IMG/VR virus record: IMGVR_UViG_3300032285_003360
Coordinates: 1 to 64,000 of that record
Length of the DNA: 64,000 bases
DNA from: a virus
Reading direction: 5' to 3' (one strand)
Positions 1 through 64,000 of this stretch are shown in pieces; position 1 is the stretch's first letter, and each line of letters starts with the position of its first letter. Under the pieces are notes generated by a model that saw nothing but the letters and a program-made list of their open reading frames with translations, was not told where the DNA came from and ran no database searches. Position numbers and translations under genes: made by a program.

Positions 1-105
1 TAACTTTTCAACTTCCTTTTCAGTAAATGTTTTCATATTATTTGTTTTTATATCACAAAAATATACAAAATATTTGAAATGATATTCAGTATTTATACTG
101 ATTTT

Positions 106-411
106 TTAATTTTCAGCACGATATACTACACTATGATCTGTTATAAATGGTGTAACTATACCCATTGATATCCAATATGTTACAGTCATATTAGTATCTC
201 TTCTTGGATATACCTTAACAACAGCACGATATAATTCACCTTGATTATATGTTGTTTCGGTAATTACATAGTCGGCATCTTGAGTTATTACTCTTCGCCC
301 ACTTGTAAATCTTGTTGAAACATAATTAGCCACAATCCTAATTGCCTTTTGAGACCACTCACCATCATATTGAGTTGGTTGGGTTTCTGTGAGGAACTTA
401 AATGTTTTCAT
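106..411 (-). CDS. FKF-tagged small protein (MKTFKFL), close paralog of 6290..6595
   Basis: ORF track; aligns along its whole length with 6290..6595 (YDGEWSQ..AIR..TYWISMG.VTPFITDHS). Confidence 0.85.
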   Translation of the reverse strand: MKTFKFLTETQPTQYDGEWSQKAIRIVANYVSTRFTSGRRVITQDADYVITETTYNQGELYRAVVKVYPRRDTNMTVTYWISMGIVTPFITDHSVVYRAEN

Positions 412-688
412 TTGGTGTAAATGTTAATGTTACGTTTATATATTCTGTTTCTCGTCTTGGTAATAAAAATACTTGATTACCTCTTACTTCATATACATCA
501 GCATAATTATATGCTTCATGATCTCTTGTTATAAGACTTGCTTGAACTATGGTACCATCAGGAGTGTGTACAAAAATCATAGTTCTACGATTGTTTTGGT
601 CTATTGGAGTAACTCCTAAGAACCTGAAATTTGGAACATCGTATTCCTCAGGATTAAAAGGTTTTCTGAAGAACTTAAATGGTCTCAT
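398..688 (-). CDS. FKF-tagged small protein (MRPFKFF)
   Basis: Start reassigned to ATG 688 by analogy with the family; F.F..V.P...H...G.I motif shared with 8339..8569 and the C-terminus of 5310..5834. Confidence 0.75.
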   Translation of the reverse strand: MRPFKFFRKPFNPEEYDVPNFRFLGVTPIDQNNRRTMIFVHTPDGTIVQASLITRDHEAYNYADVYEVRGNQVFLLPRRETEYINVTLTFTPNENI

Positions 689-1019
689 ATAAGGATATAT
701 TTTCTTGAGTGGTAAATTCACAATAATATTCTGTATCAGGAAACTTTACACTATAATCTATCCCTATTCTATTAGGTATATTAAAATATGGTACAATATT
801 ATTTATCTTATAGAAATAAGTTACCCCTTCACCAATTTCGTTTTCTACTCTATACTCTACTGGTGAAAATAATATCATATTCTCCCTGTGTAAACCCACC
901 GCTACTTCCATTATATGTCCATACATATCTAATGGGATGCTGTAGGTTGTATTTGTATCCTTGGTGATTATTAGAATATATTGTATTATTGTCCCCGAAA
1001 AGAATTTAAATGGTTTCAT
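675..1019 (-). CDS. FKF-tagged small protein (MKPFKFF)
   Basis: ATG at 1019 followed by the tag; its stop lies in the FK codons of the next gene. Confidence 0.75.
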   Translation of the reverse strand: MKPFKFFSGTIIQYILIITKDTNTTYSIPLDMYGHIMEVAVGLHRENMILFSPVEYRVENEIGEGVTYFYKINNIVPYFNIPNRIGIDYSVKFPDTEYYCEFTTQENISLYETI

Positions 1020-1485
1020 TATCTCTTGTGTGTAAGTTAACCTCAACAATTATTTGTCTAATGTGATTTATAGTGTCATCGTAACCACTTAATAATATAT
1101 CCTCAATTCTATCCGTTGTTATATAATCATCGAAAGTATATCCCCTACAATCATTGATAGTTGTTATTGCCGTGTATCTTGTGGTTAGATTATTCTCATC
1201 AGTGTATGTGAAATCACCACTGGTTATAATACAAATACTACTTATATCAAATGTTTCATTTCTCCAATTAATAAAATTCTGAATGGATGACGCAATTACC
1301 GCAATATCTCTTAAACCCATAGCCCCATAGAAAGAATTTCTTAGCATATGAAGGGGACTACCAGGAGGATTCATTAATCGAACCGGCACAAGTTCATTAG
1401 TAATAGTTCTACCCGAGACTCTTGTTGCTATTGGTAGACTATATCCATAATGATTATTTTCATGAAAGAATTTAAATGTTTTCAT
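1006..1485 (-). CDS. FKF-tagged protein with gp23 Gol-region-like segment
   Basis: MKTFKFF; LPIATRVSGRTITNELVPVRLMNPPG resembles the gp23 VRR..P.L.A.D...VQPMN.P.G segment. Confidence 0.75.
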   Translation of the reverse strand: MKTFKFFHENNHYGYSLPIATRVSGRTITNELVPVRLMNPPGSPLHMLRNSFYGAMGLRDIAVIASSIQNFINWRNETFDISSICIITSGDFTYTDENNLTTRYTAITTINDCRGYTFDDYITTDRIEDILLSGYDDTINHIRQIIVEVNLHTRDNETI

Positions 1486-1844
1486 TATCTATAAATTACA
1501 TGAACGGTTGGATAAGATACATTAACAATCATCCAATCCCAATTTGTTCTCCATATCTTTACTTTAGCTGAAAACAATGGACAGTTAACACCTATTTTAC
1601 TTTCTATGTTGGGTGTTTCCATTAGTTCACACGTTTTATCTATGGATGGAAGATATATTAAATGCTTGTTAGGGTTTCCATACTCATTTGAAAAATATAA
1701 ATCGCTAAGCCATTCCTTTATAACTTCGGAGAATTCATTGGTCCAACATAAGTTTGACTCATCTGTTCTCTTAATGCGATTCATTATCTCTATTTGAAAT
1801 AATGGTTTTAATTTTTTCTTATCAAAGAATTTAAATGGTATCAT
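1485..1844 (-). CDS. FKF-tagged small protein (MIPFKFF)
   Basis: ATG at 1844; TAATG overlap with the downstream gene. Confidence 0.75.
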   Translation of the reverse strand: MIPFKFFDKKKLKPLFQIEIMNRIKRTDESNLCWTNEFSEVIKEWLSDLYFSNEYGNPNKHLIYLPSIDKTCELMETPNIESKIGVNCPLFSAKVKIWRTNWDWMIVNVSYPTVHVIYR

Positions 1845-2166
1845 ATTGGTTGTTTTGTATTCTTGCCATAAATTCATTACCTTGCATTCTAAATCTAAAA
1901 TGTGTTGGTGTTGTGTTTAACTCGATAACGCTATAATCAATTTCAACCATATCGGGTAAAATGTTATCATAAGTTCTCCACCCGTTTATTCTCAAGAAAC
2001 CGTTGATTGGAACATTAACAAGATGAAAAGGCATATCAATACCCATAATGCTTATATTGTTTAATTGTTTATATATTAGCACGTGAATTAAAACTGTATC
2101 CATATCAAAACTAAGATAATGATTCCCAATTGGTTTTGGTTTTTCAAAGAATTTAAACTCTCGCAT
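1831..2166 (-). CDS. FKF-tagged small protein (MREFKFF)
   Basis: ORF track, tag. Confidence 0.8.
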   Translation of the reverse strand: MREFKFFEKPKPIGNHYLSFDMDTVLIHVLIYKQLNNISIMGIDMPFHLVNVPINGFLRINGWRTYDNILPDMVEIDYSVIELNTTPTHFRFRMQGNEFMARIQNNQYDTI

Positions 2167-2470
2167 TGTCTACTAAACGATTTATTGTTCTATAATCAAA
2201 TTCATTAATATACCTGGTTGATATCCCCGTAGTAAAATTCAATACCCTATAATGAATCCTAAAGTAATCAACGAAAGATTCAACTTGCAATATTCTTATT
2301 TCACTATTATGTGAGGTAAGAACATCAGTGAAGATAAGAGACGCATCGGTAACATTTGAACCATTTACAATTTGTTGAACCATTAAATTGGTTACCACGT
2401 CTTCATACTCATTGCGATATAATGCATTCAATTGATTTGAGTTGTTATTAAAAAATTTAAATTTGTTCAT
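2153..2470 (-). CDS. FKF-tagged small protein (MNKFKFF)
   Basis: ORF track, tag. Confidence 0.8.
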   Translation of the reverse strand: MNKFKFFNNNSNQLNALYRNEYEDVVTNLMVQQIVNGSNVTDASLIFTDVLTSHNSEIRILQVESFVDYFRIHYRVLNFTTGISTRYINEFDYRTINRLVDNARV

Positions 2471-2473
2471 AGT

Positions 2474-2761
2474 TTAATCAGTATTTCTTGATGGGTGATT
2501 GTGATAACATTCCAACCAACCTCTCTCCCATGCTCTATGTAATGAATATATTAGTTGTTCACGGTTACTAAATGGATTACTATGAATTTCCCTTCCTTGT
2601 TCACAAGCCCTCCAACCTCTTCTGAATGTCCTTTCTTCTTCAGGTGTTTCACAACTTTCGGGATATGGTATTTCACTAGTGATAACTCTTGGATACCTCG
2701 GTTGCACAAATACTATACGTTCAATAATACCTCTGAAAAACTTAAATGGGTGTATATTCAT
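2474..2761 (-). CDS. FKF-tagged protein with RMF/CrpP-like domain
   Basis: FRRGWRACEQG....NPF.........AWERGW matches the RMF-like G..A...G....(C/N)P(Y/F)......W..GW pattern. Confidence 0.7.
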   Translation of the reverse strand: MNIHPFKFFRGIIERIVFVQPRYPRVITSEIPYPESCETPEEERTFRRGWRACEQGREIHSNPFSNREQLIYSLHRAWERGWLECYHNHPSRNTD

Positions 2762-3110
2762 AATATATTATTTTAACAGGAGATGAGTCAAAATTAACAT
2801 AATCAATATATTGTCGATCATCTTCAGTTAAAGTTGCCCCATTTGGTATCAACGCTTCAATTGATTGGATAACAGGTATATCCAATCTAACATAAAAGAA
2901 TTCTTCCAATGTTCCTTCATATACTCTTTGTATCCAATTATCTGCAAAGACATGAATACCTCTTGCCCAAGCAATAACACTGGAATTTAGAATATTACGA
3001 TAGTCACCATCATTCCAATAACGGATTACTTGTTCGTTATCCAATACTGGTCTTGGTGGTTCCATTGGTGGTTGTCGCCAACCATCATCAAAAAATTTAA
3101 AATCCATCAT
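2742..3110 (-). CDS. FKF-tagged small protein (MMDFKFF)
   Basis: ORF track; YEGTLEEF subfamily motif. Confidence 0.8.
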   Translation of the reverse strand: MMDFKFFDDGWRQPPMEPPRPVLDNEQVIRYWNDGDYRNILNSSVIAWARGIHVFADNWIQRVYEGTLEEFFYVRLDIPVIQSIEALIPNGATLTEDDRQYIDYVNFDSSPVKIIYYEYTPI

Positions 3111-3333
3111 TTGCTCTTTGTTGTGCTTGTCTTAATATTTCATAACCTTCCTCTAATTCCCATCCCTGTTCAAACGCCTCAGCTAATTCTGGCGTTAAAA
3201 ATGGATTATAATCTATTGATGCACCATTCAAATAAGACTCTCTTCCTATTTGTATCGCTTGGTTAATGCTGTAATGTGATGGATATTGATTCGATTCATC
3301 CTCCTCCGATAAAAATTTAAAATCTTTTATCAT
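3097..3333 (-). CDS. FKF-tagged protein with RMF/CrpP-like domain
   Basis: MIKDFKFL; AIQIGRESYLNG....NPF......AFEQGW. Confidence 0.7.
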   Translation of the reverse strand: MIKDFKFLSEEDESNQYPSHYSINQAIQIGRESYLNGASIDYNPFLTPELAEAFEQGWELEEGYEILRQAQQRANDGF

Positions 3334-3710
3334 TCTTCTTCCCAATTACAACGTTCATAAATTATTTGCGTCATCTCCGCTTCAACATCAATACCAGTCC
3401 ATGCGTTATGTTGTAAATCTGAAATGTATCCACTTATCTCAGGACTAAACATCATAACTATAACTTCATCAATTTTATATTGTATAAAATTTGGACTATA
3501 ATCTGTTAGTTTATCTCTAAACAATTTGGTCATGATAACAATCAACATTGAATATCTTGGTTCATATAAATTGTTATTTGTAATGTGGTTATATGTTTTA
3601 TTTAATACATCAATCAATAACTCTTCATTGATTGCGTCAACTAATAAACCAGTTTGTTCCCAATCTACTTTTGATTCTTTATCATTAAAAAATTTAAACG
3701 CTTTTATCAT
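3330..3710 (-). CDS. FKF-tagged protein with degenerate gp23-like C-terminal segment
   Basis: MIKAFKFF; FSPE....SDL.....GIDVEAEMTQII. Confidence 0.7.
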   Translation of the reverse strand: MIKAFKFFNDKESKVDWEQTGLLVDAINEELLIDVLNKTYNHITNNNLYEPRYSMLIVIMTKLFRDKLTDYSPNFIQYKIDEVIVMMFSPEISGYISDLQHNAWTGIDVEAEMTQIIYERCNWEEE

Positions 3711-4186
3711 TAATTAAAAAATTTAAATGATTCACGATGTTCTATTGAACCTGTTACATATTCTCTTCGTATTGGTTGTGTTGTTACCCAAAGCTCATGA
3801 TTGTATTTGTCTCTCGCATCAACTATTTTTTTAAACCAATATCTCGCATATAAATCCGAACCACCTTTGTTGTGAATATAATGATTAGTATTTGATGGCG
3901 TTAATAATTTTATACTTTCAACATCACCTCTCCTATGAATATGATTAAAGAATATTATTTCATCATTGGTATATGGATTAGTTTCTTCAGGTTTATGATA
4001 AGTTTGTTGACCATAACTACCGTTCCTAACCATAACATAAGTGCAGTTCTTGATGGCTTCGTAAGTTACTTTATAGTATTTGTAATCTTTTGAATTAACT
4101 GACATTGTAACAATTAAAAGCACTAAACCGCATAACAATAATGCTACCGCGATAGTTAATAATATTGGAATTGTAGGGTTATTCAT
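3710..4186 (-). CDS. Membrane-anchored protein with C-terminal FKF tag
   Basis: N-terminal hydrophobic helix; ends RESFKFFN; related to 4510..4977 (M.NPTI start, I.FF, YIH, Y.KK/NK). Confidence 0.8.
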   Translation of the reverse strand: MNNPTIPILLTIAVALLLCGLVLLIVTMSVNSKDYKYYKVTYEAIKNCTYVMVRNGSYGQQTYHKPEETNPYTNDEIIFFNHIHRRGDVESIKLLTPSNTNHYIHNKGGSDLYARYWFKKIVDARDKYNHELWVTTQPIRREYVTGSIEHRESFKFFN

Positions 4187-4195
4187 GGCATAAAT

Positions 4196-4510
4196 TTAAT
4201 ACAAATCTTCTGAATACAAAATTATTTTTTTTTCTTTTGTTTGTCCTGCTTCAAATGCGATAAGAGCCGCTTCTTCTCTACCAACAAATCTGTTATCACT
4301 TGTCAAGAAACCTTGCACATAATCGCCTGATTCACTGTCTCTTAGACCTGTGATAGCAACTTTTTGATATATGCAGTTAGGATGTCTCCATCCACAAAAT
4401 ACAATACCTTTATTCACATTGTATGGGCCGAATCCTCTTGGTTCCAATACTTCCGGTTTCAATAACGGTAGTTCTTTATACCATATTGCGGCGCATAATA
4501 TTGATATCAT
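4196..4510 (-). CDS. Conserved phage hypothetical protein (no tag)
   Basis: CAAIWY...G.RH..C...QGFLTS.NRFV.REEA...LYSEDLY, a motif I recognise from phage hypotheticals. Confidence 0.75.
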   Translation of the reverse strand: MISILCAAIWYKELPLLKPEVLEPRGFGPYNVNKGIVFCGWRHPNCIYQKVAITGLRDSESGDYVQGFLTSDNRFVGREEAALIAFEAGQTKEKKIILYSEDLY

Positions 4511-4977
4511 TAATTTAAAAATTTGAATTCTTTTTTTGGTTCCTCAGCTCTGAATGGTCGCATATAAGCATCATGTCTTAGTTGTGAATATCTTTCTCTC
4601 ATTTCTCTCCAATTGTATATGTCAACCTTTTCATCTCTCAATTTACAAAACTTATTATAATAATACCAACGAAATAAATTACCATACCTCGTAGATTTAT
4701 GTATGTAAAGATTCTCATCTAATTTTAAATCTCCGTCGGGAAAAAACACGATACAATCACTAACCGGTATGAACTCTACTCTACGTATATCGTAATCATA
4801 TAATCTAAAAAGACTACCATGACCAACATGAGGTTCATATTTATAAACATCACGATTCATTAATTTATAAATCTCCCTATACTTCTGAAAGTCAGGTATT
4901 GATTGTAAATGAAGACCTCCATATATAAAGAAGGATATCCCTGTCAGTATTTCTACTACGATTGTTGGGTTGCTCAT
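4510..4977 (-). CDS. Membrane-anchored protein with C-terminal FKF tag
   Basis: N-terminal hydrophobic segment; ends KKEFKFLN. Confidence 0.8.
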   Translation of the reverse strand: MSNPTIVVEILTGISFFIYGGLHLQSIPDFQKYREIYKLMNRDVYKYEPHVGHGSLFRLYDYDIRRVEFIPVSDCIVFFPDGDLKLDENLYIHKSTRYGNLFRWYYYNKFCKLRDEKVDIYNWREMRERYSQLRHDAYMRPFRAEEPKKEFKFLN

Positions 4978-5300
4978 AACGAATATATTATTTTTAGTTT
5001 AGCTTTTCTTCTAATGAATCTCGAAGCCACCTGACGCATATTGAAAACGATGCAGGAATCAAAATAGCCGGTTTCTTTAATAAAGATTTCATATAATGTT
5101 GGTGTTGTCCCTCTTGTTAGATTATAGAACTCCAAAATATTTCCATTGAACTCCAATAAATTACTATCATCCCCATCATAAGGATATTCGCTCCATATGA
5201 AAACCAAATGCTGATTTCTATTGAATTGATTTTTTAATTCAAAAAGACTAATCGATTTTCTTGGTTTTTTAGATATTTGTAAAAATTTAAATTCTTTCAT
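4974..5300 (-). CDS. FKF-tagged small protein (MKEFKFL)
   Basis: ORF track; FNGNILEF subfamily motif. Confidence 0.8.
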   Translation of the reverse strand: MKEFKFLQISKKPRKSISLFELKNQFNRNQHLVFIWSEYPYDGDDSNLLEFNGNILEFYNLTRGTTPTLYEIFIKETGYFDSCIVFNMRQVASRFIRRKAKLKIIYSL

Positions 5301-5309
5301 ATTATTTTT

Positions 5310-5834
5310 TTATATTATATCAGGAAAATTATACATAGGGTGACCGTAAATTATTCTTTGTCCTTCAACTATGTTTCCACTAACCACACTTCTCATCAAC
5401 ATAACCTTATATGGCACATATGTTTCCTCATCATATCTAACTTCCGACACATCATGAAAATCAAAATCTTCTATATTATAATATTCAGGATATGTTTCAT
5501 CTATTGGTGGATTGGGATTTACATTTCTAAAGTTTTGACCTGTTCTATTACGACGTTCCCACCATGCATGCCATCCTCTGTTCCATAACTCCGCAGGTAT
5601 TGGATTAATATGTGGATTATTGTAATTGGCATCTCGTGCTGCTTCCCATCCTCGGATGTATACTTCCATATCTTCTATTGGACCGTCTCTCAATTCTCGT
5701 GGCATCATATTCCAATGACGACGTGATATACCTTCTGGTGGATTATCAGGAACATACGGTTCATAGTTCCAATACCAATCCTCGTCAAGAATTGTTTTAT
5801 CGTTTGATTGTAAAAATTTAAATCGGTTTATCAT
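5310..5834 (-). CDS. FKF-tagged two-domain protein (RMF-like plus 398/8339-type domain)
   Basis: MINRFKFL; YIRGWEAA.....NP......LWNRGW; C-terminal FDFHDV...SVVSGNIVEGQ. Confidence 0.75.
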   Translation of the reverse strand: MINRFKFLQSNDKTILDEDWYWNYEPYVPDNPPEGISRRHWNMMPRELRDGPIEDMEVYIRGWEAARDANYNNPHINPIPAELWNRGWHAWWERRNRTGQNFRNVNPNPPIDETYPEYYNIEDFDFHDVSEVRYDEETYVPYKVMLMRSVVSGNIVEGQRIIYGHPMYNFPDII

Positions 5835-5835
5835 A

Positions 5836-6303
5836 TTATCCTCTTCTTTGTAAATTAACTAAAGGAACACTAACACGATATCTTTGCGGTGGTGTGTTGT
5901 GTGTTGTTATTTCATAAAGTATGTGCATCATCCCACCAATATTGATACCACTAATAATGGTTAGTAATGGATTATCAGGTTCTCCAATTAAAATTTGATT
6001 ATATCCTCTCCAATATAAACGATGTTGCATTCTTCTTCTTACAATATGGATAACTTTGCTGTCATATCTGTTCACCATGTTTACAGGTATTCGTATATAA
6101 CCTGCGGGTATAAACTCAGGATCTCTCACTATTTCTTGAACTCTATGCGATAATTCCCCTAAAGTGGTTCTGTTATATAGGTCTGAATTAATAGGTCTAT
6201 CATAAGCATTTGGGAATGGAATACCGCCAAGATGATAATCATCCAACGCATCCATCCAATCGGTGAATACTCTTTCCTTTTCAAAAAATCTAAACTTCTT
6301 CAT
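5836..6303 (-). CDS. FKF-tagged protein (MKKFRFF)
   Basis: ORF track; K-to-R variant of the tag. Confidence 0.8.
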   Translation of the reverse strand: MKKFRFFEKERVFTDWMDALDDYHLGGIPFPNAYDRPINSDLYNRTTLGELSHRVQEIVRDPEFIPAGYIRIPVNMVNRYDSKVIHIVRRRMQHRLYWRGYNQILIGEPDNPLLTIISGINIGGMMHILYEITTHNTPPQRYRVSVPLVNLQRRG

Positions 6304-6595
6304 TGTATACTATACTATGGTCTGTTATAAATGGTGTAACTCTACCCATCGATATCCAATACGTTACTCTAATATTAGCATCTCTAATTGGGAATACTTT
6401 AACAACTGCACCAGCTAATTCGCCATGTTGATATGTTACTTCAGCAATAACGTATTGAGCATCCTCAGTTGATATACTTTGGCCGCTTCTAAATCTTCCA
6501 GCAACATATTCAACAACAACCCTAATGGCCATCTGAGACCATTCACCATCATAGCTTGTTAGATTGTTATCTTTGAAAAATTTAAATAATTTCAT
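6290..6595 (-). CDS. FKF-tagged protein (MKLFKFF), paralog of 106..411
   Basis: Direct alignment, both 101 aa. Confidence 0.85.
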   Translation of the reverse strand: MKLFKFFKDNNLTSYDGEWSQMAIRVVVEYVAGRFRSGQSISTEDAQYVIAEVTYQHGELAGAVVKVFPIRDANIRVTYWISMGRVTPFITDHSIVYNEEV

Positions 6596-6909
6596 CGTGT
6601 TCTCCTCCTTCTTTGTTTTTCAAACCATTCATTATATTTGTCTAGTTTGTCTTGTCCTTTCCAAATGTCAATACACCAATAAGCATTTTGTTTATGTTTA
6701 AAATACCATAAAGCTTCGTGGTCTGGTTTGAATTTAAATCCAAACCTTTTATCAACTATTCTTGTTACAATGGTATACTTTGGAATAACTTTACCTGAAG
6801 GTGATGTCATTCGCTCTTTATTCACGGTATAAAACCATTCATCGACATTGATGTCATGCCCATCATGTGATTTCACTAAAACAGTTGAAAAAAACTTAAA
6901 CGATTTCAT
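6592..6909 (-). CDS. FKF-tagged protein (MKSFKFF)
   Basis: ORF track, tag. Confidence 0.8.
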   Translation of the reverse strand: MKSFKFFSTVLVKSHDGHDINVDEWFYTVNKERMTSPSGKVIPKYTIVTRIVDKRFGFKFKPDHEALWYFKHKQNAYWCIDIWKGQDKLDKYNEWFEKQRRRRTR

Positions 6910-7264
6910 AATATATTCTTAGTTTTTGTTCTTTTTTAATTCTTCTTCTATTATATGTAAAATAATCATGGTCACCTCTTAATTGCCAATGTCTCCAACC
7001 TCGTGAATAAAAATGAATCACATGAATCAATGGTTTCCTAAAATTAGCATACCAACACATTCTTGGGTGATTTATTACTGTTTCTCTGAATTCAATAAAT
7101 GTTCCTTCAAATATTTGCATATCAGGAATATTTGTGAAAAGTTCACATGTTGTTGCAAGTTTTAATGACGCACAAGTTTTAGTATTATGTCCTATTGTGT
7201 AATCAATCCACACATAACCATAGTCTCTTTCTTGTCTCTTCACTAAAAATTTAAATGGCTTCAT
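6896..7264 (-). CDS. FKF-tagged protein (MKPFKFL)
   Basis: ORF track; FEGTFIEF subfamily motif. Confidence 0.8.
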   Translation of the reverse strand: MKPFKFLVKRQERDYGYVWIDYTIGHNTKTCASLKLATTCELFTNIPDMQIFEGTFIEFRETVINHPRMCWYANFRKPLIHVIHFYSRGWRHWQLRGDHDYFTYNRRRIKKEQKLRIYYEIV

Positions 7265-7267
7265 AGT

Positions 7268-7789
7268 TTATATGAATTTTTTATTTTTAAATTTAACTTG
7301 TGATTTTTTAAAAAAAACCAAAACAACAGTTCTACTTCCTTTTATAATTTTAGTCACTTCATGTTGAAGCATTGAATTAAACATAAAACAATTGCCAGTT
7401 TTTTTGTTTAAGGTTATATGTTCACCATTTTTTAAATCAATTATTAAATCCCCACCCTCGTAATCATCATTCAATAGTAACCCAACACTTAATAATCTAT
7501 TATACGCGTTATCATCATGCTTACCAAATTTATCGCCAACGTCATATTTTTGTAAATAAAATTCTTTTTGAACCGAACCTTCCCAATCTATGTTGATGTC
7601 ATTTATCCCTTCAACCCACGACATTAATTTATTTAAAACCATAAAATCAGATTTCATTGTTAAAAACTTTGCAGTATAACTTATGTATCCACCGACCTCA
7701 GTGCTGTCTATTGGTTTATCCACATATTTTTGTAATATATTGTTACACTCCTCAGCCGTAAATAAAATATCTTGTTTAAAATCTATCAT
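7268..7789 (-). CDS. 2OG-Fe(II) oxygenase (prolyl-hydroxylase-like)
   Basis: Y..GD.F..HxD, LNDDYEGGDL, HEV..I.KG.R. Confidence 0.9.
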   Translation of the reverse strand: MIDFKQDILFTAEECNNILQKYVDKPIDSTEVGGYISYTAKFLTMKSDFMVLNKLMSWVEGINDINIDWEGSVQKEFYLQKYDVGDKFGKHDDNAYNRLLSVGLLLNDDYEGGDLIIDLKNGEHITLNKKTGNCFMFNSMLQHEVTKIIKGSRTVVLVFFKKSQVKFKNKKFI

Positions 7790-7806
7790 TCAATTTATTA
7801 ATACAT

Positions 7807-8301
7807 TTATTTAGTTATTAAATTTTTCGTTCTACCTCCACCACGATAAGCGGCTTTGTATCTTGGTTCATTTAAACTACTAACCTTGACACCTTCATAC
7901 TTGTTTGATGCATGCACAAACATTGTTTCACCAATGTATGTTCCGCAATGCCAACGAGATGGAGACACTCTACTTCTAAAGAAAACAATATCACCAACTT
8001 GAAGACTATCCTTCTTAACTCTTTCAGTGGTTTCCCATTGAGTCATGCAAGTATTTTCAATTGTGATTTTATAAACGTCTTGAGCTAACCGCTTATTAAA
8101 TTGCGAACAATCAATTCCTTTCTCGGTGCTACCGCCCAATCTATATGGTTTCCTTAACCAATTGATTACAAATGAATTTAACGTGCTATCTTTGGCGAAT
8201 CTTGGAATGGAATCCAAATACCGACTGGTTTGTGCATCCGCTGTCAATACAAGAAGTATTGATACTATTAGAATAGTGATAATGATTATCCTTTTTTTCA
8301 T
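7807..8301 (-). CDS. Secreted NlpC/P60 (C40) peptidoglycan peptidase
   Basis: Signal peptide MKKRIIII...; PY..GG....GIDCS, GDIVFF, HCG.Y.G...FVHAS. Confidence 0.92.
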   Translation of the reverse strand: MKKRIIIITILIVSILLVLTADAQTSRYLDSIPRFAKDSTLNSFVINWLRKPYRLGGSTEKGIDCSQFNKRLAQDVYKITIENTCMTQWETTERVKKDSLQVGDIVFFRSRVSPSRWHCGTYIGETMFVHASNKYEGVKVSSLNEPRYKAAYRGGGRTKNLITK

Positions 8302-8306
8302 ATAAA

Positions 8307-8338
8307 CAAATATACGAAACATTATTCAAATAACCAAA
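8307..8338 (-). promoter_or_regulatory. Bacteroidota sigma-A-type promoter
   Basis: TTTG (8338-8335), 20-nt spacer, TATATTTG (8314-8307), 5 nt before ATG 8301. Confidence 0.7.
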
Positions 8339-8569
8339 TTATATTGGGACTTCTGAAATAGGTGGTAAATGATATAAAAAATCGCCTTCACGAACAACTT
8401 GACCTGAGATAACCTCACCAGTTTCTCTATGTTTATAATATACCCTTTTTTGTGTGGAAAAATCGTATGGGTTATAGATTAAAGGGCCGACCGAATGAAA
8501 TTCAAACTCTTCGGTTTCACCATACTCTTCTCTTATTATGTATGTTCTTAAAAATTTAAAATTATTCAT
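8339..8569 (-). CDS. FKF-tagged small protein (MNNFKFL)
   Basis: ORF track; related to 398..688. Confidence 0.8.
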   Translation of the reverse strand: MNNFKFLRTYIIREEYGETEEFEFHSVGPLIYNPYDFSTQKRVYYKHRETGEVISGQVVREGDFLYHLPPISEVPI

Positions 8570-8573
8570 TTCA

Positions 8574-8903
8574 TTAATGTATAAACAAAGCCCATTTGAT
8601 TATTATTAAATCATTTAGTATATTAAAACCCCATCCAATTCCTTGATTATCAATATTATGTTCAAGGCCATCAGGTCCGGTAATTGAAATGATTGTAACA
8701 ATGAAATGATTCGGGAACTGATTTAAGAAAGAATGAATACCATAATGTCGGTCTGTAACCAATTCATAGTTATATTGTGTTAAATGTTCTATTCGTCCGA
8801 ATATCCAAGATGCTGAATCATCATTTCTTCCGAATATCCATGATGCTGAATCATCATTATATTCCAATAAATCATTATCATGTAGGAACTTGAAAGCCTT
8901 CAT
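8574..8903 (-). CDS. FKF-tagged small protein (MKAFKFL) with internal 11-aa duplication
   Basis: NDDSASWIFGR twice. Confidence 0.8.
   Translation of the reverse strand: MKAFKFLHDNDLLEYNDDSASWIFGRNDDSASWIFGRIEHLTQYNYELVTDRHYGIHSFLNQFPNHFIVTIISITGPDGLEHNIDNQGIGWGFNILNDLIIIKWALFIH
8793..8858. repeat. 33-bp in-frame tandem duplication
   Basis: Two near-identical copies of tccgaatatccaNgatgctgaatcatcatt. Confidence 0.9.
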
Positions 8904-8910
8904 TATAATA

Positions 8911-9177
8911 TTATTCTGGTTTACCGTCTTCTTCCCATTCTTTGATGTTGTTCATTATTACCTCAGTTAGTTCTCTGGTTTTGTCATCCAATAACTTCAT
9001 CATTTCAACATCCTTTGGATTTGTTTCATCCCACACAGCTTCTTCTCTTGCGCCCGAATCATGAATCATATCGTTTAATCCGAACCAACAAGATATTCTA
9101 ATCCTTGCTTCTAATGGTGTTTGCTTTAGCAAATCATTTATCTTATCTGATAATAAAGACTTCCTTGGTTTACTCAT
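8911..9177 (-). CDS. Hypothetical protein
   Basis: ORF track, operon packing. Confidence 0.7.
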   Translation of the reverse strand: MSKPRKSLLSDKINDLLKQTPLEARIRISCWFGLNDMIHDSGAREEAVWDETNPKDVEMMKLLDDKTRELTEVIMNNIKEWEEDGKPE

Positions 9178-9355
9178 TTCTTAAAAATTTGAAGTCCTTA
9201 ATGTTTTTCTTCTTTTCTTCTTCAATAATATCGTTACGGAAATGTTCTCTGATGGCATCCTCAATGGTTTGGTCAGCTTCAGTATCGGTAATCATATTAT
9301 GAATGGCGTTAATCGCATATTGATAAAAATTGGCGAGATAGTTATGTTCCCTCAT
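9170..9355 (-). CDS. Small protein with C-terminal FKF tag
   Basis: Ends IKDFKFLRNE. Confidence 0.7.
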   Translation of the reverse strand: MREHNYLANFYQYAINAIHNMITDTEADQTIEDAIREHFRNDIIEEEKKKNIKDFKFLRNE

Positions 9356-9356
9356 A

Positions 9357-9533
9357 TTATTTAATTTCTATATACTTAATAACTTTTGTTGTGTCCAACT
9401 TATATTTGTAAATCCCGTTCATTGCGTCAATCTGTCCTTTTTTATAACCATCTCTTTTGATAGACTCACAAAGCAATACCCCGAAAATACAAACTACTAA
9501 AATAAAACCAATAAATGTAAATAGATTTTTCAT
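9357..9533 (-). CDS. Small membrane protein (58 aa, not in ORF track)
   Basis: Manual translation MKNLFTFIGFILVVCIFGVLLC...GYKKGQIDAMNG; fills the gap between neighbours. Confidence 0.65.
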   Translation of the reverse strand: MKNLFTFIGFILVVCIFGVLLCESIKRDGYKKGQIDAMNGIYKYKLDTTKVIKYIEIK

Positions 9534-9534
9534 A

Positions 9535-9810
9535 TTATACGTTTGGATATTTTAAAAACCATTCAGTGAATCTATAAAGTAATTTCATTATTACAACGAT
9601 GATGAACATTGGTGCTGTCACAATCCAAAATATTGAGAAGAACAGATATGCTTGTGCATTGTTTTGCCAATCATCAAAATCAGGTTCATGTGGTGGGTCA
9701 TAATCAATACCAATCTTCTTACCGAATAATCTTAGAAAGGTTAAGGTAATCATGAATCCTATTATGTAAATTAATACGTATATCATTTTTAATAATTTAA
9801 GAATGTCCAA
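9535..9810 (-). CDS. Two-TM membrane protein
   Basis: Two hydrophobic stretches. Confidence 0.7.
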   Translation of the reverse strand: MDILKLLKMIYVLIYIIGFMITLTFLRLFGKKIGIDYDPPHEPDFDDWQNNAQAYLFFSIFWIVTAPMFIIVVIMKLLYRFTEWFLKYPNV

Positions 9811-9965
9811 TTACTTCATCTTCTTGTTCAACATAAGATGTTAATGATGGTAATCCACTATATTGACAGATACTTTCGTCACCTACCAATAGTATTTCAT
9901 CAACGTCAAAATATACACCGTTGCTTTCCATATCTGATAATGGTCTATAAGATTGTCCTTTCATA

Positions 9966-10463
9966 TTAATTAAGTGGGAATGGTGAAACAATTACTTTTG
10001 GTTCAATATAAACCGGATGTGGTGTTCCTTCTTTATCTAATAACATTAACCATGTTCCATCGGATGAATTTGGCATGAATAAACCATTTGGTTCAGCTTG
10101 AGGTAATGTAATGTTCCCTTGTTCATGTGTTTCCCATCCTTCAGCAGGTCTTTCAGGATTTGAATATTGTGTTGAATATGGAATACCATAACCAACACAT
10201 TTACCAATGAATACTAACTTACCTTGCATTTCATTATACAAGTAAGCATAATTAACAATCTTCTCATTATCTCTTAATTCGTAGATTTGTTTCAACAACT
10301 TCTTCTCTTGGAAGTTATGAATTGCCGGCATTCCAGTTTCACGTTGTGCTTCGGCCAACATTTGTTTTTGTTGCTGAGCATCCTTTCTATCTGGTGTTTC
10401 TTCAATAGGTCCGCAACTTACTAATAACAATGCGATTAGCGACGCAAATAATACTTTTTTCAT
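9966..10463 (-). CDS. Conserved phage lipoprotein
   Basis: Lipobox LLVSC; GYGIPYSTQYSNP...PQAEPNGLF. Confidence 0.85.
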   Translation of the reverse strand: MKKVLFASLIALLLVSCGPIEETPDRKDAQQQKQMLAEAQRETGMPAIHNFQEKKLLKQIYELRDNEKIVNYAYLYNEMQGKLVFIGKCVGYGIPYSTQYSNPERPAEGWETHEQGNITLPQAEPNGLFMPNSSDGTWLMLLDKEGTPHPVYIEPKVIVSPFPLN

Positions 10464-10469
10464 GTTTAT

Positions 10470-10835
10470 TTATTTTTTGAATTGAATGTGTCCTTGGTCA
10501 AAGTTGTTTTTTAATTCTTGAACGAATGAATAATCATCGTTTGATAATTTGTTTAAATCGAAGTTAGCCATCTCATGTAAAATGGATTGTCTAATAGCTT
10601 CTTTTGCTTGAGGATCTTTCTCTCTTCTATATTCCTCACGCTCTTTGTTTAAGAACTGACGTTTACCTTCCACATAAGATTGTGTTTCCTCAAACACAGT
10701 TCTTTCTGCGTTTTGTTGGGCTTTACCAACGGTCTTAGTGTAACCTACACCGAACCATCCAAATGCTAATGATAATAACATCATTATTATTACGGCACCT
10801 ATGATGGCACCAATTACTGCGAATACTTGTTTCAT
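10470..10835 (-). CDS. Membrane-anchored protein adjacent to the lipoprotein
   Basis: N-terminal TM followed by a charged helical region. Confidence 0.8.
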   Translation of the reverse strand: MKQVFAVIGAIIGAVIIMMLLSLAFGWFGVGYTKTVGKAQQNAERTVFEETQSYVEGKRQFLNKEREEYRREKDPQAKEAIRQSILHEMANFDLNKLSNDDYSFVQELKNNFDQGHIQFKK

Positions 10836-11093
10836 ATTTTGTATTTTAATAATGTAAAAATAAAATTTATTTCTGATATTTTATTCAGTATTTATACTGA
10901 ATTTTAATGACGATTAATTAGATTGTATATTGCAATTATCGTCACGATACCACATAAAAGATAACTAAAATATCCGAAGAAAAAAAATGCGATGATAATC
11001 CATACCCAACCAACCCTCGCATAAGGGTAGTTTCCATAAAATTCTAAATGAAAAACTAATTCATTTTTAATCCATTGTAAAAATTTGTCCATG

Positions 11094-11441
11094 TTATATT
11101 TTTTTTATTAAGTAATAAAGTTTGAATAATAATTTATAAAACCATTGTGGTTTTCTATAGTGAAAGTGGCTATTAGGTCTTTTGGGATATGACCAATGAT
11201 AACCAACCATTTGTTCAAAGAAAAATTTCTTCAATCGCCACCTGACATCTTCCCAAAATGTTAAATCATATAACTCACACATCAATTCTTTATCGTCATC
11301 ATATAAATCCTCGTGATTGATTGTCTTGAAGTAAAAAAGAGTCGTCCCCATTTTACATAGACCTGATAGATGAACATCGTAATGGTTGTTAATCCATACA
11401 AACTTTAATTCGTCGTATCTTAGTGTTGCTATGCGTCTCAT
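11094..11441 (-). CDS. Hypothetical protein
   Basis: ORF track. Confidence 0.7.
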   Translation of the reverse strand: MRRIATLRYDELKFVWINNHYDVHLSGLCKMGTTLFYFKTINHEDLYDDDKELMCELYDLTFWEDVRWRLKKFFFEQMVGYHWSYPKRPNSHFHYRKPQWFYKLLFKLYYLIKKI

Positions 11442-11442
11442 A

Positions 11443-12111
11443 TTATATAATTTTATTTGGTTTTGGAACCATTATAATATCTCTACCGATTCTTGATGTG
11501 TTATATGAATATCTTTCGCTTAGCATATTTGCCGTCTCATTCTCCAAATCATCATACCATTCACCTTCAAATAAAATATAAGGTTTTTTTTCGACAATAT
11601 CTAACCATTCGACCATTCCTTTTATAATATTTGTGTCATGGCCCTCGGCATCAATCTTTATGAAATCAATCTTCCTATCACCAACCCAATCACTAAACTT
11701 AATGCAGTTAACCTCTTCAATAAAGTGTGGGTGAATTTCCATACCATCATGTTGGATTTTGTTATAACCCAAATTAATTTCCGAACATAAGAATTTCTTC
11801 ACTCCATTTTTATCACTGAATCCAATGTTTTCAAATTCAACGATATCATTCCCCGCAAACTTTCTTTTACATTCTTCATAATATAATTTGATTGGTTCAA
11901 CCAAAATTAGTTTACCCAACTTTACTTTTTCCGTTAGACGCATAGATAACAACCCAGTGTTAGCGCCGATATCAACAAAGACATCACCATCTTTTAAACA
12001 GTTAGCCATTGTATCAACACTACCACACATAAATGGTTCGTATATCTCTTCAAATTCTTGTATTGTCATATTATTTTGCATATGCGATGGTATAGTTACC
12101 TTTACCATCAC
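11443..12111 (-). CDS. FkbM-family methyltransferase
   Basis: FVDIGANTG, EP, IDFIKIDAEG; true start may be slightly downstream. Confidence 0.9.
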   Translation of the reverse strand: MMVKVTIPSHMQNNMTIQEFEEIYEPFMCGSVDTMANCLKDGDVFVDIGANTGLLSMRLTEKVKLGKLILVEPIKLYYEECKRKFAGNDIVEFENIGFSDKNGVKKFLCSEINLGYNKIQHDGMEIHPHFIEEVNCIKFSDWVGDRKIDFIKIDAEGHDTNIIKGMVEWLDIVEKKPYILFEGEWYDDLENETANMLSERYSYNTSRIGRDIIMVPKPNKII

Positions 12112-13267
12112 CTTTATAATAAAGTTTATAAAATTTATTTGTAACTGTTAGTAATGGGTCGTTTAACCAATCGCTGTCAGGAACAATATCTAAGTTACCA
12201 TCACCATCAACATCATATGTGTTAATCCAATTAAGCCAACTGATTGATTTGTCAACATTCTCATAACCTGGCGGTGAAACTAATAGAGCTGATTGCACAT
12301 ATCCATTACCACTTTTCTTTAACACTTGAATCCTAAAATCACCGTATTGGTCTTGTGGCACACGCCACGATATTCCAAATGTCCTTGTTACAATTATTTC
12401 TTCAATTCCATCTTTATCAAGGTCAACAAAATCAAAATCGGTTATAATACCCCAACCATCAACAGTTGGTAAATTAATCTGTTTACTAATATCGAATGAA
12501 CCTTTACCGTCACCTAAAATTATTCTATTAACGGTTGTTGAATCTCTTACCCATTCATTACCCCCGATTATGATATCCATGTTACCATCATGATTGAAAT
12601 CAAATGATTCCATCGTAAAACAGTTACTTGTATATGACGCATCAAATATTTTTTTCTTAGTAAAATTACCTTTACCATCATTTAAAAAAGCATAACAATC
12701 AATGTTTTTAAATGATACATTTGGTATAATATCTAAATGACCGTCGTTGTTAATATCGGCCACAACACCCGTGTGATGAAACGCTTGAGTGGAATCAAGT
12801 AAGGATATTTTGTATGATGTTGGTGTGAAATATATAATGTAATTTTTATCACCAGGAAAATCTCCATGGTCATATCCGTGGCCAAATAATACCACATCAT
12901 CATAACCATCTTCATTAAAATCACCTTTCACAATCTTTCTTGTTACAGCTTGTGGAACTTCAAACTGCCATTTCAATTGACCGTCCATGTAAACATAAAC
13001 CACATCGTTAGCAACATTACAACTGCTGATTCTACTTATGATTAAATCGGGCTTTGAATTATTGTTTATATTCAAATAGGTTCTACCGTGCGCACCAGTA
13101 CATGTTATTTGTTGAGACGGTATAAACGCTAACCCACGATAATTTGTGAATGGAACAAAACTTGGTGGTTTTGTTGACTGTTGTGTGTTATCGGTATTAG
13201 GTGAAAGAACATCCTTCTTACAACTGAATAAAGATATTATGAAAAACCCTAATATGATTCTTACCAT
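12071..13267 (-). CDS. Lipoprotein with FG-GAP/VCBS repeats (beta-propeller)
   Basis: LFSCKKD lipobox; repeated D.N.DG..D motifs (DFNEDGYDD, DINNDGHLD, DFNHDGNMD, DLDKDGIEE, DVDGDGNLD). Confidence 0.88.
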   Translation of the reverse strand: MVRIILGFFIISLFSCKKDVLSPNTDNTQQSTKPPSFVPFTNYRGLAFIPSQQITCTGAHGRTYLNINNNSKPDLIISRISSCNVANDVVYVYMDGQLKWQFEVPQAVTRKIVKGDFNEDGYDDVVLFGHGYDHGDFPGDKNYIIYFTPTSYKISLLDSTQAFHHTGVVADINNDGHLDIIPNVSFKNIDCYAFLNDGKGNFTKKKIFDASYTSNCFTMESFDFNHDGNMDIIIGGNEWVRDSTTVNRIILGDGKGSFDISKQINLPTVDGWGIITDFDFVDLDKDGIEEIIVTRTFGISWRVPQDQYGDFRIQVLKKSGNGYVQSALLVSPPGYENVDKSISWLNWINTYDVDGDGNLDIVPDSDWLNDPLLTVTNKFYKLYYKGDGKGNYTIAYAK

Positions 13268-13383
13268 TGTTTATATTTTTACCAAAAATACAATGTTTTT
13301 TGAATATGAACAAATTTTTTTAATCATCTTTGTTCCTTCGATGTCTAACTAATATCATTAGTAATACCATCAAAAACAATATT

Positions 13384-13641
13384 TTAGTGTCTATCATCTT
13401 CTTCTGACATTTTTGCGGTCCTTAACGTAATTGACCCTTTAACTGTCCCATTTAAATCATCGTCCTTTAAACCCCTATCAATACCAACAAATGATGTGGT
13501 TTTAAAACGAATCATTTCGGATAATGTTTGTTTAGCTATCACATCAAGTTGATTGCGATATGCTTTTGTAGTATCAGTCCCCAACAAAGGAGCGTCAAAT
13601 TCAGCCTCAATTTCGAGACTTATTTTGTATTTGAATAACAT
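13384..13641 (-). CDS. Hypothetical protein
   Basis: ORF track. Confidence 0.65.
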   Translation of the reverse strand: MLFKYKISLEIEAEFDAPLLGTDTTKAYRNQLDVIAKQTLSEMIRFKTTSFVGIDRGLKDDDLNGTVKGSITLRTAKMSEEDDRH

Positions 13642-13646
13642 ATATG

Positions 13647-14051
13647 CTATTGGTTTAATAAACGTCTTAAATCGTTTGTAAGAACGTCAGAAACAGTTCT
13701 TATGGTGTCATTTGAATACGTTCTACCTCTTACCCTAATAAGTTCATTAGGATGAAACAACACATTCTCTATTAACCTTCTATCCATTGACAAATATGTC
13801 TGTCCCATATGTTGAATCATATCAACCACGGGCCTACATTCATGACCATATTCATAGAAGAATTCAATGATATTCAAACCACGAACATCAAATGGTTCCC
13901 AATCACCAATTCTGTTCGCATTCGCACCATAAGACCATTCAATTGGCCTACACATGCGGTAATCATCTTGGTCAATATATTGTATCCTTGAATAATAATC
14001 AGGGATAGATATATCGTCACATCTGTCAAAAAACTTAAATTCTCCACTCAT
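13647..14051 (-). CDS. FKF-tagged protein (MSGEFKFF)
   Basis: Tag; GLNIIEFF subfamily motif. Confidence 0.8.
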   Translation of the reverse strand: MSGEFKFFDRCDDISIPDYYSRIQYIDQDDYRMCRPIEWSYGANANRIGDWEPFDVRGLNIIEFFYEYGHECRPVVDMIQHMGQTYLSMDRRLIENVLFHPNELIRVRGRTYSNDTIRTVSDVLTNDLRRLLNQ

Positions 14052-14215
14052 GTTACAAGATATTGGTTTACAATTTTTTCACCATCCATTTCTGTTTTAA
14101 TAACATAAACTTCATAGTCGGTGTAATGTTTGAGTTTTCTCATAGCTTGTTCCAATGATTCGCATTGAATTACTTCACTGCCGACCTCAATGTGGTATTT
14201 GATTTTTACTTTCAT
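14048..14215 (-). CDS. Small hypothetical protein (55 aa, not in ORF track)
   Basis: MKVKIKYHIEVGSE...; ATGA overlap; TAAATTTG 4 nt upstream. Confidence 0.65.
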   Translation of the reverse strand: MKVKIKYHIEVGSEVIQCESLEQAMRKLKHYTDYEVYVIKTEMDGEKIVNQYLVT

Positions 14216-14295
14216 GGAACAAATTTATAAAAAAATTTTAATAATTAAAAAAATAATTCTAAATTCGCAAAACAAATAATTTAAACTTAAAACTT

Positions 14296-14541
14296 ATGGT
14301 AACAGCCTATGAAAAATGGTTGGTTAAACAAGCTGATTTTCAAGAGCTTACGTCAACTGACCCTGAATTAGATGCGAAACAAATTTTTATCGCACAAACA
14401 TTGATTGGTGATTGTATGCAACAAAACCCGCAAGCTTTTGACTTGGTGGCAAAAGTGGGTGATGATGCAGGCTTCACAAAAGAAACCTTCTATAAAGCAG
14501 CAAAAATGGTTATTGATAATGTAAACGGAGTATTAGTTTAA
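14296..14541 (+). CDS. Hypothetical protein (divergent)
   Basis: ORF track; occupies a gap with no minus-strand ORF. Confidence 0.7.
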   Translation: MVTAYEKWLVKQADFQELTSTDPELDAKQIFIAQTLIGDCMQQNPQAFDLVAKVGDDAGFTKETFYKAAKMVIDNVNGVLV

Positions 14542-14921
14542 TATTCGTTATAATATCTCCTATAATCAATTACAATATTCCAATTTTGGAAATTGGGTAA
14601 ATTTTGGTGATCCTCATTTGAAACAAAAGTGAGGACACCATCATCACCATATGGTAATAAGATTAAATCAATTTCAGGAATGTTTGGATATAAAAAATCA
14701 TTATCGGGTCTATCGTTTGTTGCAACCAATGAATTATATGTTGTAATAAAATCTCTTACATTACCCGCATATCTAACTAAAGTATAATAATCAGAATCCA
14801 CACTATCGCTACCCCAAAAAAATGGTTGGCTATATCTTCGACCATCAACTATAGATACTAACACATCATCGTTAGCGTAATTTTTTAATGATGATTCAGT
14901 AAGAAATTGAAATGGTGTCAT
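14538..14921 (-). CDS. FKF-like tagged protein (MTPFQFL)
   Basis: Variant tag; YAGNVRDF subfamily motif. Confidence 0.75.
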   Translation of the reverse strand: MTPFQFLTESSLKNYANDDVLVSIVDGRRYSQPFFWGSDSVDSDYYTLVRYAGNVRDFITTYNSLVATNDRPDNDFLYPNIPEIDLILLPYGDDGVLTFVSNEDHQNLPNFQNWNIVIDYRRYYNEY

Positions 14922-15166
14922 TATTCTTCTTCTAATATAATTCTATCTAATTCTTCATGTCTTAATGCCATGGTTTGACATTCTTCATTATAATCGGTTA
15001 ATAAAACAACTAACCATATTCCCATTTGATATTTCTTTACCTTGATTCTTTCGCCACAAATAAAACCAAGTTCCATTAATCTTAATTTAATACATGGTTG
15101 ACAATCATCACATGGCGTATTTTGCGGAACATCAATAATTCTATATGTTTTTCCAATTGTTAACAT
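14921..15166 (-). CDS. FeoA-domain (SH3-like) protein
   Basis: RLMELGFICGERIKV...ALRHEE..RI; start 15166 via TAATG overlap; CxxCxxC insert. Confidence 0.75.
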   Translation of the reverse strand: MLTIGKTYRIIDVPQNTPCDDCQPCIKLRLMELGFICGERIKVKKYQMGIWLVVLLTDYNEECQTMALRHEELDRIILEEE

Positions 15167-15609
15167 TAAGCTCCAAATAATTTCATTATCCCAATGAATG
15201 TAATAAGACACCCTAATAAAGTCATGTAGATTACCCCGATAGGTTCTGACCTCCAAGTTGCCTTTAAAGCTAATTTAACCCCTGTTCCAAATATTTTAAC
15301 CTTGGCCCATAAAGTTGGATTAACAGTTATGGTTGATGTTGCTTGAAATAATCTAACATGTTCCACACTTCTTAATTCTTCTTCGTTTCTAAGATTCCTA
15401 TCATATAATAATCGTTCTTGTTCTATACTATGATTTTGTTCATGTTGCATTCTATAGTATAGTTCACGATTAGTATGATATAAATGTCTCCTGCGAAGAT
15501 AACCATCAGGGGTATCGTCATTCAATGATGCGGTGGCGAATATTTCACCGCCACCTATCATATCTACAGTTCCTTTTGTGTAGCCACTAAAAAACTTAAA
15601 TGTTTTCAT
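15166..15609 (-). CDS. FKF-tagged protein with C-terminal TM helix
   Basis: MKTFKFF; LKATWRSEPI resembles LRATWRPEPI of 46807..47235. Confidence 0.75.
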   Translation of the reverse strand: MKTFKFFSGYTKGTVDMIGGGEIFATASLNDDTPDGYLRRRHLYHTNRELYYRMQHEQNHSIEQERLLYDRNLRNEEELRSVEHVRLFQATSTITVNPTLWAKVKIFGTGVKLALKATWRSEPIGVIYMTLLGCLITFIGIMKLFGA

Positions 15610-15874
15610 CCTTAGAAGTTTCAACAGTCAAATTGGAACCTTCAATTTTTTGTTCAGATGCGTTAGCTCTAATTTTATTTATTACTTTAGTTGAATCGGC
15701 ATCAAATAAATTTAATTGCTTTACATTTTTGTCAATCATACCATAACCCACAGCCACGTCTCGGTTATAAATTTTCTCGTCTTCTAAAATTTTTAAATCT
15801 CTTATAACTACTTGATAATCAAGTGTTTCTTCTGGTAGGTTATTTAACCACTCTTTTAAATCTTTTACGTTCAT
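15596..15874 (-). CDS. Hypothetical protein
   Basis: M.V.DL...L..LP motif common in phage small proteins. Confidence 0.7.
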   Translation of the reverse strand: MNVKDLKEWLNNLPEETLDYQVVIRDLKILEDEKIYNRDVAVGYGMIDKNVKQLNLFDADSTKVINKIRANASEQKIEGSNLTVETSKDENI

Positions 15875-16602
15875 ATTGTTTAATTTATATTAATAAAATA
15901 TATGAAATTATTTTTAAAAAATCAAATATCCATTAAATAAATTACAAACTATTTGTTTTTACTTTATCAACCATCGACTTCAACATGGTGGACAATTCAA
16001 TCGCTTCTATGCTCGTTAAAAATAATTTTCGTTGAATGTATTTGTTATCTTCATCACAAAATGAAAAAATAATCTCACCAACTCTTTCTTCGCTACTTTC
16101 AACAATCGCAACTTGTGCCGACTCAGTATATATTTTTTGTTCTACTTTCATTGCCTTACTTTTAATATAATTATTCCGTTTTATCGATTTTGTATTCAAT
16201 CGATTCGATTATCAACCTATCAGTTGGGTATTGTGCGGTTAATTCGAAACCTGGTTCGGGTGAACCATACATACCAATTTTCGTAACTTTTGTTTGAAAT
16301 CTTGTTGCACAAGTTGAGTCGGGATGAACGGTGTCAGCCTCAACAGTTATCGGTTTTAATTCGCTTCCAACAATTAAGAAACAATTATATCTATTCATCT
16401 TTTTCTTTTTTTATTTTTACAGAAATTTCAGTTCCAATTAAAGATTCCGTAGCTACCATTCCTAAAAAACAATACACAACTTTAACCCATAATTGCCATA
16501 GCAATGGATTTGATTGTGTTGATAATAACCAAAAAATTAAATACCATTCACCATAACCCACAATTAAGCAAAGAATTATGTGAATGATTGTTATTATTTT
16601 TA

Positions 16603-17148
16603 TCATGACTTATATAATCTATTGTTGTTGTAGTAAGCCACAGGATTACTTTCTGCGATTAAACCATATTCTTGTTTAACCATTTCATGAATAACATTTT
16701 TATCTTCATTAATATATTTTGCAATGATATTAACAAAACCATAATTGGATTCATCAACAATCTCTTGGTCAGTTCCAAAAACTCTACAATACTCCGCCTC
16801 ACCTACTTCGCTGATAAACATTCCAGAGTAGAATCCCCTCAATCCATGATACTCAACGAACTTATCAGCGTTGCACCATATGAAAACACTGTTGTCTTTC
16901 TTTTCTAATAAAGGAACGGTATTTTGATTTATGATTAAACCTTTCGCATCAGGAAACATACCGACTGAAAACAAACCAGTCGGACATCCGTGACCCATCA
17001 TCATGACTCTATCATGTGATTCAATAAGTTCATTCAATTCTACAGTTGTGATTCCACCAGTAACAACCGTTTTATCTTCGATATTTTTGTATACAACATC
17101 GAGAAACGTTGTGCTTCGGTCGGCCGGATGAATGATTAATGTTTTCAT
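16603..17148 (-). CDS. Conserved phage hypothetical protein
   Basis: MKTLIIHP.D.ST.FL, MMGHG, FIWCNAD, GMFISE. Confidence 0.8.
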   Translation of the reverse strand: MKTLIIHPADRSTTFLDVVYKNIEDKTVVTGGITTVELNELIESHDRVMMMGHGCPTGLFSVGMFPDAKGLIINQNTVPLLEKKDNSVFIWCNADKFVEYHGLRGFYSGMFISEVGEAEYCRVFGTDQEIVDESNYGFVNIIAKYINEDKNVIHEMVKQEYGLIAESNPVAYYNNNRLYKS

Positions 17149-17150
17149 AA

Positions 17151-17525
17151 TTATTTTGAATTTATGTGTTCTAAAATACGATTCGTTTTATCTTTAAAAT
17201 CTTCTTCATTTTCTTTTCTGTTGGTAAAGTTTTTAACCGCAGACATAATCGTCGTATGATCTCTATCTAACATCTCACCAATAAAAGTAAATGAATAGTT
17301 GTAATGTCTTTTTAGGACACCACATAAAATGTGTCTTGCCACAATTACATCACCCTTTCTTGATTCAGATAAAATGTCTTCAACCGAAACAAATGTTTCT
17401 TTTGATACAATCTCTAATACTTCCTTTGGTGATATTGCTAACTTTCTGTGATTAAAGTTAGTAGGTAGTGAAGTTCTTCTAATACCAGGAAAAGCGTATG
17501 GGCTAATCGGTGCTTTTTTCTTCAT
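17151..17525 (-). CDS. Stand-alone DnaA C-terminal (domain IV) HTH protein
   Basis: DILS.SR...V..ARH......Y.S...IG....RDHTTI. Confidence 0.88.
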   Translation of the reverse strand: MKKKAPISPYAFPGIRRTSLPTNFNHRKLAISPKEVLEIVSKETFVSVEDILSESRKGDVIVARHILCGVLKRHYNYSFTFIGEMLDRDHTTIMSAVKNFTNRKENEEDFKDKTNRILEHINSK

Positions 17526-17546
17526 GTGTGTTTATTTTATTCATCA

Positions 17547-17577
17547 CAAATATAGTAAAATAAAACAAACGGCCAAA
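17547..17577 (-). promoter_or_regulatory. Bacteroidota sigma-A-type promoter
   Basis: TTTG, 19-nt spacer, TATATTTG. Confidence 0.7.
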
Positions 17578-17582
17578 AAATT

Positions 17583-17840
17583 TTAATAATTACCTTTAAA
17601 GTAGTTGTAAAGGACCTCAGGGATGGTTGTAAATATGATTTTTTCCCCGTTTTCGTCCTTATAAGGCTCACCTTGCTCGTCTCTAATATAAAACCTTGGT
17701 AAGTCCTTCATATAGGCTTTGAGGTAACCTGGCGCCTTTTTAAGTGCATTTATGACGTTTTTTCTTATGTAAGGTTTTTCCCTATCATAATATTCGTTCA
17801 TAATGGTCTTATACTGATTTTCGGTTATCAAAATGGTCAT
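17583..17840 (-). CDS. Putative late/head protein
   Basis: ILITENQ..IMNE N-terminus; TATTTATA upstream. Confidence 0.65.
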   Translation of the reverse strand: MTILITENQYKTIMNEYYDREKPYIRKNVINALKKAPGYLKAYMKDLPRFYIRDEQGEPYKDENGEKIIFTTIPEVLYNYFKGNY

Positions 17841-18116
17841 GTATATAAATACTACACTCTATCCTTAAATCGGTTAATTTGGTCGCTGTATTTGTCTAAA
17901 AATAGCTTACCGCCCGAAAATATCCCTATGAATATGAATATAATAAGGAACATAACATAAGTGTGATATATGAATCCATAACCAAGGTAAACAACCGCAA
18001 AAGCGATTAACAAATATCTTCTCATCGTTTGTTTTTTTCTTTAATCATTTGGTAAATAAACCATATTGCAAATGACATTACAATCGCCACATACAATATG
18101 GTTTGTTTAACATACA

Positions 18117-18548
18117 TTATAACATTGAAATTTCAATGATTTTATCACCTGCTTGAATAGCATCAATAACATCTAAACCTTCAATCACTTTACCAAAGCA
18201 GGTATGGTTTCTATCTAAATGTTGTGTTCCTTGTCTATTATGACAAATGAAGAACTGACTGCCACCAGTATTTCTTCCTGCGTGTGCCATCGATAAAACG
18301 CCGCGGTCATGATATTGCTTCTCAGCATTTACTTCACATGGAATGTTATAACCAGGTCCACCCGCACCATTACCAATCGGACAACCACCTTGAATTACAA
18401 AGTTTGGGATTACTCTATGGAATGTTAAACCGTCATAGAATTTTTTTGCGATTAATTCCTTGAAGTTATTTGTTGTGATTGGTGTTTCGTTATCATATAA
18501 CTCTACAATCATATCACCTTTTGCTGTTGTTATTTTTACGTTGCTCAT
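18117..18548 (-). CDS. Cyclophilin-type peptidyl-prolyl isomerase
   Basis: FYDGLTFHRVIPNFVIQGG, LSMAHAG.NTGGSQFFI, FGKV. Confidence 0.96.
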   Translation of the reverse strand: MSNVKITTAKGDMIVELYDNETPITTNNFKELIAKKFYDGLTFHRVIPNFVIQGGCPIGNGAGGPGYNIPCEVNAEKQYHDRGVLSMAHAGRNTGGSQFFICHNRQGTQHLDRNHTCFGKVIEGLDVIDAIQAGDKIIEISML

Positions 18549-18549
18549 A

Positions 18550-19143
18550 TTATTTCTTTTTTGCGGCTTTCTTTGCAGCCTTTTTAACTGCGGTTTTTTT
18601 AGGTGTTGCTTTTTTAGCTACAGGGTCCAATGGGTCAGGTTTTCTATCTGATTCATCTTCTTCTAACACATATGAAATTGTTGAATCGTCGCCATCGGCG
18701 TCTGTATAATAGACTTCAATTTCTAATGATGCTGCGTTAGCCCATTCGTAATTACTATCACCAATTTCCATGATGTTATATAATTCACTATCATCCGGCA
18801 TATCATCTTCATCAGGTTGGCCGTCGTCCCAAGTTGTTTTATATTCAGGATTACCATTTCTTAATTCCCCTGGTCTTAAACCAAAGTCATCATCGGATAT
18901 TTTAGATAATACTTTTTCTTTTAATACCTCAATAACATCCCCAACAGTATATCCATCCCATTTATCGGCTTCAATGCTTCCATCGTTCCATCCAATGGTA
19001 TAGTCTTGCGAAAATTCAAATCCTTCATATTCACCAGAACCATAACCTACTTCATTACAACCATACTGTAAATTAGCGATTATCTTAACTTTTAAATCGG
19101 GGTTGAATTGTCTCAATTTCGTGATGAGCGTTCTATTTTTCAT
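18550..19143 (-). CDS. Acidic protein with histone-H1-like Lys/Ala tail
   Basis: Ends AKKATPKKTAVKKAAKKAAKKK. Confidence 0.8.
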   Translation of the reverse strand: MKNRTLITKLRQFNPDLKVKIIANLQYGCNEVGYGSGEYEGFEFSQDYTIGWNDGSIEADKWDGYTVGDVIEVLKEKVLSKISDDDFGLRPGELRNGNPEYKTTWDDGQPDEDDMPDDSELYNIMEIGDSNYEWANAASLEIEVYYTDADGDDSTISYVLEEDESDRKPDPLDPVAKKATPKKTAVKKAAKKAAKKK

Positions 19144-19153
19144 ATATTAAATT

Positions 19154-20170
19154 TTACATATTACTTGATGGTCTTAACGCCTCGTATAATGATTGACTGC
19201 GTGGCATTTCAACATTTGGTTCTTCTCTAACATCTTCATCTTCTTGTGAAACTAATGTCATTCTATGAACACCACTATCTTCCGCAATTTCTGATGGGCT
19301 ATCAGGTTCATCAGCTTCTTCGGCTATTGCTCTACCAATTGCGTTTGAAATTCTACCGGTGGTTTTCTTATTAGTTGGTTTATCTTTCTTAACTATTTTA
19401 TTTGATAAGATTTCATTTGACACCGCATCAACTGTGCATTCTTTAAAGATGACTTCTCTAATTTCATTGGTGATTTCGGCTTCCAATGAATCGATACGTG
19501 TATCTTTTTGATTCCACCATGAGAATTCAGGTTCGTGTTTATCTAAAGATTTAAACGCAGCAACTTTGTAACCATTCTCTTTGTTGATAACATATATCAA
19601 CACACCCTTCTTAGTGTATTTCGTATAATACTCTGAATTGTTTTCTTGGGTTGTGCACCACTTAGTATTTGAACCATATTTCTTTGATGCCTCATATGTT
19701 AAAGGTCTTAACACAAACCATGTATCATCAGAATGAACAACTTTAATTTGTTTTTCTAATTCTTTTTCTTGCGCTGCCATGTCTGCAATATTCTTTGCAT
19801 TGTGCAACTCTTCAAATGAATTGTAACGAGTAACATCGTTTTGTTTAATTAAACCTCTCTCATTGTATTCACCAAATTTATAAAACGAAATCAAATCATT
19901 TTGGTTGAATAAATTAATGATAAACTGATAAAAATAAATGATTGTTAAATCAGGTATGGTATCTAAGTCTTCCATACTAATGAAATCATAAGTTGTTGTA
20001 AGGTTTTCTTTAATTTCCTTGATGTGCTCTTTAAAGTTCTTTGACTTCTTCATCAAACGAAGCAACAACTCCGTATACTTTGATTTCTTTTCATAACTAA
20101 ACAACGATAACAATTCATACATGTTAATGTTGTTTTCTGGTGCTGTCCTAAGGTCGCGTGCTTTTGACAT
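19154..20170 (-). CDS. Conserved large-phage hypothetical protein
   Basis: P.TYEAS..YG..TKWCT motif. Confidence 0.8.
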   Translation of the reverse strand: MSKARDLRTAPENNINMYELLSLFSYEKKSKYTELLLRLMKKSKNFKEHIKEIKENLTTTYDFISMEDLDTIPDLTIIYFYQFIINLFNQNDLISFYKFGEYNERGLIKQNDVTRYNSFEELHNAKNIADMAAQEKELEKQIKVVHSDDTWFVLRPLTYEASKKYGSNTKWCTTQENNSEYYTKYTKKGVLIYVINKENGYKVAAFKSLDKHEPEFSWWNQKDTRIDSLEAEITNEIREVIFKECTVDAVSNEILSNKIVKKDKPTNKKTTGRISNAIGRAIAEEADEPDSPSEIAEDSGVHRMTLVSQEDEDVREEPNVEMPRSQSLYEALRPSSNM

Positions 20171-20240
20171 ATGTGTTGGTTTTTTTTATTAAATATACTT
20201 AACAAAACTAATAAAAAAAAATTATTCGTTAAGTTTTTTT

Positions 20241-21281
20241 TTAAATTAATGATACAAATTCCTCAAATTTATAATTGGTAAAATCATCTACGTAAGTTAT
20301 CTTAACATTTATAGGTGATTCTAACATATTGATTACCAATTCTTTTACTTCAGTTTCTCTTTCAGCCAATGATTCAGATATAATTTGCAATTCCAATTCA
20401 CTTAACGAATGTTGGATTGCCTTGAATCTTTTAATACCATACTTACCGAATTCTAATGAACCAATTAACGGCCATTTCTTATCGCCGTTTGGTAGTGTAA
20501 ACATGTTACGAACCCTACCGTATATTTTAGTGATGACTTGTGATTTTCTACCACAGTCACATTCGCCTAATTCAATATGATCTCCGTTCTTATATCTTTT
20601 AACATAAGGGTTGGTAAGTGTTGTTATAATCAAACCACCATCAGTATCAACTTCTACTATTTGATTATCCATAACATGATACACACCTTTGTTCTCAGGA
20701 CATTCTAACGCAATTACACCACACTCTTCACTTGAATATATTGTTCCGCCCAATTCGCTACTACCTTTCCATCCAATAAAATTACTAATCTTAGATGTGT
20801 CAAGTAATTTAAAAACAGTTGGGTAACAATTAATATAGTATGGATTTTTCTTTTCCAACCAAGTTTGCAATTCACTAATTGATTTTTGTCCATTGGTATA
20901 AACTATTCCTTGATTGGGTTCAATATTGTATGGTATACCCCAATCATTTAAAACTCCTTCGTTTATACCAGGTTTGATTATTGCAACAGTTTTGGTAACA
21001 TCCCAACCTCTCCATCTAAAATCCAATATATTGCAAGCGGCAAACCAAATAAAATCTTGATATGTTTTGGCTATTTCTAAAGGTTCACCGGTTGACCCTG
21101 ATGTTCTACTGCTATAAAAATGTTTCTCCATTTTCATATCACGCAAATCTTGTCTTGTTATGATTGGTGAATCTTCTAAATTAACATTACGAACTTTGCG
21201 TTCATTGAATTGATTACCCTCAACTTGTTTAAGGATATATTCAATGTCCGAATTGATTTTATCTTGCGTTAAAAGTTCCAT
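20241..21281 (-). CDS. Phenylacetate-CoA ligase/CapK-like adenylate-forming enzyme
   Basis: TSGSTGEP P-loop, YSSEECG, RYKNGD, GR. Confidence 0.85.
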   Translation of the reverse strand: MELLTQDKINSDIEYILKQVEGNQFNERKVRNVNLEDSPIITRQDLRDMKMEKHFYSSRTSGSTGEPLEIAKTYQDFIWFAACNILDFRWRGWDVTKTVAIIKPGINEGVLNDWGIPYNIEPNQGIVYTNGQKSISELQTWLEKKNPYYINCYPTVFKLLDTSKISNFIGWKGSSELGGTIYSSEECGVIALECPENKGVYHVMDNQIVEVDTDGGLIITTLTNPYVKRYKNGDHIELGECDCGRKSQVITKIYGRVRNMFTLPNGDKKWPLIGSLEFGKYGIKRFKAIQHSLSELELQIISESLAERETEVKELVINMLESPINVKITYVDDFTNYKFEEFVSLI

Positions 21282-21718
21282 ACGTAAAAATTATATGAAC
21301 CACAAGGAACAACTGTTGTTGGTTTTATTTCAAAGTCTTTTTCTAATGGAAAATAATCAGCTATTCTCATTATATCCAATTTTTTAATGAAGGTCCTTGC
21401 AATAAATACTTTGCAGTTTTTGCTCGCCATTTTTAAAATACCATCACATAACTCTTTGTTGAAACATAAGCCCCCATCGATTAATATGTTTACATAATAA
21501 TGTTGATTGTCCAACCAATCACCTTTAATTACGGTATCGGTATCCAACCACGGGTCAATATCCAATTGTCTATTACTAAGTGATATTAATTTTCTTGTGC
21601 AACCCAATAATAATGTCGTGCCATCCTTCATAAAATTCTTGTAAAGGATTACATCTAAGTCATTTGGTGCCAAAGGATGTGGTAAAAATTCAGCCCAATA
21701 TGTCTTATCGACTTTCAT
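21269..21718 (-). CDS. Hypothetical protein, possible degenerate Rossmann/methyltransferase fold
   Basis: TLLLGCT...LDID...GDW. Confidence 0.5.
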   Translation of the reverse strand: MKVDKTYWAEFLPHPLAPNDLDVILYKNFMKDGTTLLLGCTRKLISLSNRQLDIDPWLDTDTVIKGDWLDNQHYYVNILIDGGLCFNKELCDGILKMASKNCKVFIARTFIKKLDIMRIADYFPLEKDFEIKPTTVVPCGSYNFYVWNF

Positions 21719-21890
21719 TTAATTCTCTTTTAAAAATAAAGATATTATTGTTAACACAAACTAACTCCCAACCATCTTGACCCAACTGATTTAAATGGTC
21801 GTTGGTTGAAAGTGGTCTTGATACGTATTCAAATTTTTTTAAATTATTTTTTTCTTCTTCTGTGTTTTCTTTTTGTGCTTTTGATTTCAT
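21705..21890 (-). CDS. DUF4177-like small protein
   Basis: FEY...LNQLGQDGWELV...FKR. Confidence 0.75.
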   Translation of the reverse strand: MKSKAQKENTEEEKNNLKKFEYVSRPLSTNDHLNQLGQDGWELVCVNNNIFIFKRELNESR

Positions 21891-22407
21891 GTTTTGTTTT
21901 TTTATGTGTAGTTTGTTTTACTACTATTTGTTGTGGGTCATCGTTATCCAAATCTAATCTTGATATGATGTCTTTTAATTGTGAAGAATAACCGCTACCA
22001 ACCTCACTATAAACCTTATCAAGGTAATGGTAGTATTGTTCTCGTGTTGTTGGGACAATACTTTCTCTTGTTGATTGTTTTAGATAGTAATCAATAACTG
22101 ACATTCTCCAATTAGGATAATGACTATAACCATTAATCGTCGTGTCTGCGGTTGTTGCTCTACTAAAGACTTGTCTCATACCAAACAAATTATTGTTGAT
22201 TTGAAAATTCTTAGATTTGAACCAACCTGTTTCAAGAATCGCTTGCGCAACAATGATGTCTTTATGTTTAAAAGGTAAAGACCAAACCATCATCTTTAAA
22301 CTATCTACAGTCACACTGTCTTGATATGTTATTTGTTTTGGTGGTTCTTGTGTAGCATTGGCACACGATAATGGTGCGATTAAAAACAGTAATAATATTT
22401 TTTTCAT
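21844..22407 (-). CDS. Exported glucosaminidase (GH73-like)
   Basis: Signal/lipobox; AQAILETGW..S.....NNLFGM; YS....Y. Confidence 0.85.
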   Translation of the reverse strand: MKKILLLFLIAPLSCANATQEPPKQITYQDSVTVDSLKMMVWSLPFKHKDIIVAQAILETGWFKSKNFQINNNLFGMRQVFSRATTADTTINGYSHYPNWRMSVIDYYLKQSTRESIVPTTREQYYHYLDKVYSEVGSGYSSQLKDIISRLDLDNDDPQQIVVKQTTHKKTKHEIKSTKRKHRRRKK

Positions 22408-22416
22408 AGTTTAATT

Positions 22417-22725
22417 TTAATCTCCCGAATCAATAGTGTATCCATCGCCACAATACATACAAGTGTATTTGTAATAACATCTACCAATTGTCATTTCTTC
22501 GTAACGATGTTTACATGGTTCACCATCTTTATTTAATGGGACGATTCCTGTTGGGATTGATGATGCAAACATACCTTTTGGTATGCAGTTTTGACAATGA
22601 ATTGTTTGTGTTTCTGCATCATAAGATTTATTCCATCTTTTATGTGATTCAGCATTAACTGCATCGATTGGTTGTCTTAATGTTCCATTACATACTGGAC
22701 AAGTTCCTGTTGGTCTATTGCTCAT
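22417..22725 (-). CDS. Cys-rich (zinc-finger-like) protein
   Basis: CPVC, CQNC, C.H, CMYC. Confidence 0.7.
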   Translation of the reverse strand: MSNRPTGTCPVCNGTLRQPIDAVNAESHKRWNKSYDAETQTIHCQNCIPKGMFASSIPTGIVPLNKDGEPCKHRYEEMTIGRCYYKYTCMYCGDGYTIDSGD

Positions 22726-22916
22726 TTTTATTGTGTTTTAAAATTAAAAGATAAAAATAATTCAAACCCGATAACAATACGACAATACCTGCTAACGTAT
22801 TAATCCAAGGTTTAATAAATGGGTTTTGGGTTTTTAAAATGTCATAACCAACATAAGTTGTAGCTAACCCCGCAATGATTAAAAACACATTGCTTGACAT
22901 AATTTTTTCTAAACGA

Positions 22917-23372
22917 TTACTCATTGTGTATTTTTTTATTTAAATGTTCAATTATACCTTTCATAAAATCCATAACATATTTGTTTGGCTCTTTACCTGC
23001 TTCCATCTCGCTAATTTCTCTTTGGAATTTTTCGCTAACACGTTCAAAGTTTTGACTTTCCATATCTTTGAAAAACTCAACGATATCATCAGTTGGTTTG
23101 AATTCGAAATAAGCATAGGTTGAATCAAAATCATCATCGTAATTTGTAATGTAGTTTGGGTGTGATTCCATTTCAAAGAAGACATCTTCATATGCTTCTC
23201 TGTTACCGCCACCGCATCTTGTGTAAACAATGATTTTACCTGGTTGACCGCTTTCACCTTTTTCGTAATAAGCGTCTCTAAATCTACCAAAGTCTTCTGA
23301 AGTCTTGCCAAGCGAACCAAGGAGATATCCTGCTGCAGGATTCATCCCAAATAGTGTGTTGTATAAGCTCAT
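22917..23372 (-). CDS. Conserved phage hypothetical protein
   Basis: RFRD, YTRCGGGNR, DDDFDSTYA. Confidence 0.8.
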   Translation of the reverse strand: MSLYNTLFGMNPAAGYLLGSLGKTSEDFGRFRDAYYEKGESGQPGKIIVYTRCGGGNREAYEDVFFEMESHPNYITNYDDDFDSTYAYFEFKPTDDIVEFFKDMESQNFERVSEKFQREISEMEAGKEPNKYVMDFMKGIIEHLNKKIHNE

Positions 23373-23453
23373 ATTTGTTAATTGTGTTCCGTAAAACTAC
23401 AAAAAAATATTAATACAACCAAAAAATATTTCGAGAAATTTTAAAAAAAAATT

Positions 23454-23476
23454 AACCCCGCTTTATTGGCGGGGTT
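23454..23476 (-). terminator. Intrinsic terminator
   Basis: AACCCCGC-N7-GCGGGGTT hairpin followed by a T-run on the minus strand. Confidence 0.8.
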
Positions 23477-23482
23477 TCACAT

Positions 23483-23749
23483 TTACTTTTTTGCTAATAT
23501 ATGACCTGAATCTTGGTCAATCACATAAAATGTTCCGTCTTGACCGCGGCCAATGGTGTATCTTGGAGCACCATGACTTCGTGGTGCCATATCAGGTTCT
23601 TGTGTTGGTTCTTCGCCCCCATCAACGGGTTGTTCTTCTTCACCACCCATTTCATCTTGTTCGGTAAAGTCTTTATATTCGGTTGGTAATTGGTCGCCAT
23701 CATAGCTTTCCATCATTAAAACCAACTCAGCTTTAGTATACTTTTTCAT
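23483..23749 (-). CDS. Small acidic late protein
   Basis: TATTTATA upstream; terminator downstream. Confidence 0.7.
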   Translation of the reverse strand: MKKYTKAELVLMMESYDGDQLPTEYKDFTEQDEMGGEEEQPVDGGEEPTQEPDMAPRSHGAPRYTIGRGQDGTFYVIDQDSGHILAKK

Positions 23750-23777
23750 TTAATCCTTTTATTATAAATACCTGTTA

Positions 23778-23876
23778 TTAAGACTTTTTCCCAAACAATC
23801 CTTTTTTCTTTAATTGCTTACGAGAAGCCTTCTCAATCTTCTTGCGAGCAGCCTTTTTTTGTTCATTTTTTGTCAT
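23778..23876 (-). CDS. 32-aa highly basic peptide (not in ORF track)
   Basis: MTKNEQKKAARKKIEKASRKQLKKKGLFGKKS; TATTTATA 3 nt upstream. Confidence 0.65.
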   Translation of the reverse strand: MTKNEQKKAARKKIEKASRKQLKKKGLFGKKS

Positions 23877-24265
23877 GTTTATAAATACATAACAAAACAA
23901 TAAAGACTATTTGGAATCCTCAGATTTAAAGGTAATCTTAACCGCATCTTTTTCCAATTTGGTTAACCTATCTTCTAAATCCTGAATGGTTTCTGCGTAA
24001 TCACTAAGCTTATTGTTAATTATAAAAATATAAATAACACAAAAGATTACGGCTGGTGGAATTATCATTTCCATAAATTATGTTTTTGTTTTTCTTTATT
24101 TTTGGCTTGATATATTGGACGAGCTTCATCCAACATTTTTAAAAATTCTCTGTTTTCAAATTTGTCATTATCCCATAAAGTGGATACACCAAATTTGCGA
24201 GCCCATGCGTTAAACTCTTCAGTTTTTGTTCGAGGTGTAATTAAATTTGCCATGTTATTATTTGT

Positions 24266-24919
24266 TTATCCTATTACTCCTTTTAAATCGTCTAAGTGAT
24301 GATCATCAGCGCCAAGTTCGGAGCCGATTGGCCTCTTCTTCATGGCATTAATTAAATCTTTAAGGTCATATGGCACAAAACCAATGCTACCATCCAATCC
24401 TACGTCCATTCTACGCCCATTACCAAACTTTTTATTGTAAGGTAAGTGACAGTGACCATGAAGGTGAATACGTCCTTTACGAAGCCCATTCCATGAGTCT
24501 ATTGGATAATGCATAAGTTCTAATGTTTCACCCAAATAGTTTAATTGTAAGAACCATTGTGTTGACGCAAATAAACTTTGACAGTTATCACGATTATTTA
24601 GAATGTGATGGTCATGATTACCATATGTCAAATGTATTTCTTGACATATGATTCTATTGCGAAACTCTTGTATTTGTTCGAACCCGCCAAATGACCAATC
24701 ACCCAAATGAATTAATACATCGTCCTGACCAACATGTTCATTTATGTTGTTAACAATCGCCGCATTCATTTTACTTAATGTTTCATACGGTCGCGTTTGT
24801 TTTTCAGGTATGCTACCATCTGGCATTCTCCAATTAGTTACACCACGACATATATTCGTGTGGTTGTAATGTGTATCGGATGTTACCCAAACCTTCCTAT
24901 CGTTATCAATCTTTAACAT
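24266..24919 (-). CDS. Calcineurin-like metallophosphoesterase
   Basis: SDTH, HLGD, GNHD, H, HGHCH. Confidence 0.92.
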   Translation of the reverse strand: MLKIDNDRKVWVTSDTHYNHTNICRGVTNWRMPDGSIPEKQTRPYETLSKMNAAIVNNINEHVGQDDVLIHLGDWSFGGFEQIQEFRNRIICQEIHLTYGNHDHHILNNRDNCQSLFASTQWFLQLNYLGETLELMHYPIDSWNGLRKGRIHLHGHCHLPYNKKFGNGRRMDVGLDGSIGFVPYDLKDLINAMKKRPIGSELGADDHHLDDLKGVIG

Positions 24920-25649
24920 CTTCTAATTCTTTTTTATACTTACTTTTTACATAGTCCACCGCCTCTCTAAACATTTCAATGGTGCACCCTCTTTCTGAAT
25001 GTGGGTCAGAAAATCTTCTAATCATAACCTCATCATCAAATTTAGATTCAGTAATTAATTCAGTTGGATTGAACATCTCAACTTTACCATCTTTTATTCT
25101 ATATTCAACAACAGGAACGGCAATGACATCATCTTCACCAACTTCACTGTTTTGTAATTGACATGTCAATTCTAAGAATGGAAAGACTTCAGCAATTTGA
25201 ATCCAATCGTTATAAACCTCTTCAACTGACGGCCATTTACCAATGTTATAATTACTGGTTCCAATGTTACCATTCCAATCACACCAACCATGTGCACCAC
25301 CAATCCAAGATGAAACAACTTGACTATTTTGTAAATAGGATAAGTTTAACGACTTAATTTCAGATTGCTTTTGTTCTTTGTAACCCCAAATTGATTTGTA
25401 ATCATTCTCCTGAATATTTAATTTCTCCGCAATTGCTTTACTTTCCCCACCATATGATTTATCAGTAATTTCAATATCATAAAAATATTCATTCAATAAT
25501 TTATTAAATGAATGGTCATTAGATGAAAAATACAAATCATCTGTGCGAAGAATAATCTCCATAGCTTGTTCACGTGTTACCGGTTTACCAACAACCAAAA
25601 GTGCTGGCCACTTAGGTAAGTCTAATTCAAAAAATTCTTGTTTTGTCAT
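24906..25649 (-). CDS. Conserved phage hypothetical protein
   Basis: LPKWP, HGWCDWNG, NIGKWPS. Confidence 0.8.
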   Translation of the reverse strand: MTKQEFFELDLPKWPALLVVGKPVTREQAMEIILRTDDLYFSSNDHSFNKLLNEYFYDIEITDKSYGGESKAIAEKLNIQENDYKSIWGYKEQKQSEIKSLNLSYLQNSQVVSSWIGGAHGWCDWNGNIGTSNYNIGKWPSVEEVYNDWIQIAEVFPFLELTCQLQNSEVGEDDVIAVPVVEYRIKDGKVEMFNPTELITESKFDDEVMIRRFSDPHSERGCTIEMFREAVDYVKSKYKKELEDVKD

Positions 25650-26062
25650 TATTTAAAAAATTTAAAGTCCTTTAATTTGTTACCATACCCATTTTGTCTT
25701 CTCCATTCGGTTCTCACTTCATCGGGTGTAAGTGTCCTTTGTCTTGATATTGGTGGTGGAGGTGGAATTGTTCTACCATAATCTGGAATTGCATTTCTAT
25801 TAATCAATCCCATTGTTTGAAACCATCTTCTGTGTCTATCTCCTGTTTCTCTTTCCATTTCTTCCTTTCTTCTTCGTTTTTCTTCTTTTTGTTCATCCCA
25901 AAGAATTAATATTATTACACCACCAATTAATAATGCAACGAATACAGTGCCAATACTCAAGTTACCTTGTTTTCTATGCCAATTTATAATATATAATATT
26001 GACACAATCCAATAGATTGCAAATGATATTATGAAGAAATCTACTATATTATTGTTTGTCAT
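25649..26062 (-). CDS. Two-TM membrane protein with C-terminal FKF tag
   Basis: Start at 26062 behind TACTTTTG; two TMs; Pro-rich linker; ends KLKDFKFFK. Confidence 0.75.
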   Translation of the reverse strand: MTNNNIVDFFIISFAIYWIVSILYIINWHRKQGNLSIGTVFVALLIGGVIILILWDEQKEEKRRRKEEMERETGDRHRRWFQTMGLINRNAIPDYGRTIPPPPPISRQRTLTPDEVRTEWRRQNGYGNKLKDFKFFK

Positions 26063-26101
26063 GGTAACAAAAGTATAAAAATTATTTGGTAATAAAAAAA
26101 A

Positions 26102-26124
26102 ATCCCCCAATTTTTTTGGGGGAT
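26102..26124 (-). terminator. Intrinsic terminator
   Basis: ATCCCCCAA-N5-TTGGGGGAT plus T-run on the minus strand. Confidence 0.85.
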
Positions 26125-26174
26125 AGCGAAACACCAAGTGTGTCAGTCCATGGCTACTTACCAGGGAGAGGCTT

Positions 26175-27410
26175 TTAATTATTTAATTGTGTTAATGTGT
26201 TTTTAACCAATGATATTAATTCGTTTTCGTTCAAAGCTTCAGGTCTTTTCGTTACGTCTGTTTGTTGAACTCTAACTCTTTTAAGTAATTCTTCTCTTGG
26301 ATTGATTTCCAAAATTTGATTAGCTAAACTATCAAGTAAACTTTTTAAACCATCAGCAACAGGACCAACGTTCATTATATTCATTGTTTCAGGGTCAAAA
26401 TTAGGATAGTTAAATTCAACTGTGTTATGTGCCACGAATTCTTTATCCTTCTCAAATTTACCTGAGTTAACTCTCATTTCTTCTTTAAGTTTTTTACCAT
26501 ATGCTGTTGTGATTTTAGCACTCCAAACATATTGATAACCTGAATCTAATGTAGGCACAGTATGTGTTTGTTCTAATCTTCCTGTTATGTGTAATGTTGT
26601 TGAGAGAGCAACGTCTTTATCATCTGCTTCATAACCACGTTTAGCTAATGCATATACTGGTGTCAATGGGTCAGCTTTAAAATTAGAACCCATTTTTTCA
26701 GTTTTTCTTAGAGCGCTCCAGTTTGTACCAGGATTATATTGACGCGGCATGTGTGTTCTATAAATTTCAATTTCAGTGCCACCTTTCAACATTAATTGTT
26801 TAGCTGCTTTAGAAAAATCAAAAACGTTGTTGAAAAAATCGTAATCGTGTGATTCCCAATCTAATCTATGATTTGAAATCTCACTGTATTTGTCAACAGC
26901 AGCTTGATTTTCATATGTATTGATTGGTGACAATCCACACTTAGTTAAGTGTTCATTAACTCTATTTGTTAAAAATTCTTTTAAAATTGGGTTGAATTTT
27001 CTTAAGATTGCTTCTTTAACTGAAATTTTATTTCCCGATGAAACATATTGTGTTCCAACCTTCTTACTTCTTGGGTGATATTTTGTTTTATTACCTTCAT
27101 AAATTTTAAGGTTGCCGCCTGTCATTTCATTTAACTTATCTAACAATGCGGCGTTTTCATTAATGAACGCATCTAATTGAGCTCCATGTAATAAAACCAC
27201 ACCTTCGTCTTGACCAGGTATTTGTTGTAAATTTATAATCCAAGCGTCAGGAATATCTGTATCATTTCCTTCAGAGAAATATGGTTTATATTTTGAAGGT
27301 TTTAATTGACCTGTTGCAGTGCTGATTCTTGGGGCTTGAACACCTTTAGATTTGTGCGCCATCTCATCCATATCAAGTTGTTCCAATAAATCTTTTTTTG
27401 AAATTTTCAT
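26175..27410 (-). CDS. Putative late virion/head protein
   Basis: MKISKKDLLE...; C-terminal LNENELISLV; TATTTATA upstream. Confidence 0.7.
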   Translation of the reverse strand: MKISKKDLLEQLDMDEMAHKSKGVQAPRISTATGQLKPSKYKPYFSEGNDTDIPDAWIINLQQIPGQDEGVVLLHGAQLDAFINENAALLDKLNEMTGGNLKIYEGNKTKYHPRSKKVGTQYVSSGNKISVKEAILRKFNPILKEFLTNRVNEHLTKCGLSPINTYENQAAVDKYSEISNHRLDWESHDYDFFNNVFDFSKAAKQLMLKGGTEIEIYRTHMPRQYNPGTNWSALRKTEKMGSNFKADPLTPVYALAKRGYEADDKDVALSTTLHITGRLEQTHTVPTLDSGYQYVWSAKITTAYGKKLKEEMRVNSGKFEKDKEFVAHNTVEFNYPNFDPETMNIMNVGPVADGLKSLLDSLANQILEINPREELLKRVRVQQTDVTKRPEALNENELISLVKNTLTQLNN

Positions 27411-27445
27411 CTATTTACGTTTGTTACTATAAATATCCCAATATT

Positions 27446-27910
27446 TTATTTAAACCATTCTGGTGTTGGGGTATTTTTCCAAGTGCAGAAATCGCGCTTC
27501 TCCTTCATATAATAGTTTCTATAAGATAATATAGCGCTATTAGCGATTTTACACTCATCAGGCATAGCTAATGGTGGTTCTGTGAATGGTTCATCGGGAA
27601 TGTTAGGTCTATTGTCAGCACACCACGTTAAAACTTCAGAAGTTTTATGTATCTTACCATAACGACGAGTGTATTGGTGACATAGTTCTCTACCCAACAT
27701 ACATAACCACATGTAATTAGACATGGATTTTCTAACCCAAATGGCACATGGATGATTCTTGTGAGATAATCTATATGGCGCTTGTCCACCTGTAGCCCAA
27801 TGAGCACCACATAGAAGTTGTGCTGTTTCCAATATCATTTTAACAACATGTTTGTCATTATGATATTTTGCACATTTAACTACACTTTTATCTAAATAAA
27901 ATATGTTCAT
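27446..27910 (-). CDS. Pyrimidine-dimer DNA glycosylase/DenV-like protein
   Basis: MNIFYLD...HNDKHVVKMILETAQLL...H.NHPC..W...E...RYGK.H. Confidence 0.85.
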   Translation of the reverse strand: MNIFYLDKSVVKCAKYHNDKHVVKMILETAQLLCGAHWATGGQAPYRLSHKNHPCAIWVRKSMSNYMWLCMLGRELCHQYTRRYGKIHKTSEVLTWCADNRPNIPDEPFTEPPLAMPDECKIANSAILSYRNYYMKEKRDFCTWKNTPTPEWFK

Positions 27911-28278
27911 TATTGTTTCATTTCTGTTGCTAAAACACAACTGATGTGGTCAGTTCCTGCTAAATGGTCATAGTCTACTCTTGAAGTGTCTTCACCACAA
28001 TATTGACAAACCCATTGGTTTTCTATTTGTGGTTCTTTATCACCATATTCCGAATAGTAATATTGACGAACTCTTTCGCCAAGCTCATAATTATTTGGAT
28101 ATGTTTTAATGAAATTTTTTGGGATTATAATCATATCCCTACTTGATTCGTTGCTTCTGTTGTAACATGAAACGCATAATTGTCCTGCGCCTTCCACATA
28201 ACAAGTTCTAAAATCAACGTGTGTTGTCATATCTTCATGTGTTTCTTTACCACATGAAATACATGTTTCCTTTGCCAT
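27910..28278 (-). CDS. Cys-rich hypothetical protein
   Basis: MAKETCISC...YVEGAGQLC..C. Confidence 0.7.
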   Translation of the reverse strand: MAKETCISCGKETHEDMTTHVDFRTCYVEGAGQLCVSCYNRSNESSRDMIIIPKNFIKTYPNNYELGERVRQYYYSEYGDKEPQIENQWVCQYCGEDTSRVDYDHLAGTDHISCVLATEMKQ

Positions 28279-28345
28279 AATAATGTGTTTTAATGAGTGT
28301 AATTTACACAAAATTTGCAATAAAACAAATAATTTTAGGATTTTT

Positions 28346-30178
28346 TTAAGCCATTGAATCAGAAGAGGACGGCATTCTACTTGTAAGTTTAGCAACTTTG
28401 TTACCAACTTGGTCCATCAAACTATTTCCAGTGGATACTCTATTTTCCATTGCTATATCCAATAAAGCTTTAGGGTCAGTAGTACCAGAAGCAACCGCTT
28501 GGTTAACCACTCTTGCAAATTTTTGAAACCAACCCGAACCATTCCAAGTAGCATACGCAAAATGGAAAGTAAGAGCAGGATCTTTACTAACAATATCCGC
28601 AGTTTCAGGTGTAAGGTATCTTCTTGATAATTGGTCAAACTCTGGTTTCATCATTTGAGCAACCAATTCTCTTAACTTATTCGCTAAATCAGGATTGTCT
28701 TTTAACATGTATTCAGGCTTCCACTTGCTTCTTGCGTCTTCAGCATCAATTAAACGCCAAAACTCTTGTCCCGCAGGTGTATTTGATTCAGGTCCTGTTT
28801 TTCTATCTATACCGAACATTGTTTCGCCTGAATTACCATATCTACCATCTTTAATTCTACCATCTTGTAACATATCAGGGTGATAGTAACCACCTTCTAA
28901 GTTATCAATAACGGTATTTACAATACCTTGCCAATCTCTCACATCAATAACACCGCCACCTCCGCTTGTTACGTTCTTCTTAATGAACTCTTTTAATTTT
29001 TCAGGTGTTAGATTTAAACCTTTAACCTTTTCTAATAAAGCTTTTAAGAATTCAGGTGTTGCAGATACCATATGGTCAGTTGCATTCTCATTTAATGATG
29101 CACCTAATTGACCTAATGCAATTCTACCCGCTACCGAACCCGCATCACTTGTTGTTGAAGTGGAACCACCACCACCGCTACTACTGCTACCACTACTACT
29201 ACTACCAACAGACCCTGAAGGTCCACCAACACCCTTTCCTTCACCATATTGTAAATGGAAGTGTCCTGCGGTCGCAGCACCTGATGGGTGTCTATATTCG
29301 TCTATATAACTAAATTTTGGGTCTTTCGATTTGTAACTATCCAACAAAGCAACAAACGCATTGGCGTTTTGGTCATTGAATGGATCTATCACCATATCAA
29401 CAGCTTGACCCTCAGTATGTTTACTATGATAACCTAAACTTTGATGGAACTTATCGTTACCACCTGTTACTGTAATTTTAATATTTGGATTACTTGCTTT
29501 GAAATCTGTTAATATCTTACTAACAATAGAACTTAATTCATCACTAATCTCACCACCATTTGCAATCTCACTTCCTTTTTCATTATAACCTAATTTAGAT
29601 AATGTTGAACGAAGTTCTTGAGAGTTCTCAAGTATTTGTTTAACTGTATAAAATGTTTCGTTGACTGTTTTTCCGGTTTTTGTCCCTGTGTGGCCGGTCG
29701 TTGTTGCTGTTTCACCAGTAGTTGCTCCTGTTGAGGATAAATTAATTTTGTTATCGTCAGCAAATTTTTGAACTGATGCCGCAGTTTCTGGTCCAAATAA
29801 ACCATCAATACCGTGTTGAGGTAATTGGTATCCAAGTAAAACCAAAGCAATTTGCATTGATTCAACTTCTTTAGCATATTGCATTGAGCCACCTGATTGT
29901 TGTTTTAAACCACCAGAATCAATTGCTTTTTCAAATGTATTGTAAAAATCTTCAAGTAATTTTGGGTCAGCGACATTTTTTCCTTGTTCGTCTTTACCAA
30001 CAGCATCAGCTTTCTTTGAATTATCAATTTTGCTTGCTGGGTCATCAGGTGGAGTTTGTTCGTCAACTTCTTTCTCTTTTCTACCCAATAAATCATCAAG
30101 AAATCCTTCTTTGACTATCTTTTTTCCATATGTTAAGGTGTGAATTCTCTCAATCTGTTCCCTTAAAGTTTTCTTCAT
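28346..30178 (-). CDS. Multidomain virion-associated peptidoglycan hydrolase (PG-binding + M15-like peptidase + GH108-like lysozyme)
   Basis: MQIAL..LGY....GIDGLFGPET..SV..F; SKH..G.AVD...HFH; EGGY...GETMFGI. Confidence 0.8.
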   Translation of the reverse strand: MKKTLREQIERIHTLTYGKKIVKEGFLDDLLGRKEKEVDEQTPPDDPASKIDNSKKADAVGKDEQGKNVADPKLLEDFYNTFEKAIDSGGLKQQSGGSMQYAKEVESMQIALVLLGYQLPQHGIDGLFGPETAASVQKFADDNKINLSSTGATTGETATTTGHTGTKTGKTVNETFYTVKQILENSQELRSTLSKLGYNEKGSEIANGGEISDELSSIVSKILTDFKASNPNIKITVTGGNDKFHQSLGYHSKHTEGQAVDMVIDPFNDQNANAFVALLDSYKSKDPKFSYIDEYRHPSGAATAGHFHLQYGEGKGVGGPSGSVGSSSSGSSSSGGGGSTSTTSDAGSVAGRIALGQLGASLNENATDHMVSATPEFLKALLEKVKGLNLTPEKLKEFIKKNVTSGGGGVIDVRDWQGIVNTVIDNLEGGYYHPDMLQDGRIKDGRYGNSGETMFGIDRKTGPESNTPAGQEFWRLIDAEDARSKWKPEYMLKDNPDLANKLRELVAQMMKPEFDQLSRRYLTPETADIVSKDPALTFHFAYATWNGSGWFQKFARVVNQAVASGTTDPKALLDIAMENRVSTGNSLMDQVGNKVAKLTSRMPSSSDSMA

Positions 30179-30280
30179 ATCAATATAAATATCAGGACAT
30201 AGTTATTCCTTCTAGGTAATTTTTTAATCATCAACTTCAGCCTATCAGCATTTCACCCACATAGACCTTATATGATAACC

Positions 30281-30396
30281 ATTTTCAACGCTATCGGGGA
30301 CAATCTTAGTCCATAGGACCTACCAACCCGACGTCTGTCCCTCATCAGTTACCGGATTAAGTATAATCTTTCAAAGGGAGTTAATGCGTTGAATAT
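30281..30396 (-). ncRNA. Candidate structured ncRNA
   Basis: Non-coding, GC-enriched, nested stems TTCAACGC/GCGTTGAA, GGGACA/TGTCCC, GTCC-TAT-GGAC; TATTTATA directly upstream. Confidence 0.45.
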
Positions 30397-30404
30397 AAAT
30401 ATTC

Positions 30405-30584
30405 TCAACCTCGATAATCGACATCGGAATCTTCATTTTCATCTCCATAAATTCCAAATAAATCATCACCTTTATAATCGGGATGATTCTTTTGCATATG
30501 GTCAATACCTCTTACCCAAAAGAATGCAACAATAGCTGCTAAAACGAAGCTACAGCCAATACCAACCAAGTAACTTGCTATCAT
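30405..30584 (-). CDS. Small membrane protein (59 aa, not in ORF track)
   Basis: TM followed by WVRGIDHMQKNHPDYKGDDLF. Confidence 0.7.
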   Translation of the reverse strand: MIASYLVGIGCSFVLAAIVAFFWVRGIDHMQKNHPDYKGDDLFGIYGDENEDSDVDYRG

Positions 30585-31168
30585 AATAAAAAATTTAAGA
30601 TTTTTTCTTTAAGTCCTGTTTGTTTGATACCTTGGGTGCTGATTGGAGTTAAAACAAAGTTAGTTAATCCCCAATCCATTTCCATGTCACCCCAACTCTC
30701 GTGTGTTTGGGGGATACCCATATTCAAATCATCAATTGCAACCCAATGAGTAACTTCAGGATGGTCTTGTAGATATTGTTTAATCTCTAAAGAACGAGAT
30801 TGTTCTAAGTCGTATTGTCTTGACCAAGGAAAGTTTTGTGGGACTTCACACTCTGACAAGTTTTTGGTAAATGCGATTGGTTTCTTAATGATTTTTTTTG
30901 ATTCATAATACTCACCCATCTCTTCAACAGTTGCCCATCTCTTCCAATCAGATGAAACCACAATCTCAGCATCTGTCTCTGTTAGAATATTATTTAATAC
31001 AACCACCGCCTTGTTGTCAAAGTTATCGAATCGATATTCAACAGGTAACTCCATAATTGATTGAGACATCTTCCTTCCAAACTTACGTTGTTTCTTATGA
31101 CGACCTCCCCAATTATTTAATAAGCATATAACACCGTCATGGTCAAGAAATATTATTTTCATCGTCAT
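30581..31168 (-). CDS. HAD-superfamily protein (Swiss-Army-knife RNA-repair type HAD)
   Basis: IIFLDHDGV, IVVSSDW, WVAIDD. Confidence 0.88.
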   Translation of the reverse strand: MTMKIIFLDHDGVICLLNNWGGRHKKQRKFGRKMSQSIMELPVEYRFDNFDNKAVVVLNNILTETDAEIVVSSDWKRWATVEEMGEYYESKKIIKKPIAFTKNLSECEVPQNFPWSRQYDLEQSRSLEIKQYLQDHPEVTHWVAIDDLNMGIPQTHESWGDMEMDWGLTNFVLTPISTQGIKQTGLKEKILNFLL

Positions 31169-31538
31169 ATTTTTTTAACACTTCTTCAGCGTTAGAGTTT
31201 TTTAATTTTTCTCTTGCTTCTGCAGCTCTTTGTTCAAATATCGCAAAGGTTTTCTTTTTATGTTCTTCTTTACGATTCTTTAACTCCTCAAGAATTGTTG
31301 ATGAACTTTTTAATCTTCTCAACATCTCTTCGGTGATATCTCCTTTAATTTTAAACACCCGTCCGTCTTCACCGTTTAAATGAATGATATGACCAACAGT
31401 AGTTTCAATATATGGGATATGGTAAGCAACCATATTGTCCGTGTCCCATTTTATTGTTTCACCAACTCGTTTAACTTCACCTTTATTTACACCACCATAC
31501 TTGGTAAAGTGAATGTATTTGTCCCCATCTTTAAACAT
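31143..31538 (-). CDS. Hypothetical protein
   Basis: ORF track. Confidence 0.7.
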   Translation of the reverse strand: MFKDGDKYIHFTKYGGVNKGEVKRVGETIKWDTDNMVAYHIPYIETTVGHIIHLNGEDGRVFKIKGDITEEMLRRLKSSSTILEELKNRKEEHKKKTFAIFEQRAAEAREKLKNSNAEEVLKKYDDENNIS

Positions 31539-32008
31539 TATAATCCTAATTTTAATAGTTCATTAATTGTTTCTTTGGTTGATATGTGATGAATACCAAT
31601 ACCACCTTTTTCTATCCATCCTTCAATGTTATCTAATCTATCGTCAATTAAAATAGCATCAGGTGCTGCAAAATCCTTTTTATGTTTGGCTGTTCTTAAT
31701 AATAAAGGAACACCAGGTAGTTCTCGTTCAACCCATTCGTGTTTACCAACTCTTGAACTATCTTCTCTTGATGGTGCGGATAATAACTTAGGTTTATAAT
31801 CTTTAATATGTTCCCATAGTTCTTTACCATCAGGTTGCCATTCCAAATCAATCCAAAACTTTTTACCTGCTTTGTTGATTGGGTCCCAAAAATGTGTATC
31901 GCTAAAAAATTCGCCACTGATATCTCTACCAGTTAAATCTTGATAACCTTTATCGAAGTTTACAAGCACGCCATCAAGGTCGCAGTATATTTTGTATTTG
32001 TTGTTCAT
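31538..32008 (-). CDS. 5'(3')-deoxyribonucleotidase-like HAD hydrolase
   Basis: IYCDLDGVLVNF, K..W, ILIDD, W...GG.GI. Confidence 0.9.
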   Translation of the reverse strand: MNNKYKIYCDLDGVLVNFDKGYQDLTGRDISGEFFSDTHFWDPINKAGKKFWIDLEWQPDGKELWEHIKDYKPKLLSAPSREDSSRVGKHEWVERELPGVPLLLRTAKHKKDFAAPDAILIDDRLDNIEGWIEKGGIGIHHISTKETINELLKLGL

Positions 32009-32037
32009 GATGCAAATATGGTAAAAATTTTTAACAA

Positions 32038-32721
32038 TTACAAAAATCTTTTTAGATTTTTAATAAAAGGTTTTCTTGCAACTTCAATTGCTTTTGTTTT
32101 CATGGTTGTATATAACCCAGTTGATAGATATGCTTGAATTTCATCGTCGATAATTTTCTTATCAGGACAATATTGCATTTTAATTAACTTTTTCTTAACT
32201 GATTCATAATCAATTTTTCTCATGTCACGAATCAATGACTGGCAACTGTTATAATATTCTTTATTTGTGTAATATAACCCGTGAGCCAATTCGTGTTTCA
32301 TTAAAGATGATTCAGCGTTTTCGGCACATATTAGATACCAAGATTGTCTTTCACCTGTTTTGTTAAGAACATCGTTTTCACAATAGAAAGCAATGTTCTT
32401 CATGATTTCATCATATCCATTACCTTTATAACTGTAATGAAACTCATCAACAGCTTTCCATAATACATGTGATGGTAAATTATATCCCGCCCATTCTGCA
32501 GGATAATTGAATGAGTCTAATTTATTCAACTTAACATACTCATTCATCATTTCTTCAAATGATAATTTTTTACCTTTTATTTTTTTATGTGGTGATTCAT
32601 AATATTCTTGGTATCTACAAAATAGCATACCTCTTTCATATCTATTAGGAATTACAGCAGCATAAACGCGTGGTTTCAATTCGATAATTTTACCCTTAAC
32701 TAATGGGCTTTTAATCTTCAT
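32038..32721 (-). CDS. Hypothetical protein with HExxH motif
   Basis: RYQEYYES, HELAH, DDEIQAY. Confidence 0.75.
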   Translation of the reverse strand: MKIKSPLVKGKIIELKPRVYAAVIPNRYERGMLFCRYQEYYESPHKKIKGKKLSFEEMMNEYVKLNKLDSFNYPAEWAGYNLPSHVLWKAVDEFHYSYKGNGYDEIMKNIAFYCENDVLNKTGERQSWYLICAENAESSLMKHELAHGLYYTNKEYYNSCQSLIRDMRKIDYESVKKKLIKMQYCPDKKIIDDEIQAYLSTGLYTTMKTKAIEVARKPFIKNLKRFL

Positions 32722-32814
32722 TGTCTTCGATTTTATTCATTTGTCTAAAAACATTTATTACACCGAACACAAAATATGTTGCAACAGCAACAAAACATAA
32801 AATAATTAACATTA

Positions 32815-33429
32815 TCATAAACAGCTTTTTAATATTTCATAACATAATTCAGATGGTATCTTACTTCTTTCGTAAGCATTCGCTCTACCTTGCGTTCCAG
32901 TTCTACTACCTCTTGGTGCAGCAACGTGACAAGGATCACCATTCTTACACATAGGGCGTGGAACCCACACATCACTGTTGGTCCATATGTCGGTTGGTTT
33001 CATTCTTTCATCACCGTATTGACAATAAGTTACACTCTTTCTTGGTAGGTCTTTAACAACATCTAACTTACGAAGAACACCGCGTGGATTTTCCATGAAC
33101 CAATACTTTGGTTGGAAGTAATTAATAAGTTCGATTGTTTTTTTAACAAGTTCAATACCTAAACGAGCGGTATCTGTTTTGGGAATGTATGCACCTTTAC
33201 CGCCGCTCCAATGATGACCGATAGCAGCAACACTAAATCCTGTGCAAGGTGGTGAGGCCCAAATAATATCAGGTTGGAATGGAACCTTGCTTACATCAAA
33301 ATCTAAAATACTAATGGGATAATGAATACCTTCAAAGTCAATTAAATCAGATGAGAATACTTCCATACCTAAGCCTTCAGCAACTTTACCAACTGAGCGA
33401 CTACCCGCGAATAATTCTAACACTTTCAT
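32815..33429 (-). CDS. C5 DNA cytosine methyltransferase (short type)
   Basis: LELFAG (motif I), ASPPC (IV), ENP (VI). Confidence 0.88.
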   Translation of the reverse strand: MKVLELFAGSRSVGKVAEGLGMEVFSSDLIDFEGIHYPISILDFDVSKVPFQPDIIWASPPCTGFSVAAIGHHWSGGKGAYIPKTDTARLGIELVKKTIELINYFQPKYWFMENPRGVLRKLDVVKDLPRKSVTYCQYGDERMKPTDIWTNSDVWVPRPMCKNGDPCHVAAPRGSRTGTQGRANAYERSKIPSELCYEILKSCL

Positions 33430-33707
33430 TATCTTAAGTGTTTAAATTTATCGGCTAAGTTATTGATATAGTCTTCCTCATCAAGAGTTAATAAATCTCT
33501 ACACTTAGATAACTTATCTAAACTCTCAAAGAAAATTTCATCTTTAATATTTGGTTTAGGAACTTTACCAGCATTTAATGTTGCTTGGTCCGGTTGGATA
33601 TATCCATCCTCAATTAAAATTTCAATTAATCTGTCTCGTTCTCTTTTACTACATGAGTCAATAAACTCACTTGGGTCGATGTCAATCTCCGTTGTAAATT
33701 CAGGCAT
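33429..33707 (-). CDS. Hypothetical protein
   Basis: ORF track. Confidence 0.65.
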   Translation of the reverse strand: MPEFTTEIDIDPSEFIDSCSKRERDRLIEILIEDGYIQPDQATLNAGKVPKPNIKDEIFFESLDKLSKCRDLLTLDEEDYINNLADKFKHLR

Positions 33708-33762
33708 AATATTTCAATTTAATGTTTACTAAAAGATAAACAAAAAAATCGGAATAAAAAAA

Positions 33763-34095
33763 TTATAAAGCAAAACTTTCGCCACATCCGCAAGTTCGAG
33801 ATGCGTTAGGATTAATCCATTGGAATCCTTTTCCATTTAATCCGTCGGAATAATCTAATTCGGTTCCATAAAGATATAGAACGGACTTTCTATCAATGAT
33901 AACTTTAAGACCACCATCGGTTTCAACAACTTCATCGAACTCTTCTGTCTTGTCATCAAACTCCATAACATATGATAGTCCACTGCAACCACCACCCTTT
34001 ACACCAACGCGAAGATGGTGGGTGTCGGGTGTTAAACCTTCACTCACCATCAATTCTAATAAATGATTTAAAGCTTTTTCAGATATTGTAATCAT
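33763..34095 (-). CDS. iscA: A-type Fe-S cluster carrier (IscA/HesB)
   Basis: [28 protein letters not shown]. Confidence 0.95.
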
Positions 34096-34106
34096 AATAA
34101 TAAATA

Positions 34107-34361
34107 TTACCCTAATAAATCATCTAAGTCAATATTATGTTCCATAAGAATTGTGTGTATTCTATCACACACTAAATCAACAACTTCATATTTGCTAAGC
34201 GTTTGTTTCTTAGAATCAAATTCTATTTCATTTTGCAACCCCTTTCTTATATTCGTTATATCCCACAACGCCAAAGCCATATCAAGAGATTTCATAGCTC
34301 TTTTATTTGCGAAGATATCGTCAACATCATTTAAATCATATTCTATTATTGCTTTCGCCAT
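34107..34361 (-). CDS. Hypothetical protein
   Basis: ORF track. Confidence 0.7.
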
Positions 34362-34479
34362 AAGTCACTTAATTTTTTACCGGGCTTAGTTATTTTACCA
34401 TTGTCATCCATCATAGGTGCACGATACATTTCGAATCCAATCCATAATGCAGCACCTATAAGACCAATTATAAAGTATA

Positions 34480-34788
34480 TCATAAACTTAAATTTTTTGA
34501 TTTCCAAATTTGCCACCATTTACGTTTTGGTATTGGTAAACACTGACTAAAAGGGTTATCACCAAACGATACGCGGCCAAGATATTTTGCCGCAATCATA
34601 TTCAAAAACACTTCTTGATATTCATTAGGAATTGTATCCATATCGGCAGATATTTCAACACTTAATGCTAATGTTCCTTTATCCGCAGTCATAAGATATA
34701 AGGTTTGGTGTGTTTTAATTATTTGAGATGTCTTCATCTCTAAATTATGTCCTGCACCAAGAAAAATTTCCGATTCTTTCTTACTCAT
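34480..34788 (-). CDS. Hypothetical protein
   Basis: ORF track; KRKWWQIW tail. Confidence 0.7.
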   Translation of the reverse strand: MSKKESEIFLGAGHNLEMKTSQIIKTHQTLYLMTADKGTLALSVEISADMDTIPNEYQEVFLNMIAAKYLGRVSFGDNPFSQCLPIPKRKWWQIWKSKNLSL

Positions 34789-35104
34789 ATTTGTTTGAAT
34801 TTGCTTCTTTTTCTAAATCTTTTTCTAAATTTTTGTATTTTGGATTTTCTTCACTTAAATTAAAAATCATTAGTTCTTGCAAACCATTCGCATGATTTAA
34901 TTCGAAGTTTTCATCCATTAAACTATCTTGTTGTTTAGATAGCGTGTCGTTTAATCTTTTGTAATAGTTTAAACTATCTAATAATTGTTTTCTTTCGGTA
35001 ATGATACCCGCATTCATAATCGACATGGACGATAATCCTGCGATTGTAATGAAAACGATGGTAAATCTTAACCACCAATTTTCGTCTTTGTTAAATAAAC
35101 CCAT
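34781..35104 (-). CDS. TM plus coiled-coil protein
   Basis: N-terminal TM. Confidence 0.7.
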   Translation of the reverse strand: MGLFNKDENWWLRFTIVFITIAGLSSMSIMNAGIITERKQLLDSLNYYKRLNDTLSKQQDSLMDENFELNHANGLQELMIFNLSEENPKYKNLEKDLEKEANSNKYE

Positions 35105-35205
35105 TTCTTTTGTTTTTAATGTTTAAATATGTTGTTAGTAAAATCAAAAATATTGCAACAAATATACCTCTTATTATTAGAAATACATTTTTTATTTTTT
35201 CCATT

Positions 35206-35469
35206 TTACAATTCTTGTATTTTAATAAATGTGTCGGTCACTTCTTGCATCGTTAAATAACCAATTACATCATCAGCAATTGGTGTATCATAACATATTT
35301 CACCATCTTTAAAGATTGCCAACTCATATAAACCATCTTTACCTCCGTATGAATATTCACTTTTAACTACAGATGCCTCATATCCGTTTTCAAATTTTGT
35401 TCTACTTGTAATTCCAAACTCCTTCCCTCTTGGGTGAGTTTTAAATTCTATGTCTTCAAATGTTTTCAT
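35206..35469 (-). CDS. Conserved phage hypothetical protein
   Basis: FENGY.ASV....SYGG..GLYELA....DDVIGYL. Confidence 0.8.
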
Positions 35470-36032
35470 ATTATCGTAGTAAATTTTATTTGTAAATGCG
35501 TGTAAATGATAATTATTCATAACTATAATATTTCTTCAATTATTCCTAATGCTTCAGCTAAAATTAAATAACCCGCAGCCTCATGTAAATCCCCTTCAAA
35601 TAATCTCCAACAAGCCACAATTCTTATTACTGATTTAATTAGACTGGTCCAAAAATGCCAATTTGTTTTTGATTCTTTTTCTTGCATGTTATATTTGTTT
35701 TCCTTTTATTATTTCTTTTACCGCAATCCAATAAACCAACTCATCCGAATATCTTTCAGAATTGTAAATCGTTTTTTTGATGTTTGGTTTAATGGAATTA
35801 ATTTGTTTATCGCAATGTTCAATTGCTGCGATGCATGCGAGCTTTTTGATTGTCCCTTCAATCATTATACTCATACCTTTGGTGTAAAGATTACTCGCTT
35901 TGTTATAATGGTAGTCATATAATGAATCAACCATTTTAAAAATATCGGGGCGTCTGATGGCCATTTGGTAAATTTTTATAAAATTACGAAAAAAAATTTG
36001 TATTTCAAAATTAATTTTAAGATTATTGATTA

Positions 36033-37433
36033 TCAATCAGTTAGGAAATCATATTTGTCCTTTTTTAATTCAATCTCAACATAATTTACCATTCGATTAC
36101 TCAATTCATTAATCACATTTTGATATTCAACTTTAACTGGTGTGTTAGCTTTACCGTAAGCTTGCACCAGTTTACCCTTTCTATATTGTAAATCGATTCT
36201 TTTTCTACCTGAAGATAATGTAATGTAAACATACAACGCACCGTGTGTGAATTGTTTGGCCATACAATTTTTCATCCTATAACCTTCCATTCTAAAATCC
36301 TCTTCGGATTCCAAAACTTTAGGTTTATAAACAACCCCATCAAGTTCAATCTCTCTTTCAATATCTTCAAGAAATCCGTCAGGAAAAACATACTTAACTT
36401 TGTAGCCCCTTGAAAAATGCATCCTAATACCAGACCATAGCTCAAGTGTGTTGTCAAATTCATTATCGTTTTTGGCTTTAAACTTTAAATTGCTAACACC
36501 TCTTTTTTCTAATAACTCTCTGATTGATAATAACTTATTAACCAAATAAACAAACGAATCCGACTTCAACGTTTCTCTTTCCCATTTGTTTATGGTTTCA
36601 ACCATGCAATTCTTTTCGCTATCGTTTTTTAATTCATGAACCTTTTTGTTTGGTGGCATTTCATAGCAATGTGTTTCCCACATAAATTTCTTTAGATATT
36701 GAACGTGACTATCGCCAAACAATTTACAAATATAATTTAACGCACTAATTTGAATCGGCTTGGCCCAATTCTTGTTTAATTCTCCAATAAGATATTTTGA
36801 TTTAATACCATAAGAATCCAACACTGCTGGTAAAAACTTATTATCATTCTTAACTAACCATTTCTTTTTAGGGTATTCGTTTTGAATATCGTTATAAACA
36901 TTATCATGTCCTTTGATACCTTTAATATCTAAATGAAAATCAACAATCATGTCATATAATGTATTGATAACTGATTTTTCATTTGATATTTTATCATGAA
37001 GATACTGCGATTTGAATTTGGGTTTGAGTGTTTCTAAAATTAATCTCAAGATATGATCTGTTGCTCTACTATACTTGACGCCCCAATACGTTAATCTTTT
37101 TTCACCTCTTATGAATCCGTTTTCAGATAAATCGAACAACATTTTAAAGTCATTCTTTTTATGTTTTTTAGAATTTCTAAACAAATTGACGTCAGTGAAA
37201 TTATGATTTATAATTTCGTATGTAACAGTTATATCACCATTAACCATATTGATACCTAATGTATGAACAAACTTAATGCGCTTCTTATTACCTTGTTTAA
37301 AGTATTCGGTTTCGAATGAACCAATGTATGTTAGATATTCATCGTTTCGCCACAATTGTAAATTAGCAAATGCTGATGCTATATTTTTGTTATCGCTTTT
37401 CTCTTGATTGTATTCTGTTAACAAAATATCCAT
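36033..37433 (-). CDS. PcfJ-domain protein
   Basis: C-terminal EG..MKNCM...Q..G..N. Confidence 0.75.
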   Translation of the reverse strand: MDILLTEYNQEKSDNKNIASAFANLQLWRNDEYLTYIGSFETEYFKQGNKKRIKFVHTLGINMVNGDITVTYEIINHNFTDVNLFRNSKKHKKNDFKMLFDLSENGFIRGEKRLTYWGVKYSRATDHILRLILETLKPKFKSQYLHDKISNEKSVINTLYDMIVDFHLDIKGIKGHDNVYNDIQNEYPKKKWLVKNDNKFLPAVLDSYGIKSKYLIGELNKNWAKPIQISALNYICKLFGDSHVQYLKKFMWETHCYEMPPNKKVHELKNDSEKNCMVETINKWERETLKSDSFVYLVNKLLSIRELLEKRGVSNLKFKAKNDNEFDNTLELWSGIRMHFSRGYKVKYVFPDGFLEDIEREIELDGVVYKPKVLESEEDFRMEGYRMKNCMAKQFTHGALYVYITLSSGRKRIDLQYRKGKLVQAYGKANTPVKVEYQNVINELSNRMVNYVEIELKKDKYDFLTD

Positions 37434-37469
37434 GTGTAAAATTTACATGGATATTTTTATATTGTGTAG

Positions 37470-39287
37470 TTAAAATGGTAAATTATGAACCGTATTAGCT
37501 CTTATAACTTCAGGTTTGACCTCAATACCGTTAATTTTAAGTGGCACCTTCTTTTTCTCCGTCCAGTTTAATAATCCCCATTTCGCATAAAGAATAATTT
37601 TATCTTTTAATTCCTCAATCGCTTCACTAAATTCTTCGGGAACTGCGCCATTACAAAAATGTCTTGACTGAACGCACCTACCATCTTGAATGTTGAATTC
37701 GTTGGTCACTCTATCTGAACCGTCTTCGTTTCTAACGGACACGATAATCGATTTTTCATGGTTAGCATAACTTGCAACACAGTGATGCATGAATGCACCC
37801 TCTTCAATATACTCCTCTTCTCTTTTTAAAATATATGGGTAGAACGTTTGCTTGATGTTCTTATCGGATGAAATAAATCTTGATATTGGTTTTTCAACCT
37901 CATCTATCATTTTTTGATTAAAGACATATTCAATCACCCAACCCTTCTTCATGGCTGAAATAATCTTAGAAAACTCTTGGTGTTCTTTATTAAAGTCCAT
38001 AATTGTCCTTGCTCTTATTCTAAATGATTGGTCAACTTCTCTAATTTTATTAACCATATAAACATGGTCAAAAATATCTTTAGATAAATCAGCGTTTATG
38101 CCTCTTGGATAAGTCCCATCATTTACACATTTACTGATGTTTTCTTTCTCATCATCATAAAAGTTTAATACCGCCATAGCATTTTTAAAATCATCTAATC
38201 TTTTTTTGATGTTATGAATACTATCTGGTTCCCGATTACCTTCTTTTTTATATGACGATTTTAATAAAATTTCATTACTTAAATTACCAATATACTTGGT
38301 ATAATTTTCACCAAATAAAAAACAAAATTGACCTAACGCATATAAATCTATAAATCGATGGTCATGAACAATTTTAATTAATATTTTTGATTTACAACCC
38401 AATAAATCTAAGACGGATGCGATTAACTTTCTATCATTTTTCTTAAAGAATTTTTCCGTTGGGTAATAATACTTTAATAAGTGTTCATATTCATCATTTG
38501 GTATTTTGATTTTTTTAAGTTCAACAAACGTTTTAACAAGGTGATTGTAAAATGGTGATAAATCGGTATACGTAGTGTTTTTAGCATCAAAATTAAATTG
38601 TGCTGTGATAAATTTATAAAACTCTTCATCACTTAAACATGTCTCCGTATTTTGCATTTGTGGTAACACCTTATCCTTTTTCTTATAATATCTTTCTAAA
38701 TGAAAAATACTACTAGATGTGTTCATTATGTGATTTAACGATAAAAAAGAATTCGTTAAAAAAGTTTGAGTGGCTTTACGTCCGCGTCCAGGTTTACCAG
38801 ATGTATTGATTATTATAAAATTCCCTTTAACTAAATCAAATGTTAAAGTAGTCCTACTTGTTGACGTTCTAAAATACTTAGCGTTATATGGTCTTATTTT
38901 AAGATGTTCAGAAATTGTTATTGAGATTTTATCACCGTTTTTTCTAACCTTTCTTTCAATTATTTTAACTTGAACATGTGCAAATGGATTGTTGTAATGT
39001 CTTTTAATTTGACGGTCCTTAGTTGTTATATAATCTTTGATGGCGATGGGGAAAGCAACATGCTCCATTGAACCTTCATTTTGAACATAAAAAAAATGCG
39101 CGGAAGGTCGTTTATAACTTCCCGATATCTCAATCATTTCTTTATCGTTCCTAGTTATTTGTGAATCAAATATGTTTTCCCATGTACGCTCCTTTATATT
39201 CTCTTTTTTAGGAGGTATTTGGTTATAATTCTTAACTAACGATATTGATGCGTAGCTAAGTCGTTGGTGAAATATAGGTGTTTCCAT
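37470..39287 (-). CDS. PcfJ-domain protein
   Basis: EEGAFMHHCVASY...I.S.R....R.T.E.......Q.R..CN. Confidence 0.85.
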   Translation of the reverse strand: METPIFHQRLSYASISLVKNYNQIPPKKENIKERTWENIFDSQITRNDKEMIEISGSYKRPSAHFFYVQNEGSMEHVAFPIAIKDYITTKDRQIKRHYNNPFAHVQVKIIERKVRKNGDKISITISEHLKIRPYNAKYFRTSTSRTTLTFDLVKGNFIIINTSGKPGRGRKATQTFLTNSFLSLNHIMNTSSSIFHLERYYKKKDKVLPQMQNTETCLSDEEFYKFITAQFNFDAKNTTYTDLSPFYNHLVKTFVELKKIKIPNDEYEHLLKYYYPTEKFFKKNDRKLIASVLDLLGCKSKILIKIVHDHRFIDLYALGQFCFLFGENYTKYIGNLSNEILLKSSYKKEGNREPDSIHNIKKRLDDFKNAMAVLNFYDDEKENISKCVNDGTYPRGINADLSKDIFDHVYMVNKIREVDQSFRIRARTIMDFNKEHQEFSKIISAMKKGWVIEYVFNQKMIDEVEKPISRFISSDKNIKQTFYPYILKREEEYIEEGAFMHHCVASYANHEKSIIVSVRNEDGSDRVTNEFNIQDGRCVQSRHFCNGAVPEEFSEAIEELKDKIILYAKWGLLNWTEKKKVPLKINGIEVKPEVIRANTVHNLPF

Positions 39288-39342
39288 GGGTCAAATATAC
39301 TAAAAAAAATTTGGAATATACTTATATAAAAATAACATAATT

Positions 39343-39477
39343 ATGGCTAAAGCAAAAGGTGGTAAATCAGCCTCTTCAGTAAAAGTCACTTTTGGTAAAA
39401 GAAAAGGTGGCAAGTCTCAAAAAAGTTGGGGCCCGAAGGCTCAAAAACCAAAGACCTATAGAGGTCAAGGTCGCTGA
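39343..39477 (+). CDS. 44-aa basic protein ending YRGQGR (not in ORF track)
   Basis: MAKAKGGKSASSVKVTFGKRKGGKSQKSWGPKAQKPKTYRGQGR; late-like motif upstream, terminator downstream. Confidence 0.8.
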   Translation: MAKAKGGKSASSVKVTFGKRKGGKSQKSWGPKAQKPKTYRGQGR

Positions 39478-39483
39478 GGAAAG

Positions 39484-39508
39484 AACCACCCTTTATGGGT
39501 GGTTTTTT
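39484..39508. terminator. Probably bidirectional intrinsic terminator
   Basis: AACCACCC-TTTAT-GGGTGGTT-TTTT between convergent genes. Confidence 0.85.
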
Positions 39509-40646
39509 AATTTGATAAGGGTGCTTTAATCGATGGATGTGATTTATAACCCACAATCTCAAAGTCGTCAGGTCTCCAATATTTGGTCTTTTCAATGATT
39601 GATGGTTCATCACCTTTTATCTTAACTGATGGTAAACCAAAAGGTTCTCTTGTAATTTGCTCCTTAGCTTGTTCAATATGGTTCAAATAAAGATGCGTAT
39701 CCCCCAAATTTCCCACCAATTCGTCTGGCAACATATTAACTTCTCTGGCAATTATTTCCAATAATAACGCATAAGAAGCGATATTAAAGGGTAATCCTAA
39801 GAATGTATCTACTGAACGCTGATTCCACATTAAAGAGATTGCTCTTGTTGGGGTTGGTTCATAATATGTGTCATCGTAGTTAGGTAAATTATTTGGGTCA
39901 AAGAATCTCTCCATACCTGTTTCATAATTCTTAACAAACCAAACGTTGTATCTTTCTTCCGCACTTAATTCTCTTGTATAAACTTGAAATCCATAATGAC
40001 AAGGTGGTAAAACCATCTTGTTTAATTCACCTACATTCCAAGCTGATACCATCAATCTTCTACTATCAGGATTAGTTTTAAGGTCATTGATTAGATTTTG
40101 GATTTGGTCGGTATCTTTTGGACTCCAATCTTCTTGCCAATATTGGCTAGTATCTACACTCTCCCATTCTTTCCATTGTTTACCATAAATTGGTCCTAAT
40201 TCGCCCCACTCCTTAGCAAAATCATTATCTGTTTTGATTTTGTTAATGAATTCTTCTTGTGTCAATGGAATTAAATCATCAGGGTTACTAAACATATTTT
40301 CAATATGTGGTTGCATCCCCATTATATCACCACATTTATATCCATCAATAAGTTCGTTTACTTTTTTAGAATAGTTTTTATAAGCATCTCCGTCCCAAAT
40401 GTGACATCCATTCTCAACAAGATATTGAATGTTAGTTTCTCCACGAAGGAACCATAATAACTCAGTCACCATTGTCTTCCACGCCATCTTCTTGGTGGTT
40501 AACAATGGAAACCCTTGTCTCATGTTATGACGTATTTGTCTTCCGAACACCGATATAGTTCCAGTGCCAGTTCTATCAGTTTTAGTGACACCATTATCCA
40601 AGATGTCTTGTAGCAAATCTTGATATTTTTTATCAATTGTATTCAT
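39507..40646 (-). CDS. thyA: Thymidylate synthase
   Basis: DRTGTGT, FPLLTTKK, ELLWFLRG, LPPCH, QRSVD.FLGLPFNIASY, HLY.NH. Confidence 0.98.
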   Translation of the reverse strand: MNTIDKKYQDLLQDILDNGVTKTDRTGTGTISVFGRQIRHNMRQGFPLLTTKKMAWKTMVTELLWFLRGETNIQYLVENGCHIWDGDAYKNYSKKVNELIDGYKCGDIMGMQPHIENMFSNPDDLIPLTQEEFINKIKTDNDFAKEWGELGPIYGKQWKEWESVDTSQYWQEDWSPKDTDQIQNLINDLKTNPDSRRLMVSAWNVGELNKMVLPPCHYGFQVYTRELSAEERYNVWFVKNYETGMERFFDPNNLPNYDDTYYEPTPTRAISLMWNQRSVDTFLGLPFNIASYALLLEIIAREVNMLPDELVGNLGDTHLYLNHIEQAKEQITREPFGLPSVKIKGDEPSIIEKTKYWRPDDFEIVGYKSHPSIKAPLSN

Positions 40647-40647
40647 A

Positions 40648-41751
40648 TTAATAATTGTCTAAATTATTTGTAAATTCATAATACCATTTTGACATGTGGT
40701 GTCTCCAAACGTCTTCATTACGATATTCTTTTTCCCATTGAAAAAATATGTCGGGTATGAATTTTTTATTTTTAAGAATATCCAATGCAACATTATAATT
40801 ATATTCGGCAGTATCCTTTAGCGCTTCACGTATTTCTAAAGGTGAATATTTTTCACAAACTCTTTTAATTTCTTTAACATGTTCTTGAGCCCTAATTATA
40901 TCATCATCAACCGAATCAAATGTATAATCAAATATTTCATCATAAAGTTTAAAACCAAAATTAGTTAGAACTTTGTTAACATTTTTTGCACCATAAGTTA
41001 TAAATGGTTTTCTATGAAGAATTGGAATGAATGTTTTTTCAGTTAAGAATATCACATCATACGTGCTTTCTGTAACTTGTTGGAACGCTGATTCCAAGTA
41101 GGATGGATAAATTTCCCAATAGTTACCTTGATTAACGACATCGGCGGGGTCGGGATAATTTGTTGGGACATTAAAATTGGTAAAATCAAAATGGTTTCTT
41201 GTGAACCAATTGAATTGTTTAATGTTAAACTCAGTTGAAAAACATGAATATAAATTCGTTTCTAATAGACCAAAGTCTTTTAATAATTGTAAAATATACA
41301 TCCTATGAACACGAGGAAGTCTATTATAACTTGTAAAATAATATTTCGGATTGTAATTTAAAGTGGGCGGCGTTACAAAACGATTTTGGTAATTTGCGAA
41401 AGTATGATATAAAAAATATAACGTAAAGAAATGTCTATTTGGATTTAAATGTCTAAAAAAATCTTGTCTATTATAAAAATCTTTTTCTTTATCGTAATCA
41501 CCATAACCTGAGTATATTATGTCGACCTTTGTTTGACTCCAATCGTTAAGATATTCAGAATAATTTTTCAAAAGCACAGGTTGAATTTCAGGTAAACAAA
41601 GAATTTTTAAATCATTGTTCCTATTATGACATTTGTCAATAATATCCAAGAATGTGGTATTAAAGGTAAACGACCATATATAATAAGGGTAATTCTTATC
41701 GACACTGGTATTATATTTCACAAATCCTTCGTTTTGAATTGCCGGTGTCAT
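40648..41751 (-). CDS. Putative glycosyltransferase-related protein
   Basis: NR.PR.HR, VTES....FLTEKT..PI....PFI..G, GF..YD.IFDY.FD. Confidence 0.6.
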   Translation of the reverse strand: MTPAIQNEGFVKYNTSVDKNYPYYIWSFTFNTTFLDIIDKCHNRNNDLKILCLPEIQPVLLKNYSEYLNDWSQTKVDIIYSGYGDYDKEKDFYNRQDFFRHLNPNRHFFTLYFLYHTFANYQNRFVTPPTLNYNPKYYFTSYNRLPRVHRMYILQLLKDFGLLETNLYSCFSTEFNIKQFNWFTRNHFDFTNFNVPTNYPDPADVVNQGNYWEIYPSYLESAFQQVTESTYDVIFLTEKTFIPILHRKPFITYGAKNVNKVLTNFGFKLYDEIFDYTFDSVDDDIIRAQEHVKEIKRVCEKYSPLEIREALKDTAEYNYNVALDILKNKKFIPDIFFQWEKEYRNEDVWRHHMSKWYYEFTNNLDNY

Positions 41752-42179
41752 CTTATAATATTTTTTGAATTTGGAAACCCGCCATAAATGTTAACCACCT
41801 TACAGTTAAACCCCATGAAGGTGAGGTTTTACCATCATCATAATATTCATTCTTGTCATAATAAAAAACTATAGCAGGTAAAATAAACCAGTGATGTCTT
41901 TTATTATAAATGAAAAAGTCTTTATAATATTTCTTACCCATCTTATTTCTTTTTTGGTTTTTTAAAATAATCTAAAACTAAATTGATTGAACCTAAGCTA
42001 ATTGCACCCCAACCAAAATATTTTTCTATTTGCGGGTTAGCATCAGGAACACCGTATTTCTCAATAAGAATACCAGTTAATATCATCATTATGTAAATGA
42101 TTTCTTTGATTTTTATTTGCATAATATTGTTTTTAACAAATTTACAAAAAAATTTTGATATTCCGAAATAATTATAGTT

Positions 42180-42545
42180 ATGTCAGTTATAATCGGTAAT
42201 AAACATTTCCCCGCAGAATACATGTTAACTCCTGAACAAACTCGTCAGGGAATGATGGGTCGCGAAAGCTTGGAAGGTTGTATGGTATTCAAAATGGGTA
42301 AAGGTCACCATTCTTTTTGGATGAAGGATTGTGTTATCCCACTTGATATTGTGTTTGTTAGTAATAACCGAATAAGCCGCATCCACCCAAACTGTCCTCC
42401 TGCTGACCCACATGCAATGAATCCACCACGTTACACCGGTATTGGTGACCACGTGATTGAATTCCCTGCAGGCATGGCTTCAGACTTTAGAGTTGGTGAC
42501 AGAGTTTCTATGTATTTGGGGACACCTCAGAATCCTGTTCAATAG
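42180..42545 (+). CDS. DUF192 family protein
   Basis: GMM.R..L..GM.F.....FWMK....PLDIVF...V.E..AG. Confidence 0.9.
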   Translation: MSVIIGNKHFPAEYMLTPEQTRQGMMGRESLEGCMVFKMGKGHHSFWMKDCVIPLDIVFVSNNRISRIHPNCPPADPHAMNPPRYTGIGDHVIEFPAGMASDFRVGDRVSMYLGTPQNPVQ

Positions 42546-43197
42546 TCCATTTACTATAATCATACTTTACTTTAGGGTTGGTCTTTTGGAACACCCAAAA
42601 ATAACTATGATATTTTCTTGCATGTTGTTGTCTAGTCCACTTTGTCCCAAAACTATTAACCCTTGTGTTTGAATTTAAGATAAATAAATCTTTAGGATAG
42701 AATCCAAGCTCCATGGCCATATTCATAATCATAGAATGGGTAAAATGATTTTTACCGCTTGATACGGTATCTTGACATTTCATTACAACAAAACCGTCCT
42801 TAGCGCAAATTCTGTATAACTCCTTAAGTGTTAAGTAATAGTTCTTCATCAAATCTTCATAAGTTGTATACCCTTCAAATCGTTTAGCCATAAGGGAACT
42901 ACCTTCCTTGTTACTTTTATATGTCGCACCCGCAATAACAAACGGAGGATCATACATAATACTATTCATTGAACCGTCAGCAAATGGTAAATTCTCTGAG
43001 CTCGCTTGAATTACACTATCATTGGCCGGATACAAATCTGATTTATTGATGGGTGATGGTAAGTCCTTCCAAAAGGATCCTTTTGAATATGTGCAATCCA
43101 AATCAAATTGCTCGATTTCATAAAGAAACATTATGTTTTTAATTGTTTCGTAATTAGAATTGTAGATGCTTTTTACGGGTTTAAAATCTTTATCCAT
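42508..43197 (-). CDS. Amino (N6A/N4C) DNA methyltransferase-like protein
   Basis: LDCTYSKG, DPPF catalytic motif, KCQD, HARKYHSY. Confidence 0.8.
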   Translation of the reverse strand: MDKDFKPVKSIYNSNYETIKNIMFLYEIEQFDLDCTYSKGSFWKDLPSPINKSDLYPANDSVIQASSENLPFADGSMNSIMYDPPFVIAGATYKSNKEGSSLMAKRFEGYTTYEDLMKNYYLTLKELYRICAKDGFVVMKCQDTVSSGKNHFTHSMIMNMAMELGFYPKDLFILNSNTRVNSFGTKWTRQQHARKYHSYFWVFQKTNPKVKYDYSKWTIEQDSEVSPNT

Positions 43198-43286
43198 TTC
43201 TTGACATTTTAATTTTTATGTGTTATATTTTAAAATATAAGGAATTAAATTCAATAAACCAAAATATTTATTAAAAAACACACACT

Positions 43287-43418
43287 ATGGGATGCGGATG
43301 CAAAAAAAAACAAGAACAACCAGTGGTTCAACAACCACCTCAATCAATTAACCTACAAAACGTAGCAGCACCAACGGTGACTCAACCTGCAGCTCCTGCT
43401 CCACCTCAAAACCCTTAA
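43287..43418 (+). CDS. 43-aa MGCGCK Pro/Gln-rich peptide (not in ORF track)
   Basis: MGCGCKKKQEQPVVQQPPQ...; TATTTATT upstream. Confidence 0.7.
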   Translation: MGCGCKKKQEQPVVQQPPQSINLQNVAAPTVTQPAAPAPPQNP

Positions 43419-43422
43419 TAAT

Positions 43423-43478
43423 ATATCGTCGATATAAACGATAATTAGCTTTATCACGAATATCGACGATATTTTTTT
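43423..43478 (+). terminator. Long hairpin / terminator
   Basis: ATATCGTCGATAT...ATATCGACGATAT with inner GATAA/TTATC, followed by a T-run. Confidence 0.65.
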
Positions 43479-43511
43479 ATTCAGGAAATATATAAACATG
43501 TATATATTATT

Positions 43512-43709
43512 ATGGAAGCAAAAAGCAAATTAACGAGCGTTCACGTCTTGGAAGACGTTTACAATAAATTTAAAGTAAATTCAATTGAAGGAAGTTTATC
43601 ATTTCAAAAATTTGTAAACCGTTCAATGGATTTATATAATAAAGACGAAAATTTTCGTAACAAGGTAAACAACCACATTGGATTGGCTGCTACCGGTTCT
43701 AAGTATTAA
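43512..43709 (+). CDS. Small putative ribbon-helix-helix DNA-binding protein
   Basis: KLTSVHV...Y..FK......SFQK.VNRS..LY; first gene of the glycosylation operon. Confidence 0.6.
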   Translation: MEAKSKLTSVHVLEDVYNKFKVNSIEGSLSFQKFVNRSMDLYNKDENFRNKVNNHIGLAATGSKY

Positions 43710-43711
43710 TC

Positions 43712-45067
43712 ATGGCTAAAAAAAGAATATTATTATTAAGCGACGACTTAAGAATGACGTCTGGTATTGCCACGATGTCAAAAGAGATTGTCTTAGGGAC
43801 AGTTGATAAATTTGATTGGGTTCAATTAGGTGCAGCTGTTAGTCATCCTGAGTTCGGTAAGATTGTTGATATGAACGACGATGTTAGAAAAAGAACTGGT
43901 GTTGAAGATGCGTATGTAAGAATTTATCCAAACAATGGTTATGGTAACATTGGTATCATAAGAAAATTGATAAAGGACGAACAAATCGATGCGATATTAC
44001 ATTTCACTGACCCGCATTATTGGCAATGGTTATATGATGCTGAGCATGAGATAAGACAAACGACGCCAATATTATATTATCATATATGGGATAACATTCC
44101 TGACCCTGTTTATAATAGAAACTATTATGAATCATGTGATTGGTTAGGGTGTATTTCTAAATTAACATATGGTATTGTTCATCGTGTTGGTAAATTAACA
44201 ACTCACAACACATTTAAACCATTAGAAGATTGGCAGATAAGTTATGTCCCACACGGTATCAATGAAAAAGTTTTTAAACCAACTGAAGTGAGTGATGAAA
44301 TAAAACAACTTGTTACAGGTGGTAAAGAATATGATTATATCTTATTTTATAACAACAGAAACATTAGACGTAAACAACCATCCGATGTAGTTTATTCATA
44401 TAGATTATTTTGTGATAGTTTGCCAAAGAATAAAGCTGACAAGTGTTTATTACTTATGCACACAGCACCTGTTGATGAGAATGGAACTGATTTGAATGCT
44501 GTGATTGAAGCACTTTGTCCTTACGATGTTCGATTCACTAACATGAAACTTGAACAAGAGAAGTTAAATGAGATTTATAATTTTGTTGATTGCACAATCA
44601 ATCTTGCGAATAACGAAGGATTTGGTTTGACAACAGCAGAAAGTATTATGGCGGGGACACCAATCATTGCTAACGTTACCGGTGGTTTGCAAGACCAAAT
44701 GGGATTTGGTTATACTGCTGATGATTACATTACATTTGGTTCGTTACATAATGTAAGAACACATGGTGAAACATTACATGGTGATTGGGCACACCCTATT
44801 TGGCCAAGTGCAATTAATATAAATGGTTCTGTTCCAACACCTTATATCTTTGATGATAGAGTTGATGATAACAAAGTTGCTGATGCGATTATGGAATCAT
44901 ATCAATTGGGTAAGAAGAAAAGAAAGAAGAATGGATTGAAGGGTAGAGAGTGGGCTATTGAGAATATATCATCTAAGGTGATGTGTGATAAATTGACTGA
45001 AGGAATTGAAACAACGTTAGTAAATTTTAAACCTCGTCAAAAATTTGATTTTTATAAAATTGTATGA
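43712..45067 (+). CDS. Glycosyltransferase family 4
   Basis: NRN.RRK, EGFGL...E....GTPII....GG. Confidence 0.92.
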   Translation: MAKKRILLLSDDLRMTSGIATMSKEIVLGTVDKFDWVQLGAAVSHPEFGKIVDMNDDVRKRTGVEDAYVRIYPNNGYGNIGIIRKLIKDEQIDAILHFTDPHYWQWLYDAEHEIRQTTPILYYHIWDNIPDPVYNRNYYESCDWLGCISKLTYGIVHRVGKLTTHNTFKPLEDWQISYVPHGINEKVFKPTEVSDEIKQLVTGGKEYDYILFYNNRNIRRKQPSDVVYSYRLFCDSLPKNKADKCLLLMHTAPVDENGTDLNAVIEALCPYDVRFTNMKLEQEKLNEIYNFVDCTINLANNEGFGLTTAESIMAGTPIIANVTGGLQDQMGFGYTADDYITFGSLHNVRTHGETLHGDWAHPIWPSAININGSVPTPYIFDDRVDDNKVADAIMESYQLGKKKRKKNGLKGREWAIENISSKVMCDKLTEGIETTLVNFKPRQKFDFYKIV

Positions 45068-46320
45068 GTAAACCAACATTATTATTTAGAGGACCAGTAA
45101 AAACAAGAAGCGGCTACGGTGCGCATTCGAGAGACGTTTTAAAAGCATTATATGAAATGGATGTATTTGATATAATGATTGATAGTTGTCCGTGGGGGAA
45201 CACACCTATGACAGCATTAGAAGATAACTTATTCCACAAGTGGATTGAGTCTAACATTGTTACATCATTAACGTCACAACCGGACATCTACATACAAGTT
45301 ACCGTTCCAAATGAATTCCAAAGAGTTGGTAAATTTAACATTGGTATAACTGCAGGTATTGAAACAACTGTCGCTCCTAAAAATTGGATAGATGGTTGTA
45401 ACAAAATGGATTTGATTATTGCTACATCAAGTTTTTCTAAGGATGTTTTATTATCAACTGTTTATAATGAAACGGAAAAGAATACTGGTAAGTTAGTTGG
45501 TCAATATAGAATTGAAAAACCAATTGAAGTTTTGTTTGAAGGTGTTGACCTTAACATTTATAACAATGAATCTACAGGTTTAGATATTGACATCAAAGAA
45601 GATTTTGCTTATCTTTTTGTAGGTCATTGGTTGAAGGGAGATATTGGACAGGATAGAAAAGATGTTGGTATGATGATTAAAGTATTTGCGGAAGCATTTA
45701 AGAATGAAGAAAACAAACCCGCATTGGTATTAAAGACATCAGCTGCGAGCTTTTCAATTAAGGAGAGGGAGAATATGAGAAAAAGAATACAAGACCTTGT
45801 ATCAAGTATTGAAAATCCTCCATCTGTTTATCTTTTGTTCGGTGAATTAACTGATGCTGAAATGAATGATTTATATAACCACCCAAAGATTAAATCAATG
45901 GTATCAATAACTAAAGGTGAAGGATTTGGAAGACCTTTACTTGAATTCTCAATGACAGGTAAACCAATCATCGCATCTAATTGGTCAGGGCATAAAGATT
46001 TTTTACCAATGGATAAAGCGGTTATGGTTGGTGGAAAATTAACTGAGGTTCATGCAAGTGCGATTGATGATTTTATTATTAAAGGTTCTAAATGGTTCAC
46101 AGCTAACTATAATGAATTTGCTGAAGTATTAAAGTTGGTTCAAAAAGATTACGAAAGATTTGTTGAGAAGTCTGAGGAATTAAGAAAAGAAAACGGAGAT
46201 AAGTTTTCATTTGAATCAATGAAGGTTACATTCAAAAATATTATTGAAAAATATAATAAAGTGACGCAAGCACCTGTTCAGACAAAATTAATTCTACCTA
46301 AGTTAACTAAAATAAAATAA
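45064..46320 (+). CDS. Glycosyltransferase family 4
   Basis: SGYG..SR, RK, GEGFGRPLLE....GKPIIA..WSG..DF. Confidence 0.92.
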   Translation: MSKPTLLFRGPVKTRSGYGAHSRDVLKALYEMDVFDIMIDSCPWGNTPMTALEDNLFHKWIESNIVTSLTSQPDIYIQVTVPNEFQRVGKFNIGITAGIETTVAPKNWIDGCNKMDLIIATSSFSKDVLLSTVYNETEKNTGKLVGQYRIEKPIEVLFEGVDLNIYNNESTGLDIDIKEDFAYLFVGHWLKGDIGQDRKDVGMMIKVFAEAFKNEENKPALVLKTSAASFSIKERENMRKRIQDLVSSIENPPSVYLLFGELTDAEMNDLYNHPKIKSMVSITKGEGFGRPLLEFSMTGKPIIASNWSGHKDFLPMDKAVMVGGKLTEVHASAIDDFIIKGSKWFTANYNEFAEVLKLVQKDYERFVEKSEELRKENGDKFSFESMKVTFKNIIEKYNKVTQAPVQTKLILPKLTKIK

Positions 46321-46321
46321 C

Positions 46322-46570
46322 ATGGCAAAGAAAAAGACTCAACCAAAAGTTGAGATGAATATCGAAAAAGTAGTTCAGGAATATATTCCATGTGAATGGG
46401 TGATTCAGTTTGATAATGATGAACCCAAAGTATTTGCATCTTCCGATGTTAATTCATCTTCACATGAAGTGGTTTTTAAAATACCTAACACCAGTGAGTC
46501 GCACGTAACCTTTACTGACCCAATATCAAATAAGCGATTTAGTATATACGCAAGACCAAAAACAAGTTAA
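46322..46570 (+). CDS. Small protein, untagged paralog of 46571..46810
   Basis: QFDNDEPKVFA...F.IYARP vs QFGDEEPVVFA...FKLFARP. Confidence 0.75.
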   Translation: MAKKKTQPKVEMNIEKVVQEYIPCEWVIQFDNDEPKVFASSDVNSSSHEVVFKIPNTSESHVTFTDPISNKRFSIYARPKTS

Positions 46571-46810
46571 ATGGATTTTAAGTTTTTTAAAAGTGAAGAA
46601 TTAATACACGATAACTTTATTATATTACAACCTACAAATTTTGCACCTGAAAATGCTGAATTTTGTTTTCAATTTGGTGATGAGGAACCTGTTGTATTTG
46701 CTAATGGGCCAAATGAATGTCAAATTCGTATAAGTCCAACACCAGGTGGTAGTATGATATTCAATGATAATGGTAAAGTTTTTAAATTATTCGCAAGACC
46801 AAGAGTATGA
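46571..46810 (+). CDS. FKF-tagged small protein (MDFKFF)
   Basis: Tag; paralog of the preceding gene. Confidence 0.8.
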   Translation: MDFKFFKSEELIHDNFIILQPTNFAPENAEFCFQFGDEEPVVFANGPNECQIRISPTPGGSMIFNDNGKVFKLFARPRV

Positions 46811-56194: not shown

Positions 56195-57198
56195 AAAATG
56201 GTTATTAATGCGTAGGTTATCATAATAGATATCCAAATTATTAATGCTTTTAAATATGTCATAAATCCTGTGTGGAAATACTTTTGACCTATTGGTAAAC
56301 ATTTATGTGATGGTGATATCAAATACCCTGCGTATTCTAATGTGAAGAATAAAACAAAGTAATGTAAACCAAACACACTTGTCAATAAGCTAACCATACT
56401 TGCATACTTTGCTGATGAACCTAACAAGAATGATGACAAGAATGATAACACACAAACAATAAGAATGTATTGTGGTTTATTGTATTGTTTAATCACCTCT
56501 TCAATTTGAGCTGAATATGAATTAACTAAGTTACCCAATACGATAACTGCAGCTACAATCCATATCAATTCCCAATTAATGTATTCAAGTAACTTTTTCC
56601 AACTACTTGAATAATATATTAACCATAATGTGAATCCTGTAAAGAATCCAAAGTAATAATCGGTAAAGAACACACACATCATGATTGTTACCAAGAATGG
56701 AATAACAACTAACATAATGTTCTTGGTATTGATTGGTTCATCTTTAACTTCGATATCAATCTCACTATCATCTAACGATATAACGTAGTATGTGATGTAT
56801 AATGCTGATATTAATAACAATGGCCAAATATATGACATAAACTGAACGTATGTTAATCCCAATACGGCCATTGGTATAATCACTGTCTTCTCTAATGGTG
56901 ACCATAGATAATAATGATGCGTTGCAAGATAATCAATGATACCAAACTTTTTACGTTTCTTGTTGTCAACTGGTGCAATACTATTCAACATAGATGCTGA
57001 GATTGCAACACGACCCGGTATTGGTAATATACCACCGAATAACGAAACCAAGAAGACAACCATCTTCTTTGATTTTACTTTTTGCTCTAATAATCTGAAG
57101 ATGTCCATAAGGTATCCCTTTTCTTTAAGGATACCTGTTACGAACATAATGAATATTAGATAAATTAAGAACTCTTGTCCTTTATATAATATTTCCAT
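56191..57198 (-). CDS. Multi-pass inner-membrane transporter (IT-superfamily-like)
   Basis: About 10 hydrophobic segments; GG.LP.PG, YL.SP.H.C. Confidence 0.75.
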   Translation of the reverse strand: MEILYKGQEFLIYLIFIMFVTGILKEKGYLMDIFRLLEQKVKSKKMVVFLVSLFGGILPIPGRVAISASMLNSIAPVDNKKRKKFGIIDYLATHHYYLWSPLEKTVIIPMAVLGLTYVQFMSYIWPLLLISALYITYYVISLDDSEIDIEVKDEPINTKNIMLVVIPFLVTIMMCVFFTDYYFGFFTGFTLWLIYYSSSWKKLLEYINWELIWIVAAVIVLGNLVNSYSAQIEEVIKQYNKPQYILIVCVLSFLSSFLLGSSAKYASMVSLLTSVFGLHYFVLFFTLEYAGYLISPSHKCLPIGQKYFHTGFMTYLKALIIWISIMITYALITIL

Positions 57199-57204
57199 AA
57201 TAGT

Positions 57205-58077
57205 TTAATTAAATTTCCATCCGAAGATTACGAATGTTCTACTTGTTTTATTTGAATTACCAATACCAACCATAGGTTCGATATCAAGATATGCTTTGTT
57301 GTTTAATCTGAATTGCATTGATGGTCCAATTAGATTATCAAAACTTTTATCTAAGTAATTGTTTGTTCTTTCATGTGCATTCGCATATTGGCCAGAGAAA
57401 CCTAATGAGAAGTTTCTACTAAAGATATGTTGATATGAATAGGTTATTTGACCTTCGTTTGTTTTATCTTTATAAGGTGCTAAGTTTCCTTCATATACTA
57501 AGTTAACACTCCATAGATTATTCTTCTTAGGACCGAACGCATCACCTAATAATAACTTAGGTTCAACAACATCGTAACTATTATTTAAATGTTGATACTC
57601 AAAGTATAATGTTGGGTTACCCCACATCTTTCCCCAATCAGCTAAGGCGTATCTAACTTCCCACGATATTCCACGATTTTCAAATGAACCGTTGTTACCA
57701 TCGAATGTTTTTAAACCTAACATGTAAAGGTCTAACTCAAATCTGTGTCCTAAACCAAATGCCAACTCTTCACGAGTTCTCATTTCAGTTCCATTTCTAT
57801 AAGTTCTTAACTCTTGCCAATGTTCAAATGTAACAACGCCCGGTGCGTTCTGAACATAGATTCTTGAGTTAGGTGACTTTCTAAACTCAGACCAATAAGG
57901 TTGTTTGTATTCTCCAACTAAATCTGTTGGTAATGGTGTGAAGCTTTCAATTGTAACTTCATCTAAGACTTTGACGGTGTCTTTGTCAGGTGGTCTTAAT
58001 ACCTTGATGTCTTGCGCAAACGATGTGATTGCAACAAACATAACAGCTAACATTAGCGATAGCTTTTTTGTTCTCAT
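57205..58077 (-). CDS. Outer-membrane beta-barrel protein
   Basis: Sec signal ending SFA-Q; alternating aromatic strands; C-terminal FGWKFN. Confidence 0.75.
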   Translation of the reverse strand: MRTKKLSLMLAVMFVAITSFAQDIKVLRPPDKDTVKVLDEVTIESFTPLPTDLVGEYKQPYWSEFRKSPNSRIYVQNAPGVVTFEHWQELRTYRNGTEMRTREELAFGLGHRFELDLYMLGLKTFDGNNGSFENRGISWEVRYALADWGKMWGNPTLYFEYQHLNNSYDVVEPKLLLGDAFGPKKNNLWSVNLVYEGNLAPYKDKTNEGQITYSYQHIFSRNFSLGFSGQYANAHERTNNYLDKSFDNLIGPSMQFRLNNKAYLDIEPMVGIGNSNKTSRTFVIFGWKFN

Positions 58078-58134
58078 CTTTTTCTATTTTATAAACGTTT
58101 ATTATTATTTATAATATAACAAAAAAAGATGAAA

Positions 58135-58467
58135 TTATAAAATGTGTTTAAGAATAATTGTTAAAGATATTACAATCCATAACGTATTGAAAACGATTAA
58201 AGTAGGTAAAGATTTCTTCATACTTGCCCATATCAATAATGATGATGTGCATAAGGTTAAAAAATGTAACCACCATATTTCTTTACCAAATACTAAACCA
58301 GGAACAATGATTGCAGCTTTAGCCATCCAAGCAGCAAATTCAATTGTGTTGTAGTTTGTCCAATATTCTTTATCGGTATACATTAAAATTTTATTCCATA
58401 TCTTTTGGAATCCAATAAAGTAGAACAAAACAAAAATGAAACAAAAATAAACTAATATATTAATCAC
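58135..58467 (-). CDS. Small multi-TM protein
   Basis: Hydrophobic helices; LPTLI.FNT.W. Confidence 0.7.
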   Translation of the reverse strand: MINILVYFCFIFVLFYFIGFQKIWNKILMYTDKEYWTNYNTIEFAAWMAKAAIIVPGLVFGKEIWWLHFLTLCTSSLLIWASMKKSLPTLIVFNTLWIVISLTIILKHIL

Positions 58468-59980
58468 GGTTGTAAAAATTTTTTAAATAATCATATATGT
58501 TAGGGAACAATTCACAAAGTGAATCAGATTCTCTTTTAATCAATTCAATGCGATGTTCACAAAGTTGTTTATACTTCTCGTGAATTTTCCATTGACAGTT
58601 TTTATAAAAACCCATACCCCATAACCATTGGAACCAGTTAACTGCTCCGAAGATTCTGCCTCTAAACATGTGTGCAGGTGGTTTATGTTCTAACACTTTA
58701 AACTTTTGAATTATCGTATCAGGTAAAAATGTTTTTTCATGAACGTCTCTCCAAAATTGTGTATCTCTTCTTTGACATAAATAGTAATGCGCAATAATAA
58801 AATCACGAATGTCAATCATCATATCGATGTTATCTCTGTTGATTGCATCAATAACTGGTTGACCATATTTTAATCCACTCTTTTCTAATTCAGTAACAAG
58901 TGTAGCCATAATACCTTGGAATGTTGAAATACCAGTTGATTCCATTGGTTCAGCAAATCCACTACTTAATCCACACGCAACCACATTCTTAACAGCAACT
59001 CTTTCACGTGTTCCAATTCTCATTTTAATTTTCATTACCTCACCATTATATCCATCATGGAACTCTCTAAATTCTTTTTCAGCATCTTCATCACTGATAT
59101 GGTTTGATGAATAAACGTAGCCACTTCCAATTCTACTATAGATTGGTGTCTTCCATAACCAACCGCTATTCATCGTATATAAACTCGAATAAGGTGTTAA
59201 TTCTTTTCTCTTATCTTTATATGGAATAGGTGCAACAACTGCTGTGTCGCAAAATAATGAATCTTTGAATGATATGAATGGTTCACCCATTACCGCTTCA
59301 ATTAATGCCGCTCTAAATCCTGAACAATCAATATAGATATCTGCACTATATTTTGATCTATCCATCATTTTTAATTCCTTAACAAAACCAAACGCATCTA
59401 ACTTAACTTCTTTTAAATCAGCTTCAACAATCTTAACACCATTTGGTATTGCTACTTTATCTCTCAATACGTCAGCAAATTTTCTTGCATCAAAGTTGTA
59501 ACTATAAAAACTTTCTAACTTAGATAACTTTGGTGAATAAGAAATGTCTTCTTCAAAGTTTGGACAAATATTCATATCAGCCATCTTCGCTGTTAAATGA
59601 ATGTCATTAATCTTTTTATGGTCGCCTGCGTATTCAGACACCAAGTATTCATGTAAGTTTAAATCATCTGTAATAAAGTGTCTACTTTCATTCTCAACAA
59701 GAACCATGTGTTCACCATCTTCAGACCAATTCATAAACTTACCACCATACTTGTATACCGCATCACATTCATTCATCCATTCACTTTCTTTTAAACCAAG
59801 GAACGACATAAAAGATTGTAAGCTCGCAGTTGAGCTCTCACCAACACCAATGGTTGGGATAAGTTTACTATGTATCAAGGTAATGTCTACTTTACCTTTG
59901 AACATTTTTGACAATAATGATGCAGTCATCATACCAGCAGTTCCACCGCCTAAGATGACAATTTTTTTAACGTCTAACAT
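58460..59980 (-). CDS. Tryptophan-halogenase-family flavoprotein
   Basis: GGGTAG, IGVGES, DCSGF, GWLWKTP (WxWxIP-like), F.EP.EST. Confidence 0.92.
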   Translation of the reverse strand: MLDVKKIVILGGGTAGMMTASLLSKMFKGKVDITLIHSKLIPTIGVGESSTASLQSFMSFLGLKESEWMNECDAVYKYGGKFMNWSEDGEHMVLVENESRHFITDDLNLHEYLVSEYAGDHKKINDIHLTAKMADMNICPNFEEDISYSPKLSKLESFYSYNFDARKFADVLRDKVAIPNGVKIVEADLKEVKLDAFGFVKELKMMDRSKYSADIYIDCSGFRAALIEAVMGEPFISFKDSLFCDTAVVAPIPYKDKRKELTPYSSLYTMNSGWLWKTPIYSRIGSGYVYSSNHISDEDAEKEFREFHDGYNGEVMKIKMRIGTRERVAVKNVVACGLSSGFAEPMESTGISTFQGIMATLVTELEKSGLKYGQPVIDAINRDNIDMMIDIRDFIIAHYYLCQRRDTQFWRDVHEKTFLPDTIIQKFKVLEHKPPAHMFRGRIFGAVNWFQWLWGMGFYKNCQWKIHEKYKQLCEHRIELIKRESDSLCELFPNIYDYLKNFYNRD

Positions 59981-59990
59981 AAATTAAGTT

Positions 59991-60725
59991 TTAAGAACCT
60001 GGTGTGTAAGTTTGTTCAGCGAATCTTGTGTCTCCCGGAATTACTGTTGTATCAAATGGTAATCTTATATTGATAATATCATCCCCATCAGCATCTTTTA
60101 ATTGTTTCACGTATCCTTCTTGTGCGGCAAATAAACTCGCAATAGTTGCATTGTAATTTGTAACAGCAGTCAATACTTGTGAAGCCAATGTGCTAACATC
60201 AGTTCCTCTTGCAGTTGCTAACATAGAAAGCGTTGGTGTTGCTGCAGTATTATCTGCAGTAAACGCAATTGCTTCAGCTTGTTGTGCCGCCCATGTAGCT
60301 TGTTCTTGAGGTGTTTTGTTAACCAACAAATTTTTAAATTGCTGTTTATAATATTCTTGAACTTGTTGAATTCTTAACCAACGAATTGTGTCATATCTAT
60401 CAGATACTTCTTGGTCCGTCATCGGTCTTTTAATTCTAATACCTTTTTGTTTATCAAACTCCTCATCAAAAAATTCAGCTTCTGAAGCAGATGAATATGT
60501 TTTAAATAATCTTGCAGCATCTTTTGTTGCGATATAAAATTGAATTCCGTTCTCAACATAACTTGGTGCTAATCGAATACCGTAACGTTCAGTTATTGAT
60601 ATTGCGATTTGATTAATGTCAGGAACCTTTACGATGTAAAAGTTTTCAGCATATCCAACCATTTCGACACCACTTAATAATGGTGCAACGTCATTTACCG
60701 GAATTCTATAAGCTACTAAGTCCAT
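59991..60725 (-). CDS. Tail fibre assembly-like protein
   Basis: E..TW..Q..EA........TP.L..LA.ARG. Confidence 0.65.
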   Translation of the reverse strand: MDLVAYRIPVNDVAPLLSGVEMVGYAENFYIVKVPDINQIAISITERYGIRLAPSYVENGIQFYIATKDAARLFKTYSSASEAEFFDEEFDKQKGIRIKRPMTDQEVSDRYDTIRWLRIQQVQEYYKQQFKNLLVNKTPQEQATWAAQQAEAIAFTADNTAATPTLSMLATARGTDVSTLASQVLTAVTNYNATIASLFAAQEGYVKQLKDADGDDIINIRLPFDTTVIPGDTRFAEQTYTPGS

Positions 60726-60726
60726 A

Positions 60727-61380
60727 TTATAAATCTATTTGTTTAATTTGTGTTTTGTCAATTATTTTTGCAATGTCCTCATCTGTAACCATATCAAGAT
60801 ATTGCACTTGTTTTTGAACATCTCTTGTTATTCTTGTTGATTCAATTAATGTCTTTTGGAATAAGTCTTCACCCATTTGCATCATTGCTTCTAAGTTACC
60901 TGCACCGATTCTTCCTACTGTCAATACTTCCAATGCTGCTTGAGCACCCATTCTTCTTACCCAATAGTCTTCTTCTAATTGTTCTTGATTATCAATGAAG
61001 TTTTGGACGTCATAATTTTCTTTAAACCAATTGTAAATTCTTTCTAATGATGCGATTTCACTTTGAGTTCTTCCTAATGCTCTTACTGAATTCTCTTGTG
61101 CTGCAGCAAATTTGTCTTTCTCAATTTGATATAATTCTCTTTGTGCAGGCGATGTCTCAACCGCAATTTGTTCATCCAACAATTTTTGTTCTGCAATGTT
61201 TTTTCTTTGGTCTAACTTGATGGTTTCTTCCATTGTTTTTCTAACCTCCAATTCCATCAACACTTGTTTAAATTGTTTGTAAGCACTGTGTTGTGAATTA
61301 ACAACGAATTTATTAATCTGAAATGTGGACATTGAAAACGAAAACTTTTCAAATTCTTCTGGTAATTTATCTGATGTCAT
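60727..61380 (-). CDS. Coiled-coil hypothetical protein
   Basis: MS.FQ...FV...Q...EL; E..YW..R...QA.......GRI..GN. Confidence 0.7.
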   Translation of the reverse strand: MTSDKLPEEFEKFSFSMSTFQINKFVVNSQHSAYKQFKQVLMELEVRKTMEETIKLDQRKNIAEQKLLDEQIAVETSPAQRELYQIEKDKFAAAQENSVRALGRTQSEIASLERIYNWFKENYDVQNFIDNQEQLEEDYWVRRMGAQAALEVLTVGRIGAGNLEAMMQMGEDLFQKTLIESTRITRDVQKQVQYLDMVTDEDIAKIIDKTQIKQIDL

Positions 61381-61429
61381 AATCTTTTAATTTTAGTATA
61401 ATATACATAATTTTATTCAAAAAGTCAAA

Positions 61430-62470
61430 TTAAAATGATGACCACATTGGAGATGCTGAAGATAATGCTCTTGGTGCATCACTAATGTTTACAATAGTAT
61501 CCGTATTATAGTTTTGTCTATCTGTATGTGCATTTTGTGAACCGTTATAACCACCGGCCCAATAGCCGTGATTCTGTCCTAATACACCAGGGTTTTCACC
61601 GTTTGTGATTGTTTGTCTACCTGCACTAACTGTCCAAGTGTTTGTTGATGATGTGAATAAATAAACTGTATATCCATCAGCACCGTTTGTATGTGACGTG
61701 AAACAGTTATTTGTTCCGATGTAATGTTTACCCCATTTACTTGGAACAGCATGTTCAGAGTTACAAGCGTTTACTTGACCTAAATCTAACATATTACTAT
61801 TTGTTGTAATTGATGCAATCGACTCTGATGTCCAATCCATTCTAAAAGTATATTGAGCTCCAGCATCATATGCGGATGTTGCCCAACCGTAATATCTATC
61901 AAACCAACTTGCACCATATCTTCCTGATAAGCCATTACTATTTGTGGCCCAAGTCTCTGTTCCAAATGTTAATATATCCATATTAGCACTACCATTACCT
62001 GTTTGATATGCTTTAGTTCCATATGATGCTAAAGTATTATATGTTCCACCTGCTGTTATAGTGTTAACAGATACATCAAAACCAATACCATGTTGAATTG
62101 ATACAGGACTAGAACCACCGTTGTAGTTTCTATTTGCAATTTGTTGAACTGATTCTGTTGGAAAGTTAACGCGTTGATTATACAACCAAGAACTTTGGTC
62201 GCTTTCAAATACATAACCATTTGTAAACGCTGTCGCCCATCCACCGTATTTTGTTCCGTGTGGTAAAGAGTTTGCAGATGTCGACCAACCGTCTGTTGCA
62301 AATTGTATTTTTGTAATTGCAGTCCAACCCGCACCGCCTTGATAACCGCCACCTAAGAAACCTCTAATTAAATTTAAACCATATAAATAACTTTCCTGAT
62401 AGAAGCCAAATATGTCTCTACTATTCTGTAATAATGCATTTGTAATTGTTACGTCTCCGTTTACTATCAT
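61430..62470 (-). CDS. Kelch-like beta-propeller virion protein
   Basis: G..GGY...W repeats; paralog of the next two genes. Confidence 0.75.
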   Translation of the reverse strand: MIVNGDVTITNALLQNSRDIFGFYQESYLYGLNLIRGFLGGGYQGGAGWTAITKIQFATDGWSTSANSLPHGTKYGGWATAFTNGYVFESDQSSWLYNQRVNFPTESVQQIANRNYNGGSSPVSIQHGIGFDVSVNTITAGGTYNTLASYGTKAYQTGNGSANMDILTFGTETWATNSNGLSGRYGASWFDRYYGWATSAYDAGAQYTFRMDWTSESIASITTNSNMLDLGQVNACNSEHAVPSKWGKHYIGTNNCFTSHTNGADGYTVYLFTSSTNTWTVSAGRQTITNGENPGVLGQNHGYWAGGYNGSQNAHTDRQNYNTDTIVNISDAPRALSSASPMWSSF

Positions 62471-62482
62471 CTATCTATATTT

Positions 62483-63490
62483 TTAACTTAAAACTATTGC
62501 GCCTGATCCACTCCACATCGGTGCACCTGAAGACAATGACCTCGGCGCATCAAATATTTGTCTTATTGTTTCACTACCATAATCAATTCTATCACTATGT
62601 GCATTTTGCACACCACTATAACCACCCGCAAAATACCCGTGGTTTTGTCCCATCACACCCGATTGTTCTGAATTTCCTAATGTTTGTTTATATAATATAC
62701 CAATCCATGTGCTTGTGCTATTTAAAAACTTTGCACAGTTTTGACCAGTTGATGTTCCAACATAATTTTGGTCCCCACACATAAAACATTTACCATCTTT
62801 TGTATTAACTGGTTTTTGCCAATAACCTGGGCTACCAAATCCTGCAACACCACTGTATGTGTTTGTTGTAGATAATACAGCCCAACTTTCAGATGATGTT
62901 GTCATTTTTTGTGTTGTTGTTCCATAGTTAACCCACGAATAATATTTGTCAAACCATCCTGATGTTTCTTGTGTGTCAGGTGCACTACCGCTTGATAATG
63001 CTGCAGCCGTTTCAGTTGCAAACACCCATCTATCCCAATAACCTCCGTTTGCGTAACCACCATGATATGCTTTAGTTCCATAAGCGGTTCCATCTGTGTT
63101 GAATCCAACACCTTCTTGAACTGACCATGGGTTCGCACCACCATAGTTTTTACTTCCACATGTTGAGGTTGTTTCAGCTGCAAAATTAAATTTTTGCATA
63201 CCTGTTGCACTATCTCTTTGTGCATTACCACAATAACCATTCAATGCTGAACTTGACCACGTTCCATATTTTGTTGCATATGGTAATGTGTTTGAAGCTG
63301 TGCTCCAAGCATCAGTTGCATTTGCAATTTTAGTTACAGTATTCCATATAGAACTACTAACATAACCACCGCCAATATATCCTTTTGATAATGTTAATCC
63401 ATGTTTATAATCATCAGTGAAAACTTGTTTTAAAACTGTTCCATTTTTTGATATGGTTCCTGTAAAATTTATATTTCCGTTTACTATCAT
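62483..63490 (-). CDS. Kelch-like beta-propeller virion protein
   Basis: Start MIVNG at 63490 matches the paralog start; shared C-terminus DAPR.LSS..PMWS. Confidence 0.75.
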   Translation of the reverse strand: MIVNGNINFTGTISKNGTVLKQVFTDDYKHGLTLSKGYIGGGYVSSSIWNTVTKIANATDAWSTASNTLPYATKYGTWSSSALNGYCGNAQRDSATGMQKFNFAAETTSTCGSKNYGGANPWSVQEGVGFNTDGTAYGTKAYHGGYANGGYWDRWVFATETAAALSSGSAPDTQETSGWFDKYYSWVNYGTTTQKMTTSSESWAVLSTTNTYSGVAGFGSPGYWQKPVNTKDGKCFMCGDQNYVGTSTGQNCAKFLNSTSTWIGILYKQTLGNSEQSGVMGQNHGYFAGGYSGVQNAHSDRIDYGSETIRQIFDAPRSLSSGAPMWSGSGAIVLS

Positions 63491-63494
63491 AATA

Positions 63495-64000
63495 TTAAAT
63501 TGGTGACCATAATGGTGCAGCTGATGACAATGATCTTGGTGCATCCGAAATATTAACAATGTTGTCAGTATCGTAATATATTTTATCACTATGCGCATTT
63601 TGACCTGTTGATGTATTATAACCACCTGCTAAATAACCATAAGCTTGGCCCATGGTTCCTGAATTTTCACAGTTCTGTAATGTTTGGTTATAATAATTTA
63701 AAGTCCATGTTGCAATGTTATTTCTAAACTGATACATTTTTGTATCAGATGTGCTACCGTCTGTTGTTAAATAAAATTTACCTCTTTTGGAGTTTAACCC
63801 TTTTTCCAAATAACCTGCGCCACCACCCCATCCAAATGTTCTTGGTGTGTTTGTTGTTCCATATGTTGACCACGATTCGGTTGCAAATGTCATGATATAT
63901 GTATTTGAACTATCCCAACCATAACCGTAATCTCTGTCAAACCATGCCGCATGATAAGCTGATTGCATGATACCTGAATTGGTTGTTGATGACCATGTAT
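63495..64000 (-). CDS. Kelch-like beta-propeller virion protein (5' end probably outside the window)
   Basis: Same C-terminal GY.AGGY...QNAH.D...DAPRSLSS block. Confidence 0.75.
   Translation of the reverse strand, partial: TWSSTTNSGIMQSAYHAAWFDRDYGYGWDSSNTYIMTFATESWSTYGTTNTPRTFGWGGGAGYLEKGLNSKRGKFYLTTDGSTSDTKMYQFRNNIATWTLNYYNQTLQNCENSGTMGQAYGYLAGGYNTSTGQNAHSDKIYYDTDNIVNISDAPRSLSSAAPLWSPI

Follow-up and report, generated by a model that had tools for sequence, protein, structure and literature searches.

A terminal FKF[FL] peptide tag in a phage genome lies at the chain end opposite the membrane anchor

Why would a phage place the same short peptide at the start of many small proteins and at the very end of a few others? 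We analyzed a window of 64,000 nt from a 102-kb contig of an uncultured giant phage; the contig represents ~31% of the genome. Among the called genes of the contig, the consensus F-K-F-[FL] occurs at the N-terminus of 24 and at the C-terminus of 4, and no called gene contains an internal copy. It is also absent from intergenic leaders and from the other coding-strand frames. N-terminal copies lie 2–5 codons from the start and C-terminal copies 1–3 codons ahead of the stop. The core is often followed by [RQK]-[GK], and it is read in the same N-to-C orientation at both chain ends. Variants are found in 5836–6303 (FRFF) and 14538–14921 (FQFL). We found no published description of an FKFF tag. A preliminary description of this DNA had proposed a position-independent binding motif that might also tether its partner to the membrane; the tag is indeed kept at either chain end, but it is strictly end-proximal and has a single orientation.

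The five open reading frames singled out in that description all exist, on the minus strand. Three C-tagged proteins were said to open with a hydrophobic helix; in a Kyte-Doolittle scan (19-residue window), the helix is clear in two and weak in the third. The family A protein (158 aa, 3710..4186) has its TM helix at residues 8–26 (nt 4109–4165, score 3.24) and its tag at nt 3716–3727, one residue ahead of the stop. In the family B protein (137 aa, 25649..26062, with the start ATG at 26062 backed by homologues), two TM helices at residues 8–26 and 35–53 (nt 25985–26041 and 25904–25960, scores 2.16 and 2.75) are followed by a Pro-rich block that does not vary, a linker that does, and the tag (nt 25655–25666), again one residue ahead of the stop. 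The weak case is 4510..4977 (155 aa, tag at nt 4516–4527, one residue ahead of the stop): its N-terminal hydrophobic segment, residues 6–24, contains a Glu and scores a borderline 1.72. This protein is a diverged paralogue of family A (hhalign probability 83%, E = 8.4e-6 against the family A profile; it can be aligned in family A alignment A1), so the two cases are not independent.

The fourth C-tagged protein, of family D (61 aa, 9170..9355, tag at nt 9182–9193, three residues ahead of the stop), is soluble and shows no hydrophobic helix in the same scan, in agreement with the first account. The reverse layout reported for the family C protein (147 aa, 15166..15609) also stood: the tag is N-terminal (nt 15589–15600) and a tail-anchor helix lies at residues 124–142 (nt 15184–15240, score 2.28). 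Also on the minus strand, an array between 106 and 14921 holds 21 further small N-tagged genes, in which Met and 1–4 residues precede the tag; none of these 21 has an N-terminal hydrophobic helix. Two more N-tagged genes, both plus-strand, lie within a glycosyltransferase operon (46571..47235).

Homologues of all four layouts conserve the tag. It lies 1–3 residues from the end in 65 of 69 family A homologues and is kept in 120 of 120 family B homologues among those listed (326 homologues), where F133, K134 and F135 are invariant (alignment A2). In all ten family D homologues, two or three residues follow the tag. In family C, 34 of 44 cluster representatives have the tag at residues 4–6, nearly all with the terminal helix, and the other ten are mostly truncated calls. 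The tag is kept down to ~32–45% identity while the adjoining linker is scrambled. The claim that it lies at the very end is too strict, as seen in family B, where 4–9 residues follow the tag in 47 of the 120 listed homologues (39%).

We considered whether the C-terminal copies could have arisen by chance in an AT-rich genome, or be functionless remnants of N-terminal tags that were shuffled. No codons are commoner than TTT and AAA, and a 15-nt exact repeat links the C-terminal tag of 3710–4186 to the N-terminal tag of the next gene, which could reflect recombination at tag DNA. However, composition predicts 0.76 copies of FKF[FL] over the whole 32,375-residue proteome and only 0.025 when the count is confined to each gene's last 10 residues, where 4 are seen (Poisson P = 1.5e-8). 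C-terminal FKF[FL] occurs above chance, so that the chance frequency that would have refuted the preliminary reading is not observed, and persistence of the tag beside a scrambled linker likewise speaks against a chance or relic origin. The homologue data refute such an origin, to which we give a negligible probability.

Differences in tag DNA fall almost only at positions 3, 6, 9 and 12, that is, at third codon positions, which shows that the peptide is what selection acts on. Codon usage in the tag matches that of the genome (TTT 73%, AAA 77%). In the AF2 model of the family A protein, a helix (residues 5–30) and a domain (32–128, pLDDT 80–96) precede a tail (131–158) with pLDDT 44–56; the family B model consists of a helical hairpin and a tail (92–137) at pLDDT 50–62. 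Judged from sequence, the tag appears to be a short handle on which selection acts as peptide, near-invariant behind hypervariable low-pLDDT linkers. Conservation at either end together with third-position variation rules out a signal peptide, a classical N-degron and a bias in start-codon context, as originally argued, and genome-typical codon usage agrees. The case against an N-degron does not extend to degradation tags in general: AAA+ proteases read tags at either end.

The third-position variation also bears on the idea that the C-terminal copies are mainly an A/U-rich RNA signal for initiation or coupling of the next gene, read as FKFF by accident. All four C-terminal tags of the window stop 4–5 nt ahead of the next ATG, and in family B the next ATG lies 5–8 nt past the tag in 27 of 29 loci (28 including the window), no matter which gene comes next; what look like C-terminal extensions in this family are read-through into that gene. 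Codon 2 is AAA in all distinct C-terminal tag DNAs, by contrast with 8 of 28 N-terminal tags that use AAG (Fisher P = 0.004, computed on non-independent sequences), and the RG codons behind the tag often make AGAGG-like purine runs. But the tag is in frame every time, the same peptide follows start codons at differing codon offsets, the N-terminal tags of family C have no nearby downstream start, and an RNA signal would be at odds with the lack of copies in leaders and other coding-strand frames. Moreover, 62% of same-strand junctions have a gap of at most 5 nt or overlap, so that proximity to an ATG is expected for any C-terminal feature. The adjoining ATG mostly follows from how densely the genes are packed, and we regard the RNA signal as very unlikely.

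What decides at which end the tag is placed? An N-terminal hydrophobic helix was found in 3 of the 4 C-tagged proteins, including the weak helix of the diverged paralogue, and in 0 of the 24 N-tagged proteins in the hydropathy scan; 1 and 24, respectively, are without it (Fisher P = 0.0012 by protein, about 0.012 when counted by family). The complete relative G002 has 20 N-terminal and 2 C-terminal copies of the tag, and both of its C-tagged proteins have N-terminal helices, extending to a relative the association of TM helix and C-terminal tag first noticed in the window. Thus, the tag is placed at the end opposite the anchor in the window, in G002 and in the mirror-image family C. An N-terminal anchor is sufficient but not necessary for a C-terminal tag: family D is C-tagged without an anchor.

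Topology was deduced from hydropathy and K+R counts. In family A, the mean K+R count is 0.24 ahead of the helix and 2.39 after it; in family B it is 0.35 before the helices, 1.99 in the inter-helix loop and 4.54 after. By the positive-inside rule, every tag is predicted to be cytoplasmic; the periplasmic C-terminal tags that would have refuted the preliminary reading are not seen. The helices span at least ~19 residues and K+R is enriched on the cytoplasmic side, with 4510–4977 borderline. The inter-helix loop of family B itself bears ~2 positive charges. A cleavable Sec signal peptide, which would call for a positive n-region, a short h-region and a cleavage site of A-x-A type, was rejected, given the few charges ahead of the ~22-residue helix of family A and the positive charges after it. 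These layouts resemble N-out signal-anchor and tail-anchor proteins, in which the helix is terminal, the bulk and the opposite end are cytoplasmic, and the charge bias is positive-inside. Such topologies, however, describe the carriers alone; the novelty lies in the tag, a peptide label common to these proteins that is systematically placed at whichever end the anchor does not occupy. Its cytoplasm-facing placement would narrow what kind of partner could read it.

A terminal, cytoplasm-facing peptide of interfacial composition (Phe, Lys, Phe, Phe/Leu, often with Lys/Arg flanks) could itself be a small aromatic and basic membrane-binding element on the inner face, like the terminal targeting helices of MinD and FtsA. 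Yet the core has just four residues, commonly after Asp, Ser or Pro; AF2 places no amphipathic helix at the tag, where ~8–15 residues would be expected for the MinD/FtsA type; the element would be superfluous in proteins that already have TM anchors; and near-invariance of the exact residues exceeds what lipid binding needs. We consider this highly improbable. A MinD/FtsA-type amphipathic helix proper was rejected on the four-residue conserved core and the absence of a confident helix over the tag in the AF2 models.

Terminal short motifs that plug many proteins into one hub, at either end depending on the client, are known from sliding-clamp docking tails, such as the gp45-binding C-termini of T4 gp43, gp55 and gp33 and the bacterial beta-clamp and PIP-box motifs. 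Their consensus is QL[SD]LF or Qxx[LIM]xx[FY][FY]. FKFF differs in having no such Gln/Leu pattern, and it is carried by membrane proteins and small orphan early proteins rather than by DNA enzymes. The tag is preceded by D, S, P, T or E; no Gln is conserved in the tag or its flanks, and a clamp-binding motif was rejected.

The phage is of a T4-like lineage type (about 31% G+C, 300–335 kb), with gp23 and a gp21-type protease in its relatives, which raises the possibility of a head-loading signal that brings cargo to the prohead core. The capsid targeting sequence (CTS) of the T4 internal proteins IPI, IPII and IPIII is N-terminal only, ~10 residues long and cut off by gp21 at [LI]-x-E (PMC3012670). 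Like the CTS, FKFF is a short end peptide shared by diverse, fast-evolving small proteins, a common label on variable bodies. [LI]-x-E occurs within 12 residues behind 7 of the 24 N-terminal tags, against a background of 12%, and gp23 fragments were found in two tagged mini-proteins; the second gene of the glycosyltransferase operon (46807–47235) contains a T4-type major capsid protein fragment (PF07068, positions 141–198, E = 1.1e-11). On the other hand, 17 of the 24 N-terminal tags have no protease-type site behind them, the sequence differs from the CTS, and the genes that carry the tag are grouped with other small genes in an array of early type, away from the head genes. FKFF is also C-terminal, in 4 genes here and with conserved C-terminal tags among the four homologue families, and conserved TM helices make families A, B and C integral membrane proteins that could not be packed into a head. 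A role in head loading is quite unlikely, and the CTS was rejected as a model on three counts: as a signal confined to the N-terminus, as one cut off at an [LI]-x-E site, and as one for soluble cargo.

Most N-tagged proteins of the array are poor in lysine: the pooled bodies contain 2.8% Lys, versus 8.8% for a set of 63 small proteins that have no tag (Mann-Whitney P = 2e-8), and Arg is raised to 7.5% in soluble N-tagged bodies. This pattern, and the invariant or nearly invariant Lys of the tag in families A and B, would fit a tag lysine that accepts a lysine-directed modification or conjugation, with the lysine-poor bodies avoiding off-target modification. However, Lys and Arg swap between orthologues (FRFF in 5836–6303 is FKFF in its G002 counterpart), FRFF is seen twice more in G002, and 14538–14921 has FQFL. 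Lysine is not depleted in the tagged families with membrane anchors (medians of 7.5% and 8.0%), 5 of the 24 N-tagged proteins show an ordinary Lys content, and no ThiF-type E1 enzyme was found in G000 or G002. A modification acceptor is thus unlikely. To our knowledge, lysine-poor bodies are not a correlate of degrons, and reading the tag as a degron or handle does not explain them in the soluble carriers.

We consider it probable that the tag is an end-proximal cytoplasmic handle for one reader that engages a free chain end, a Clp-type or host AAA+ enzyme being the candidate. Because an end-proximal tag of one orientation, predicted to be cytoplasmic, is found on soluble and anchored carriers alike, one reader should see the same peptide on all of them. 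Small soluble early proteins carry the tag right behind the initiator Met. When the N-terminus is used as an N-out anchor or hairpin, it would be unavailable in the cytoplasm and the tag lies on the predicted cytoplasmic C-terminal tail, and tail-anchored proteins retain it at the N-terminus. A single cytoplasmic reader could in this way meet an identical peptide on soluble and membrane-bound carriers. Since the tag is never internal yet occurs at either end, the reader most likely must engage a free end, and such end-threading would be typical of an unfoldase, protease or translocase. Family D, with a C-terminal tag although it has no anchor, counts against this mechanism. The residues that trail the tag in 39% of the listed family B members soften a strict free-end requirement.

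AAA+ degradation tags, such as ssrA-type C-terminal tags and N-terminal ClpX signals, are likewise short, unstructured and near an end, N- or C-terminal, and are found on soluble proteins and on membrane proteins with cytoplasmic tails. FKFF lies near the chain end, in tails with pLDDT 44–62, but it matches no described degron class among those compared. PMC13039401 cites Chiba et al. 2002 (PMC135282) for the ability of FtsH to begin on a membrane protein at either of its cytoplasmic ends. The lineage encodes a ClpC-type unfoldase with a ClpP-docking loop together with ClpP. In addition to a gp21-type prohead protease, G002 encodes a 670-aa ClpC-type ATPase with a VGF docking loop and without Clp_N, and a separate ClpP with an intact triad. 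Either this N-domain-less ATPase, acting together with ClpP, or an AAA+ protease of the host, for example FtsH, would be the best candidate reader. The phage unfoldase differs from its kind in that it is without the N-domain that normally takes adaptors.

More specifically, FKFF may be the handle by which proteins dock to the N-domain-less ClpC-ClpP that the phage itself encodes, although we hold this only tentatively and consider it doubtful; the Clp-tag link is a co-occurrence within a single lineage, and no Clp gene lies on the window's own contig (~31% of the genome). If it is true, the phage would encode a proteolysis network addressed by the tag. Soluble lysine-poor carriers would be early effectors with a limited lifetime, or else adaptors delivering host targets to ClpC-ClpP, and the anchored families A, B and C would position ClpC-ClpP at the inner membrane or feed it there. 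Across the clade, ClpP is present in 9 of the 10 records that are at least 45% complete.

A single virus contig of 101,769 bp, with about 32% G+C and a CheckV-type completeness of about 31%, supplied the window, which covers its first 64 kb. The complete relatives of this contig are T4-type phages of 316-336 kb that carry both gp23 and a gp21-type prohead protease. Searching GenBank phages at the nucleotide and protein levels gave no match, so this collection contains no cultured member of the lineage. A literature search on the motif and on lysine-free phage proteins returned nothing relevant and no paper describing the motif.

We located the tag, FKF[FL] (Phe-Lys-Phe-Phe/Leu), by a six-frame scan of the window. 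Within real genes, every coding-strand occurrence was in frame, lying either 2-5 codons past the ATG or 1-3 codons ahead of the stop. Twenty-four genes are N-tagged: 22 on the minus strand within 106-15609 and two, 46571 and 46807, on the plus strand; a single FRFF and a single FQFL variant are among them. The C-tagged genes number four: 3710-4186, 4510-4977, 9170-9355 and 25649-26062. Going by composition, 0.76 copies are expected across the entire proteome and 0.025 within the final ten residues of all its genes taken together. The four C-terminal copies could in principle be chance occurrences, but a Poisson P of 1.5e-8 argues strongly against this. The tag has the same N-to-C orientation at both chain ends, and residues flank it on the outer side at both (2-5 before N-terminal tags; 1-3, up to 9, after C-terminal ones). 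The alpha-amino or carboxylate group itself is therefore not what the proposed cytoplasmic partner, or reader, recognises. The preliminary description held that the tag works from either terminus as a position-independent motif. This stands in that the tag is conserved at both ends; position independence fails for the interior, as no internal copy was found in any called gene.

Which end is tagged is associated with the position of the membrane helix. Hydropathy analysis gave a strong helix at residues 8-26 of 3710-4186, a weak one at residues 6-24 of 4510-4977, two helices in 25649-26062 and none in 9170-9355. Thus, of three C-tagged proteins credited with hydrophobic N-terminal helices in the preliminary description, two clearly have them and 4510-4977 has a weak one only, while its account of 9170-9355 as C-tagged without a transmembrane segment was correct. 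None of the 24 N-tagged proteins had an N-terminal helix. One of them, 15166-15609, has a helix near its C-terminus (residues 124-142), the reversed layout that had been described for it. By hhalign, 4510-4977 and 3710-4186 are diverged paralogues (probability 83%, E 8.4e-6); pairwise BLASTP linked the two weakly (E 0.011) and their kinship was settled by profile comparison. Because they are paralogues, we counted them as one family (A), beside families B (25649-26062), C (15166-15609) and D (9170-9355). The tagged end was associated with an N-terminal helix at a Fisher P of 0.0012 when proteins are counted and about 0.012 when families are.

The C-terminal tags are conserved in homologues. 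Family A keeps the tag in 65 of 69 homologues, followed by Arg-Gly in 57 of the 65, and the N-terminal helix in 62 of 69, the remaining seven being short calls with a downstream start; the stretch of about 20 residues ahead of the tag is hypervariable. Family D keeps the tag in all ten homologues. Family B has 326 homologues, with a C-terminal-proximal tag in 120 of 120 among the matches listed; an alignment of 55 sequences shows no variation at F133, K134 or F135 and no consensus in the linker ahead of them. The mirror layout of family C, with the tag at residues 4-6 and the helix within the last 25, is kept among the cluster representatives searched, and the exceptions are mostly truncated gene calls. 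Co-occurrence of helix and C-terminal tag extends to a related genome: in the complete relative G002 (335,630 bp), 20 genes are N-tagged and two C-tagged, and both of the latter, members of families A and B, have N-terminal helices.

The C-tagged proteins received no family assignment in Pfam or PHROGs. The AF2 model of family A has a helix (5-30), an alpha/beta domain (32-128, pLDDT 80-96) and a tail (131-158, pLDDT 44-56), and a Foldseek search of the PDB returned no match with E <= 0.001. The family B model is a helical hairpin with a tail at 92-137 (pLDDT 50-62). Among family A homologues, mean K+R is 0.24 ahead of the helix versus 2.39 in the next 15 residues, which indicates an N-out, C-in topology. 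In family B, mean K+R counts of 0.35 before the helices, 1.99 in the 12-residue loop and 4.54 past helix 2 favour a topology with both ends inside. Family C is predicted to be tail-anchored; its N-terminal tag would therefore also be cytoplasmic. On predicted topology, then, all three anchored families would carry the tag on the cytoplasmic side, on whichever end is free there.

Lysine content did not follow the tag. The bodies of N-tagged proteins contain 2.8% Lys and 7.5% Arg versus 8.8% and 3.9% in 63 small untagged proteins (P 2e-8). Lys makes up 4.5-7.4% of the four C-tagged proteins, its median past the helices is 7.5% in family A and 8.0% in family B, and five N-tagged proteins have normal Lys content. 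These values show that lysine depletion belongs to soluble carriers, not to the tag system overall. An obligatory acceptor role for the tag lysine is made less likely by the carriers with normal Lys and by replacement of the lysine itself, with Arg in 5836-6303 (Lys in the G002 orthologue) and Gln in 14538-14921. No ThiF-type E1 enzyme was found among the genes of G000 and G002. The membrane-anchored carriers are the chief argument against a head-loading signal. The closest described phage analogue, the T4 capsid targeting sequence (PMC3012670), has three defining features that the tag lacks. A lipid-binding peptide is a further, unlikely rival reading.

An RNA-level signal near the start of the next gene is the main rival explanation of the C-terminal tags. 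All four in the window are followed by the next gene's ATG 4-5 nt past the tag end, and in family B this ATG lies 5-8 nt past the tag in 27 of 29 IMG/VR loci, regardless of the gene following. The second tag codon is AAA in all distinct C-terminal tag DNAs (window, G002 and loci L002-L031), and AAG in 8 of 28 N-terminal tags; other Lys codons in the same tag-bearing genes are 26% AAG. However, 62% of same-strand junctions in the genome overlap or have a gap of <= 5 nt, and any C-terminal feature therefore adjoins a start codon. Across 61 tags the DNA departs from consensus almost only at positions 3, 6, 9 and 12, the other departures being the first position of Leu and the two K-to-R/Q cases. 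Codon usage in the tag is that of the genome, which bears out the earlier argument against a translation-initiation codon bias. The tag is also absent from leaders and from other coding-strand frames in the six-frame scan, and family C has its N-terminal tag without a downstream start nearby. An extra RNA-level constraint may still act on the C-terminal copies, given the start codon alongside.

We also considered programmed frameshifting at the slippery-looking tag DNA and rejected it, as its codons are out of phase with an X-XXY-YYZ heptamer. The 6-9-residue extensions past the family B tag arise where a one-base change removes the overlapping stop and the frame continues into the next gene. 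At locus L011 of one relative (about 10360-10600), an inserted ORF with an apparent GTG start and a tag at its opening replaces the usual neighbour after the family B gene. At eight same-strand junctions (398-411, 675-688, 1006-1019 and five others) the overlap is exactly 14 nt; here the upstream stop is a TAA out of frame within the next gene's tag codons (TTT-AAR), which accounts for recurrent Thr-Ile, Pro-Ile and Asn-Ile C-termini. At 3684-3727, the C-terminal tag of 3710-4186 and the N-terminal tag of 3330-3710 form an exact 15-nt direct repeat, 29 nt apart, and an equivalent pair occurs at 9024 and 9053 in G002. The repeat could reflect recombination at tag DNA or merely shared codon preference.

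On the sequence evidence, we lean towards a peptide that acts near chain ends as a docking tag in the cytoplasm. That dozens of unrelated phage proteins share end-tags implies a hub. The anchor rule, by which the tag sits opposite the membrane anchor, limits this hub: it would be cytoplasmic, bind one peptide orientation, accept integral membrane proteins and require the peptide near a chain end, though not right at the terminal residue. Identical tags at both ends, soluble and anchored carriers, and K-to-R and read-through variants provide natural controls. To the motif itself the analysis adds the anchor rule, the predicted cytoplasmic orientation, tolerance of trailing residues, normal Lys in anchored carriers and a candidate reader.

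The tag may be a handle for a machine obliged to capture a chain end. It is never internal, occurs at either end, sits on floppy tails of soluble and membrane carriers and is always on the predicted cytoplasmic side, and would therefore fit such a machine. In anatomy it appears to match terminal degradation tags. FtsH is described as able to initiate on membrane proteins at either cytoplasmic end (Chiba et al. 2002, PMC135282, as cited in PMC13039401). G002 encodes a 670-aa ClpC-type double-AAA+ unfoldase (L037:9705-11717, minus strand) with AAA, AAA_lid_9, UVR, AAA_2 and ClpB_D2-small domains, no Clp_N and a VGF ClpP-docking loop at 534-536. An intact ClpP, its Ser, His and Asp all in place, is encoded there as well (L042:12530-13207, plus strand); both are additional to the gp21-type prohead protease beside gp23. 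ClpP is present in nine of ten lineage records with completeness of at least 45%. From this co-occurrence in one lineage, the ClpC-type ATPase with ClpP is a candidate reader, albeit a doubtful one. Among six large relatives, G008-G013, ClpP occurs in five, whereas all six are devoid of both the tag array and family B, their contigs being apparently broken at that point. These absences are probably contig breaks in a variable region, because the G009 contig begins inside the tag array and the array and family B lie at contig ends in G002. If Clp is the reader, the tag would constitute a virus-encoded addressing system for proteolysis in abundant freshwater giant phages.

Tagged bodies gave weak or fragmentary family matches only. 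The N-tagged 142-aa protein 46807-47235, within a glycosyltransferase operon, holds a fragment of gp23, the major capsid protein of T4-type phages (PF07068 positions 141-198, E 1e-11), and the same fragment occurs in a relative (G002:C1:302958-303137, E 1.7e-13). The N-tagged 95-aa protein 2474-2761 weakly matches ribosome modulation factor (PF04957, E 2e-4, below cut-off); by eye, its Gly-Trp repeats resemble those of tagged 3097-3333 and 5310-5834. Inside the tagged-gene array, the 173-aa protein 7268-7789 starts with a partial tag (Met-Ile-Asp-Phe-Lys-Gln) and looks, by eye, like a putative 2OG-Fe(II) oxygenase of the prolyl-hydroxylase type.
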